Shown one piece after another: positions 1 through 64,000 of a stretch of DNA of 64,000 bases. The translations under genes were made by a program, and so were the position numbers. Below the pieces are notes generated by a model. That model saw only the letters and a list, made by a program, of their open reading frames with translations. It made no database searches and was not told the origin of the DNA. Within the stretch, counting starts at the first letter, position 1. Every line of letters begins with the position of its first letter. Source of the DNA: Epiperipatus broadwayi (taxonomy: Eukaryota; Animalia; Onychophora); contig JAQFVV010000005.1 of the NCBI GenBank assembly GCA_028023455.1, positions 11,284,001-11,348,000 on the forward strand, read 5' to 3'.

Positions 1-987
1 AAATGTTTTAATTATCTCCGCTATTCCCCGATTGATTACTGATAAATAATTTTACAATGAGGCGGATGGCAATTACGTAATATTTTGCGGTCTAAGTATT
101 ACTTTCCCAATTTAAATAAAATTATTAACTCGTGTCCCCTCAATAAAGCAAAATTAAAATAACTCTTTCACAAAGCATTCTCTCGTTGCTTTGTGCTTTA
201 TAAACAATTTTAAAATATTTAAAGACATCATTAAATAACTAATATTTAACTATGGGACTAAAAGCGAACAAAGTAGGCGTTATCGGGGAGATCAAGTTGG
301 CAAACAAAAGGAAATTTAATTAGTATTTAAGTTACAGATATTATTTTAAATTGAAAATATTTTTAAATGAAAAATAATTTGCACCACAATGAAACAAGAA
401 AGCATTTATATAACACACTAAAATGAGGAATAGCGAAGGGGAAAAATTTAAGTATAAAATAGACGATCAAACTAAAGATAAATATAAATCTAATATTAGT
501 CTAATAAGAGAAAAAACAGTTACATTATAAATATAAATTAAAGAAACAATTAGCAAAAGGCATTTATAAAAAGGTAAAGTAATAGTTAATGAGGAGACAT
601 ATAAAGTTACCAGACTTTGTTCCTTTGGTCCAGTTCCCTGGATGTCCATGGCTTGATTACGTACGTAGAGTGATTTGTCAAGGGATTTGAAATATGCAGC
701 ATTTTTACACAAAGGGCACACACATGGCTCACAGTTCGGGCTTACTATTGGTTTAACATGCTACGGCATTTTGATGGATTTAGGACCCCGATGGCAGGCA
801 AAGCTGATGAGCCTAGCCACCATACATGGTCACGTCCACCAAATTAATAGAACTTTTAACAGGTAGCATGTTGGACTTAGAGCAGGAATTTTCCGCAAAA
901 TTAGGACTCCATTGTTTTCCGCATTAATTTTCAGAGCAACCTAAGAGGATCACTTAAAACACAAAATGCCAAATCATCGAAGCACAG

Positions 988-1187
988 GATCTGAATAAAT
1001 CTTCAAGCACTAAATCAGAATAATTTAACTGAACAAAATCTGAATAAATTCCAGAACAAAATCTGACTGATTTTAAAAGCAAAATCTGAATCATTCAGGA
1101 ACAAAATCTCAATGAATTCTAAAAGCAAATCTGAATCATCTCAGGAACAACATCTGACTGATTTTTAAAAGCAAAATCTGAATAATC
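988..1187. repeat. Degenerate minisatellite, 22-24 bp units alternating as an A/B dimer
   Basis: Units such as AAAATCTGAATAAATTCCAGAAC / AAAATCTGACTGATTTTAAAAGC / AAAATCTGAATCATTCAGGAAC / AAAATCTCAATGAATTCTAAAAGC recur about 8 times. Confidence 0.8.
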
Positions 1188-2559
1188 TAGTCTTTTGTTC
1201 TCCCTACCTTTTATATCTTTCTGGAGATACTCTTCTATTGTTTTGCGTATGATTTTAGATCTTGATAAGCCCCCTACGCTCCTTTGTTTCGAAGTAACTT
1301 TTTGCTAAAAATAAACTTTAATTTCTTATTATCGAATTATGCATTTTAACTTCGATTTTGATTTAATTAAAAAGGCCATCTTTAATTTGCCTTGAATGGA
1401 CTAACTAATTGAACAAATGCTATTCCTTTAGAAATGCTAGCAGGCTTATCTTAAAATAAAATCATATGCCATATTTTAACAAAAATTAAAAATAAAATAA
1501 CATTTTAGTTCAACAGAATTTTGCATTTAATCACGTATATATACGCTTCCATATATATGTTTAATTAATAAATTTTGAAAAGGAAATTTTAATAACAATT
1601 TAATCTTAGACAGAATTTTATTTTAAAAGAAATATTTTAAAGTAATTAGCTAATTTAATAAGCGTTAAATGTACAAAATGAAACACGTTAATTTTATATT
1701 TCATACAAAACCCTGTTGATACTTGGATATTAACTTAACCCAGGTTTACAATATTGGTAAGTTTATAGAAAGCTGTGAAGCATGGATCAGACTTCTGGAT
1801 CCATTGCTTCAATATATATATATATTAAAATAGTAAAATAAAATACTATGTATTAATAAAAATTAATTCTTGTATTTGTGCATGCAATAAATGAAGAATA
1901 GGTATCATGCTGGATTTGAAAGAATGTAAAGCAGGCTCATATAACTATAAGATGTGTTTTTTAAGCAGCTAATATAGCATCAAAAGATTATATATGGCCA
2001 CATTTGATTAAGAAATGCTAGACACTTTACTACTTCAGAAGATCAGGAGCAAAGGGAATATAAATCTCAATCTTGTTAGAGGCTGCTCCTGAGTGAAACA
2101 GATTGTCCTCTGAAACTCCTGCCTCTGGAAGTACCAAAGCTGGGCTACGATAAACTGCACATATTACACAGTTTATTTTATTTTAAGTATATCTTATTGT
2201 TTTTATATTATGTGTGTAAATAGTATATATAACAGTAAAGAAACTAGTTAAACAATCTCAAACTTCTGTCTTGCTCATTTTAATAATTAATGTTTGATAT
2301 AACTCCAGCTAGTAATCCCTGACCAATTAAGTAGGCTGATTGCAACCAGCTAACCTATGATTGGACATAGCAGATTAGCACAGTCAATAGAATAATTCAT
2401 AGTCCAACAGGATCACTTAATAGGATAGTTGACAGTATAGTTCCAACAGCATGTTCGGCAAAGTGGAGTAGTGGACTAACATAATCCGAGAAGTTGGAAA
2501 CCCATAGGTGGTAACTAAATTGGCAATCTTAGTGAAACAATTCTGAAAAAAAATCAGCA

Positions 2560-5500
2560 GTATAGCATTTGTGGAACCTGGAAGAATTGCCTTGTATGTA
2601 AAAAGGTTAGAATTTTTTTTTTTTGAGATTAACAGCATCAATGACTTTTCAGCAAGTTATTTAGATCACAAACATTATGTGAACCAGAAGTACCAGAAAA
2701 ATAGCCTTATGAAGAAATAGTAACGAAATTAAATGATCTTGACAATCTAAATACATCACTTTGTTCCACTTAGGAAGCAGGTAAGAGAACAATGAGAGAA
2801 TTAGAAATTTTGATGTTGCATGTGAGACTTGCTGAAACCCTGTTTTGACGACAGCTTTTTAGAAGAAGTCCTCAAGCAATTTTTGTGAGAAATAGTGGGT
2901 AACCAACTGATATAACAGCTGTTAGCCGTTAATGATTTACTTTGAGACTATTAAATATAATAACTTGCAAGTTAATTATGGACTAAGCTAAAGTGTTAAT
3001 GTCAGAAAATTTTCAAGCAACAATCCTGGAAACCACAATTTTGAATAAGAACATATACCCAGAGAATGATGTGAAGCTGTACATAGCACAAGAATGTAAG
3101 CTGAAGAATAAATGATGCTGAAATTGTGGTTCACCTGGACACAGCCACCAAGATGTCATAACCATAAAGAGGATAAGCATGAACAAAGCTTTATACAATT
3201 CCAGTTATTGGATATCTGGATCAAATTGTGTTAATGCTGAAAATACTTAATAAGCCATAGACCATGTTAGATTGATAGCAGTGCAAAAGTATCCTTAATG
3301 ACAAAAATAAAGAAAACTGATGTGGAACATCAAACTCCTCTTACAGATTTAAGAATTTATGGGAAGCAAATAGAAACCCAATCAAATTAAGATGATTGTT
3401 CAAGTGCCTGTTAAAATTAAAAAATGCAGTAGGACACTAGTAATTCAATCATAGGTTGTGAATGGTTTATACCATTGGGCATTGAGGTCTGCATTGTGGA
3501 AAACATCAATGTTGAAAATAAAATTCTACTTTTTAAAATTGGATCCAAAAGAATAAAAACTGTTTGGTAGATTTAGATCTTTACAAAGGAACTAAGTCTG
3601 TAATTGGAAAACCCTGCAAGGTATCAACATAGCAGAGAGTATTAAAAGAAGTAGAGATCTTTGTACAGAAAAGCATTTTGATTTCTATAGAAAGCTCACA
3701 ATGGGCCACTTCCATCATGATTGCAATGAAATTTAACATTAAGTTGACAATCTGCAGTGATTACCATACAACTATTAATAAAAACAAGCAAAAGTTCATA
3801 TCTGATACCAAATGTATGTGAAGTTCTGGCTTTGATAGAAAAAGTGAACACTAAATTCTATCTAAACAATGCCTTCTACCAAATCCCACTATGAAAGAAG
3901 TTTGCAGAAAATCCTAACAGTCACCACACTCAGATATATTTAACTAGCCTATCTTTCAAAATTACTGTAGTCCCAAATATTTTCCAAGAAAAAGTCCACA
4001 CACTATTTTGGAATATGCAGGGGATGATCCCATAATTTAACAACATTGATGATAGCCAACATGGAGCCATTACTAAAGGACATAGTGTTGAAAATATGCA
4101 TTAAATTCTAATTTTAAAGTTCAGTTAAACCCTACAAATAGATGTAAAAAGTAACTGAATTAAGCTTCCTTGTACACAAAATCAACAATTACAGGAAGAA
4201 ACATCAGAAAAGATGTGCACAATCAAAAACATCTCCCATCCAAATAGTGCAAAGAAATTTTAAGCACTTCTGGGTATGGAAATTTACTTTAAATGCTTTT
4301 TGAAAGAAAGGTCATATTGCTCAACCATTGTATGAATTCCTAAAAATGAATTAATGCTGGAAGTGAGAGACCAAATAAAAAGTGGTCTTTATGAAGACAA
4401 CAGCCTTAGCACTTGGCGGTGAGTCAACCCACTTCAACAATGACCTGGACATCACACTCATGAATGATGCATCTAAATATTGAAAAAGAATAATTTTATA
4501 TGATTCCATAAACCAATAGATTTCACATCTTGGACTCTGTTCAAAATTGAAAGAAACTATAGACATATGGTCAAAGGAGTGTGAACCATTGCACATGGAG
4601 ATAAAGTTGAATCAATAGAAATATGACTGGGCATTCTAGATAACCATGGAACACAAACCATAGTTGGGTACTCATCACAACCAAAATGGCCTGACCATCT
4701 AAGCCCTACAATGATAGATTGGCTAATCTATAGATAAGGCATTGTCATTCAACATGTCGATGCACTATCCAATGTCCAGATATGACAGAACCATTTAAAA
4801 ATGATATCTGCATAAATCACATCGATGGTTGGGACTCAAAAGCAGTAAACAATAATAGACTGGGCTAAAGACAATCCAGGTTATCGGCCCCTATTGAAAT
4901 GGATTTTAAAGGTCTATCCTGCACAATGACCTCCAAATCTGTGTAATATCCTATAGAAAATATGCAAACATTTATCAGTAGTCCATGGATGTATTCTAAT
5001 TGATAACAAAGTGTTGGTCACTAAAGAGTATTATATGTGACATGTCAAAATCACTTGAGTATAGATAAAGCTAAGATTCTGGCTCATCGAATAAATGATG
5101 TCATGGAGGAATGCATTAAGAACTACAAAGCATGTCAAACCATAGAAATCTGCCTAAAAGAAATGACATCTGCTCACTCTAAGGTTAATGACATTGCATA
5201 CTTTGATCATGCTGGACACTGGAAGGTATATATAGTTCTGGTAAATGCTTATTCACAATGGATCAAACATAGAGCAGTGTATTACACAGATGCAGGTATT
5301 TTCCTGGCATTGAATCTGTGAAGCACTTGTATCTGATAATAGAGCAGACTTAACTACAGCAAAATTTGGTGCCTATGTGAAAGAATGATGGTTTAGTCAA
5401 TTACATGCTCAACCCTACCACTTTAAATTCAATGGACTTACTAAAGTGATCCTGCAATTAAAAGTAGCTTTAAAGTGTGCCTAATTAAAATCAATAAACT

Positions 5501-5990
5501 ACGTTGATGGTACTTTATCAACATAATACACAGCAGACACAGGGATGTCCCCACTAGAACTATTGTTTGAAAGTAAAATTAGAATAAAATTAATGTTACC
5601 AAACAAAAAACTTCAAATCAAATCTATATACAGAAAAGAAGACTTGAAATAATCTAAATAGAAAATGGAGTAAAGCAGCCATCACTAAACACATAGGAAA
5701 GTTGAAACAGAAGCTAAGTAAAACTGCAGAGAACTCTGGCAGGAGCTAAGCATGAGACTGTGAATGAAGATGTTTATCTGGCTACAGAATGATCACAAGA
5801 AGATTAATATGAAATTATTTAACAAGCTGCAGTAATCAGAATTGATGAATGAAATGGTATCTGATCATCAAACTAATATAAATCCACATCAAGTGAGATC
5901 CCAATGCCTGATAACTCAACAGACAAGCCTAGGCAAATATTTTCAGGATTACATTCAGTGAGACTATCTTCTAGAATAAGGGGAAGAAGG
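2560..5990 (+). mobile_element. Decayed Ty3/Gypsy LTR retrotransposon (gag-pol relic, many stops and frameshifts)
   Basis: Motifs in Gypsy order: gag YVKRLEFFF..LCEPEVPEK*PYEEIVTKL (about 2595-2730); zinc knuckle C*NCGSPGH (about 3117); RT SYLIPNV..LNNAFYQIPL..PNIFQ (about 3795-3990); RNase H DASKY..KPIDFTSWTL..ERNY (about 4465-4560); integrase LVNAYSQWI, LVSDN, PYHFKFNG, TGMSPLELLF (about 5230-5570); polypurine tract at 5977-5990. Confidence 0.9.
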
Positions 5991-6478
5991 CTGTATCCTA
6001 ACATATCAGGAGGATAAAACAGCCTAATATATTTGGATATACGTTTATATTAAGATAGAATATATATTATACCGGGTGTATTTGTAAGAAGATGTTGCAT
6101 ACTCTAAATGCTAGGTTTAACTGGGTTTAAACCTTATTTATTATAAATTTATAATTTTATATTATAAATATTACATGAACGAACCGGCCCTTTGAGCAGA
6201 GAGAAGAATACCATTGATGGGAGAGCCATCAACAATACCCACAGTTAGACCAATCTATGCAATGCATAACACGATCACATTTCCAGACCGTGGCCCACCT
6301 CAACTGCTAGATTCAAACCCCTACTATCCAAATACTTTATTTGTTTCAGAGTAAACTCTGGGCACCAGCTAGTTATGAGAATGTGTTTGGACAGTAGGCA
6401 GCACTCAAAATCTCCCATGACTAGCTCAATCAATTGTAATACAATAACAAATTATTGCTTTAATTAGAGATAAAGAAT

Positions 6479-7834
6479 TGACCGATAAAATTAAGCTTAA
6501 AGATAATTTATTTAACTAAACATTTATTATTCTAATTTTAATTACGTATATGAAACTTATTTAAATGAAACAAGGACTTATCATAACTTCAGGTTCACGC
6601 ATATTCAATAATAATATAATATAACAAAGGATATTAAATAATATAAGGCATTTAAGTAAATACGTGTAATTAATATAAGATATACTAAAGCATTCACATA
6701 CGTGACATTCCAACACATGCACATCAACAGTTCTTTATGCATGCTGTAGAGTTCATTATTATTTGACTCTGGGAGGCTTCAAATTATTGCAATGACTACT
6801 TTACTTAGAAATGGAAATAAGAAAAATGTTATTTATTACCTAAGATTTGAACATGGACTTCTTGCTGGTTATTACTAGACGTGAAAATATTTCTAACCGG
6901 TTAGATTTGAGGTTTTTCTTGTGGAGATTTACTGCTTAGTATTCTGAGGCAATTTTTTTTAAGACAGATATTGACAGCGGATTTTCAGGTTGTTAGGCAT
7001 TACTTTTCTTGGGCAGGTTGGCTGTTTCATCGGACTCCGGCTGGAACGAAAGTCGTATGATTCTGACGACGATTAACACTGCATTTTCTTTATTAACAAA
7101 TACATGAGAAGACTGACAGAGAAGTGATTTAATCCGATTGTGATCTCACTGAACTCATTGTCCAATGAAAAAACGACTATTTATTAGGATGACCTGTTCT
7201 CATTTTGGTGTCCCCCAGCTATATTTGTTGTTGGAATTCCTTAGATAAGCTTTTAATCCTGTTGTTGGAGATCTTTTAATTAATGGCCATTGCAACTTGT
7301 TGTTTTTGTGGATTTTTAATTAGTAGCCATTGCACGTTTTGTTTTTACATTTTAAATTATATATCATTTTTTAACATTTAACACACACACATTTATTTTA
7401 CTATTCCTTATACTTACAATCATTCGTGATTAACACACATATATTTGCACTTCTTTAAATTACCGGGAAAAGACTTTTTCTTTAAATTAAATGCAAAGAG
7501 ATAATATAAATCTTTTATGTAAAAGATTTATATTTTAAACTTATATACTTTTAATTTTTCTCCCTTCCAATTAATAAACGACATTTGTATGAATAACTTT
7601 CATTTCAAACTACTAATAATAGAAAAATAACTCTTTAGACTTTTATTCTGACTATTATCTTTTAATGAACTGGATTTTGTTTCACACTAATAATAATAAA
7701 ACTCTTTAGACTTTTATTCTAAGTTACATATTATTTATTTATTTATTAAAACCTTCGCGTGTTATTTATGATAATTTTATTTTAATAATTTTTAGCCAAA
7801 AATTATATATATGTACCAATGCAATATTGGTACA
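6479..7834 (-). mobile_element. Possible solo LTR or LTR-like segment with TATA and initiator
   Basis: The minus strand runs TG..CA and has TAAATA (about 7180) about 29 nt upstream of an arthropod-type initiator TCAGT (about 7150). CpGs are relatively retained. No TSD or second LTR seen. Confidence 0.3.
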
Positions 7835-8399
7835 ATATATATATATATATACATTGTAATGGACAGTAAGCACATCATTATCCAACACCAGAAAGCATCA
7901 TTAGACTTATAGCCTAGAATGACTTATCAAGGGACATCATATCAGATTTTTCTCGTGAGGATTTTAATTAAAACAGCTACATCAATATTAATAGATACTT
8001 AAAATTGTCTCTTGATCATGGAGTAGATTCTTTACAAAGACCAAACAACAATAAACAAATACTAAAATTGATCTAATAAACAAATTTTATTAATAGTTCA
8101 GTACAATAGTGAAAGTACTCTTTTAAATTGGCCCAGTTCATTTGTCATTGGGTAGCCTTTGAATATTGATATGCACAACCTTTTGTTAATAATTCAATAT
8201 CATCTCTGAAAACTACCATTAAGTAGCTGCTGTTTACTGGATCAGCTACATATGTATTAGCTACATTAAGATGTGTGCCTTTATTTTTCTATAAACTTAC
8301 AATAATAGGCAATAATACAAAGTTTAAATTAACTTTATAAAGTTTGCAATGCAAAGGGAATCCCAAAATCAGCATTTACAATATGCATTCGATCCTAAA

Positions 8400-8700
8400 C
8401 CATGTTAAAAGTAAAACAATACAATAAATTACCTCAAACAACCTGGAATACAATTTAAATTCACAGGAAGTTATCTTGGAGCCCTGAGCAAATCAAAGTC
8501 TTCCATGAGTTTTTCAAATATGGAATAAGATATATTGGGGAAGCAAATAATAAAAATGGCAGATAGAATATCTATAGGACTGCTATATAAAATGCATACA
8601 CATATCTTAATCCTAAATTTCAGACATGTATGTGAAACAAAACAAAGATGCCACTATATGAAAGATCTGCACACAATAAAATTAACTTACTAAACTATTT
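8400..8700 (+). mobile_element. Possible highly decayed GIY-YIG (Penelope-like) endonuclease relic
   Basis: IRYIGEANNK(M)ADRI at about 8525-8580 resembles the PLE motif YIGETxRxLxxR. Single motif only. Confidence 0.3.
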
Positions 8701-9149
8701 ATACGTATGTATACATATTACAACACATACCTATATTTCCATTAATTTTAAAACATTGTTTAAATGATTTTTGAATAATTTCACAGAGATAACTTATTAG
8801 ATTAAAATTTATCTATTCAAAACTTAAATCTTATATTATTTTAAAACATTAATTCTCAGAGAAAGATTGATTTGACATTTATTTAAACTAAATATTGATT
8901 ATTTAAAACTATTGATTACTTAAAATAAATCAAGAAATAAAACATTTTCTTTTATCTCAACTATTCAAAACCATAGACAATTATGGACAACTAAATTTTA
9001 AAAGTAATTTATCAACATAATGAAAATTTTTAAGCGTAATCTATATCTCAATATTCAAAAGCATACTACAATATATATATATATTTTTAAACTTAATGTT
9101 ACGCATATTTCCATAAGCTGTGTATGGCCGTATTTGCAACTTGCCTATT

Positions 9150-9560
9150 AATAACATCATCCTTATATTTATCAATCAAAATTGCCTCTTTAATTTTCCT
9201 CTTTTTATGATTTCTTTCTTCCATTAAATTTTTATTTCACTACTATTAAATGTAAATCTATAATTACAAGTCTTTTCATGGTCAAATAATAAGCTGTATT
9301 AAATTGACTATTTGCATTATTTTTAATTCGATTATATAATAATTGATGCTCCTTCAATCTTTTCTCCACAGAACATCTCGAATCACAGATATTTAATTTC
9401 TGACATCCACATGAAATCTGATAAATTATATTACTTCTTTGCAATTTAGGAATTATACTCTTAGAATTATTATCAATCGATTAATATTCGGGGGAACACA
9501 AATGAAATATTATACTTTTCTTTAAATATATTCTTAATTAATTTAGATTGCATGTTATTT
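9150..9560 (-). mobile_element. Penelope-like element relic, GIY-YIG endonuclease C-terminal region
   Basis: ORF 9232-9444 reads SNIIYQISCGCQKLNICDSRCSVEKRLKEH, matching the PLE pattern SNVVYxIxCxCxxxYIGxTxRxLxxRxKEH. It is followed on the same strand by KRKIKEAILIDKYKDDVINR, the typical PLE endonuclease end. Confidence 0.75.
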
Positions 9561-9711
9561 ATAAACGGCATGGATATCCATTTTTTATTATCTAAAGTAA
9601 CACTTCTTGTTATTAAATGAATTTACTGTATGCAAAATTTGGTTTTTATCATAACCAACCTTTAAAAGTTCACAGCTTATGGATATATATACAGACAGAC
9701 AGAGAACCAAC

Positions 9712-9728
9712 CAGACAGACAGACAGAC

Positions 9729-9797
<69 letters not shown>
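9712..9797. repeat. (GACA)n(GATA)n compound microsatellite
   Basis: Directly visible tandem GACA followed by about 17 GATA units. Confidence 0.98.
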
Positions 9798-11299
9798 TGT
9801 CAAACTACAATGAACATTTTATAAGTTTAAGCATTAAGACTCGGTTAACATGAAAAATAAATACATAAAATTACATAAATTGTAAATTGATGGTCACATA
9901 TAAATGGTAACTATAGTCTTAAAAGTTTATTAAATCATTCATAAAGTAAATGAACTGGCTACATTAAATCCAAAATACAGCTGCAAAGAGATTATTTTTG
10001 CATAAAGATAAAATTACATTTATGTACATATGTTTTCCCATGGACATGACGAAAAGAGTTCATTGATAGTTCACTAGTAAAATCTTTTCCATTGACAGTT
10101 TTCAAATATTAATTACAATGAGGTTATATTTCAAAGTAGAGTTGAGGTGCAATTTTCACTGTTGAAAAGTGCAGCTATTTTAGCTGCAATATAATGTGAT
10201 GTTGGTTAGAACAATGTTGAATTTAATTCAGCAATTGGAGTTTGAAATTCTAATGGTTATGAGTTCCATGCTCACGAATGCAGTTCTTTGAGCTTCCAGT
10301 GAAACTTGCTGGTTAGTTCAAATGTTGAGGATCCTTGTAATTCATGTTGGTAACACTCATCCATGGTGGATGGTGAGCAGAAACAGCAACAAATTTATTT
10401 TCTGAGTGCTCTTTTATACAATTACCAAATTTTGCAAAACATTTTCGATATAATTAACTAAGCCAGTGATTATCTTAATCAACCTCATTTACAAAATTTC
10501 TTAGATAAGTAAACATGTTTACAGATAACAAGTAGCTATCTTAATTCTTAAAAGTATGTTGGTTTACATTTTAAAACATTAAACAAAACTTAAATCAGTT
10601 TTATAAAGAATTTCCCTTAATAATAAGATAAACCTATTTTTAGCTAATTTTTCATAATATTTAAGTAAACTTTGTTTCTATAACTTAACATTTTAAATTA
10701 AGTTTATTTAGATGAAATAAACTAGTTTTTTTTTATTTTTTTAAAAGTAAATTTAAAATTGACTCAATTTTATTTCAAGCACATAACTATTGATGCATGA
10801 GTGTGCCTATGATAGAAACCTAATGTTAATAAATAATCTCAATTTGTAAAACCAAAATTTTAATGTATGATTGCTAACTATTATTATTTTTAAATCTAAA
10901 TTATAAATTGAAATAGGCAATAATTATAAATTGAGATAGGCAATCTCTCTCTATATATATATATATTGTAACAATATTTATCAATTAATATAAATATGTA
11001 TTTGTAATTATTAAATTAATATAAAAGATATGTATTTGTAACTATAATTTGTAGCTATTTTAATATGTCACATTTGTAACCATAATAAATATTTAGATAG
11101 GGGAAATTATTAATTATTAGATATATGCCTATCCAATCTGTACCATTTGTAACTATATCAATTCATCATAGCATAGATAAAGAAATTATAGAATCACTGT
11201 GCCACTTGAAATATCAGCATTAAAGATTCTTGGTATTTATTTATATATTGGGGCGGTCATCTGAACAATACAACATACTGGACATTGTCATCTAATAAA

Positions 11300-11900
11300 A
11301 ATAATATTAAACATAGCAACTGAATAAAAGTACCCACTGTGAGATTCCTGGAGTGCCTTATGCTTATCTCCAATACTAGGTTCTTCTAACAAAGAATCCT
11401 TCCTATCCTTCTTTCCAAATATATAAGACCATTCATGGTCATATGCACACACGGGTGCTATTCATGACAACTTATAAAAAAATATATTTTATAAAACTAA
11501 TATTATGAAGTTGGAAAGGGATGATATCACTCTTTATTCAGTTTAGCTAAGTACATGTGTTTTCCCATGAGCGCCACTAGATTGTTTTCAATCTAGATAA
11601 GTATCTATTTATAGTGTACTTGAGTTCAAACTCATTCAGTACATATTTATTACACATGACTTGGATGACTATTGAACAAAAATGACATTCTTACATTTTA
11701 TCTATATTGATAAAATTACAAGATCCCAATATTACCAAAGTTTATACTATAGATCAAAGATTCTTATAGACATTGCTAGCTCATTAGCGTATATTGATGA
11801 ACAGACATGTATAATCCTATTAATGGCTTCCAAACAAGCATGTGAAGACCATTATTGATGTTGATGGCCATTTAACTAGATTATTTATCACAATAAAGGT
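11300..11900 (+). mobile_element. Penelope-like reverse transcriptase relic
   Basis: Decayed MCFPMSATRL (like GxPMGSPLS, about 11555), then KNDILTF..ILIKL and ITKVY (like ENxxLxFLDILI..TxVYxK, about 11680-11750), in PLE RT order. Frameshifted. Confidence 0.5.
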
Positions 11901-14204
11901 AATAATGATGATAATAATAGTGATATCATAATAATGATTTTAATAGTGATGATGATACCAGCCATGGCTTATCAATAAACTCACAACAATAAATTCATCT
12001 TTATAAACTTATAGGCATCTATTAAAATTATCCTATTTCATACTGGGATTTAATAATACTAATGGTGATGATTGATCATCATGAATCTCTTTGCATATTA
12101 TTCAATTTTATATAAACCCCTATTTACTAAAATATATTCATTACGCTAAACATTAAATTTAATGATTATAATTTATTAACGATGATTGATGGCGATCATA
12201 ACTTTTATATAGTATTATTTGAAACATTTTTAACTAATAACATGATATCCATCTTTGATGAGGATGATCTAAATTCATGGACCCAACACAATTTTAGCTT
12301 TCTATGTTGAACTATAATTATCAAAATTTGGTTATTCTCAAGCATAATCCTTAAATACTTAAATATCAACATTCTAGTTTACCTATCATTTTGCGGACGC
12401 TTAATATTTGCAAGTGATTGCTCAATATATACGAATGGTAATACTTAATAACTGCGAGCAATGATGCTGAATTAAAATGATAGAATTAAGACAAAAAAAA
12501 ACAACAATATTCTCAATAATAACTCAGAAACCAATTAAGATATATAATTATATTTTATTAACACTACTACTCTTTCTTTCCTTCTTTAAAGTCAAATCGA
12601 CAATTAAATAAATGGCTTATTAATATAAAAATTCATATAAGTATAAGCAAATAAACTTAATATATAGGTTTGTCACTTCTTGATATCTCAAAATAAGCTG
12701 ACTTAAATCAATATTAAAAAAATACATATTCTATAAATGCTTATTTAAGAATTTTCTTACTTATCATATCATAAAATAAATTTCAGGTGTAACTTGTATA
12801 TGTCATTTCATTTCCATTCAAATGTAATGCCCTACTTTTTAATTTACTATTTTAAACTAATCATATATAACCTATTCTTTAATGTGTTTGGGTAAGCAGT
12901 TACACATTCACGCATTCGGTAATGTTAACATATATGTTTAAAATGTATACCCAAAAATCACATATATAAAAATATCTTTTTCTTTTGCAACCTTATAGCG
13001 AAAGAAAATAAAATACATATATTAATTTTTAATATGCAACAAGATAAAATAAAAATATAAAAACATTATAAATGCATATATCTATAGGTTGCTCATTATC
13101 ATTAACATCTGAAGAACAATTAAAAAAAAAACATTTCAACATTACAATATATAATAAAAAAATTAAAAAAAATAATGAAAAATTTAAGTTTAAAGATTTA
13201 AATTATGTTTGTGCTATGTTGTGAGATATTGCAAATAACTATAGATAAACAAGTCTTTAATGTTTCTGTATCAAAAAAGAAAATTGCTTTGACCAGTAAA
13301 TTAAGGTTTACTTTTAATAAGTAAAAGAAAGTTCATATTTACCCGTCTACTTTTTACTTCTTATTAATGTCCTGAATTTGAATTTTCAGACTGCTTTTCT
13401 TTGCTCACCAACAACAAACAAAAAAAAAAAGAAAGTTATTGCAGATACTTTTAAGATAATGCTGAATCAATTGACTTTGCTTGTTTCTTCAATTCCATTA
13501 TTATTCACTGTTGATTGGCTTCCTTCTACCATTTAAAAAAAAGTTATTATAAGTACTTTGAATAAGTAGGTACCGGTGGATTTGCTTGTCTCTCTTCTTT
13601 AAAAAAAAAATTGCTGTCGACACTTTAGATGATTGAGGTAAATCAACAAAAATTTGATTTATGGCTTCAAACTTGGTTCTACATGGCTGTTATGGATTTT
13701 CTCTTCCTCCTATTTCCTCTTCTCCATTCATTTGAAGGTAATGAGCTTTTAATAAGCAAGGAACTAGAAACAAAGCATTCCATATAGCTTGTGTGGTTGG
13801 CTTCAAAATCGATCATTTTGTTGGTTATTACTAGATACATGACTTCATAGACAGATCAGCGATTTTGACTCATTCTGTATTAATCAGGAAGCAGAAAAAA
13901 TGGTTTAGCAATGCAGAGGCATTGTATTATGCATAACCAAATATGTTAATATCATTTTTTTATATAATTATTACTAAATTCTAATAAATTCAATCTTGTT
14001 CCATTTTCCTCTTCTTTAATATTGCTGGAAATTGCTTTATATCAACGCACATTTCATTTGCTCTTTTTTTTTCAACTTTCAAAGAGTGAGAAAAAAAAAT
14101 TAAAGTGTTCCTTCTCTTTTAAAAAAAAATCCGAGCTTACATTTCTGCTTAAGAATAATAACAAGGAAGGACCGACTGAGTTGAGTCTCAAAATAATAAT
14201 AATA

Positions 14205-14312
14205 ATTTGAGTGACTCTCACTCTAAAAAAAATTAATGACTAACTCATCATCTCTCTAAAGAAATTTAAGACTGACTGATCATCTCTCTAAAAAATTTAA
14301 GACTGACTGCTT
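14205..14312. repeat. Short degenerate minisatellite (about 31-32 bp units)
   Basis: Three or four variants of AAATTTAAGACTGACTGATCATCTCTCTAAA. Confidence 0.6.
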
Positions 14313-14861
14313 AAAAAAATTGTTTTAATCATTTATATCGCGAATTTCAACCAAAAAAAAAAAAAACATCTGGAAATCTTTATCTTAAAAAAAAATCAAA
14401 GCTTCACAAGTTTGACATCAGTCACAATCAATAAAGATTTAAAATTGATCGTTATCGTTATCTACATCAAAGCACCTCTTTTGTAAAAATAATCTTAAGA
14501 TACAGATAACAACAAACCTGGAATCTATAGCCATCAGGAATAAGTGTAAAAGCATCTTTGTGTTTGTACAGATCTATTCATTGTTTCACACATGTACAAT
14601 TTTTATCTTCTAACCTAACAATCTTAACTGCTTTATTTCACACTTTTCTGATTTACTTTATTTTAACAAAATGAAAGTTAAATAAATTTAACACATATTA
14701 TTTAATAAAAATAATATTATATAATAAATCACAAAAAGAACTGCTTATTCATAATAATAAATCTATACATATAAATCTCTGTATGTATAAAAGAATAAAA
14801 AAAAATTTTTTTTTTTAAATAATTGAATACTATATATATCTACAATATATATTGCAACATT

Positions 14862-15096
14862 CAAAAGCACTGCCAAATCAAAAGTGAATTGCTAAAGTGA
14901 TACCAAACAAGATGGGCACTATAATAACTATGGATTTGTGCTCAAGATTGAGTCCTCTTATGGACAAAACATATAACAAAAGCACTGCCAAATCAAAAGT
15001 GAATTGCTAAAGTGATACCAAACAAGATGGGCACTATAATAACTATGGATTTGTGCTCAAGATTGAGTCCTCTTATGGACAAAACATATAACAAAA
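14862..15096. repeat. Perfect 115-bp tandem duplication
   Basis: CAAAAGCACTGCC...AAAACATATAA at 14862-14976 is repeated without visible mismatch at 14977-15091. Confidence 0.95.
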
Positions 15097-15445
15097 ATAA
15101 TAAAAATTTTGGATTCTTATTTTATCCAAATCTCAATATTTTTATTCTTATTCAACATAATAAACAATTACTTTACTTAACACTCAAAGGAAATAACAAC
15201 TTGGATTCTTTATACATAAGATAATTTTATTTTCTTCTCATACTGCTGTAAACTTATATCTTATTTTAAAATAAATAATTAAGTGAAGTTGTAAGTATTT
15301 GAACATCAGAATGCTTCTAATAACCTTTGGATAGCAATAAAAAATATTTTCAAATATTTAATGTTCTTATAAATAATAATATTCATAAAACTAGTGGGTA
15401 AGATTTATTAGAATTCTGTAATGTTTAATCTTGCAATAAACAAAA

Positions 15446-16048
15446 TAATATATAGGGTATATGAGCACAGACTTTCACATGACCCACCACTCTCCACACT
15501 ATCTCATAACACTGATACCCTTGAACACATATATGTTGAAAAGATAAATAATCTCCAATATACATATTTCATGCTAAACCAGCAATCATCAGTTGGTCCA
15601 GATTACCATCTCTACACATATATGCTATAAGTGCTCAGATATATATTAAGATAGCCGATCCTTATACTTTAATGGACAGGCTCCAATACACTCCACACTC
15701 CAACCGTCCATCCAATTGAAAATCTGATGGAATGCTCAAAGGCCACCCTGAGGCTGAGATTCTTGTCACACCCATGTTGACCTAAGGTCAATCTGACCCC
15801 TCATGTACAGGATATAATCCATTTAATACATATACAAGGGATGGGCAGACATCTCTTCTATGTAATAACTGAAACACACAGGCTTATTTTATACCTGTGT
15901 CTATATATGTAATATATAGGGTATATGAGCACAGACTTTCACATGATCCACCACTCTCCACACTATCTCATAACACTGATACACTTGAACACATATATGT
16001 TGAAAAGATAAATAATCACCAATATATGTATTTCATGCTAAACCAGCA
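15446..16048 (-). mobile_element. Family A HHR-bearing tandem repeat (retrozyme-like), 1.3 units of 464 bp
   Basis: TATAGGGTATATGAGCACAG at 15451 and 15915 (period 464). Homologous to 29305-30300 and 42667-43178. HHR on the minus strand. Confidence 0.85.
15545..15607 (-). ncRNA. Minimal type I hammerhead ribozyme motif A1
   Basis: Minus strand: GGUAAUC UGG ACCAA CUGAUGA UUGCU GGUUU AGCAU GAAA UAUGUA UA|UUGG AGAUUA. Core intact, stem II 4 bp plus U-U, stem III palindrome altered from UACGUA to UAUGUA. Confidence 0.75.
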
Positions 16049-16438
16049 GAATAAAAAAAGTAATGGGCAGAATAGTACTTTTATGCTATCCACTACACCT
16101 TTAAATACACTTGTAATAAAAGATGAAATATATTAAATAATGTTAGTATTAAAATAAAATAATGACTTGAATAAATAACTTTAATGTGACTTGAAAATAT
16201 ACTCATATTCAACAATTATTTATAGCTTTATTAATTAGGAATTTTTGGGTAAATTGGTGTGATCATGATGACAATAAAAACATAAATATATTTAAAGAAT
16301 AAAAAATATTTATTTATAATATATCACAAATTTAATATTATAATACAATAAAATAAAATAGTAAACAACAGACATTGCAGTATTAATTACTGCAGTCTTA
16401 AGCATTTAAAAAACCTAAATTAAAATATAACTCTAGTA

Positions 16439-17760
16439 CAGGGGTCAGCAACCTTTTAATAGTGTCGGGCTGAACCTATATTACAATGTTATTCTGCGGG
16501 CAGACACAATTTTATCAAACTTATTATATACTATCAAAATTGGTTGTTATAATGGGCTTCAAAGTTATATATATTATAGTATATAATATATACTTTTGAA
16601 ATCCATTATAACTGGATCTTATATTATTGGTCATTCGATATTTTAAAATACATAGAATCATATGTGAAAAGTACCTTTTGTTAAATTTGTAATTTTTAAC
16701 ATGCTTATTAAAAATTAAATTACAAATTATAAATAACTTTTTACTTATACAAAATATATAATTTAAATATAAAAAATTATTATGAATTCTAATATGATTA
16801 GTCATTTATTATTAAAATAAATTAATGTGAACATTGCCCTTGTACCTCTTTGCTCAATGTCAGATGTGTAATTGGTCCCTTTTAGTTTCACACATGCTTC
16901 TGAATGTTCAGGTGTTAGGAAACTTCTTTGTGAATTCAAAATATTTTTCATATGTGAGAAAATTTGTTCACCTAAGTAAGTTGAACCAAATGCTGAAAGC
17001 AGTTTTTTCAAAGAATTAAATCTTTCAGGTAATGATGTCCAACAATTGAGAATGACAGCAGACTTTTCTAGTTTTCCACAATTCTACAAATTTAGTTTTT
17101 CACTATTCTGATGACATTAATTCAATTAATTCCATTTCAAAACTATCAATATCCATCCATTCAAAAAGAGATAAATCAAATGGAGTCATCTTTAAATCAA
17201 TTAAGTCAGGTATTATTTAAAGAAAAAAAAAATATTGAAATTTTCTTCCTTCAGAATATCTCACCATTTTAGTCCTTGAATTTCTCTCATTTTCTTTTAG
17301 ATTTCTTTTCTTAATGATTTTAGTATTATTGCTAATCAAACAAGTGCTGAACAAAATTGTGCTTGTATTATCATTCCATTAAATAACATTTTTTGGCAAC
17401 TTATCTGCATAGTTCAGTTTCTGTCTTCCCTATCACAGCTTATAATAGTTATGAAGAACTGGGCAATATGCTTAGGATAGATACCAATGTGATAATCCTT
17501 TCCTTTTAGTTCTTGTCTGAAAAGTATCCTGATGTAATAAAGATATTTTTCATAACTTCCTTATGTGCTAGTTAATACAAATAATTGTGAATCAACGCAT
17601 TCTTTTCTAATTTAAAAGTTTTTAGTTAATTCTTCTCTCTTCTTCAACAACAGGGGAGAAGAACAAAAAAATTATCTCATTTGTATACTACCAGCTTCAT
17701 TTGCATACAATCCCCCTTTTATTTTATCTAGAACTTTTGGGACTGTCATCTAAATAAATT
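16439..17760 (-). mobile_element. hAT DNA transposon relic (Buster/SPIN-like), 3-prime end
   Basis: ORF 16802-17011 (LLSAFGSTYLGEQIFSHMK..QRSFLTPEH) is a hAT C-terminal dimerisation domain. Terminal CAGGGGTCAGCAACC at 16439 is preceded by CTCTAGTA, close to the nTCTAGAn target preference. Confidence 0.85.
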
Positions 17761-18759
17761 TCTAAAGTAATCTATTTTCATAAAAAGAATATTAATGAAG
17801 TAAATATATCCATGCATATTTACAAAATAAATAATCTTTACTTACATAATTTTATGTGTGAATATTTCACTCCTCCCTTGTTTCTTCCATCACGTATATG
17901 CATAAGTGGCACACACATTCTCAAAATATTGTCATGTAGTCTTTGCATTGGTAGGACAAATTACAATATATATGTACTATAACAGATTGTATATAATGTT
18001 TGCCATACTGTATACCTGCTATATACTTGTTATAGCATTTAGTTATCATACATCTCTTAAGGTAAGGAACTGCAGGTACCCTTCTAGATCTACCTAACAT
18101 TTTCAACTGAATGATGACAACTTGCCTCATATGGACGTATGATGACACTCCCAACGTTTCTGTGATAGCTTGCCTCATGTCTGATTTATGATCTATAAGT
18201 GTCAACTTGCCTCACTGATTTAAGTATATACTGGACAATGTGTATACTGCCATTTAGCACTGACAGTAATTTGTTGTCTCCCTTTATCTTCAAATGGACA
18301 TACTATTTATAGACAGATTTCCATCCTTAATGAAAGCAATTGGATTTACTGAACATCAACACCCATTGACTTGTTTCTCTTATTGGATATATCATCTGGT
18401 TTATACATATCTATCGGTCTATGGTGATGAATACTCAATCTGATCAAAATATGATGAAATCTGGACTAATCCATTAGTTAAAAGCAAGTTGAGATATAAC
18501 ATCGTCTCCCACTGTCAAAAGATAACCTTACTGAATGAAGTCATTCAGATGCTTTGCTGGATGTTTTCATTGCTTCCTGGCTTTCATAATCATTCTATGA
18601 CTTTATTTGAAAGATTTGGTGTGTTTATTTGTAAGTCTGGTCTCTTCTAGTTATTAAAACAGGCAAAAACTCACTGTATGTATTGCCACACTGCAAGCTA
18701 GAGTAATCAATGGATGCCAGAAGGCTTGTGTATAAAATCCCCATCTAGTGTCTATTCAT

Positions 18760-18814
18760 CCAATAATTCCAGACTAGTTTCTGGTTTGTGGCCTTCATCA
18801 GTGAGTAGCCTAGG
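18760..18814 (-). ncRNA. HHR motif B1 (core intact, stems partly eroded)
   Basis: Minus strand: CUACUCA CUGAUGA AGGC CACAA ACCA GAAA CUAGUC|UGGAAUUAUUGG. Confidence 0.6.
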
Positions 18815-19178
18815 ATCTGAGAGCACTGCACCTAGATCTTAGGATCTAAATGAAATGCTCAAGCAGCCACCTTTGATCTCTACTGAACTACAAAACTATG
18901 AGTCTTAAATATTTTCAATCCAAGCTCATCAGCTTATATAGTCATATAGGTCTGAACTCAGTTCAGTACCTATACATTTTGGTGTCTTTGGTTCTTTAAT
19001 AACCATAGCCACCACTATCCTATTAGGCAGGATTGGCCAATAAACATCACATGATCATCATTTCTTATGCTTGCTTATAACTGTTATTAAAACATGCAAA
19101 AACTCACTATACGTATTGCCGCATTGCAAGCTAGGGTAATCAATGGATGCCATAAGGCTTGTGCAGTACTCTCAGATA

Positions 19179-19232
19179 CAAGGCTCCTCAATGACGCAGG
19201 CCACAAGCAAGAAACTAGTCTGGGGCTATTGG
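19179..19232 (+). ncRNA. HHR motif B2 (core mutated, probably inactive)
   Basis: CUCCUCA AUGACGC AGGC CACAA GCAA GAAA CUAGUC|UGGGGCUAUUGG. Core positions C3 and A9 are changed. Confidence 0.55.
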
Positions 19233-19629
19233 ATGAGTAGGCACTAGATGAGGATTTTATGCACACGCCTACTGGTATTCATTGATTACTCTAGCTTGCA
19301 GTGTGGCAATATGTCTAGTGAGTTTTTGCCTGTTTTAATAAGTTATAAGCAAGCATAAGAAATGGTGATCATGTGATGTTTATTGGCTTAAAACCAATCT
19401 TGCCCAATAGGATAGTGGTGGCTATGGTTATTAAAGAACAAAAGATACCAAAATGCATGGGTACTGAACTGAGTTCAGACCTATATGACTGTATAAGCTG
19501 ATGAGCTGGGATTGAAAATATTAAGGTGTTTTCAATTTAAGACTCATAGTTTTGTAGTTAAGTAGAGATAAAATGTGGCTGCTGGAGGGTTGTATTATAT
19601 CCTTAGATCTATGTGCAGTGCTCTCAGAT

Positions 19630-19684
19630 CTAAGACTCCTCACTGATGAAGGTCACAAGCCAGAAACTAGTCTGGGAATATTGG
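19630..19684 (+). ncRNA. HHR motif B3
   Basis: CUCCUCA CUGAUGA AGGU CACAA GCCA GAAA CUAGUC|UGGGAAUAUUGG. Core intact, predicted cleavage after 19672. Confidence 0.75.
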
Positions 19685-20118
19685 ATGAGTAGGCACTAGA
19701 TGGGGATATTATGCACAAGCCTTCTGGCATCCAATGATTACTCTAGCTTGCAGTGTGGCAATACGTATAGTGAGTTTTTGTCTGTTTTAATAAGTTATAA
19801 GCAAGAATAAGAAATGGTGATAATGTGATGTCTCTTCTAGTTGTAGATGTAGTAAATTTGAACTTTGTGGAATCTTTACTGTTTGATGGTAAATCTTGAC
19901 TGTTCACTGGTGATCATAATTCTGTTTTAATTAGTTTTCTGTGTCAATAGTGTTCCTATCCATCTGCTGTTTGAATGACCACCGTTTGAAATATTTTTAA
20001 ATTGATCACAACTGCTGGAACCCATTTGGTGATTCTGCTATACAAGTAAGAGAACGTGGATGCCTACCTGCATTTTAGCACTTTTATTTTCATGAATATG
20101 TTAACTAAGCATATATAC

Positions 20119-20605
20119 CATGGGGTGTCCAGCAAGTCGATCGCAAAGCCAATTTTGGTCGATCATGAGGCCATTCTGGCAAGACCAGTCGGGTAACGAG
20201 TGAAAGAAATTAAGTCGAAAATCAAGTTTTTTTGTTATTTTTGTTTTTGTTCTAAATTTTTTTTCAATTCTAAATAGATGAAGTCCACTAAGTCGTATCA
20301 TTATTGAAAATAATATTTTTAATCTCGACTTAATGTAGCTAATTTGAATTAATAACTATTGTTAATAATTACTCATGTTGCTTTAATTCCCCCAGACGTG
20401 AGTTTTTTTGGCCAGTATGTATTTCACACCTCCCTCCACTTAGCCCGTTAAATAATTGTTATTTTTTACTAGGTACATATATATATAAATAGTACATAAT
20501 TCACACCTCCCTTCACTTAGACTATGCCTATGACAACAAGTCGATCACAACACATTTTAATTAAAAATAAAAAGATCTTATAAACATAAAAGTTGGCCAC
20601 CCCTG
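20119..20605. mobile_element. hAT-type MITE
   Basis: Ends CATGGGGTGTCCA.. and ..GTTGGCCACCCCTG. Near-TSD ATATATAC / ATATTATAC. No ORF. Confidence 0.65.
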
Positions 20606-22152
20606 ATATTATACTGTCATGTTTGTCCTAGGGTCCAAACTCAATTTATTTTCAACATCTGGATAGATCTTTTTTGATTTTATTTTTGTGAGCTGGTTCA
20701 TTTTAGCCTAATAAATTGCTATGCTTACAAACAGAAATAATAAGATGCAAATTGTTTTATTAAATGCAGTAACTTTAACTCTGACCCAAGAATGATATCT
20801 GATTGCCTTGTGAGTCAATAATCACTTTTTTGCTTAAATACAGGCAATGGTTATTTTTTTATTAATGATAGCCCATGCATTTTTTAACACAATGGTAACT
20901 GCAAACATAACATTCAGTTCCTTTGTTATTGGTATATCATTAATAAAAATTTCTTATTGCCTCTCATTATTTATCTAGGCATTGATTTTACTTAATTTTA
21001 TGTTGCCTTACTGGATGACTTAATTTTTTCTTTTTAAACTAAGCAGCTTCTACGTAACTGACATACTTACAATAACAACACTCTATATATTGATATGGAC
21101 ATATGGTGTGTGTGTGCATTTTGGTTTGTCTCATTTATAATTAAAATCTAATAATATTATATTGAATAATAAACCCTGTAAGCCTGTTCTGATTGGAAAA
21201 GTCTTTAATCAATCTAACTTTCTGATCCAAAGCATAAATGCTGGGATTATTTTTCATTAAAGAGCCGCCTGGATCATTGTAGAATCAGCCAGTGTTGCTT
21301 GCAAGACAGCTGAATGAAACATATATCAGGGTTCATCAACAGCTTGACTTTAAGGTTGTAATTTTTCATTTCACAAATAAAACAGGTTCAGAGCTGCATC
21401 CTTAAAGTCATGGCTTCCTAAATTTAGTGACAAAATCTCAAACTTTTCTCCCTCTTCTTGTATACACAGACTGTAGTGATATCAGCATTATCATTATGAA
21501 TTTTGGACAGAAAAAGTTTGTCAATAGAGATAGTGTTTTATCAAATTCCAAGTTCAGCAGGAAGTACAGTTGCTGCTTGTCCTCATAAGACTTCTATGTT
21601 TGAGTTCCAGAGACTGACACCAATGTTGGAAATTTTTAATTCAAGCTTTTTAATTTGAATAGGCTGCATATAGACAGGCACTCAATCTGTCAGGATAAGG
21701 TGGATCAACCTCTTCTGATGAGTTACTTTTAGCCATTTTCATTTCTTTTTTTACCAGGAGAGAAAAAAAAATATTTGATTTTTTTTTTTAATAGTTGACA
21801 AGTAACCACACATATCTGATATTTTAACTTTTATTGATGTGCTAATAATGTTAGCTGTTAATTTTTTGTACTTAATGACAATGATCTAAACAATCCATGG
21901 GCTTAAACTTTTTTTCAGTCATATGGGAAAAAACGTTCAGTGAATCTGTTGACCTCACAGAACAAAACTATCTACTGCACCAAATATTTTGAGTTGAGGA
22001 TGTGAAATTGTAATAAACAGACTCATATAAATATGTATTTCATGTATATAAATTGATATTTACATCTGTTGGCATATATATGTACATACATACACACATA
22101 ATACATTTACAAATATATATATGTTTCCATAGCATATGCTTAATATATTGAT

Positions 22153-22706
22153 TTGCTATAATGTTTTCCTGAAGGTTTGTGATGATAGTGTTTTAGTTGT
22201 ATTTATATGTTGGACTATTTCAATCAACTAATATGAGAATTCAATGTCTTTAGAAAAAATAACATTATTTAAATATTTCAAATACATTCAACTGTTAGTA
22301 ATAGCACACAGGTTAGTATATGAATAACGTTTTGAGAGGTATTACTCTCTCCTCTTCTTCAAGTACTGCTGGCCTGACCAATGACATTAGTAGCATGGGA
22401 TCAAGTGAGCCCTTGGCAGGATGGCTCAGTTGGTTAGAACATTACTTAAAATTCAATATTCAAGAATGGTTGGTGTCCAGGTTCGATTTCCATGCTAGTA
22501 CTGCTACTGGTCAGGCCAGCAACAACTGAAGAAAAGGAAAGAGTAATAACTTTCTAAACATTATGCATATACTAACCTGTGCGATATTACTAACAGTCGA
22601 ATGTATTTGAAATATTGAAATAAAGTTAAATTTTTCTAAAGACATTCAATACTCATATCACATGATGGAAATAGTCCAACATATAATACAACTTGCTATA
22701 ATGTTT
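22153..22706. mobile_element. Foldback insert made of a tRNA-derived SINE-like element and its inverted copy, 14-bp TSD
   Basis: TTGCTATAATGTTT at 22153-22166 and 22693-22706. A-box TGGCTCAGTTGG (about 22423) and B-box GGTTCGATTTCC (about 22479). Arms about 22190-22405 and 22480-22692 are reverse complements. Confidence 0.8.
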
Positions 22707-24337
22707 AGTTGCCTTGAAACTATTAATATAAGGGACTTCAGATTCCCAACTAGGTCTTTCAGCTGGACCATGAAAATTTCTTAGTACTTGGAATTAAAAA
22801 ATAAAATATGTACAAAATATCACTGCTACTTTTATAACGAATATTAACAGATCTATTATCAGTAATAATATATATATATATATTCGAATAATAAATTTTT
22901 CAAGGAATGCTATTCTCACAAGTATTTTACTATTCAATTTTTGATTATTTTAATCTATTGCAACTTACGGTGGTTTGTAATAGAAAAAGTATTAATTTGA
23001 AGACTACTTTCTTATGGGATGCATTAGAGCTTTCTTTATAAAATATTACATGCATATAATCTAAAAAAAACAATGCACAACTAAGAAAAGATCCTAGCAT
23101 TAAACAAAACTTTTTAAGTTAAAGACATTATTGGTTTTACTGTCTCATATAAATTTATATTTTTATCACCTATATAAAAGATTTATTTATATCTTGATTA
23201 TTACAGTATGTGAATTTCTTTTGTTTTCTTTTTTTTGATTTTAGTAACAATCATTAATTGATATTATGTAGTTTATTAGTTATACTTTTTTAAAATTATA
23301 TTTATATATTACATAATAAAATAATAATACTCAATTTAGTGATTAATTTGTTATTGGGTATATTACATGTCTTTTTATGATTTCTTATTGTTTAGTTTAT
23401 TTTTATTATAATAAAAATATAAAATAGTTCATTACTCCTATTATTTGTCTGGTTTCACAAATTATCAACCATAAATTATTTTTTTAATTCATTTTATGAA
23501 CCAACTCATTCTTTGAACTGGGTATAAGTACATTATCTGAATGAGCTATTGCTTGGAATGTTGACAGTGATAAAATTGAAGCCAGTCCTTATTTGTTTGC
23601 ATACACTGGTAGCTCTTCTGTATAGGAAGATGGTGTCCGGAAACTCTGGTCATTGCCAGGAATCTCAGAATAAAACTACTGGTGTATAATAAGTGATCAG
23701 ACCGATTATCACAAAAGTGATGATGATCAGAAAATATAGCCCGTGTTTCAGGTACTTATAAATGAATTAAATATAGGCTTGACTATCATCATCAATCTCA
23801 AAAGAGTGTTGAGTGAGGAGTTAATAATTATATTTAGTTAATTTCACTAACATTTAGAGTTACTATCCATTACATTAATGATCCCCTTAACATGGATCTC
23901 AATAGACGCTAATAGCCACTAAGCAACTATCCCTCTCCATTACAATATATATATATATATTATAAAATATATTTAAAAATATATAAAATATTATTTAATG
24001 GCAGTTGAGGCAGGTTAGAAAGTAACCGAAAGTATTTCTGCGGATTTTAAGATTGTTTGTAATTGTTTATAAACCGTTAAAAATATTATTTCAATTATAA
24101 TTAATATATTATAAAATATATTTTATTAATATACTTTTATCCAGTAAAAATTCACACAGGAATTGACTTTCAATAATTATAAAATTATATCATAATAGAA
24201 ATTTTTTTTTTTTTTTTTGTAACAGCAGATGAAACTTTACATATGATAACATTCCAAAATATTTTTATACTCTTTACACAGGTATTACGATAGTCCCCAT
24301 CTTTAAATCAAGCATCTTTTTCTAATTATAACCCATG

Positions 24338-24585
24338 AATTTATATTTTTACAAATTGTAATCAGCAAGCTTACTCTTAAATTTTGAACATATGGTTATA
24401 GAAATTGGAAAAATATATGGTAATGGTCATTAACGGACTCTGTCCAATATTTACAACTATATGGTTAAAATTCAAGAATATACATTGGTTAAATTTATAT
24501 TTTTACAAATTGTAATCAGCAAGCTTACTCTTAAATTTTGAACATATGGTTATAGAAATTGGAAAAATATATGTTAATGGTCATT
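24338..24585. repeat. About 94-bp direct duplication, period 154
   Basis: AATTTATATTTTTACAAATTG...AATGGTCATT at 24338 and 24492, one mismatch seen. Confidence 0.9.
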
Positions 24586-26273
24586 GGTTGTCATTAATAT
24601 AACTAAACATAAAAGGGTAATAATATATATAAAGAAATTTTGAGATTCTCCTCAGATATTCATTTTTACAGTTGCAGTTTTGAGAGAATATTAAGATAAT
24701 AAAAACTAACAAACATATATTGGTTATCTCTACAGATTATATTAATTGACACTAATAACATTTGTCGTCCAATCCCAAAGACTACAATGAATAAAACCAA
24801 TAGAAAGTAGTAGTGTAAATCAGACAGATAGTTTCTACCTAAATGGCTTTTTGGTAAAGATATTGAGCTAGTATCCACTCAGCAGACAGTTTTTATTTTG
24901 CTATTCAAATCAAAAAACTGAAAATGAAAGCACAAAGTTTAGAACATAAGCCAATCAGTCTGTATAATTATGTCAGTAGACACTAGATTAGTGACAATGA
25001 ACAATGTTTTATTTGAATAACAAGATAAAAAATGAAAATCAAGTATTAGTTAAATAGTAGTCAATCTGGATTACATTACTACTTAGTGTTTCTTATGTCA
25101 GAAGATGGATGTTACATGGGCATTTTTCCATAAGAATTATCCTTAAAACTATTGAAACTTTTTATTTATATTGAAATAAAAATATGTTCCGTTCACCTAG
25201 AAAATAATTATGTTGGAATGTTCTTTTAAAAGTTCTAACTCAATTCTACAAAATATTTTCTATTATATAAAAATTATTCCAGCAATCTTATACATAACTT
25301 ATTTTACAAAATTAAAAAAAACCCAACTACTTATTTTTTCCCCCATTTTTAAGAATCATATAATCCACAGTGATATAATAGTGGGTATATGATTTGCTGT
25401 GCCTATTACTTGAGTTTAAATATGAACCAAATAAACTTAAAAAAATTTCCAATTAACTTAAGATTTTTCTTTCAGATAGATAATCCATGATTATCTGGAG
25501 ATTCTTACACACTCCCAATCCAGAAATTGGCAATTGAGATGAATACTACTTTTTCCTTAACATTTCCTCTATAAAAATCTGATGGAATAATCTGTGTTTA
25601 AAATTTGCTTTAGATACCACCTGACATCATAATAAATATCTTGTGGAACTCTTATTTAATATATCCTGATTACAAATGAAGCTATTATATGTGACTCTTA
25701 GTCTGATTCTGATATAAATATTTATAAATTGATGACAGTTAGGAAATATAACCAATGTTTCTTTTAGAGTTCTTCAAGATGATCTTTACAAAATGGGAAT
25801 ACATAGTCTGATCATCATTTTAATCATTAATTGAAAACCAAGTTCAGGATCTCTATTATACATAAAAGATGTAATAACTTTCTTCTTACTGTTATTTCTT
25901 ATTAAACATATTTCTGATAGTGGTTTGGACTTCTTAAACTGATGCACTTTTAAAGTACAATGAAATATTGACTGTACACATTAAATTCGACACATGCAGA
26001 ATCCACAGTTTACACAAAATAAATTCAAATTAGGTCTATAATTAAATTATAATATCCACAAGAGTGTGCTTATATTTTATTTTGAGATCAAAGTCTTACA
26101 AAAAATAATTTACTTAGGAAATGATTAATAATTAATAAAACCATTTTGAAAAAGCAATGTATATTGTATTTATTTTTTAATTATCCAGTCATTTTACATG
26201 GTTCAACTATATTTCATGCTTTCTTTTTATATAAATTCTCACAACAAATCTTGGGAAAAGTTTTTTTTTTAAC

Positions 26274-27089
26274 TTATGAATCATGTATTTTTTTTTCAGC
26301 AAGATCTCGAATCCTCTTTAATAGCATTATCTCTTGGGAGCTGCATTCAGACTGTTGTTCACACCACGCCATTGTAGTTTCTAATGCAGTGAATGCCTCT
26401 GCATGAGTGGGTCCATTCATAACTTCCCTCTTTACTTTCTGAGTAGTCTGCATCTTAACAGTAACATGCTGATTGTCAGCAGTGAAGCCAGTAGAAAAAG
26501 ATGTATTCTGCAATGATTTTAAAGAGAATGAATTCCAGCTAAGCTCAGTTTCATCATCTTTGTAAATATCTTCCTTGGAAAAACTTTCATCCTCCAGTAC
26601 TTTCAGAAAAGACTTTTTAAAAGCTTCAGCTGCTAATAGATCATTTGTTAAAGCTTCTCCTTGAAGTTCAAACTTCCTTATGCCATGGCGAGATTTAAAA
26701 TTTTTCAGCCATCCTGTGCTGGCTTTAAATTCAGATGGGCCTTCAAGCTTTTGATTCAACTGTAATGCTTTTTTGCATAGCAGAGGTCCAGAAATGGGTT
26801 CTCCTTGACTTCTCTTTTGCAGAAACCATAAATAAACAGCATCTTCTAGTTTCTCATCACTAGCTTTTTTCATAGTTTTCCTTCTTTTAGAACCATCTTC
26901 ACTGTCTAATTGTGAAGCAAATTTCATAATTTCATTTTTTCTGCTCTTTATATCAGATATAGTTGCTTTTCCAATATTAAAAATCTTAGCAAGAGATGCA
27001 CCAGTTTCACCCTTCTCCAGTCTATTAATAATTGTCATCTTGTCTTTGATTGACAAAACATTGCGGCTTCTTTTGCCTGCAGATATCAT
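26274..27089 (-). CDS. Jerky/Tigger(pogo)-derived protein, 271 aa: CENP-B-type N-terminal HTH plus HTH_Tnp_Tc5, DDE domain deleted
   Basis: KRSRNVLSIKDKMTIINRLEKGE..GKATISDIK; LEDAVYLWFLQKRSQGEPISGPLLCKKA..FKASTGWLKNFKSRHGI; degenerate DETELSW; then a direct jump to C-terminal PTHAEAFTALE..LLKRIRDLAEKK. No stops, no TIRs seen. Confidence 0.8.
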   Translation of the reverse strand: MISAGKRSRNVLSIKDKMTIINRLEKGETGASLAKIFNIGKATISDIKSRKNEIMKFASQLDSEDGSKRRKTMKKASDEKLEDAVYLWFLQKRSQGEPISGPLLCKKALQLNQKLEGPSEFKASTGWLKNFKSRHGIRKFELQGEALTNDLLAAEAFKKSFLKVLEDESFSKEDIYKDDETELSWNSFSLKSLQNTSFSTGFTADNQHVTVKMQTTQKVKREVMNGPTHAEAFTALETTMAWCEQQSECSSQEIMLLKRIRDLAEKKIHDS

Positions 27090-27749
27090 TACTATACACA
27101 GATATGCTGCAGTTGTTATAATTTAAATCCTGTAATGATGAATTATATATTCGAATTTGATATAAATGCATCAAGTGGCAGAAGAAATACTCCAGCATAA
27201 CAATCACTACAATAAAAGTAGTTTGAGGAAGAAGACAAGACACAAGTAATTAAGACAATAGTTCTGGTTATTTCTGTTCAAATAATCGGCATTTCATGGC
27301 AATACACTCATAATGGACACATGGCTCACTATAATGATATCTTAAAACAAGAGTTGATTTTTTTTGATATGCTAAAATACAAAACCTATAAAAGAAAAAT
27401 AAGAATATTAACATAATTAATAAATAGACAAAATTGATTAATTAATTAATGAAAATTTTTTACATATTTTTTTGAAATTGCCTAAAAACTATTTTTACTG
27501 TGCTTACAATATTATTATAAATTATATTCCACTTTTTTCTCCAGCAATACCATTTATTAAATTGTTATAGTGGTGCAGTTAAGATCCAATATAAAATTAT
27601 TTTTGTTTATCATGATATAATACCTCCAGTCATCATTGTAGAAGTGATTCCAATGATATTTAAGTTATAACAATTCCAAATGCCAGTGTCATTTTCAAAG
27701 CAAATATTTTGATATTAAATAAATGTATTACTATTATTTATAAATATCA

Positions 27750-29300
27750 TCCAATTTCTTTTTAAATATGAAATTATTCATGTTTTTCTAATGTTTTGAT
27801 TGATTTTTACAGAACTAAATGTGACTTTGTAATATCATGATTTAAAAATACACTTATTTATTTAATTATAATTTTAATTTCAATTTAGCTGTTGTATAAT
27901 TAGGAAATAAAATTACACCATCGAAGTTTGAGCATCTCATTTTGTTCAGCTTATCTAAACAGCTGTTTATGTTTGTGCAGATCCAGATTTAGTAATAATA
28001 GCCTTTGTCAATTTTACAAATGATTTAAGAGATTAGCAAATATCTTGGAGCTAACTGCTAAGTATATTTATAATTAGCTTCTCAAATAACCAAATCTGTG
28101 AATATTCAACAACACAATTGCTTGCAGTGTAAATATTAACTGATTGTATTCCTTTTTTTAAGGGTCCAATCTTACTGCATTTACATTTTGTCTTCTAATT
28201 CAATTTCCAAAGCTTCATCAAAAATTTTATTTTTAACATGGAATTTTTTCAATGCTGTACAATTTTAGCAATTTGACTTAAAGCCACTAGGGCTAATAAA
28301 AAAATATAATAAATACCTTGAAGATATCCATATATCTTATTATCATTTGATCATTTTCTTTTGATATTCACTAAAAAAGCATATTTTTAGAAATATGGCT
28401 ATCATTTTTTCTTCTTATAAGTTTCCTCCCTCTTAGTTTTCTTCTTCAGAATAATACCATGAAAGATAAGAGCATGGCATACAACACTAATTCTGAATTG
28501 CTTACTTTAGCAGGTCACTTAGCATTTATAATTTTTTAAAAACAACACGGAAAAAGATTGCCTTGCATATGTCCAGATCTATAATATTTACTATCAAATT
28601 CAAAGGTTATCCGATACTGCTTTTGATAAAATACTAACTATAATAATTACTTTAGAAAGTGGTCATTTACTTTATTAAAAGAGGAATTGAGCAAAAGATT
28701 CCTAAGTTCAAAATTCAAAACTGCAATGAGTAATGCTTGAATATTATATTGAAGTCATTAATTATCCACTTATCATTATTAAAAGATAGCATGCCTGTGA
28801 TTGTGGAAAATAGATTACTTGAAACTAAACTATTATACTGGTGTTGATTTAATATGAAAATGACAAAAATAGTTGTCTCTTAATCAAAACATCATAGTTT
28901 CCCTATAATAAAAAAAGATCACATATACTAGCTATATTATAAGTAGAGTTGTCTTACTGGAAAATACAAATGTAGCATCAGCAATAAAGAGGAGTAGATG
29001 AATTAGGATATGATGTTTGATTTTGGTTGTAAGTTGTAAAGAGCTAATCATTAAATCTAAAATTTTTAAATTCTTAATGCAAAAAAAAAGATTCCACATT
29101 AAATGGCAGCATTGAAACAGCCTTCTTTCCTTGCATACCAATGAAATGAATGTTAGCTTATTCACATTTTTTATTACCATTACATCAGTCTAGAGATTAA
29201 AATGGGCATTCAATATTTTTTAGCACTTCAACTATTTTCAGCTAATGTTTAGCACCAAAAGACTTTTCTGGAAATCAAATGAGAAGAATTTTCTGTTTGT
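27750..29300 (-). mobile_element. Decayed LINE ORF2 (RT region) relic, copy 1
   Basis: LLFIADATFVFSS in ORF 28932-29180 and a downstream xYxGxTFD-like motif. Collinear homology with 31230-32100. Confidence 0.55.
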
Positions 29301-29444
29301 GACATAAGATTTGAAATAACAGGCACTCTTAAACTTGGAGCCTAATTGTAAATATACGAAATTTGAACTCAGGCTTTCAAGCCACTTCACTATCCACACT
29401 ATCTCATACTACTGATACACATAACCACACACATGCAGAAAAGA

Positions 29445-29502
29445 TAAATAATCACCAATATTTTCGTGCTAAACCAGCACTCACCAGTTGGTCCAAATTA
29501 CC
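29445..29502 (-). ncRNA. HHR motif A3 (defective)
   Basis: ACCAA CUGGUGA GUGCU GGUUU AGCAC GAAA AUAUUGGUG. Perfect 5-bp stem II, but A6 is changed to G and stem III is deleted. Confidence 0.6.
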
Positions 29503-29903
29503 ACCTCCCATACATATATATATAATCAGTGCTCAGTTTATATTAAGATGGCAAATCCTTACACTTTAATGGACAGGCTTCAACCTACTCCAACCTCCAA
29601 CTCTTAAGCCATCCATACCATTGATGATAGATTTCCCAAATCCCATGCTGATGCCAATATTGTTGTCATACCCATGGTGACCTCAAGTCACTCTGACCCC
29701 TCACATATAGGACAGTATCTATTTAAATACATAGAGGGATGGGCAAAATCCAGGCTTAACATGTAATATTTGAAATACCAGGCACTCTTAACTCTGAAGT
29801 CTAATTGTAAAGATAGGGGATTTGAACTCAGACTTTCAAGCCACTTCACTATCTGCACTATCTCATACTACTGATACCCATGACCATACACATGCAGAAA
29901 AGA

Positions 29904-29964
29904 TAAATAATCACCAATACACGTATTTCGTGCTAAATCACACTCATCAGTTGGTCCAGATTAC
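29904..29964 (-). ncRNA. Minimal type I HHR motif A4 (most canonical copy)
   Basis: GGUAAUC UGG ACCAA CUGAUGA GUGU GAUUUA GCAC GAAA UACGUG UA|UUGGU GAUUAUU. G10.1-C11.1 pair, GUA cleavage triplet, predicted cut between 29918 and 29917. Confidence 0.8.
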
Positions 29965-30799
29965 CATCTCCCATACATATATATATAATCAGTGCTCAGT
30001 TTATATTATGATAGCAAATCCTTATACTTTAATGGACAGAACTTCAATCTCCAATTCTTCAGCCATCCATACCATTGAAAATCTGATGATAGAATTTCCA
30101 AATCCAATACTGATGCCAATATTGTTGTCATACACATGTTGCCCTCAAGTCACACTGACCCCTCACGTATAGGACAGTATCCATTTAAATACAAAATACA
30201 TATATTGGTGATTATTTATCTTTTCTGTATGTGTTTGGTCATGTGTATCAGTAGTATGAGATAGTGTGGATAGTGAAGTGGCTTGAAAGTCTGTGTTCTG
30301 TGATATGTTCATGAATATGTATAGGAATACTATTTGTATTAAAATTCCTTCCATTTAATATGGTGTAAATCTAAACAGTTATTTATAGAAATATCAATCT
30401 ATTTCTCATGGAAAAAGTATCAAGTTCTCTATAAGTACTAATAAAAAATGTCATTTTTTTTCATTCAAAAATGGCTTGAAAAAATTCAGCAGGCCACAAA
30501 AAATGATAACTTCATTCTCATATACTTCAAATTAATATTTAATATTAGAATTGGAGCATTGTCATTTTGGATAGTAATAGTATTCTCTGGAAATAAAGTT
30601 CATATCATGGGATAAACATGATACCACAAAACAGTTAAATAACTCACATATATACCACAGAAAGGATATAGATGATCGTATGAAATAAATCTTATAAGTA
30701 ATGGAGAAAAAGCTGATGATTCATCTAACTACATGATATGCTTCCAATTATCTATCACTGGTTCTTATGCTTATAACATCGCTGTTTTTGTATCAAAGC

Positions 30800-32100
30800 A
30801 ATCACATTAGAAAACTGGCTTTGAAATGGCAGCTCAGATATCTTTTAGCAATAAAGTTCATTATTTATTGATTGTTTTTGTAAAAACTGGAGTATCTGAT
30901 CTTTTCAAAAATTACATCTCTTTGTTTACAATCTTTCATAATTTCCATCAATTTCTTTACATAAATGCAGATTGCTATCAGCAGTTAATTCTAGCAAATT
31001 TTATTCTCTCAATTTTATTAAATGCAATCTTTGAAAACTATTGTTTCTGAAACAGTGAACAATTCAATAACTTTGGACCCTAAGGCTACATCTGGTACAA
31101 ACAAGTAGGACAGTAGCACAAACAAGTAGGACAATTTTTAAACCAGTAACCTTTTATCAAAAAATATATTTCTTTATTTGGTTTAGCTTTTAATCATTTG
31201 ACTTTAGTCAATTTGTCAGAAAGATATCTTTCTAGAAATATGGCTATCTTGCTCTTAGCATTCTTCTTCAGAATAATATCAAGTAAAATAAGATTTCTGA
31301 ATTTCATATTTTAAGCCGTCACTTTATAATTATTCAAAGGCAATATTAAAAAAAAGCTGTTAAACCTTTCTCTTGTCTTCCATATTGTCAAGATCCATAT
31401 AAAAAATGCTAAAAAGTAAAATAACATCACAATCTTCATTAACAAATTCAAGTTGATCCATATTTCTCTTGATAGCTTACCAACTGTAGTGATTATTTTA
31501 AAAAGTATTCATTTACTTCATTAAGAGAAGTTACTAGTGGTTTAGAGTAGTAACAGAGTGGAGCCAAGAGCTAAAAGTTCCTAAATTAAAAGTCAATCTG
31601 ACATTTCTAATGCTTGAATATTATATGATTTCCAAAGCCACTAATCACCCAAATTTCATCATTAAAAGGCAGTATAATTGTGATTGTAGAAATAGGCATA
31701 ATAGTGACTTAAACTTGAATTCATAAAAGATGAAACAGAAAAGATAGTTTCTTCATAAAACATCAAGGTTTTTCTGTTATGAGAAAGTTATATACTCTAC
31801 CAAGTTACAAGCAGTGTCAGTTCACTGGAAAATGCAAAAATGACATCAGCAGTAAATATTAAATGTCCAATTAGGATAATTTTGATTTTGGCTCTAAGTT
31901 ATAAAGATCTAACCATCATATTTAGTGTGAATAAAAACATCATCATTGATGCTTTTAAATACTTAGAACAAAGAAAATTCCAAAAGAAATAGCAGCATAG
32001 AAGCAGATTTGGTTAATTATTTGCAATTCAGTGAATGATAATCAATTCATATTTTTATCAATATTATCAGTCTGGAGAAAAAAAATGGCATTCAGTACTC
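30800..32100 (-). mobile_element. Decayed LINE ORF2 (RT region) relic, copy 2
   Basis: FNIYTADV at about 31840-31870. Shares blocks with 28380-29250 (AGAAATATGGCTATC, TTCTTCTTCAGAATAAT, ACTGGAAAAT..CATCAGCA). Confidence 0.55.
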
Positions 32101-32399
32101 TCTGGTCCTTCATCTAATTCCTATTAATGATGAATATGCAAAGATTTTGTCGAGATAAAATGATAAAAGTTCTAATCCAATTTTATGACCATGGATGCCT
32201 TTATTAATTCTGTTATAGGGCCATTATTTGCATCAAGATAGTTTGCATTCTATAGGGGATGAATCTAACGACTACTTATATAAATGTTAATCCATTTCTC
32301 ATTGAGATTTTTGATAACTTTATTCTCATATATTTCAAATCAATATTAGATTGGATGAAATATTGGAATTGCAGCAATGTCATCATGGAGGATAATAAG

Positions 32400-32545
32400 A
32401 GTCTGGAAAAAAAGTTTGGAATATTTAAATAAAGTTAAATTTTTCTAAAGATTTTCGATACTCATATTAGATGATGAAAATAGTCCAGTATATAAATACA
32501 GTTAAAACATCATCATCACAAATCTTCAGAAAAACAATATCATTA
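32400..32545 (+). repeat. Fragment of the body of the SINE-like element at 22.2-22.7 kb
   Basis: AAATAAAGTTAAATTTTTCTAAAGA..ATACTCATAT..GAAAATAGTCC matches about 22615-22690. Confidence 0.7.
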
Positions 32546-33299
32546 AAAGATCATTTTTTCTTCTTGAAGACTTTAATTCATGTGTTGATACAAATATTAT
32601 ATTTTGGCCATTTTTAGTTGTTGGAAATAACAGTATTGGTATTGCCAAATCAAAGTATCTGTGTTTATTGAATTTTTGTTCAATACATGGACTGATTATC
32701 AGAAATATACTATTTAAGCAGAAAATTCACTATGAAACAAAACATGATTGCATCTGAACTCAAAATAATGGCATTTAATAGTTAAGAATCAGAATAAAAA
32801 AAAAAAATTCACATTACATGAATGCTCACAAGTGCAAATTGTTGGATAGATAAGAAATTTGTAATCCAATATTAAAAGTTATTTTGCTAAAGAGATATTA
32901 TTAACATTCATATTTGTAAGGAAATTGATGTCCATCTATTATTCATGCTAAGTTTCAACAGCCATTATTAAATATGTTATTAAAGTATGGATTTCTCATG
33001 TCATGAATACAAGTAAATCTATTTTTGGCTTCACTGAAAAAGAAAATCATGACTGGTTTTTTGACAATGATTTTATTATTAGTTCTTCGTTAAAAGAAAA
33101 CACATGGCACTTTCTGCTTGGCAGAATAATAAATTGAATATACAGCTTCATAATAAATATAGATATTCAACAGCTGAAGTTTAATGACAACAAGAGGCTT
33201 AAAAACAATTGGTAAAATTGTAAAGAATATACAGACATTTGCTGATCATGGTTACTTTAGAAATATTTTTTTCAGCACATAGAAAGCAACAAAAAAGAT

Positions 33300-34480
33300 C
33301 ACAATCCTATTAAATCAATTAATAATGCTGTCTTACATAATAACAATGATATCTTGAATAGGTGGAAATAGAATTTTGATCCACTTTTGAAAAATAATAC
33401 AACATTTGAGGTGATGATTTTTAACAATTTATCAATTTTTATCTACACATTTAGATTTGGACAAAGTCATCCAGCATAATGAAATCAAAGCATATCTTTG
33501 TAATCTTAAAATGGGAAGACTGCAAAGTTCTGATGAGATATCTGGAGAAGTTTCAAAATATGGTGGTAATATGCTAGCTTTAAAAACATTGGAAGTTTTT
33601 AGAAATATATGAACTCACAAAGTTACGCTCCCTGACCTTAAGGATGTTCCAATTGTTAAAAATTAACAAAATAGACCCAATAGCAGTAATTATCATAAAA
33701 TGCCATTATTATTTACTACAGCAAAAATACTTTCAAGAATTTTGTTGGACAGCTTCCAGTAATAGATGAATGATTATGAAAGATTCAATAGAGTTTTGGA
33801 GAATCAAGAAGCATGAAAAATATAGTTTTTGTTGTCAGACAACTGCAAGAGAGGTAATAAAAATAAAAGATTTGATACATTGTACTACTGATTTGGTCAA
33901 AGCAGTTGACAACAATTTTACAGAGCTATGGCACTGTTAGAAATAAACTGAGTCTCCACCAAAGATTATTATATTATACAACTTACTGCTACAGGTGAAA
34001 TATCTGGAGACTTTGAAAAGAAAACTTGTGACAAACAAGAATACATATTTGCTCTAACATTGATTTTGATTCTTATATCTGTGATTTTTGAAACTGTTTA
34101 CAGAGTTTGATGAATCAGAGATCGAAGTACAATAGAGGTGTGACTGTGGAATTTTTAATAACTGGTTAAAAACAAAAACATCATTTTTTGATTTCAGGAT
34201 TTATAAAATGCTGGTGATCCTTGGCAGTTCAAAAGACACTTTAGTTTGTTTTAGTAACTAATATTCCAACAATTCTTTATTGGACAGAAATGGAAGAAAA
34301 ATCACAAACCAATTTAAATATCTTAGTTGTTTTGTAAGTGGAAAGGTGAACTTTGATACTGAGATGCAGCATAGACTATAATGTATTGTTGCTGCTTTTA
34401 ATAAGCTAAAAGATAGATATTTCTTCAATTAAATTATCTATATATAGAGCTGTTATATTAATTTATTATATGAAAGTAAG
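33300..34480 (+). mobile_element. Decayed RTE-clade LINE reverse transcriptase relic
   Basis: EIKAYLCNLKMGRLQSSDEISGEVSKYGG, PDLKDVPIV, AKILSRILLD, IVFVVRQLQE and DLVKAVD, in RTE RT order. Confidence 0.75.
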
Positions 34481-34486
34481 ATTTGG

Positions 34487-34837
34487 ATACCCTATTTATC
34501 AAATTTAAGCGTAAACAGATATTATAATAACGTGAAAGCTAAACACCTTCAAACAGATATGCTTTAAACATGCTTACATGACAGCCGATCAGATGGAATA
34601 ATGACATCACATGGGAAATTCTAAAACACAAGCCAGAACTTTTTCTAATAATTCTGGCTTGTGTGTTAGAATTTAGAGTCCCATGTGATGTCATTATTCC
34701 ATCTGATTGGCTGTCACGTAAGCATGAAGTTCTGGCTTGTGTTTTAGAATTTACAGTCCCATGTGATGTCATTATTCCATCTGATTGGCTGTCACGTAAG
34801 CATGTTTAAAGCGTATCTGTTTGAATACCCTATTTAT
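34487..34837. mobile_element. Family D foldback insert with internal tandem duplication, 13-bp TSD
   Basis: ATACCCTATTTAT at 34487-34499 and 34825-34837. Arm about 34548-34648 is followed by one partial and one full reverse-complement copy. No HHR core found. Confidence 0.8.
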
Positions 34838-35742
34838 ATAACATAAAATCATTAAAAAATATAATTTAAGGATGTTCCATAAAATTTTACAAATATAAAG
34901 GCATGATCAAAAGACAATCAATATGTTCTTAATTTTGCTGGATGTGATATTATAAAGTGCACCATGTCATTGTTGAACTGGGCACATGAAGCAAATAAAC
35001 AATGCAAGACTTCTTAAATAAGTGTTCTATAATGAACTTGAGCATGGATTTCAGGAGACAGGCAATCTTATTTTGATAGAGATTATCTCAAAGATATTCT
35101 AAAGAAATGTAATGTTGATTGTTTACATAGAGAAAATATGGCAGAGGATAGATTTCATGAAGAGCTTCAATTAGATGCAGTGCTGAAGTATTTAAAATAA
35201 AAATAAAAATGATGCAGAAGAAAATAAACACTGCAAAATATCAAATAAACATAATAATGGACAAATCCATTCTACATAAGGTCATACTTATAGTTCTAGA
35301 TTGGTTTGCATAGTCATCACAGTTATTATCTATCTTGCTTATGTTTTTTTTTAAATCTTACAATTAGAATGGCCATAGTTATATGCAAATAGTTGTTTGT
35401 GGCTGAATTAATGTTGTAGAAATCCCTATATCAATTTTTCTTCTCCCTAAATATTTCTCCAAGATCAGCTCCATATTCTTCACATTATGTCCAAAAGAAT
35501 GTCACATCTATTCAACAAAGAGAACTATTATGTTAATCATACTATGGTTTCCACTATTCATATTCACAACCTTTCTATTCAAATCTGATTTCTTTAAAAA
35601 TAATAATAATGGTGATAATGGGCAAACTTATTTAACACTGCTTATCTTTTAATTTTCACGCGATTTTATATTTCTTCGCTAAAATTTATGACAAAATATT
35701 GCTATAAAGATCCTCAATCGTGTTTAGAATCAATATTTTATG

Positions 35743-36477
35743 CAGGGCTGAGTCAAGCATCAGTTATTTGGGCCTCGGACCAGGTCTGTGCTCATAGGTC
35801 CCGGCCATTAAAATTTCTAAAAAAAAATGCTAATAGAATTTTTGATGTTTCAGAAATGTATTGTTATGAAAAATATGATAAAAGGCACCGCAAATATGAG
35901 GGGTGTGTAAAAAGTCCGGGAAAATATAAATATAGACATGAATAATTTCAAAGATATAAACCAACTCAAATATCTAAGAAAGCAAGTCTCAACAAGCTTA
36001 CGTTCGCATCAATTTAATTATAAAATAGCACTCCGTTTATCAATAACTATTAATCCGGGAAATATATTAATTAGCTATCGTAGAAAAGCGGTGTAAAATA
36101 TGCGTACAAAAAGAATTGCACGCGGCTGACTACAAAGTAGAAAATAATTAGCAAATTAATTTTGGCGTATATAAAATAATTGGCATTATGAAAAGTTATA
36201 AGAAATGGGCTATAATTAAATATATAGCCATATTTTTTTATGTGATTCTTGGTTGAGAATATGCGATAATTATTTTGTATAAAAGCAATAAGAAACTGGT
36301 AATACTTAAGCTTTTTTTAAAAATCGTGATTCGTTATTAAATACATTATTACACGTATTTAAATTTTTTAAATTATGTTGAATAAAACTATGTGATTTTT
36401 TTCATAAAAAATATTATTTTGGAGGGCATCACTAATAACATTCGCCAGAGGCCCGGCAAAATCTACAGCCGGCCCTG
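35743..36477. mobile_element. Non-autonomous DNA transposon (hAT-like MITE), probably with nested sequence
   Basis: Ends CAGGGCTG.. and ..GCCGGCCCTG, with GC-rich subterminal GGCCC/CCGG motifs. No TSD confirmed. Confidence 0.45.
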
Positions 36478-37557
36478 ATTTACTTGACAGTCAACTTTAA
36501 CGTTCCTGACAACAAATTATTTGTAGAATTAAAAAAACATTTTTGGTTTGAAAATTTATAGTTATATGAATATATCATTGAAATCTTACATTTATTTTGT
36601 GTCAGTGTTTTTATTTAAACTTGAAAACATAACAATGCACCTTTAATTTAATACATTTTTAATATTCGAAACAACATTGACTTTCTAAATAATAAATAGA
36701 AATCTAATTTTTTAAATAGCGAAATATAGATCAGATATATGAAATAATGCAATAATCTTACCTAAAATTTCCGGAAAACTTTAAAATAAATAAATATATT
36801 ATGAGTTGAAATAAATAACAATAACAAATATATTGGTTTTATTTAATCTCGTCCGTAATGCGAAATTCGCGACTTCTATCGGAAAAACCTAATTTAAAAT
36901 TTTTCTGTTGGTTTTATTCGAATAATACTGCCATAATTTGTTTTAGGAAACAAGTTCTAAATTCAATTCTATTTTTTGCACAGCATATATATTTTTATTG
37001 TGTAATTTAAGATTATCATCTTTTAAATATATTTGATTATTAGTATTGTATATGTAGTTAATTTGTTTATTGTATGATAATTGCGGAGAATAAAAAATAA
37101 CGTTTAATCATCTATTTTTGAAATTATCATGCAATTTTTTTAAAAATTAGTACTATGTTATTAAATGAATTATAATAGCTCATTAAAACAATATAAGCAA
37201 AAAATAAAATAAACGGGGTCTGGATCAATGTTTTCGTGGGGGGAAGGGGAAGCTCAAGGGGAGTTACAATGACTAAATATATATATATTTTATTTGCAAA
37301 TTCCCTCCGTTAAATTTTTTAATTTGAATGAGAATTCGCTAAAAAAACCAAAGCAACCAAGAAAATAAAATATAATTTATTGCATTATATGTATTTTAAG
37401 CCAATAAACATCACATGATCACCACTTCTTATGCTTATGTATAACTGTTGTTAACACAGGCAAAACTCACTATACGTATTGCCACACACAGCAAGCTAGA
37501 ATAATCAATGGATGCCAGAAGGCTTGTGCATAAAATCCCCATCTAGTGCCTACTCAT

Positions 37558-37612
37558 CCAATATCCCCAGACTAGTTTCTGGCTTGTGGCCTTCGTCAGT
37601 GAGGAGCCTTGG
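37558..37612 (-). ncRNA. Minimal type I HHR motif B4
   Basis: CCAA GGC UCCUCA CUGACGA AGGC CACAA GCCA GAAA CUAGUC|UGGGGA UA UUGG. Stem I is 6 bp plus an internal loop plus 4 bp. GUC triplet. Confidence 0.82.
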
Positions 37613-37946
37613 ATCTGAGAGCACTGCACCTAGATCTTAGGATCTAATGCAACCCTCCAGCAGCCACCTTTTATCTCCACTTAACTACAAAACTATGAGT
37701 CTTAAACTGAAAACATCTTAATGTTTTCAATCCAAGCCCATTAGCTTATATAGTCATATGAAACTAAAATGTATGGGTACTGAACTGAGTTCAGACCCAT
37801 ATGGCTATATAAGCTAATGGGCTTGGATTGAAAACATTAAGGGGGTTTTCAGTTTAAGACTCATAGTTTTGTACTTAAGTGGAGATAAAAGATGGCTGCT
37901 GGAGGATTGCATTACATCCTATGATCTAGGTGCAGTGCTCTCAGAT

Positions 37947-38001
37947 CCAAGGCTCTTCACTGACGAAGGCCACAAGCCAGAAACTAGTCTGGGGATATTG
38001 G
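37947..38001 (+). ncRNA. Minimal type I HHR motif B5
   Basis: CCAA GGC UCUUCA CUGACGA AGGC CACAA GCCA GAAA CUAGUC|UGGGGA UA UUGG. Predicted cleavage after 37989. Confidence 0.82.
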
Positions 38002-39652
38002 ATGAGTAGGGCCTAGATGGGGATTTTATGCACAAGCCTTCTGGCATCCATTGATTACTCTAGCTTGCTGTGTGTGGCAATACATATAGTGAGTTTTGCC
38101 TGTTTTAACAACAATTATATGTATTTTGTTTTATTTACTCCAAATTGCGTAAATTAATCTTTATAATATATAAATCATTATTATTTATTTATAAATATGA
38201 CTTTGTACAATTTTATTGAATCATATTTGAGAAAACAAAATAAAATATATATAATGCAATGTATATAAATATTATTTTCTTGAATGCTTTATTGCAAATC
38301 CATTATTGTCATCGTAATTTAATTTTTTTGCGAATTCTAATTCAGTAGATAAAATTGCTAACGAAGAGAATCATTCCTGACCAGAGTGATTTCACATTAA
38401 CTTAACCATAAAGTAAATGGCGAAATATTTAAATATACACATTGTAATTAGCCAAACAATCTAGCTACCACACAAACAGTGCTTTTTATAACTGTTTGCT
38501 TAGCATGTGACAGTCATTGCAGGTCAAATTACAGTTTTGGAAGAAAAATAGTTACATTTAGCAAGTGATAAAATATTTCCTTTTTTTGATTTTTGCAGAA
38601 AATATAAATCATACAAAGTGTGGAGCCTTGTGCGTTGCACTGTCCCCAAACTGGCTCTTGATATAAGCATTACAACTAATAAACCGTCTTCAAAGTAAAA
38701 GAGTTCAAGAGCCTTTGATTTTAATAAATTCATAATTTGAATATTTTAGTTTATCAAATGTCTTTATTGTTTGGGCATTCATAGGAAGTTCGAATGCCTG
38801 AATAATCAGAACTGGAATCGGGTGATCTAAGGATCTTATGCTTCTCAGTCTGTCACTTTACTACTACTGCACTATGATGTGAAATAAAATATGAACTCAT
38901 AAATTATTATTATTTAGGCTTATTGGTCAAAAGATAATATTGTTTTGGCAGGAAAAAGTATTGGCCAAAATGAGTTCATTAATAGTGTCCGGTACTTACG
39001 CATTAGATCTGCAATATAGTAGACCTAATATTTCTTTTCACATTTGTATCAATGCTCTTGTGATCTGACCAAATAACATGTACACTTGGATCTTGACCAA
39101 ACTAAAAAAGATAAATTCATCAAAATAGACCACATGTACATGATATTTTTGCAAGATTTACAAAGTTATCAGCAGTCTGAATATGCATGTAAAAAGATGT
39201 AGCAGTTCTAATACATGACAGTAATTGCACCAGACTAAATCTAACAATATTAAAAATATGAATTTCACATTTTATTTTAATTGGATAAATTTTTGTTTCA
39301 AAATGGAGACTAAAAGTAAAAAAAAATGTTTTCCCCAAAATGGAGACTTAGTTAACATGTGATTGTGCAATATAATGCCTGCATAGGATCTTCACCAGAA
39401 ATGTTAATAAGTAGTATTTCAGAACCCAAAAAAAAAAGAAATTTAAATTATTACCCTTTTATTATTTCTTCAATAAGGTGGACCAATTTTTTAATGTCCA
39501 GTATGATTCACATGAAAATGATCAGGACTAATAAGTACCATGTTTTTTCCATAATGAATATATCTCCATTATTTTTGTTAGATTTGAATATTCAAATTAC
39601 ATGTGATATAATGTCTTACTGCTGATGATGTATTATTCTAAGTTTGCAATAA

Positions 39653-39738
39653 GTTTAAAATAATGCCTCCATGGGATCTGCATACAAATTTTATTGATTA
39701 ACTTTGTCCGCACCTTCCTTGGAGGCATTATTTTAAAC
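39653..39738. mobile_element. Tiny MITE-like element with perfect 19-bp terminal inverted repeats
   Basis: GTTTAAAATAATGCCTCCA ... TGGAGGCATTATTTTAAAC. Confidence 0.65.
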
Positions 39739-40957
39739 ATATCACAAAATTAGAGTAATGCATCATAGCAGGAATAATACCAAAGTACCAAAGAAATTTC
39801 TTTCACATTCGTCATACCTAGAATATCTTAATAAATTTTAAATCTATACATATTTTAAATTGAATGATTAAGATTGATTTAATAAATAACCCTGAGATAA
39901 ATAATTAATTGAATATTATATTTAAGTTAGGAATGAGAGAGAGTGATTTTCTAGCCTTATTCAAATTACATATTAATTTGTATCAAAGTAGTTTTTTACA
40001 CAAAAGATTTTTTATCAAATTATATGTGTTTAAGAAAGATTATTGAGATACATCTATAAGAAGATCCTGAGAAATTTATTGGTCTTAAATTTTAATGTAT
40101 TATTAAATTCTGGAATAGTTATTATTATTTATTTTATGTGGCAAATAAATATGCATTCATTTTAATTTACTTTTGTAAATTTGCGACCAATTGTAAACAT
40201 CTCCATTTAAAATGATCTCATCACAACTGGTCATCTTTTGCTCCTATTTGATTATAACTTGAATTTGGGTTACAATATATATGGGAAAATCAATTGGCTA
40301 CATTCTTCCACATATACAACTTTAGTTTGTCTACTTTATTTTTTATATTATTAATTAACCTGTTCAAATTTGTAGGTGATGTAAGACAATATTGAATTTA
40401 TCTGCAGTATTCCAAATTTATTTTCAATGCTCAATACATAGGTCATTTATTTATTTATTTTTCTAACTTTTCTACTTTCAGTCATAATATTTCTTTTAAA
40501 ATGCTCAAAATATTTATATTGTAATGGTAGAAAACTGAGAGAGGCTTTGTTGTGTGCCTAAACTTTGGACACCAAATCTGCAACAGAAGAAAAATGAACA
40601 AGAACAAGAAACTCCATTGATATGCTTTAGCTCTGAATTCCAAAATTATAATGGTATAATAATGATAACATGAGAATTCTCCTTCTTAATACCCGAAGTC
40701 TTTGAGCATTCTAAATCTGTAACAGGACAAAATGAGAAAAGGTTAATTGATCTAGTTATTCTAATAAAGATATGTATGAATACTAAAAATGGAAAAAAAT
40801 GATTATATGGATTGTTTACTTTTATACATTTATGAATTATATAAAGTTACAATCTATAATAGTATTAATTATATAATACCAAATCTGTAATAATGTGAAT
40901 AGGCTAGCTAAAATTAATAGAGCTATATAAGTTAAGTGAACAAAATCTAAAATGGAA

Positions 40958-41097
40958 TAAGATGAGCAAATGTTGTATAATGAGCTTGAAAATAAGCTCT
41001 TAACAAGCTTTGCAGAATATTCTCAACAATGGACCGGTTTCTACTACTGACTTCCTCAGTGAGGTGCCAGGATATTCAAGCATTAAGATGAGCAAAT
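40958..41097 (-). mobile_element. Family C minimal insert (112 bp, essentially one HHR motif), 14-bp TSD
   Basis: TAAGATGAGCAAAT at 40958-40971 and 41084-41097. Minus strand GAAUAUCCUGGCACCUCA CUGAGGA AGUCAGUAGUA GAAA CCGGUC|CAUUGUUGAGAAUAUUC. Core intact, stem II and proximal stem I eroded. Confidence 0.75.
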
Positions 41098-42649
41098 ATT
41101 AAGCAAGCTCTATTAATAAAATAATCCAAAACCTATATTGGAATAATGTTTAATATTTATTAATAATATTTACATATTAAATAAATTTCAACTCTATTGG
41201 ATGCTAATATTGTCTACACAATATAAAATAATGTATTTGAAAATTATGATGTATATTAATTAATAGTTTATAATATCCATTCATAAATAACACTTTTATT
41301 GCTATGTGGTAAGTTTATACTATATTCAAGAATGAATAAAGTTATTAAGCTTAATGATTATATAAAATTTTATTATTATAATTTATTGACTAGTTTTTAT
41401 TCCAATGGATGTTCATGAAACAGACTCACTTTTCATCACTACTGAACTTGAGCACAGTGATAAAATTTATATTATTTGCTAGTTAGATTTTATGTTTAAA
41501 TCTATTAATTTGAATGACTCAACTAATAATAATTTTATTTACAAAAACTAATAACAAGACAACAAATATGTCATAATAATTTAAATTAATGTACCATAGA
41601 ATATTATATCTCATTAACTCAGTGCCTGCAGTGTGCCATGAGAGATTTAAGGTATGCCTTGAAAGATTCCAAAATATAGATAAATAACATGTAAAGACAT
41701 CATGGACTGTTCAACTGTGAGTCATCCTGTGGTAATTTAGGGAAAGAAAGATCCGAGCACATTTGCAAAGTTTGAGCATGTTCTGGAATAATACCATGTC
41801 GAGTATTTATATTAGCAGTGGACAGAATAAGGCAGCAATCATCTTGGTAAAATGCATACTGTGGTTAAAATAAATTGAAAGATTTGTTATATAAATATTA
41901 GTAATCGTGATTAGTTAGGAATTGGTTAGTTTAAAATAGTTGCAATTGTAAATATAGCACAAAATACTTTAAATATAAATTACTTACATTACACAAAGAA
42001 CAGCAGTTTTGCTACAATAAATTATATTTCTGCATTAATAAAGTTAAACTGGGATTGTCTGTAAGTAAATTATTTAGTAGCCATAGTAGTTTTTAGTTCA
42101 TGATTTATTTATAATTTACATAAATTATTTTATGTTAATTTGAATCAATTTTCAGTAAAGAAAATATTTTAAACATGGACAAATTTTTATTGAGATCTCA
42201 GAAAAATGAGGCAGAGTGTCATAACAAACAAAATAAATACCAGAATAAAAAGTCCACCCCATCAAAACAAAAATATAATGAAAATTACATATAATATGGT
42301 TTTATATTATCAAAATAATATAACTTTGTTCCTTTTGTATCATTTTTAACAACACTGAAATGATGCGATAGTTCCCATAAAACTTTAACACCATTTAATA
42401 AAAAATCATCTGCAACATAAGGACAAACTAAAAGAATACATTCAGATGCTAAAAAAATAATTTAAAAATTCAATCATAAGAAATTTCACTCAATTCCCAA
42501 AAAAGCTCAAATTGCTACTTACAGATTTTCTTATTTTTTTCAATCTCTTTATTCTAATTTAATCTTGATTTCTTATTTCATTCATCAAACATATCAATAA
42601 TGACCCATAGTGCATGTAAAAAAGCATCATCCACATAATGTACATATGT

Positions 42650-43196
42650 ACAATTTTATATTAATCTAATATATAGGGTATATGAGCACAGACTTTCACA
42701 CCAACCACCACTCTCCACTCAATCTCATAACACTGATACACCCGAACATATATATGTCGAAAAGATAAATAATCACCAATATACGTATTTCATGCTAAAC
42801 CAGCAATCATCAGTTGGTCCAGATTACCATCTCCACACATATGCTACAAGTGCTCAGATATATATTAAGATAGCCAATCTTCATACTTTAATGGACCAGC
42901 TTCAATCTACTCCTCACTCCAACTGTCCATCCAATTGAAAATCTGATGATGGAATGCTCAAAGGCCCCCCTGAGGCCGAAATTTTTGTCACATCCATATT
43001 GACCTAAGGTCAATCTGACCCCTCATGTACAGGACATAATACACCCAATACATATACAAGGGATGGGCAGACATCTCTACTATGTAATAACTGAAACACA
43101 GGCTTATTATATTCCTGTGTCTATATATGTAATATATAGGGTATATGAGCACAGACTTTCACACCAACCACCACTCTCACAATGTTTATATTACTC
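42650..43196 (-). mobile_element. Family A HHR-bearing tandem repeat, 1.1 units of 463 bp, degenerate TSD of about 17 bp
   Basis: TATAGGGTATATGAGCAC at 42672 and 43135. Flanks ACAATTTTATATTAATC and ACAATGTTTATATTACTC. Confidence 0.85.
42766..42828 (-). ncRNA. Minimal type I HHR motif A5
   Basis: GGUAAUC UGG ACCAA CUGAUGA UUGCU GGUUU AGCAU GAAA UACGUA UA|UUGGU GAUUAUU. Perfect palindromic stem III AUACGUAU, predicted cut between 42780 and 42779. Confidence 0.82.
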
Positions 43197-44749
43197 ACTT
43201 TGAATGCAAATGCTAATCTACAAACAATTGGCCAAGTTTTATCATTTTGTGTATATTGTCTCTTAATGCAGCTACAATATCATTTTCGGTCCAGGTTAAT
43301 AATCATGAATAAATTCATGCTTTAGGTAATAATTCAATAATTTTAATATCTTACCTATTGATTAACTCTTATAATTCCACTATGGTCAATGAAACCATTC
43401 TATATTTATTTGAGATAATATTCCTAATAGTATCTAAAAATTCAAACTAAGATTCAATTGCAAACTTCCAAAAACCTAGTTCTTTTTTATCAATTGTACT
43501 ATATACTTTGACACTTCATAATATGCACTGCTAAAGTCACTCATAACTTTGAAAGAATAATGATCTCATATGAGTGATATATTTATATATTATAATGGTA
43601 TTTGAAGTAAAAGGTAACAAGGGGAGATGGAAAAACATCATTATCTCCATTGAATAAATAATATATAAAATAAATGAGCGTGTAAATATAAAAAGGAAGA
43701 AGCATATATAAATGCATAAAATAATATATAGATGAGCATGAGAGATAGCATGGAAGAAAATAAATCATTACAATAATTATATCATCAAACATCACATTGC
43801 CTCTATAATAATTATACACTACAAGCTACAATTACAATTAATATCACCAGCAAGCTGCATCAACAATCAGCAGTTATCTTTGGGGCTGGATTTAAAAATG
43901 GTACATTATAAACAGATTAATCATCTAGCCACAGCCCAACATAGGGCATAATATAACATTCATCTAAATGCATATACTTAAATGCTAATCATAAAAATAA
44001 TACTGGGATGCTGATACATGCAGATCATCATCAACACCCTAGCCATATGATGAATACAGTGAATGGTATTTAAAGGTAATATCTTTGTGCCATCCAGAGA
44101 ATTATCTGGTTGTCCAAACAACATAACCCCTTACATTCATATAACCACCATGATTTCTCTAGAACTAACTCAAGGTCATAAGACTCTAGGAATTAATTAT
44201 GAACAAGAGATGAATAAAACAGCTTACATTATTTTAAATAATTTTACTGGGATTATTGACAAACCACTAGAACACTATGCTGTATTGAAATAAAGTCACA
44301 CACTATGCTATTTTATACAACAGATAGTGGAAAAATAAAAACAACACTAATATTTTCAACAAGTATTTAATAAACTAACTGATTAATAATTTAAAAAAAA
44401 TTAAAAACATGATAATATAATTCAAATTTACAGATTTTTATCAAATTATAATTGCATATAACAAAATGATTAATCAGTTGATTTTTGTTTTAAATTAACT
44501 TTTGCTTTCATTAAGTCATTTCCTTTTTAGTAATTAAAGTTGGAAAATACCTCAACAATAGAGATAAAAAAATTTTAAATAAGCTAAAACTCTTAATAAT
44601 TTTGGAGGGAAAATCAAATACATGATAAAAACATGTTTCAATGAAACAAAATACTTTATAACATTATTTATTACCAATTATTACTTAATTTAAACATCTA
44701 TAAGTTTAAATGTAATGTGCATAAAATATCTTTTTGCCATGGATTTATT

Positions 44750-45350
44750 TTCCTTGGTAGTCCCAGGACAGTTGTAAATTTTATATTTTTTTCATGTTAG
44801 TTTTCTTTTTGTAGGCTTCTCCATTAACAACCACTTGCAGGCTAATGAATACAGTTAAGTTTCTCCATTCAGACTTCTACACAGAAAGAATTTATCTTTT
44901 TCTTTCTAATAATTTTCTAGTCAGATTAATATAAAAAAACAGAAACACTCATGCTCTTGGATTGAGACAAAGCTTGTTAGATTATTTTAGGAATACTCTT
45001 TCATTTAATACTTTTTATTGTGAAGTCTGTAATGAATGTTGATTATCTTTAGTTTCTAGATAAATTTGGCACATAGTTTTCTTTATTTTAGAAAACTTTT
45101 AAAGCTAATCTGCATTCTCCTAAAGCTGAATCAAGAATGACTTTCTACCATCCTCTTCAACAGCTGGATCAAGACTAATAAATGCTGCCACTGCTCTCCT
45201 CAACAATTTGATCAATATCACCTGTTCTTCACAAAACATTGACAGCTACACATTTATCCTTTTCTCTATGGCATACTTTTGTAATAATTTTGTCTCCAAC
45301 TAATCACAATCTTGTCTCCTACATAACCATATTAAACACTTGCAAATTGC
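44750..45350 (-). mobile_element. Possible LINE ORF1 (esterase-like) relic
   Basis: Fragments VGDK.. and CQCF..GDIDQIVEE loosely resemble GDS..CFPGAxIxDI of CR1-type ORF1. Heavily decayed. Confidence 0.25.
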
Positions 45351-47696
45351 ATCTATTTTTTTAAAAAAATCTTATTTCTCTATTTTTTTAATTAAAAAAT
45401 TTTAATAGTAATTTTTTAAATTCCTCTTTAGTTAGTTTTTTTCCATGTGCCAAAAGAAAAACAAGATAATTGGCTAATTATACTGATTTTGAAAGACATT
45501 GACTTTTCTTTTGGAAAGTGATAAAGAGAAAAAAACTATTGATTAAACAAAATTTAACAAAATGTTAAAATCTTTTTTTTTTAAAAAAAAAAAAACAAAA
45601 CATTACAAACATGAAATCTACCTATTTATTTCTCTTTATTTTTTAAAGTTAAATTTGTCTTTTCAGAATTTTTTCATAATTTATTGAAGAACAATTATTT
45701 CTCTTAATACATCTTTTTTAAAAAACATTAAAATTAAACTGGTAGGTAATTAAATTTACTAAAGTGAGAAAAAAAATTTATTTTATCTTATACTTTTCTC
45801 TCTTTTTTACAACTATTTAAATATTAACACATTTCAAATATTCACATTATCATTTGTAAAAAAAACATTTGAGAATTCTGATATCATTTGGTAAAGAAAA
45901 TATTTGCCTAACTTTAGACTTATAAAAAATATGATAAAATTAAATATTTTTTATTCTAATTTTATTTATAAACTTGTAATATTTGACATGGCAGAATTGG
46001 CCACTGACTACAGTATTACTATATATATATATATATATATGCCTGCTAACTATTGTAAATAAATCACATGGAACATATTGAGATACATTACTGGGATTGA
46101 TTTAAACATTTATTCTTTCTAACCAAAGTGTTTTAATAAACATTCTATATATACAATTAGAGTATAAGAATGAATAATCACTTTATTTTTAGTAAATTTT
46201 GACTTATGCTTGATTGGAGAGTATTTTAAATATTTACTGTACAGTGTTAGTTTTTAATCTGTAATATTTTATATACATGAGCATTTTAAAAGAAATATAT
46301 GAGAATGAATGTGATTAAAATAGATGTCACTAATCATATATATTAAATATTGGAAATAAAATTGAAATAAGTGCATATAAGTACAATGTTATCTTTGAGA
46401 TACCTGTAAATTCTAATAAGATGATTAATAATTCAAAAGATAAAGTAGATAATTGGATTAAATTTATATATATGCAGAGGGGTGTAACCAATTAGGTTAT
46501 ATATATATATATATACTATGATGATCCTAAAGTGAATATGGGGCTAAGAATACCACAATATTTACTTATGTACAAATAAACTAATTTAACAAATGCATCT
46601 GTATTTTATAACAAATGAAGGAATATGGACATGGTTTTTCATCCTGATATTGTTGAGGTAATTTGTGAAGAAAGAAATGATTGAAAGTAAATTAAGGAGA
46701 CTTGGTTTATTGCACAATATATGTGATGAATCAGAGAGCCAGTAACATTTAAATGAGCAAAAAATGTTTTTTTAATTTTTTAATAGTAAAATATTGTCGC
46801 TTGTATTTTTGATAACCATAATTATAATGCTAATGTGTGAAAAGTATACTTGATATGTGTATGTTAATTTTATTCATTTGATGTTACATTGTTTTTATAC
46901 TATACATATATTTATGTAAATGCATAAAAGCAATTAACACAATATTAATCTCAATCTGTTGTTAAGGCAACCTAACCTCATTTTAATGTGGAAATCCATC
47001 TTTATCTATGGCCTAATATCTTTATACGAGATGCTGATAATTCCACCTTTATTTTTAAAAGGAGGTTGTCTTGACAACAAATTGAAATTATTGTTATTGA
47101 TTAACTGTTGACAGTTTTTATGCATTTTGCATTTATTTAAACCTATCTAGCCTGAGCATAATTAGCTTTATATATGCATGTATATAAACAATCTGTAAAT
47201 ATCCCACTACAGATAGTCTTTTCTACAGCTCTACATAAAGAAATTGTAAAACAAATCACCAGTCTTTCCAGTTTTTGATTAGTAGCTTGATTGGTGTTAC
47301 ATCCTTGAATTAGTATCTAGATGCAATTAACTATATCCCCATTATTTACCAGTAATGGATGATATTCTTGTTTGGTTATAGGCCAGCTATCTGAATAAAA
47401 ATTCCCAAGTCTGTTGAACCCTTTTCAGAACATTGTCAATAGGATTTTTTTTCCAAGACATTAAATGATATACTGATATTTATTCAGTATGTACTGTACA
47501 TTTTGATTCAAATAAATAAAAGCTGAATGGCTAATAAAATTCAAATAAAAATGATTAACTTAAAATATATATAATATTAACCTCTGTGATGATAATGATT
47601 TATAATTCAAAAGTACAAGTACTACCAAAGTATTTTATTTGTTTTCAGTTTCACTAAAAAGAAACCCAAAGGTGCCAAGGAATACTTTTAAAGAAC

Positions 47697-48650
47697 CATC
47701 ATCATCATTACTGTGATTCCAGCATGTTCCACAGTGGATTGCATGATTTCTCAGAGCTGTGGCTATTAACTAGCATATGTTTGTAAAAAGCATATATTTG
47801 TGTTGAGTTACAAACACAAATTAAATGGATCAATAAAAAAAATGTAACTACTTATTAGGAATGAATAAATAAAACAGTTGCATATTGCAACTATTAACAC
47901 ATACATAAAATACTAATCATAGTAGTAAAAAATATTTTATATTTATGTCCAAGTTTAATACTTAATAGTATTTATAATGATAAGATCTTACCATGTTAAA
48001 TATTTAACAGTCACAAAACATGGTTTTTCAGATACCATTCTTTTAATATTTTGTTTTCTTCCATAGTTCTGTTGACAATGATGGTAGTTCTTGAATACTG
48101 GTGATGTTAGAGTAATTACAGTATCCCTAGTGATGTTATATGAGGAATAATATCAGGTCTTGGATAATTTATACTGCACTGTCCATTTATTCTTTTAGAA
48201 GCATTGCACAAGTTGGTTTTGCAAACTTTAGCATCAATTTCTGGATCTGATTACATTTTCCAGGCATTTGGCTGGTGTGGTTTTTGGTTATTTAGGCACA
48301 CATGATGGTTAGATTTCTTCTAAATAAAATCATCATACTGACTTGTAACTGGAGTATTGATAAATATTTTATAAACAGGAAAATACAGTATTGTGAAAAA
48401 AGTTTTAATCAGTGGTTGTTTCTCTCTTCAGTATCATGGCAATACATTTTCAATAGATTGCACTCTTTTAGAATAAAAATGATAATAATAATGCACAGTT
48501 GCTTGTTTCCAAACTATTTATATTTACTTGATGTTGTTCAAATGATATGGTTTTCAAACAACATATACATCAGCTAGGCAACATGTAACCTTTGCATCAT
48601 TACAACAATATATTTTTTGAAAAACTATTCATTTTCTTCATAACATGTTG
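47697..48650 (-). mobile_element. Possible RTE LINE 3-prime end relic
   Basis: RTTIIVNRTMEE resembles the RTE C-terminal KTIxQGTMEG. Ends in an ATGATGATG-like tail at about 47697-47710. Confidence 0.35.
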
Positions 48651-49640
48651 TGGATATAAATTTTATGTACATTATATCATAATTTTGTATGCAAATAAGT
48701 GAAATAAAAGATTTTTTTTTCTTTTCTCTCCTCTTTCTTTTATATATTGCGACATAGGGGGAAGGAAAATTCATTACCAACCTTTAACTTTTTAATTATA
48801 ACTTCTAAAATATTATTTATAAAATTTGAATTTAAATCCTCCATTAAATTTGCTATAAAAATATTAGAGACTTTACCCAAAACTAGATTTATGATAAGCC
48901 AACTAATATATTTGAAAATGCTTTGGATTTCTATAAATTACACATTCAAAATTCTTTCACTCATCAAAGCATTTTTCCTTCTTTCTTTACAGCAATTTCT
49001 CATTATTATTTTTCATATATTACAAAGGGGATTCTTAATAGACTTTAATAATATGCATAAATTAATTTTTCTCTCAATTTTTAGCAGTTTACATTTTTAT
49101 TTCTCAAGTCATACATTCATATGTGTACACACTCAAATGGCATTTTGTTTATTTATTAGTCAGTTTACATCAGTATTTATTAAACAATTTTTTTTTTATC
49201 TTTCTGCAGCATTGTGGTATAGTCAATTTGCACTCTTCACATGTTTTATAGCTACAATATATAGAATCATTTTAAAAAAGAAAAACATAATTTAATATAT
49301 AATTTTATTCAGAAGAATCCTGTGATGCAAATATCATGCATTTGTCCTACAGACCAAGTTTGAAATTGATATGGTTAAAAAAAATTTTCAGGATTTAGTC
49401 AGTCTTTGGATTTTATTTTAGGTTTCTGGACCAAGCCCAATTCTGTTAATCATCCTATCATCAGTAAATATATATCTTAACTTTTCTTAATACAGAATAA
49501 AATAAACTTGAAAAGTATTTAAACTCTCACCACCATCGAATACATGGAAAATCTAGTGAATAATGTTTCAATGTTCTTCAAAGCCATGAAACATTATATT
49601 TAAGATAAAGTCCTCCACTAGAAAAGTTAGACAATTATAT

Positions 49641-49888
49641 CTTAGAATTAATGTTGTAATTATAAATTTATTTAATGCACATTGATTACATAAGTAATAT
49701 TTACCAAGGCAATAAACCTAAAGCATGTGCGGTTGAAAATGCGAAGGTAGAGACCTATACAATTCTTAACCACAAGCTTTTCCAATGTGTAAGCTTGTGG
49801 TTAAGAACTGTAGAGGTCCCTACCTTCGCATTTTCAACCGCACATGCTTTAGATTTATTGTCTTGGTAAATATTACTTAGAGTTAATG
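49641..49888. mobile_element. Foldback insert with about 95-bp arms and a probable 13-bp TSD (1 mismatch)
   Basis: Arms about 49690-49789 and 49792-49879 are reverse complements. CTTAGAATTAATG at 49641 and CTTAGAGTTAATG at 49876. Confidence 0.7.
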
Positions 49889-50973
49889 ATAATATTTTTA
49901 ACAATGTGCAAAAATCTTTAGTTCATCAATTGAAGGATTTTTATTAGATTTGTTCCTAAAAGTGCTATTTTTTTTTTATAATTTTATTTAAAATGTTGAA
50001 ATATTATTGTTTAATTTGCCTGATCATATGTAATGTTTTTTTTATAATCAAATTTTGTATAAAAATATTCTGGAAATGTAAGTACTTGTGGTAAATCTCT
50101 TAACAAAAATATGTAAAATATTAGCAATTTGTGACTAAATTCATAAAAAGATGAAATGAAGCTAATATAGGTATATTATAATCACTCATTGAAATTATAG
50201 TAAGACAGTTATTCATTTAATTACGTATTTTTTAATAATTACATAAAATAAATATTTCTATATGTCAAATTCTATACAAGAAGTTCAAACTCTATATTTT
50301 TTTTGCAAGTTTATCATAATTTTTACTTTAATGCAATTTATTTAATTTCTGGGACCTGCTACTGGTATAATTTTTTTTCTGCATTCACAGATAGGAAATT
50401 AATTATGTTATTAGATGCTAAAAAAACATATTTAGGATTCCGTTTGTCCATGCAGTTATATAGATTTACAATGACTTTGTGCATTGATAAAATAAATTTT
50501 GGTATATTGCTATATTATGCCTTACAGTAAATTATTCAGGTAATTAGTTAATAGAACTTATATCCATCATCAAAAATTCAATGTAGAATAATTCATTACT
50601 TATTAGTTTCAAGAATTAATATTTCGTTGATGATTGACATTCTTTCTAATAAATCCTATGGAGTGAAGTATGTAAAGTGATTTACTTTGTCTATTAAATA
50701 TTTTATTTTTCAAGAGCCATTAAGGGTTATCTACATATACTTGTAACTTTCCTATTACATGATCATGAGATATGATGCAATGATTTTTATGGGTGAAAAT
50801 GATCCACCCAAGAATTTGATCATGAGAACTTTAAGCCATTGTTTTTGCAGATGTTTTCAAATGAACCTTTATAATGGATTATTTTATGAGTTTTCTTACT
50901 ATATCATAGAATAGAAACGCATTCATTCTTAAACAGGTTATTCAACTTTCTAATTTTTTTTTTTTTCTCATGG

Positions 50974-51062
50974 GTCATAGCATCAGCCGGGAAGCGAACC
51001 TGCTAACCTGGAACAACTGCTTGTAAAACAGCTGTCGCTGACCTCTTGACCACCAATGATTG
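50974..51062 (-). mobile_element. tRNA-derived SINE-like head
   Basis: Minus strand TGGTGGTCAAGAGG (A-box-like) and GGTTCGCTTCCCGGCTGATGCTATGAC (B-box). Homologous to 56527-56621. Confidence 0.65.
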
Positions 51063-51149
51063 ACAACTTTCTATTTTAAAGACTTTGATATATGTTTTGA
51101 CATTAACAGATTCAAACCAAAAGCAACATGGTGATGTGATATTATCTTT

Positions 51150-51626
51150 ATAGTTATATATAGAGCTTGCAAAACAAGCTCTTAACAAGCTTGTTTTGCG
51201 AGCTCTATATGTAACATTTGTAAATACAAGCTTTATTAAAATTAAGTCATGTGACATCTGGCTTGATTTTTTATCATTTTATTTTTTGCTATTAAGGCTT
51301 TGGCGATTTTATATTGCTAAAGCTATTAATATATGGTGTATCTGAACTTAGTTCAGTCCTATGTGGCTATTTGAGTTAGATAGCTGGATTTTTAGACATA
51401 AATGTTTGAAAATTTCAGATTTTCTTCTCAATAGTTATACATTAGATAAAATGCTGGGCTTGTCCTAGTATTTTTGATCTAATGATATCCTGGCATCTCA
51501 CTGACAATGCCAGAAGCAGAAACCGGTCTGGGGTTGAGGATATTCTCAAAGCTTGTTTTGTGAGCTCTATATATAACATTTATAAATACGAGCTTTATTA
51601 AAATTGTCATGTGACATCTGACTTGA
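51150..51626 (+). mobile_element. Family C HHR-bearing tandem repeat (about 362-bp unit, 1.2-1.3 copies) with a short 5-prime inversion
   Basis: AAGCTTGTTTTG.GAGCTC at 51187 and 51549. Shares CTGAACT.AGTTCAG and TCATGTGA with family B. Hairpin at about 51155-51210. Confidence 0.75.
51484..51545 (+). ncRNA. HHR motif C1 (G8 changed to A, probably inactive)
   Basis: GAUAUCCU GGC AUCUCA CUGACAA UGC CAGAA GCA GAAA CCGGUC|UGGGGU UG AGGAUAUU. All three stems pair. Confidence 0.75.
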
Positions 51627-52199
51627 GAATATGATAAAAAACTGAATTTTTCAGAGCCTGGTTTTGGAGCACCCTTATGAATTATCCAAAATAAATACAT
51701 TATACAGACAGTGGTTTCTGGGAGAAAATAAAAACGAGTTAAATTATGAAAAAAAAAATGTTTATTTTGCATCATCTAATAATATTAAATGAATTTCTTT
51801 TATAATACTTTTCTTGTTTCATGTTAAAATTAGCAATGTTAAATCTAACCATTGATTATTAATTTAAAATTATTTTTTTTAAAAATTGAGTAGTTGGGTC
51901 TTATGCTAAAAGAATAAATCAAATTAGAAAACAAACTAGTAACCCACAATCTATTTTTATTTGCAACCTCCTTTCTTAGACAGAATTTCTATGTGATCAT
52001 AAAACTTTTTGATTAATAAAGAAATACAATGGAACACAAAATGTAAAAAATAATTTTAATATATTCATATATAATTTAGATTTATGTAAATACATATAAA
52101 TTTTGCATATACTATTGCACCAATAACCTGCAGAAACTACCTTTTAAAATAATTAATGAGTGAAACTTTCACAAAGTTATATATAAAGTAGATAAGAAT

Positions 52200-55100
52200 G
52201 GAGATGGAATCTAAAAAATAGATTACATTTCTCAATCACTTCTACAAAATAAACACTGTGGATTCAAAATAGACTTTATCACTCAGAAGTAATTTATTTT
52301 AAATAGCAAGGTTTATTCAGACACTAACTTTTCATTTGTTTGTGAAAAAATGCTGAATGGACCAATTTTATATCCTATATTTCCAAATTCTTGATAACAC
52401 TCAGTGGTTAAGCATTTTCTCTAAAGTAACATCTCTTTTATAAACATGGAACTGATAAGGGCTATTGTGCATATTTGAAAAAAAAGAAAAAGATATAAAA
52501 TAGCACTGACAATGTAAATTTAATAAACTAATAGCCATTTGTTTACAAGAACTCAAACATACAAAGTTAAAAATAATTACTTAAAAATAAATTCATACAC
52601 TAGTTAAGCATATAAAAAATAAATAATACACAAAAATTAAATATTGACTTATTAAGGCCTTTTCTATTTTGATAATGTTTTTAAAGAAAGTGTCTTGCCA
52701 TGGTACATATTTTATAACTTCCATTACTGATCAGCATGGGGTAAAAGTGATCTCTCTTCTTCCAATTTATTTAAATTTTTCATTTCCAAAAATAATAGAA
52801 GGCATATAGTTTTCATAGGCATTGCAATTAATCCAGGTTTATGGCATTAAAGTCAAGCCCAGGTAGGTTTAAGAAGATTATTACATAATTTTGACAGGCT
52901 ACTACAATTTAAATTAATCAGCAATGCATTTTCTGTGGTTGTATTAATAATTACAATCCGTAAATCAAAAGTTTCTGTTTCTCACAAGGATAATTTATAT
53001 TTAATAAATAATTTCTTTTTAACATAACTTTATATTTTTGAGCCCCAGTCATAGTTCACAAAGAAAAAAGTTTCTTCTGCTCTTTTTAATAATTAAAGCT
53101 TCAATGATTTTTTTAATTCTCCAGACAAGCACTAAAGAAAATAATGTGATACCTCCTTCTGAAGCGTTTTTTTAAGAATTTTTCTATATTTTTCTTTCTT
53201 AAAAAAAAATACACAATAGATTAGTAATTAAAAATACATAATAATTTGGAGACTAAATTTTTTTAATCTTTTAATTACTATTATAAATCAGATTTGGAGA
53301 TTCATTTTTTATTATCTACAAATCAGATCAAATTAAGTTTTTTTTTAAAAAAGAAAAAAATGTTGAACTCTCTTGTTTAATCATTCTTACATATATTAAA
53401 TTCCTCTATTAAAATTTATTTTCATAAAAGTTATGCTTTATATCTTCTTGTTTATTTACCAAATCTATTCACACATACATTTACATGCAAAAAATACTAT
53501 TAAATCATTGTATTTTCCTTTCATTCAATTAGTATTATTAATTTTGAAATAATTTCTATAACCCAATACATGTTTTTATACCAAATATGTATTGCCGATT
53601 GACCACCTTTTCAGCACTTCTACTGCCAGTATTACATATTCTTTTCCCCATTTAGAAAATGAGGCAATAAAAACAAATATTTTATTTTTCATTCCATCCT
53701 TTCCATATCTTATTTTATGGTATAGTTTTCTTTCCACATTCATATTTTTATAGATTAAAAAAGTAAACTCTACACATGGAAATTTTTATTAATAAATGCT
53801 ACACCACTGCCAGACCTCTGTCCACATTGGTTATTCATGTGCGTAATTACTTATTACAAGTCAATTTGAGCTATCTGCCAGATACCAATGATGAGATACA
53901 ACAAAGTAATACCAGATGATGAACACATTAAAAGTTTAGGGGCTATATTCAGTTCTCAAACTTACACTGAGTCTATACCACAAAGATAGCTTTATAACTC
54001 CTATATATTTCTTAATAATGATAAACAGACAAAATCACTGACTGGGATATGCAGATAGAATCATACTTTTACTGGGTAAGCATTTGTAATAAATGAAGGA
54101 ATTGTTTCCCTTAATCACCATATATATCAAGTAACTACACTGTTCCAAGCTAGAACAAACATTAACCCCATATTACAAACACTCATTACTCATATGAATT
54201 GTTCAAACGATCACAGAGCCTAGTATAACATTCAGTTTTTATTTTGTACTGCAGTAGTACTTAAAAAAAACTTTGTTGCACTTGTTATCTAGAAATAGTA
54301 TAAAAATCATCATATGAGAAAAAAATACTACATGTAACATTGTCAAAATCACTAATATCATACATTATTAGAGTTTTTTTTTTTTAAATAGTCCTTTATC
54401 CTTTTTCATAGTCTGGTATCATCAACATTTCAGACTTTTCATATTCAGTTAAGTTTTAATCTTTATCTCTTTTTCAATATTTCATGAATAATACTGGTGA
54501 TCCTATTTTAGATGACCAGAAATTTTTCTTTTTTCATCTCAACAACAGGATCATAGCTACATCCAGCTATAGGTAACACATATTTGGTTGAGGCTTCATA
54601 CCTTTTTTAATTCTAGTTTCATTTCCACTTTAGTCTAGTCTTATTTTGCTTCTGATTTCTGCTTGACTAATGTCTTTTTCAAGGCTTCTATGATATATTT
54701 TTCTTTTGTCTTTGTTCTCTATTTTCTAAATCCAGAACATTGATGTAAGCTTGTTCACAAGTTTTTTCAGTTTGCATTTTTGACTGGTTATGCATACTTG
54801 TATCCATTGCATTTAGGAGTTCATCTACTTGCTGACTCTCACATATTGCTTTTTCATAGTCAATTTTTAAATCATTTAACTTTGTAGATTCTTCTTCTAC
54901 ATTTTCTTCTATCTCATTTATTAATTTCTCATTCTTTATCACTTACATATTTATCTTTTTTGTCTTTTGCACTATATTTTTTTGCTTCACTTTCAGTTGA
55001 TTAAGTCTCTCCTTACATTTCTCAGAGAATGTTTCTATCATATTCTTATTTTCTTGCCTTATTTTTTCACAAACTTCTGTAAACATTTGTTGAGTTTTGT

Positions 55101-55330
55101 CAAAGTTTACATCATTTTTTTGTTGCCACTTCTTGAGAATTTGTTTCATTTCCTGTTGGCTTTCTTTAATTAAGTCATACAAAATTTTTATATCTACCAT
55201 GAATGGGTTACCTCAGCAGATTTGACTTTTGTTTGTTCCAGCTCTAACTTTGTTTCTATTCTGCCTCTTGCATCAGTAGTTTCTGTATGGTTGGCTCTTT
55301 TTCCATTATTTTCTTTATTGGTTTGACGAT
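52200..55330 (-). mobile_element. Decayed LINE: coiled-coil ORF1 and APE endonuclease relic
   Basis: ORFs 54943-55200 and 54688-54942 form a frameshifted coiled coil ending LDLENREQRQK (like LENRSRRNN). Downstream GSGVAFINK (about 53790) and LDFNA (about 52850) are APE-like. Confidence 0.65.
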
Positions 55331-56526
55331 CATCTAATTTATATATGTTTATTACTATTATTTATTTGGCTTATGCAGAGAATAAAGAAACAATATAACC
55401 CTTTTACTATTATATAAAGTCAGATACACAGTTTAGTGCACCAACCCTTACTATAAACATACAAATATCTCCGGAAATATTTTAACTTACCTGAACTCAC
55501 ACCTATGCTAATTTTAACCCTTTTGTCTACATACTTTCTCACTTTTATAGATTTTTAACACTAATACCAAGTGCCAGTCTCATCTTTCACTTTAAATAAC
55601 ACTTTTCCTATTTCATAGTACTTATTTAAATAAACTATATATATATATATAATTAAGGCACATACATATAACAGTACCATTAATGTATTTCCATAAAACT
55701 ATAATGTATTAAAAAAAAATTTATTTATATATCCATTAAAATTTAATCACTTTTTACATTTAATTTTTTCAGGGTGTACTCATATATATATATATCAGAA
55801 AGTATGCCATGCTTAGGTCACTATTTTTTGTCCTGAATTCTCAGGTAAAAATGGATTAAATATGCCACAGTGTTCTTTGCAAATAAAATATTTTAAATTA
55901 CCGAATAATATTAACAAGTATTTTAAAACAAAACATTTCATTTGTTTATAAATTTAAACATAAATTACAAATTTAATATAATCACCTTTTTCTTTATTTA
56001 TTCATTTATCCTTATAATAAACAATATTTAAATTTAAAATGTTGAATAAAATATTACTATTTTTAAAATAACATTCCTATAAATTTTAGATATAAATCTA
56101 CACGCACATCCATATATTTTATGTATCAAAGCAAAGTTTTGCTAACTACTCAAAATTGTTCTTAAAATAAATGTAAGGTAATACAAATGCGACTTTATTA
56201 TTATTATAAAATCATTTATTCACATATAAAATCTTATATGTTTTAATAGTGCATTGTTTATTATTTTTTTAATTAATGTGTCTCAACAAAAGATTAACTT
56301 TATAACAACTTTATCACAAATTCAAAATTTGATACAAAATTCCTCACTTTTCAAAAATTATAATATATAGATGACATATTGGAAATGTGAGGATCATTCA
56401 TATAAAATATTCAATTTTAATAATGTCATATCGCAATAAGCTACTAAAAAATTTAAATTATACTTATTATTCTGGTCATTATATATTACAATATGTAAAT
56501 TCAACTATGTATTTTTTTTTTCATAT

Positions 56527-56621
56527 GTCATAGCATTGGCCGGGATGCAAACCACACCCGTCTGCAACCAACTACTTGCTTGCAAGGCAGGTGCGATGAC
56601 CTCTCGGCTAACAACGCTTGC
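56527..56621 (-). mobile_element. tRNA-derived SINE-like head (Cys-like anticodon loop TTGCAAG)
   Basis: Minus strand TAGCCGAGAGG (A-box), CCTGCCTTGCAAGCA, GGTTTGCATCCCGGCCAATGCTATGAC (B-box). Does not fold into a clean cloverleaf. Confidence 0.65.
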
Positions 56622-57644
56622 ACTATTTCTGAGGTACAATTGAAACTTTGTTATAATGCTAAATGTTAACAAGTAAATATATACATTGAGGAATACAGTA
56701 CATATATAATCACGTTTTATCTTGAAAATCATCAATTTATATAAAAATTTTAAATTCTGTTCAATCTAAAAATAGACTGATGTCTTAAATTACGTAGTTG
56801 TTTTAGATTATTACGTATTCTCTCGAGGTGGGCTGGAAATTTTTAGTACCTGTAACTATAATAAAATTAAAAATATAACTTCTAATTTTAGTTCATGTTC
56901 TGCTGTTTTGTTTTATTTTGTGGTGTCAATTATTATAAATGAATATGATGTCCTTACCAGCTTTACAATATTAAACACACTCCATAAAAAGTAGAAATGA
57001 TTTGCAACCAAATCTTATACAATAAGATTACTGTATATTATTATTACTACTATCATATGTTATTAGGTAGACAAACTTTTGGCAATATATGAATCACATT
57101 TTGCTTCAACCATAGTATTTTCAAAATTGTGTACAATAATTCTAAAAATAAAATGGTAAGATCATTAAAAAAATTAATATTCTGGTCAGATTACTCAAAT
57201 GGTGATGGTATAGAATCTACAATTATAAGATCACAATTTCATTGAATTGAATATACAAAGCAAATTAATGGTTCAGTCTTCCTAAAAACTATTTTATGGT
57301 CAAATTAAACATAGTGTAACTTGAAATAGATTTAAAAAAAAATGCAATAGTGATTGCTTTGATTAGGAATATATAATAGATGATCGAATACAATTACCCA
57401 TTCAGTTGCAATTTTTTATTGGCCAAGTGAGGTAAAACTCTAAACTTTTAATTAGCCAATTACAGAATCAGCAGTAAAATATATATTCATCTTTTAATAT
57501 TATATTCGTTTTAGTTTCATTTGTAAAAAGCAAATTAATAATTTGTCAGAATATGAAAATGAATTTAAGTTTTTTCAAAAATAAATTTCTGTTTATAATT
57601 ATAAAAATATTTTATAGCGGCAAATTTAAAAAGAACGTCAATGA

Positions 57645-57960
57645 TTTTCTTTCTCAATTTACGTTTGTGTAAAAGTAAATAATTTTACTTAAAATCTTAT
57701 TATTTTCCTAAAATAATTGATATTTTCAGCATATTTTACCAAAATACATTATAATATGTAAATAAATGCCAGCAAAATATTCTAAAACATTAATTTTTAT
57801 TTGAAAATCAAATAAAGAGCTTGGGACAATGTAAACTGTTGATAGGTATAAAAATTGTTGTTAGCGCTGGTTTCTTTTTCAATTTACGTCCCCGTAAAAG
57901 TATACAATTTACTAAAATCTTACTGTTTTTTCTAAAATAATTATGTTTTCAGTATCTTTT
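57645..57960. repeat. Diverged direct duplication (about 90-bp blocks, about 225 bp apart) in a probable non-autonomous DNA element
   Basis: TTCT..TCAATTTACGT..GTAAAAGTA..AATCTTA..CTAAAATAATT..TTTTCAG at about 57650 and 57875. Confidence 0.5.
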
Positions 57961-58219
57961 ATGAAAATAATTCATATGTCAAAAAATACCTTTAAAACAT
58001 TCGTTTATATATATCAAAAACATTCGTTTAACCTTTTTCAAAATGAAACAAAGAAGTTGGAGCGGTAAAATTATTGACAAGCGATCTTCAGCCAATCAGC
58101 GTAAATGAAGGACCTCCTTCCAGTGTTAAAACTAAACTTTGAATAGTATTGATTTTTTACTTGTAAAATAATTCAAGAGAGGGCAGCATGTTACGGTACA
58201 TTTTTTTTTTTTTTTTTTT

Positions 58220-59307
58220 AAGTTAAGTGCGGTGAATAGATATAGTTATTTGGGAATTATTTTAAGTAATCAGAAAAATTGTTTGGATGAATGGAAGAAA
58301 AAATTGATAAATGAAGCAAAGAAAAGAAAGGGATTGATAAAGAAATTAACAGTGTTTTCATATAATAAATATGATGTAGCTAGTAAAGGGATATTAGATT
58401 ACTTAGAAAAAGTACAAAGGGAAGTAGGAAGACATGCATTGGATGCAGATATATGGACAGCAGGGGAGACAATTCAAGGAGAAATGGGATGGTCAAGTTT
58501 TTATATGAGAGATGCAAAAAGTAAAATGAAAATGTTTGGTAGATTGCAGTTTATGGATAATAAAAGAATAGCCAAAATAGTATTCAATTGGGTTACGAGT
58601 AAAGGGCAGGCAAGAAGATGGGTGAGAAAGGTAATGTGGTATGCAAAAGATTCGGATAAAGAATTTATATCAGTATATTTGTACAAAAGATGGGATGATT
58701 GTGTTAGGAGGATTGTTGAGTGTTATAGTGGTAAGGAATGGGATAAAAGAATAGATTTATTAATAAAAAATAGGGAAATAAAGAAATGGAAAACTAGTAT
58801 GGAGAGTAAAAAGAGTTTAAATATATATAGAAGTAAACAGAATATTGGGTGCGAGTTAATATATGATAATAGTAAGGAAAATAGTTTATTGTTTAAGGCT
58901 CGAACAGGATCTTTAGCAACAAGAGAATATACATGTAAATGGAAAAATATGAGTGATTTAGTCTATAAATTGTGTAAGGAAGGAATAGAAAATATTAGGT
59001 ATCTGTTAATTGAATGTAAATGCTTGAAAACAGAAAGGGTATATATAATAAAGTTATGGAAGAATAAATATGAAAAAAGTGATTATACAGAAAGTGGATT
59101 ATTGTTTTTTATGCTGGGTTTGGATAAAGATAAGGGGGATTTGGATATAAAGGCCATGGAGTTGACAAAGATTATGTTGTGGAAATGAGATGGAGCAGAA
59201 TATGGGAAAACTTAGAGTGGGGAATGAAAAATAAAGTGGCTAACATGTTTCTCTGGGTATAATTGCTGAGAGATTTTTGACTTCGTTTAAGGAGAAGCCA
59301 CAGTACA
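58220..59307 (+). mobile_element. 5-prime-truncated non-LTR retrotransposon: RT thumb/C-terminal region with CCHC-like zinc finger (ORF 58232-59188)
   Basis: YSYLGIIL, LEKVQREVGRHAL..GEMGW, LLFKARTGSL, (C)KLCKEGIENIRYLLIEC. The 3-prime end carries ACATCACATCAC. The ORF is open for 318 aa, so this copy is relatively young. Confidence 0.88.
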
Positions 59308-59559
59308 TCACATCACAAAGCTTTAAAATAACCGTAAATTCTTTACCGTAGCGTTAAAAATGACGGAGTTTGAGCGACTTGAAGCCGTGATCGTTTTTAA
59401 CTGGACAAGGAAAAGAAAGGGTATGAATAAAATTGAGCAAAATGTTGAAGTCTTTCAAAAAGGGGAGGTTTTACTGCATAAGTTAAAAGATTGCATCACA
59501 ACATTTAAATAAACATATTAACAAATAAGCATGTAATATATGTGAATATACTGTAGTTC

Positions 59560-62110
59560 ATAGATTCATTTATAGAGACATTGCCAATCTCAGCTTTAGT
59601 ATATTATTATTGTGGTTCTTTTGTCTTTCTACTTTCTTTTAAATCAGAATGCAGCTACTCATTTGTAAATAACTGTTTCTGTTAATAGTGATATGAGAGT
59701 AGTTTGGCATATTAATAAAATTTCTAAGAAAAACATAAAATAATTATCAATATCAAATCAAAAATACAAAGTTAAAAAGATAGAGATTCTTCTTAGAAAG
59801 GATTGTCACAGAAGGAAACATTAAATTCTGTATACATTTTAGTGCAAAATTAGAGTGAGATTCAATAATTTAAAAAGATTACACTTCACTTTAATCTATT
59901 CACTATTAAAAAAATAAAAGGTTTTATGAATGTTTATATTATATAATGAACAAATATATTACTTTTATCACACTGCAAAATCTCAATTTGCATCAAGTTA
60001 TTCCAAATTATTTTTTAAACATTTTAATGTTTTGCTACTTGTAATTTTTTGCCTTGAAATTTGTAATCTAAGATTATTTTATGAAAGAAATAAATAATCT
60101 CACTTTCCAACTCATGTTTGCATTAATAATTATGATTAATAACTTCCACAGTGACTAAGCAGTGGAAAACAAATGGTTTTTCACAGTAATTTAATATACA
60201 ACTATTCATATAATAATATAAAATAAAATAAAAACAATATTGATATCAAACCTTAAGTGTTCATATATTGTTCTGCATGAATATCTAATTTGATTTTTGT
60301 TAGATGGCCATGTATAGTACAAAAAGCTCCTAAGGTCAATATTCTTCTCCAATAACAAGCTACTTTTAGATATCTTCTTTCTCTTTGTGTAAATTGATTT
60401 TGCTTCTCTTTTTAAAACTGTTTTTTTTTTTTTTGACTATCTGAAATATTAAATCTTAACCAAACTGGCTGTTTACTAATTGATACATTTATTAATTCTG
60501 TTTTCTTTTTTTGTTAATAATTTATTCTTTTCACAGTCCCTTCTTTTTTAAATATATTTTAATTAGTATGTTTCTCTTTAGATTATAATTAAAGATGTAA
60601 TGCCATTAATTAATTATCCCTTTGTAAACATAAAGCCTTCATATAACTTTGTGGCTCAGCTTAAAGTGACTTTCTTGCAATTATTTGTATTTTGTTTGAC
60701 ATATATTGATTTCAATTAAAATCTTTAGATCTCAGCATTGTACAGAAAAAGTGAAGTTAACAAGATTTCAAGCAATAATCCATTGTTTTCAAAAGAAATA
60801 CATTACACTTTCAAAAGCTTAATTTTTTTTTTGTTTAAATGTTAACATTGAAAATCATCAGTTCACTGAAGTTTATTTATATATTCAATTTTATAAAATT
60901 TAATGTTAAGATGATAACTGTTTATACTTCTTCTATGCAGAATGTAATAAATGTAATAAGTGCGCTTATATGAAACTTATTTTTTGATAACAATATGAAG
61001 ACTGCATGGAACAGCCAAAACTGTAATGAATAATAAACATTTTTTTGCTGAAAAGTGAAATGTGTAAGATTTTTGAAATTCAATATTAAATATGTTGTTA
61101 GACTGAGATTTTAGAAAAATATAAAAGAATTACATGGCAAAGGAAATGCAAACAGGAAGTTGTCATTGTTTAAAAAAAAGACAAAGAAATGTCTTAATGA
61201 ACAACACAGCTGTTATTTTTCTTTTTTTATTATTATAAGTAAAAATTTAAATTTTAAGATATAATTTTATTGCTTTATTTCTTTTTTACAAATTTTTATT
61301 TTAGTCATAGATAGAATTGGAACAGAAATAAAGATTATTTCATTCCTAATATATTTTTGATGCCTCAAGCTAAAAGATAAAACTTATTGTTCTGATTACA
61401 TATTTCATTTTATTATTTTTAAGAACATCTTTTGTTTTTAGTCTTACATTTGTTCTAATATTTTTAAAAATGCAAAATAATAAAGATAAATTTGTTAAAA
61501 TAAAGAAAGTGTGAAATCACATGATCACCATTTCTAATGCTAGCACATCTGTTATTAACAAAGGCAAAACTCTCCATACAGTTGTGCCACCCAGTGCCAA
61601 CCATAGTAATCAAATGGCATTGATTACTCTGGTTGGCATTGGGTGGCACTACTGTGTGGAGAGTTTTGCCTTTGTTAAAGTGTGAAATGTTATCCAAACG
61701 GCCTCTAAAAACTGGCAAAAAAAAATATAGTCAAAAGATATTGTTTTACATAATAAAGAATTTCTGCAATGTATAGCAATACTTTCTCCTACTCTAAAAC
61801 CTTAAAGATGTTTATGTTAAACAAAGTAGTTAAGTATAGTCTCCTGTAATTTCTACTCATCTTTATTGCTTTTGTATGCATTTCTGAATGATGCATGACA
61901 TTGTTGTTTCTACTAATTTTTTTTCATCTGAGCTTTATCAACTTCTACTAATACTTTTTTCTGTAATAGTTTTTTTTTAGGAGATCATACAAACTAAATC
62001 TCCAGTATATTGCTATTTTGATTTTCTGATTCCTTGCCTCTTCTATTACCTATTCTTCAGTTTAATAGTTTTCTACTTCTCAGAGTGTTATTTATTACTT
62101 TGTAACCAGA
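59560..62110 (-). mobile_element. Decayed LINE: ORF1 and APE relic, related in type to 52200-55330
   Basis: LYDLLKK-like coiled-coil start (about 61990); PVWLRF..VLKREAK (about 60400-60470); INMPNYSHITINRN..CILI (APE-like, about 59650-59720). Confidence 0.45.
61506..61688. mobile_element. Short foldback insert of a diverged family-B-like repeat, 12-bp TSD, no HHR included
   Basis: AAAGTGTGAAAT at 61506-61517 and 61677-61688. CACATGATCACCA..GGCAAAACTC..GTAATCAA matches family B. Arms about 61555-61614 and 61620-61676. Confidence 0.8.
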
Positions 62111-63099
62111 CTTAAAGTATTTATGAATATATTGTTTATGCTTTCAATACCTTCAAACTATTTTCTATATTTTTTTTTACCTCAGTTTAGAATTAAAACT
62201 GCATTTTTGTTAGCATTAGTAGAGAAAGATAACTTCCTAAATATCTATTTAACAATTCTGGGGAATTCCCAATTGCAGTTTAGAAAATGTAAGTTATTAG
62301 AACACTGTGCATTCACATATCAATGTGTATTTATGAGATTAAATTACATAAAAACTTGCTTAAGTTATTGGGTTTTTTTTCTATCAGTTCATTAAATTCT
62401 AAATAATATATAGAAATTAATATTTTTTTGATTTTTTCAAAAGTAAAAGCTGCTTCATTATCCATTACAATCATTTCTTGAAAACTATATGTAATTTTTT
62501 TCAATTTGAAGTGATCTTACCTACATTGATAATTATTATCTTATGATTTCTACCAAACATGAATATGAATTTATTACCATAAGAAAAACAATCCTATTTT
62601 TTTGCCACGGTTTCAACATTTTCGATCATAAACATTATTTTTCAGGTAAGTTAGTTTTGTCATGACAATTCTCATATTTTTAATATATCTTTTGAAATGG
62701 TGATTAAAGTCACCCATCTAACATATATATTTATCATTCATATAGTATATATTTTTCTTGAAAGGTTTTTTTTTTTTTTTGTATGTGTGTAATATTACAG
62801 AATTCCTGTGTGATATAGAAATTGAGCTAGTGATCTAAAACTTTATTGATCCATCCCTAATTTTTTTCATTATAAAATATATTGAGTGATTTGTTGAACA
62901 AGTAAACGTATTGAATTTATTAAATTATTTAATAATGTTCAAATATTTGCTATCAGGAAGTGAGGAAGAAAATGATATCATGTATCCTTCTATAAAATGC
63001 TACAATTTGTATGACAGCAACTGTGTAATTATAAGTGTTGACTGCTATTGGAAAAATCAACAGTCCACTTCCAGCAACAGTATTCTTTCAATTCAATAG

Positions 63100-63850
63100 A
63101 AAATTACTATAGATGACAACAGTAAAAGGAAAGAGATAGTTGGATGACCTTTTGTGAGAAATAGATAGCATATTAAGCCTGATGTGAAGATTATTGCTGG
63201 ACAAAGAAGGTGACACAAAATCATTTTGCCTTAATTATTCTTTCTTTCATTGTAAAATAATGGTTATATTGTGCTAAAATGCAGAATACAAGAAGCTATA
63301 ATAATAAAAAATATATAAAGGCTAAGCGCTTTCAGGAATATCTTGTTCCAATATTCATAGCATATGATGGAAATGTTGGTAAAACATTATGTCTAAACAT
63401 AGTGTATGCAATGTATTTAAATGGCCAATTTTTTAGAAATGGAAAAGCAGGATTCCTTCTTATTGATGGTGTTGGCATTATCTGCTATAAAGCATGCCTC
63501 TTTTACCTCACATTTTATATCGTTCTGCTCCATGCAAAGTATTTCTGCTGATGTGGGTGCAATTACTGACTATAAAAAATTATTATATAGTATTAACAAT
63601 TACAATCCATATACAGATGATTATTTTTGATTTTAACTGACAAATCAATTCAGTTTATAAATGCATGGTTACAAAAAAAATATAGGTTGCATGAAACAAT
63701 TTTTTTTTTTAATTGTGGAAAATACAAATTTTACCACACTGGTTTTCATCTTTTATTCATAGAAGTTGTCTTGTCTTGATAACAGATTGAAGATTGATTA
63801 CTGATGATATGCTTGGGTTATTATGATGTAATAAAGTTGTATGTACTAAA
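63100..63850 (+). mobile_element. Decayed LINE ORF2 relic (pre-RT/RT)
   Basis: KRDSWMTFCEK (like AKRxSWxxFC) at about 63130-63160, RNGKAG..IDGV (like KNGKAxGxDGI) at about 63435-63470, TDDML at about 63800. Confidence 0.45.
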
Positions 63851-64000
63851 TGAATGTATCCTTTATTATATTATTGTTTGTCAATTTATTAGATTGCAAA
63901 ATCTTGCTTTGCATCAAGTTTTTCTCCCAAATTTCTCTAAATTAATTATTTTTAAATATCTAAATTTTTGCAGCTCTATAATCCTTTGCCTTAATGTTTA

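Follow-up and report, generated by a model that had tools for sequence, protein, structure and literature searches.

Background

Animal retrozymes are an already published kind of element, and the literature equates them with non-autonomous derivatives of Penelope-like elements (PLEs). Consensus sequences of the non-LTR forms span 51-972 bp (PMC7229834; 10.64898/2026.07.22.740005). The pseudo-LTR sequences of PLEs are sufficient for mobilisation in trans (PMC4209133, PMC8557442, PMC3846280, PMC11167929). Here we describe a stretch of 64,000 nt ("the window") of Epiperipatus broadwayi (Onychophora; GCA_028023455.1, JAQFVV010000005.1, 11,284,001-11,348,000, forward strand), which contains 12 sites homologous to hammerheads, distributed among three repeat families (A, B and C). 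The hammerhead-bearing elements found here are genuine and mostly worn-out. With good confidence we read the loci as relics of hammerhead-bearing elements that are of PLE type and non-autonomous, i.e. animal non-LTR retrozymes.

Results and discussion

Hammerhead sites and repeat families

The features are collected in Table 1. An earlier sequence-only reading of this DNA had counted at least 10 motifs of the form stem I-CUGANGA-stem II-GAAA-palindromic stem III-NUH-stem I. Ten untruncated homologous sites do exist in the window, but only 8 of them keep CUGANGA and the CUGANGA...GAAA...UH core, and the complete type I descriptor is matched at six (A1, A2b, A3, B1c, B2a and B2b). In the other two sites with intact cores, B1a and C1, helix I has decayed. 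Three cores are dead (A2a, B1b, C2) and two further sites are 5'-truncated (A1b and the inverted copy next to A2), the latter two being the partial copies that had been reported earlier. Other details of that reading are borne out as well: the units of 464/459, 452 and 362 nt reappear as direct-repeat spacings of 464, 459-463, 452 and 362 nt, and the quoted stems (ACCAA/UUGGU, UCCUCA/UGGGGA, AUCUCA/UGGGGU) and palindromic stem III loops (UACGUA, CUAG, CCGG) are all present. It made no mention of the minus-strand position of family A, of the head-to-head arrangement of family B on both strands, or of the shorter inverted segments that occur at A2 and C2.

The same reading had proposed three retrozyme families. 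Both the ribozyme and the retroelement side of this proposal are supported, but the independent lineages number two, not three: family A gives no blastn match to B or C, while B and C are 64% identical over 266 nt. The A2 units form a subfamily of A, being approximately 75% identical to A1 and A3. These are probably short (362-464 nt), non-coding and non-autonomous retroelements that carry one type I hammerhead per unit; lineage A, which divides into two subfamilies, is unrelated to lineage B/C.

Table 1. Repeat loci and hammerhead sites, in coordinates of the window (TSD, target-site duplication)
Feature	Position	Strand	Description
Locus A1	15446..16048	-	full 464-nt unit (15909..15446) preceded by 5'-truncated 139-nt copy (16048..15910); flanks with imperfect A-rich 11-bp match (9/11), a possible TSD
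Hammerhead A1	15555..15596	-	CUGAUGA core; U.U at helix II base; loop III UAUGUA, CpG-decayed, self-pairing preserved via G.U; helix I of 4 bp, fifth pair lost; predicted cleavage site UA
Hammerhead remnant A1b	16005..16048	-	5'-truncated within helix II; lacks CUGAUGA; loop III UACAUA
Locus B1	18653..19829	both	nested palindrome: [full unit, minus][5'-truncated, minus] / [5'-truncated, plus][full unit, plus]; unit 452 nt; perfect 13-bp TSD, 18640-18652 and 19830-19842 (P<=0.0005)
Hammerhead B1a	18766..18807	-	CUGAUGA core intact; helix I decayed to 3 bp
Hammerhead B1b, dead	19185..19226	+	core AUGACGC
Hammerhead B1c	19637..19678	+	intact core; helix I of 4 contiguous bp, mismatch and 1 bp; loop CUAG; predicted cleavage site UC
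Locus A2	29305..30193	-	two units, spacing 459-463 nt; 29305-30298 with inverted copy
Hammerhead A2a, dead	29454..29492	-	core CUGGUGA; loop III deleted; 10.1-11.1 G-C
Hammerhead A2b, complete	29913..29955	-	ACCAA/UUGGU; CUGAUGA; 10.1-11.1 G-C; loop UACGUG; predicted cleavage site UA
Inverted 5'-truncated A copy	30194..30298	+	head-to-head against A2 5' end; begins inside hammerhead GAAA
Locus B2	37398..38113	both	two 5'-truncated family B copies, head-to-head; perfect 14-bp TSD, 37384-37397 and 38114-38127 (P<=0.0005)
Hammerhead B2a, complete	37564..37605	-	UCCUCA/UGGGGA; CUGACGA; A.A plus GGC/GCC in helix II; loop CUAG; closing stem AUCCAA/UUGGAU; predicted cleavage site UC
Hammerhead B2b, complete	37954..37995	+	mirror copy of B2a on opposite strand, 361 nt apart
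Fragment C1	40972..41075	-	family C
C1 hammerhead remnant	41026-41065	-	CUGAGGA core and CCGG loop kept; helices I and II decayed
Locus A3	42667..43178	-	full 463-nt unit preceded by 49-nt 5'-truncated copy; TSD of about 14-15 bp with one indel, 42650-42663 and 43179-43193 (9 nt exact, P about 0.03)
Hammerhead A3, complete	42775..42818	-	ACCAA/UUGGU; CUGAUGA; U.U plus 4 bp in helix II; palindromic loop UACGUA; predicted cleavage site UA
Locus C2	51157..51626	+	inverted piece 51157-51183; 78-nt 5'-truncated copy 51187-51264; full 362-nt unit 51265-51626
Hammerhead C2	51495..51534	+	AUCUCA/UGGGGU; helix II U-A, G-C, C-G; loop CCGG; core CUGACAA
Isolated B-like 3'-terminal fragment	61513..61612	-	74% identical; without hammerhead

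Ribozyme identity of the motifs

In the alignment of B with C, 79.8% of the cells pair, compared with 25-43% when partners are slid. Three pairs are altered on both sides (AU/CG, AU/UA and UA/AU), and the covariation score was reached by only 2 of 500 shuffles; compensatory change, which the earlier reading had named as a test, is thus found between the two families. Loop III reads CUAG in B and CCGG in C, so that its self-complementarity is preserved. In both families a closing stem prolongs helix I past a 3-nt 5' bulge, and its sequence is wholly different between the two (AUCCAA/UUGGAU in B, AUAUCCU/AGGAUAU in C). Further, the unit RNA folds better than its shuffles (z -2.7 and -2.3). Between the subfamilies of A, the hammerhead block is the most conserved part (71/81 versus 214/316, P=2.8e-4).

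It could be objected that CUGANGA...GAAA strings arose by coincidence in AT-rich repeats and never constituted a ribozyme. Several copies indeed have broken cores, and an Rfam search over 39 kb called no hammerhead at the gathering score or at E<=10. Chance resemblance is nevertheless effectively refuted. The descriptor found no match in 300 dinucleotide-preserving shuffles of the window versus 6 in the real sequence, the same architecture recurs in two lineages that have no sequence similarity, each of the three families has a self-complementary loop III, and conservation peaks at the motif. Because the core is common to two otherwise dissimilar lineages, and because of the B/C covariation, the self-complementary loop III and the enrichment over shuffles, the identification of these motifs as putative hammerheads is supported.

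Ribozyme activity may be weak, as most copies have U.U (A1, A3) or A.A (family B) at position 10.1-11.1 and not the G-C of both A2 sites. The U.U variant cleaves in axolotl retrozymes. The C2 hammerhead is presumed inactive through a change of G8 to A in its core, although all its helices are intact.

Mobility and mode of insertion

The loci are dispersed, decayed insertions of one to two units, not tandem arrays. A satellite with a hammerhead, amplified by unequal crossing-over and merely fragmented here without having transposed, would account for the unit length of 362-464 nt and for the one-base-pair helix III with palindromic tetraloop, both of which recall newt and axolotl repeats. Such an origin is highly improbable, since no locus exceeds two units, TRF finds no array, the loci are spread across 36 kb between unrelated flanks and with target-site duplications, and unequal crossing-over is not expected to yield head-to-head inverted copies.

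The retroelement reading, on the other hand, is supported. Perfect target-site duplications enclose the whole of B1 (13 bp) and B2 (14 bp). No clear duplication accompanies A2, and none was found in the flanks of C2. Copies share their 3' ends and are variably truncated at the 5' side, and independent loci contain partial tandems whose head-to-tail junction is fixed. Inverted 5'-truncated copies stand head-to-head in B1, in B2 and at the 5' end of the A2 tandem; the inversion at C2 is only a 27-nt inverted duplication at the 5' junction, without the 3' terminus. B1 and B2 each have a one-sided extra 3' tail of about 40-50 nt (~37-40 nt at the right end only of B1, ~48 nt on the left arm alone of B2), and the short B 3' end sits in an AACAACA stretch. 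The insertion targets are AT-rich. The partial tandems, inverted copies, one-sided tails and AT-rich targets fit published hallmarks of PLE integration (PMC8557442, PMC3846280, PMC11167929), which supports an assignment specifically to PLE machinery.

B2 is a near-perfect palindrome of 716 bp within its target-site duplication, its arms being 96% complementary across 275 nt. Together with several other hairpin repeats in the window and a pogo/Tc5 transposase fragment, this might suggest a foldback or MITE-type DNA transposon as the source of family B (and C), moved by cut-and-paste without an RNA stage and with incidental hammerhead-like sequence in its arms. We consider this very unlikely: the ends of B1 and B2 are made unequal by the one-sided tail, B1 has head-to-tail partial tandems besides its inversion, and copies with common 3' ends differ at their 5' ends, down to the 100-nt fragment with 3' sequence only (Table 1). 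Family A, which is not palindromic, has target-site duplications of the same size class and the same partial-tandem form. Nor do pogo or MITE elements usually leave duplications as long as 13-14 bp.

A more serious alternative, although still an improbable one, is that the repeats are 5'-truncated 3' ends (pseudo-LTR regions) of autonomous PLEs of 3-4 kb, the coding parts being absent from the copies. PLE insertions are heavily 5'-truncated, hammerheads lie in the pseudo-LTR, solo pseudo-LTRs are known, and every feature of the architecture described above is equally typical of autonomous PLEs. What speaks for self-contained short units is their junction. A1 and A3 have unrelated flanks and different partial copies upstream, yet they share the 3' end and exactly the same head-to-tail junction that defines the 464-nt unit; B1 repeats the junction of its 452-nt unit in both orientations, and C2 has a 362-nt unit. 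Random 5' truncation of a long element is not expected to recreate one junction repeatedly. Nor is there any remnant of a reverse transcriptase (RT), GIY-YIG or other endonuclease, or any other element-encoded domain among 75 open frames of the window, where the only Pfam matches, to the DNA-binding domains of pogo/Tc5 transposase, fall in a fragment unrelated to the elements (26277-27122). No autonomous PLE was found within the window, and a tRNA-like head was looked for in the elements and not found.

Age and proposed life cycle

The copies are old: partners, identical when inserted, have since diverged by 4-17%. None of the loci has two intact ribozymes on the same strand. Thus no locus would be able alone to release unit-length RNA or to form a circle, and we regard the loci as products of the system, not its sources.

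According to the published model, head-to-tail master copies would be transcribed and the RNA cleaved after UA (A) or UC (B, C). As their one-base-pair helix III is capped by a self-complementary loop, the hammerheads probably act best as dimers. A host RNA ligase may close the resulting unit-length RNAs into circles. The RNA would then be copied into AT-rich target DNA by the RT/GIY-YIG endonuclease of an autonomous PLE elsewhere in the genome, a partner suggested by the insertion architecture only, and copying would start from either of two internal sites close to the 3' end.

Comparison with known systems

The Rfam family Hammerhead_1 (RF00163) has the same topology and core. Its full model aligns only to A2b, end to end and in the correct register, but at 15.1 bits versus a gathering score of 34, and detects nothing in B or C. 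Plant LTR retrozymes (PMC4918200) are likewise non-autonomous retroelements with hammerhead-processed RNA, possibly yielding circles. Their hammerheads, however, are of type III and lie within true LTRs, a PBS and a PPT are present, target-site duplications measure 4 bp, GC is high and mobilisation is of the Gypsy type. The present elements show none of these traits. Newt satellite 2 and other amphibian hammerhead repeats have units of ~330-350 nt and a dimerisation-dependent hammerhead with a very weak helix III, but they form very long arrays with huge copy number, whereas the present copies lie scattered between target-site duplications and are in part inverted.

PLEs (PMC4209133, PMC8557442, PMC3846280, PMC11167929) share the type I hammerhead with small palindromic helix III and the pairs of hammerheads on opposite strands, 100-700 bp from each other. 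Their insertions, too, are often 5'-truncated, form partial tandems, include a head-to-head inverted 5'-truncated copy, may carry a tail at one end and lie in AT-rich targets. The elements described here differ by the lack of an RT/GIY-YIG ORF in a unit of less than 500 nt. Their helix I of 5-6 bp and helix II of 4-5 bp resemble canonical metazoan hammerheads, while the PLE "min-HHR" has a helix II of 7-8 bp. Rotifer PLEs have target-site duplications of 8-10 bp, shorter than the 13-15 bp seen here, and the tail of the present elements is somewhat longer (about 40-50 nt versus a published 30-40 bp).

Animal non-LTR retrozymes (Cervera & de la Pena 2020, PMC7229834; Li, Clavereau & Pollet 2026 preprint, 10.64898/2026.07.22.740005) were defined on tandem arrays, while loci in the window contain 1.1-1.9 units, have no intact same-strand ribozyme pair and show prominent head-to-head inverted copies. 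The 6-nt palindromic loop III of family A and the A.A at 10.1-11.1 in family B are further differences. In other respects the agreement is broad: both are short non-coding repeats, each with a type I hammerhead, of low GC (here 32-42%), without LTR, PBS or PPT, with target-site duplications of more than 4 bp and with monomeric, dimeric and multimeric genomic forms. Even details of the ribozymes are matched in axolotl, where HHR_Amex2 has the U.U mismatch at the base of helix II and HHR_Amex1 the one-base-pair helix III with palindromic tetraloop.

Hammerhead-bearing repeat families

With a GC content of 28% the window is AT-rich; it has the look of animal DNA and harbors three families of short repeats, A, B and C, that carry hammerhead ribozymes (HHRs). 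These families, first recognized in a sequence-only reading, were borne out by direct-repeat and self-BLAST analysis (see the table, where A1-A3, B1-B2 and C1-C2 denote loci and letter suffixes denote individual hammerhead sites). Their units are 362-464 nt long with GC content of 0.32-0.42; like non-LTR retrozymes they are short, non-coding and low in GC, and no LTR, PBS or PPT was found in them. TRF reported no arrays at the family periods in the window, because no locus holds more than two units. Units of B and C are 64% identical across 266 nt (blastn), whereas family A, composed of two subfamilies about 75% identical to each other, has no blastn similarity to B or C. The families therefore represent two independent lineages.

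Features of the window and of hammerhead-bearing metagenome contigs
Feature	Position	Strand	Description
Family A	15446-16048, 29305-30298, 42667-43178		spacing 464 and 459-463 nt
Family B	18653-19829, 37398-38113		unit 452 nt
Family B 3´ fragment	61513-61612
Family C	51157-51626		unit 362 nt
Family C fragment	40972-41075
Hammerheads A1, A2b, A3		-	full core, ACCAA/UUGGU, 6-nt loop III
Hammerhead A2a		-	CUGGUGA, loop III deleted
Hammerhead A1b		-	truncated within helix II
Inverted family A copy	30194		begins inside GAAA
Hammerheads B1a, B1c, B2a, B2b			core present, UCCUCA/UGGGGA, loop CUAG
Hammerhead B1b			core position reads AUGACGC
Hammerhead C2			perfect helices, AUCUCA/UGGGGU, loop CCGG; core CUGACAA
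Hammerhead C1			core kept, helices decayed
Family A antisense stop-free frames	15412-15627, 15873-16133, 29333-29566, 29798-30169, 42639-42935	+	72-124 codons, in every copy
Centre of B2 palindrome	37645-37914		matches to plant MIR7533, MIR7723 and MIR8742, E down to 1e-23, all far under gathering scores
271-codon ORF	26274-27089	-	Tc5 transposase HTH and CENP-B N-terminal domains
318-codon ORF	58232-59188	+	strong purine-skew region; no Pfam match
Tandem duplication	14862-15091		perfect (100%), 115-bp unit, ~350 bp left of A1
MITE-like repeat	22203-22686		~480 bp, inverted arms of 56 and 145 nt
Piece of the MITE-like repeat	32415-32495		81 nt, 88% identical
Complex hairpin	34548-34825		with 78-bp tandem duplication (97% identical)
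Near-perfect hairpin	39625-39766		arms 70 nt, loop 2 nt
Near-perfect hairpin	49691-49879		arms 89 nt, loop 11 nt
Microsatellite	9713-9797		(AGAT)21
Repeated segment	24338-24585		94 nt, 99% identity, 154-bp spacing
Metagenome type I hammerheads	L002:192-227, L004:842-877, L005:60-95, L006:882-917, L007:2081-2116		canonical; CCCCA / CUGAUGA / GCCU..AGGC / GAAA / CCGG / UC / UGGGG; contig GC 36-41%

Hammerhead motifs and their detection

On both strands of the window we listed every CUGANGA and every GAAA followed by a palindrome, which yielded 12 homologous hammerhead sites. The stem and loop sequences given in the sequence-only reading proved correct; its count of at least ten conforming motifs was too high. 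Of the 10 sites without truncation, 8 retain the conserved core of type I hammerheads (C3-U4-G5-A6-N7-G8-A9, G12-A13-A14, A15.1-U16.1, H17), and 6 sites match a full structural descriptor. Position A6 is changed to G in A2a, C3 and A9 are altered in B1b, and G8 is replaced by A in C2.

Family A hammerheads lie on the minus strand, with the copy at 30194 inverted, and those of family B are present on both strands. Loop III of family A reads UACGUA or its CpG-decayed forms UAUGUA and UACGUG, which still self-pair. The UCCUCA/UGGGGA stem of family B is decayed in B1a and in part in B1c. Helix I comprises 5-6 bp, helix II 4-5 bp and helix III 1 bp with the palindromic loop. With regard to loop 1-loop 2 tertiary contacts, loop 2 has 5 nt, and helix I is interrupted 5-6 bp from the core by a bulge of 3 nt, which reads UGG in family A and GGC in the other two. 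Beyond the bulge the helix continues into a closing stem (AUCCAA/UUGGAU in B, AUAUCCU/AGGAUAU in C). The base of helix II calls for some caution: the canonical G10.1-C11.1 pair is found only in the A2 subfamily. In A1 and A3 it is replaced by U.U and in B and C1 by A.A, while C2 has U-A. A U.U variant has been reported for axolotl HHR_Amex2, with efficient cleavage only in dimeric form.

Because an earlier, stricter scan that demanded canonical pairing at 10.1-11.1 gave a single site, the descriptor was loosened at the helix II base (4 bp or more in helix I; CUGANGA; any bases at 10.1/11.1, then 3 bp or more; GAAA; a 4- or 6-nt self-complementary loop; UH). It matches 6 sites in the window, with three-helix type I topology and open helix I, and none in 300 dinucleotide-preserving shuffles. 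The motif is thus enriched over shuffled sequence. Rfam models, proposed as a check, called no hammerhead at gathering score in the whole window, nor at E<=10 between 14 and 53 kb. Hammerhead_1 (RF00163) aligns end to end with A2b on a 111-nt stretch at a score of 15.1 bits, where the gathering threshold is 34. For the B/C type, a search of 561 nt of B2 found no hammerhead; the sole matches were spurious plant MIR hairpin families, drawn by the palindromic nature of B2, whose centre illustrates that long inverted copies of retroelements can look like miRNA hairpins. A covariance model based on B and C re-finds only B/C sites and misses A, because it is dominated by primary sequence. Automated annotation overlooks such elements, with Rfam far under threshold and palindromes attracting false plant microRNA matches, and the window is therefore a useful case of hammerhead retroelements hidden in AT-rich animal DNA.

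Evidence for selected structure

Chance resemblance to hammerheads is excluded by the shuffles and by covariation. One architecture is common to lineages without sequence similarity (A versus B/C), and throughout the three families helices I and II either persist or covary; since MAFFT aligned A with B/C out of register, cross-family pair counts were done by eye. In the B/C alignment, 79.8% of cells pair, compared with 25-43% when the partners are slid. Helix covariation is seen in three pairs changed on both sides between B and C, although their weight is modest because each represents a single B-to-C event. Loop III changes from CUAG in B to CCGG in C and keeps the self-complementarity that dimeric helix III requires in the published model.

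Further, conservation between the A subfamilies peaks in the hammerhead with its extended helix I (71/81 positions identical; 214/316 outside it; Fisher P=2.8e-4). When unit-length RNAs of A and B are permuted so that they begin at the cleavage site, they are predicted to fold better than shuffles (z of -2.7 and -2.3, respectively), with both ends paired. Cofolding of short hammerhead domains favors dimers by 5-14 kcal/mol, but the minimum-energy structures do not clearly show the textbook double hammerhead.

Insertion architecture

Read in the sense direction, A1 and A3 are both made up of a 5´-truncated copy (139 and 49 nt, respectively) joined to a full unit. Their junction and 3´ end are identical and their flanks unrelated, so that the element is delimited at 464 nt and random truncation of a longer one can be ruled out. 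The fixed unit junctions also lead us to disfavor the idea that the copies are remnants of truncated autonomous Penelope-like elements (PLEs). Locus A2 contains two units, with an inverted 5´-truncated copy adjoining the 5´ end. B2 is formed by two 5´-truncated copies placed head-to-head, whose arms are 96% complementary over 275 nt, and a perfect 14-bp duplication borders the locus. In the nested palindrome of B1, a full unit and a truncated copy face a truncated copy and a full unit, and the bordering duplication is a perfect one of 13 bp. Each of these two duplication lengths is reached by 0.05% (about one) of 2000 random window pairs. The flanks of A3 carry a duplication of ~14-15 bp with one indel, whereas no clear target-site duplication was found at A1 and none at A2 and C2. 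Duplications longer than 4 bp, as non-LTR retrozymes have where they have any, are present at B1, B2 and A3. If the families were satellite DNA, dispersed copies with target-site duplications would be hard to account for, and we disfavor this explanation.

Copies of family B terminate at one of two (possibly three) 3´ sites; an extra 3´ tail of 40-50 nt occurs only at the left end of B2 and only at the right end of B1. The short 3´ end lies within an AACAACA stretch, and insertion targets are AT-rich. The inverted copies of family B could be viewed as a foldback or MITE DNA transposon, a possibility disfavored by unequal ends, head-to-tail junctions and 3´-only fragments.

Head-to-tail junctions are present in A1, A2, A3, B1 and C2, which comprise 1.1-1.9 units, and one ribozyme of each two is truncated or mutated. 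Copies that were identical at insertion now differ by 4-17%. Given this divergence, three dead cores and no locus with two intact same-strand ribozymes, the loci are fossils and not sources.

Coding capacity, outside relatives and other repeats

Autonomous PLEs are marked by an ORF for a telomerase-like RT and a GIY-YIG endonuclease. In the window, 75 stop-free frames with a minimum length of 65 codons gave no RVT or GIY-YIG match, nor any other element-encoded domain in Pfam. The elements are therefore at most non-autonomous. The antisense frames of family A have neither a Pfam match nor a consistent excess of third-position substitutions and are probably not coding. We rejected a SINE origin as no tRNA-like sequence is present; the window contains no tRNA genes.

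An exact 22-mer of B has no metagenome match. The degenerate B/C pattern retrieved only unrelated hammerheads, from seven metagenome contigs, five of them marine or aquatic (L002, L004-L007); the flanks of these five are unlike the window elements and no long ORF is near. Two scans of viral contigs found no relatives of the window elements.

Other repeats accompany the three families (see the table). The 271-codon ORF corresponds to a fragment from the N-terminal end of a pogo/Tigger (jerky-like) DNA transposase; it shares 45-63% identity with its relatives, of which those with names are arthropod sequences. The 318-codon ORF, whose single distant relative carries a zf-RVT domain, therefore probably represents the C-terminal portion of a LINE ORF2; in sequence it resembles none of the families A, B and C. 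The two near-perfect hairpins are possibly MITEs or foldback fragments, and a sub-threshold MIR5070 match to the complex hairpin is probably an artefact of its structure.

Probable model of origin

Judged by the hammerhead descriptor and covariation together with the insertion architecture, the retrozyme interpretation made from the sequence alone is correct in outline, and the elements belong to an already described kind. We consider the published retrozyme/PLE cycle their most likely origin. Head-to-tail master copies would be transcribed and the RNA cleaved by its hammerheads, probably as dimers. Optional circularization might follow, and a PLE enzyme acting in trans would integrate the RNA by target-primed reverse transcription. 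Of this cycle only the genomic outcomes are observed here, and the cleavage, the circles and the partner enzyme are inferred.

A further-reaching reading, which we hold to be rather unlikely, is that two sequence-unrelated hammerhead lineages in one genome carry the full set of PLE integration marks on units of less than 500 nt: head-to-head partial tandems within target-site duplications, a choice of two 3´ termini separated by 40-50 nt, and duplications of 13-15 bp. If genome-wide copies confirm this and intact tandem masters exist, this host would provide direct structural evidence that animal retrozymes are integrated by PLE reverse transcriptase and endonuclease (RT/EN) via internal initiation, for which published evidence consists of co-occurrence and phylogeny. 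There would also be hammerhead families whose consensus is without G10.1-C11.1 (A.A, U.U), a hint at cleavage that is obligately dimeric or assisted by protein. The copies at hand are decayed and leave knowledge of hammerheads and retrozymes unchanged; their insertion architecture adds small independent support, structural and not phylogenetic, to the recent proposal of animal retrozymes as non-autonomous PLEs.

Comparison with known systems

Insertions of PLEs are frequently 5´-truncated, form partial tandems that make pseudo-LTRs containing hammerheads, and target AT-rich sites. An inverted 5´-truncated copy adjoins them on the 5´ side, in most cases head-to-head and with the junction forming a palindrome, and a tail of 30-40 bp may be present at one end only. 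This tail has been explained by two internal sites of RT initiation, one of them in an AC-rich stem-loop. The window elements share the 5´ truncation, partial tandems (pseudo-LTRs), adjacent inverted 5´-truncated copies, one-sided tail and AT-rich targets. PLE hammerhead pairs on opposite strands 100-700 bp apart are on record, and the pair in B2 is likewise arranged, 361 nt apart.

The pseudo-LTRs of PLEs suffice for mobilization in trans. Animal non-LTR retrozymes have been proposed, and lately argued from phylogeny, to be non-autonomous PLE derivatives. These retrozymes are non-coding repeats, short and low in GC, that carry type I hammerheads and occur as monomers, dimers and multimers, a description that the window elements fit. 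The helix dimensions of the latter are closer to those of canonical metazoan and amphibian hammerheads than to the min-HHR of autonomous PLEs.
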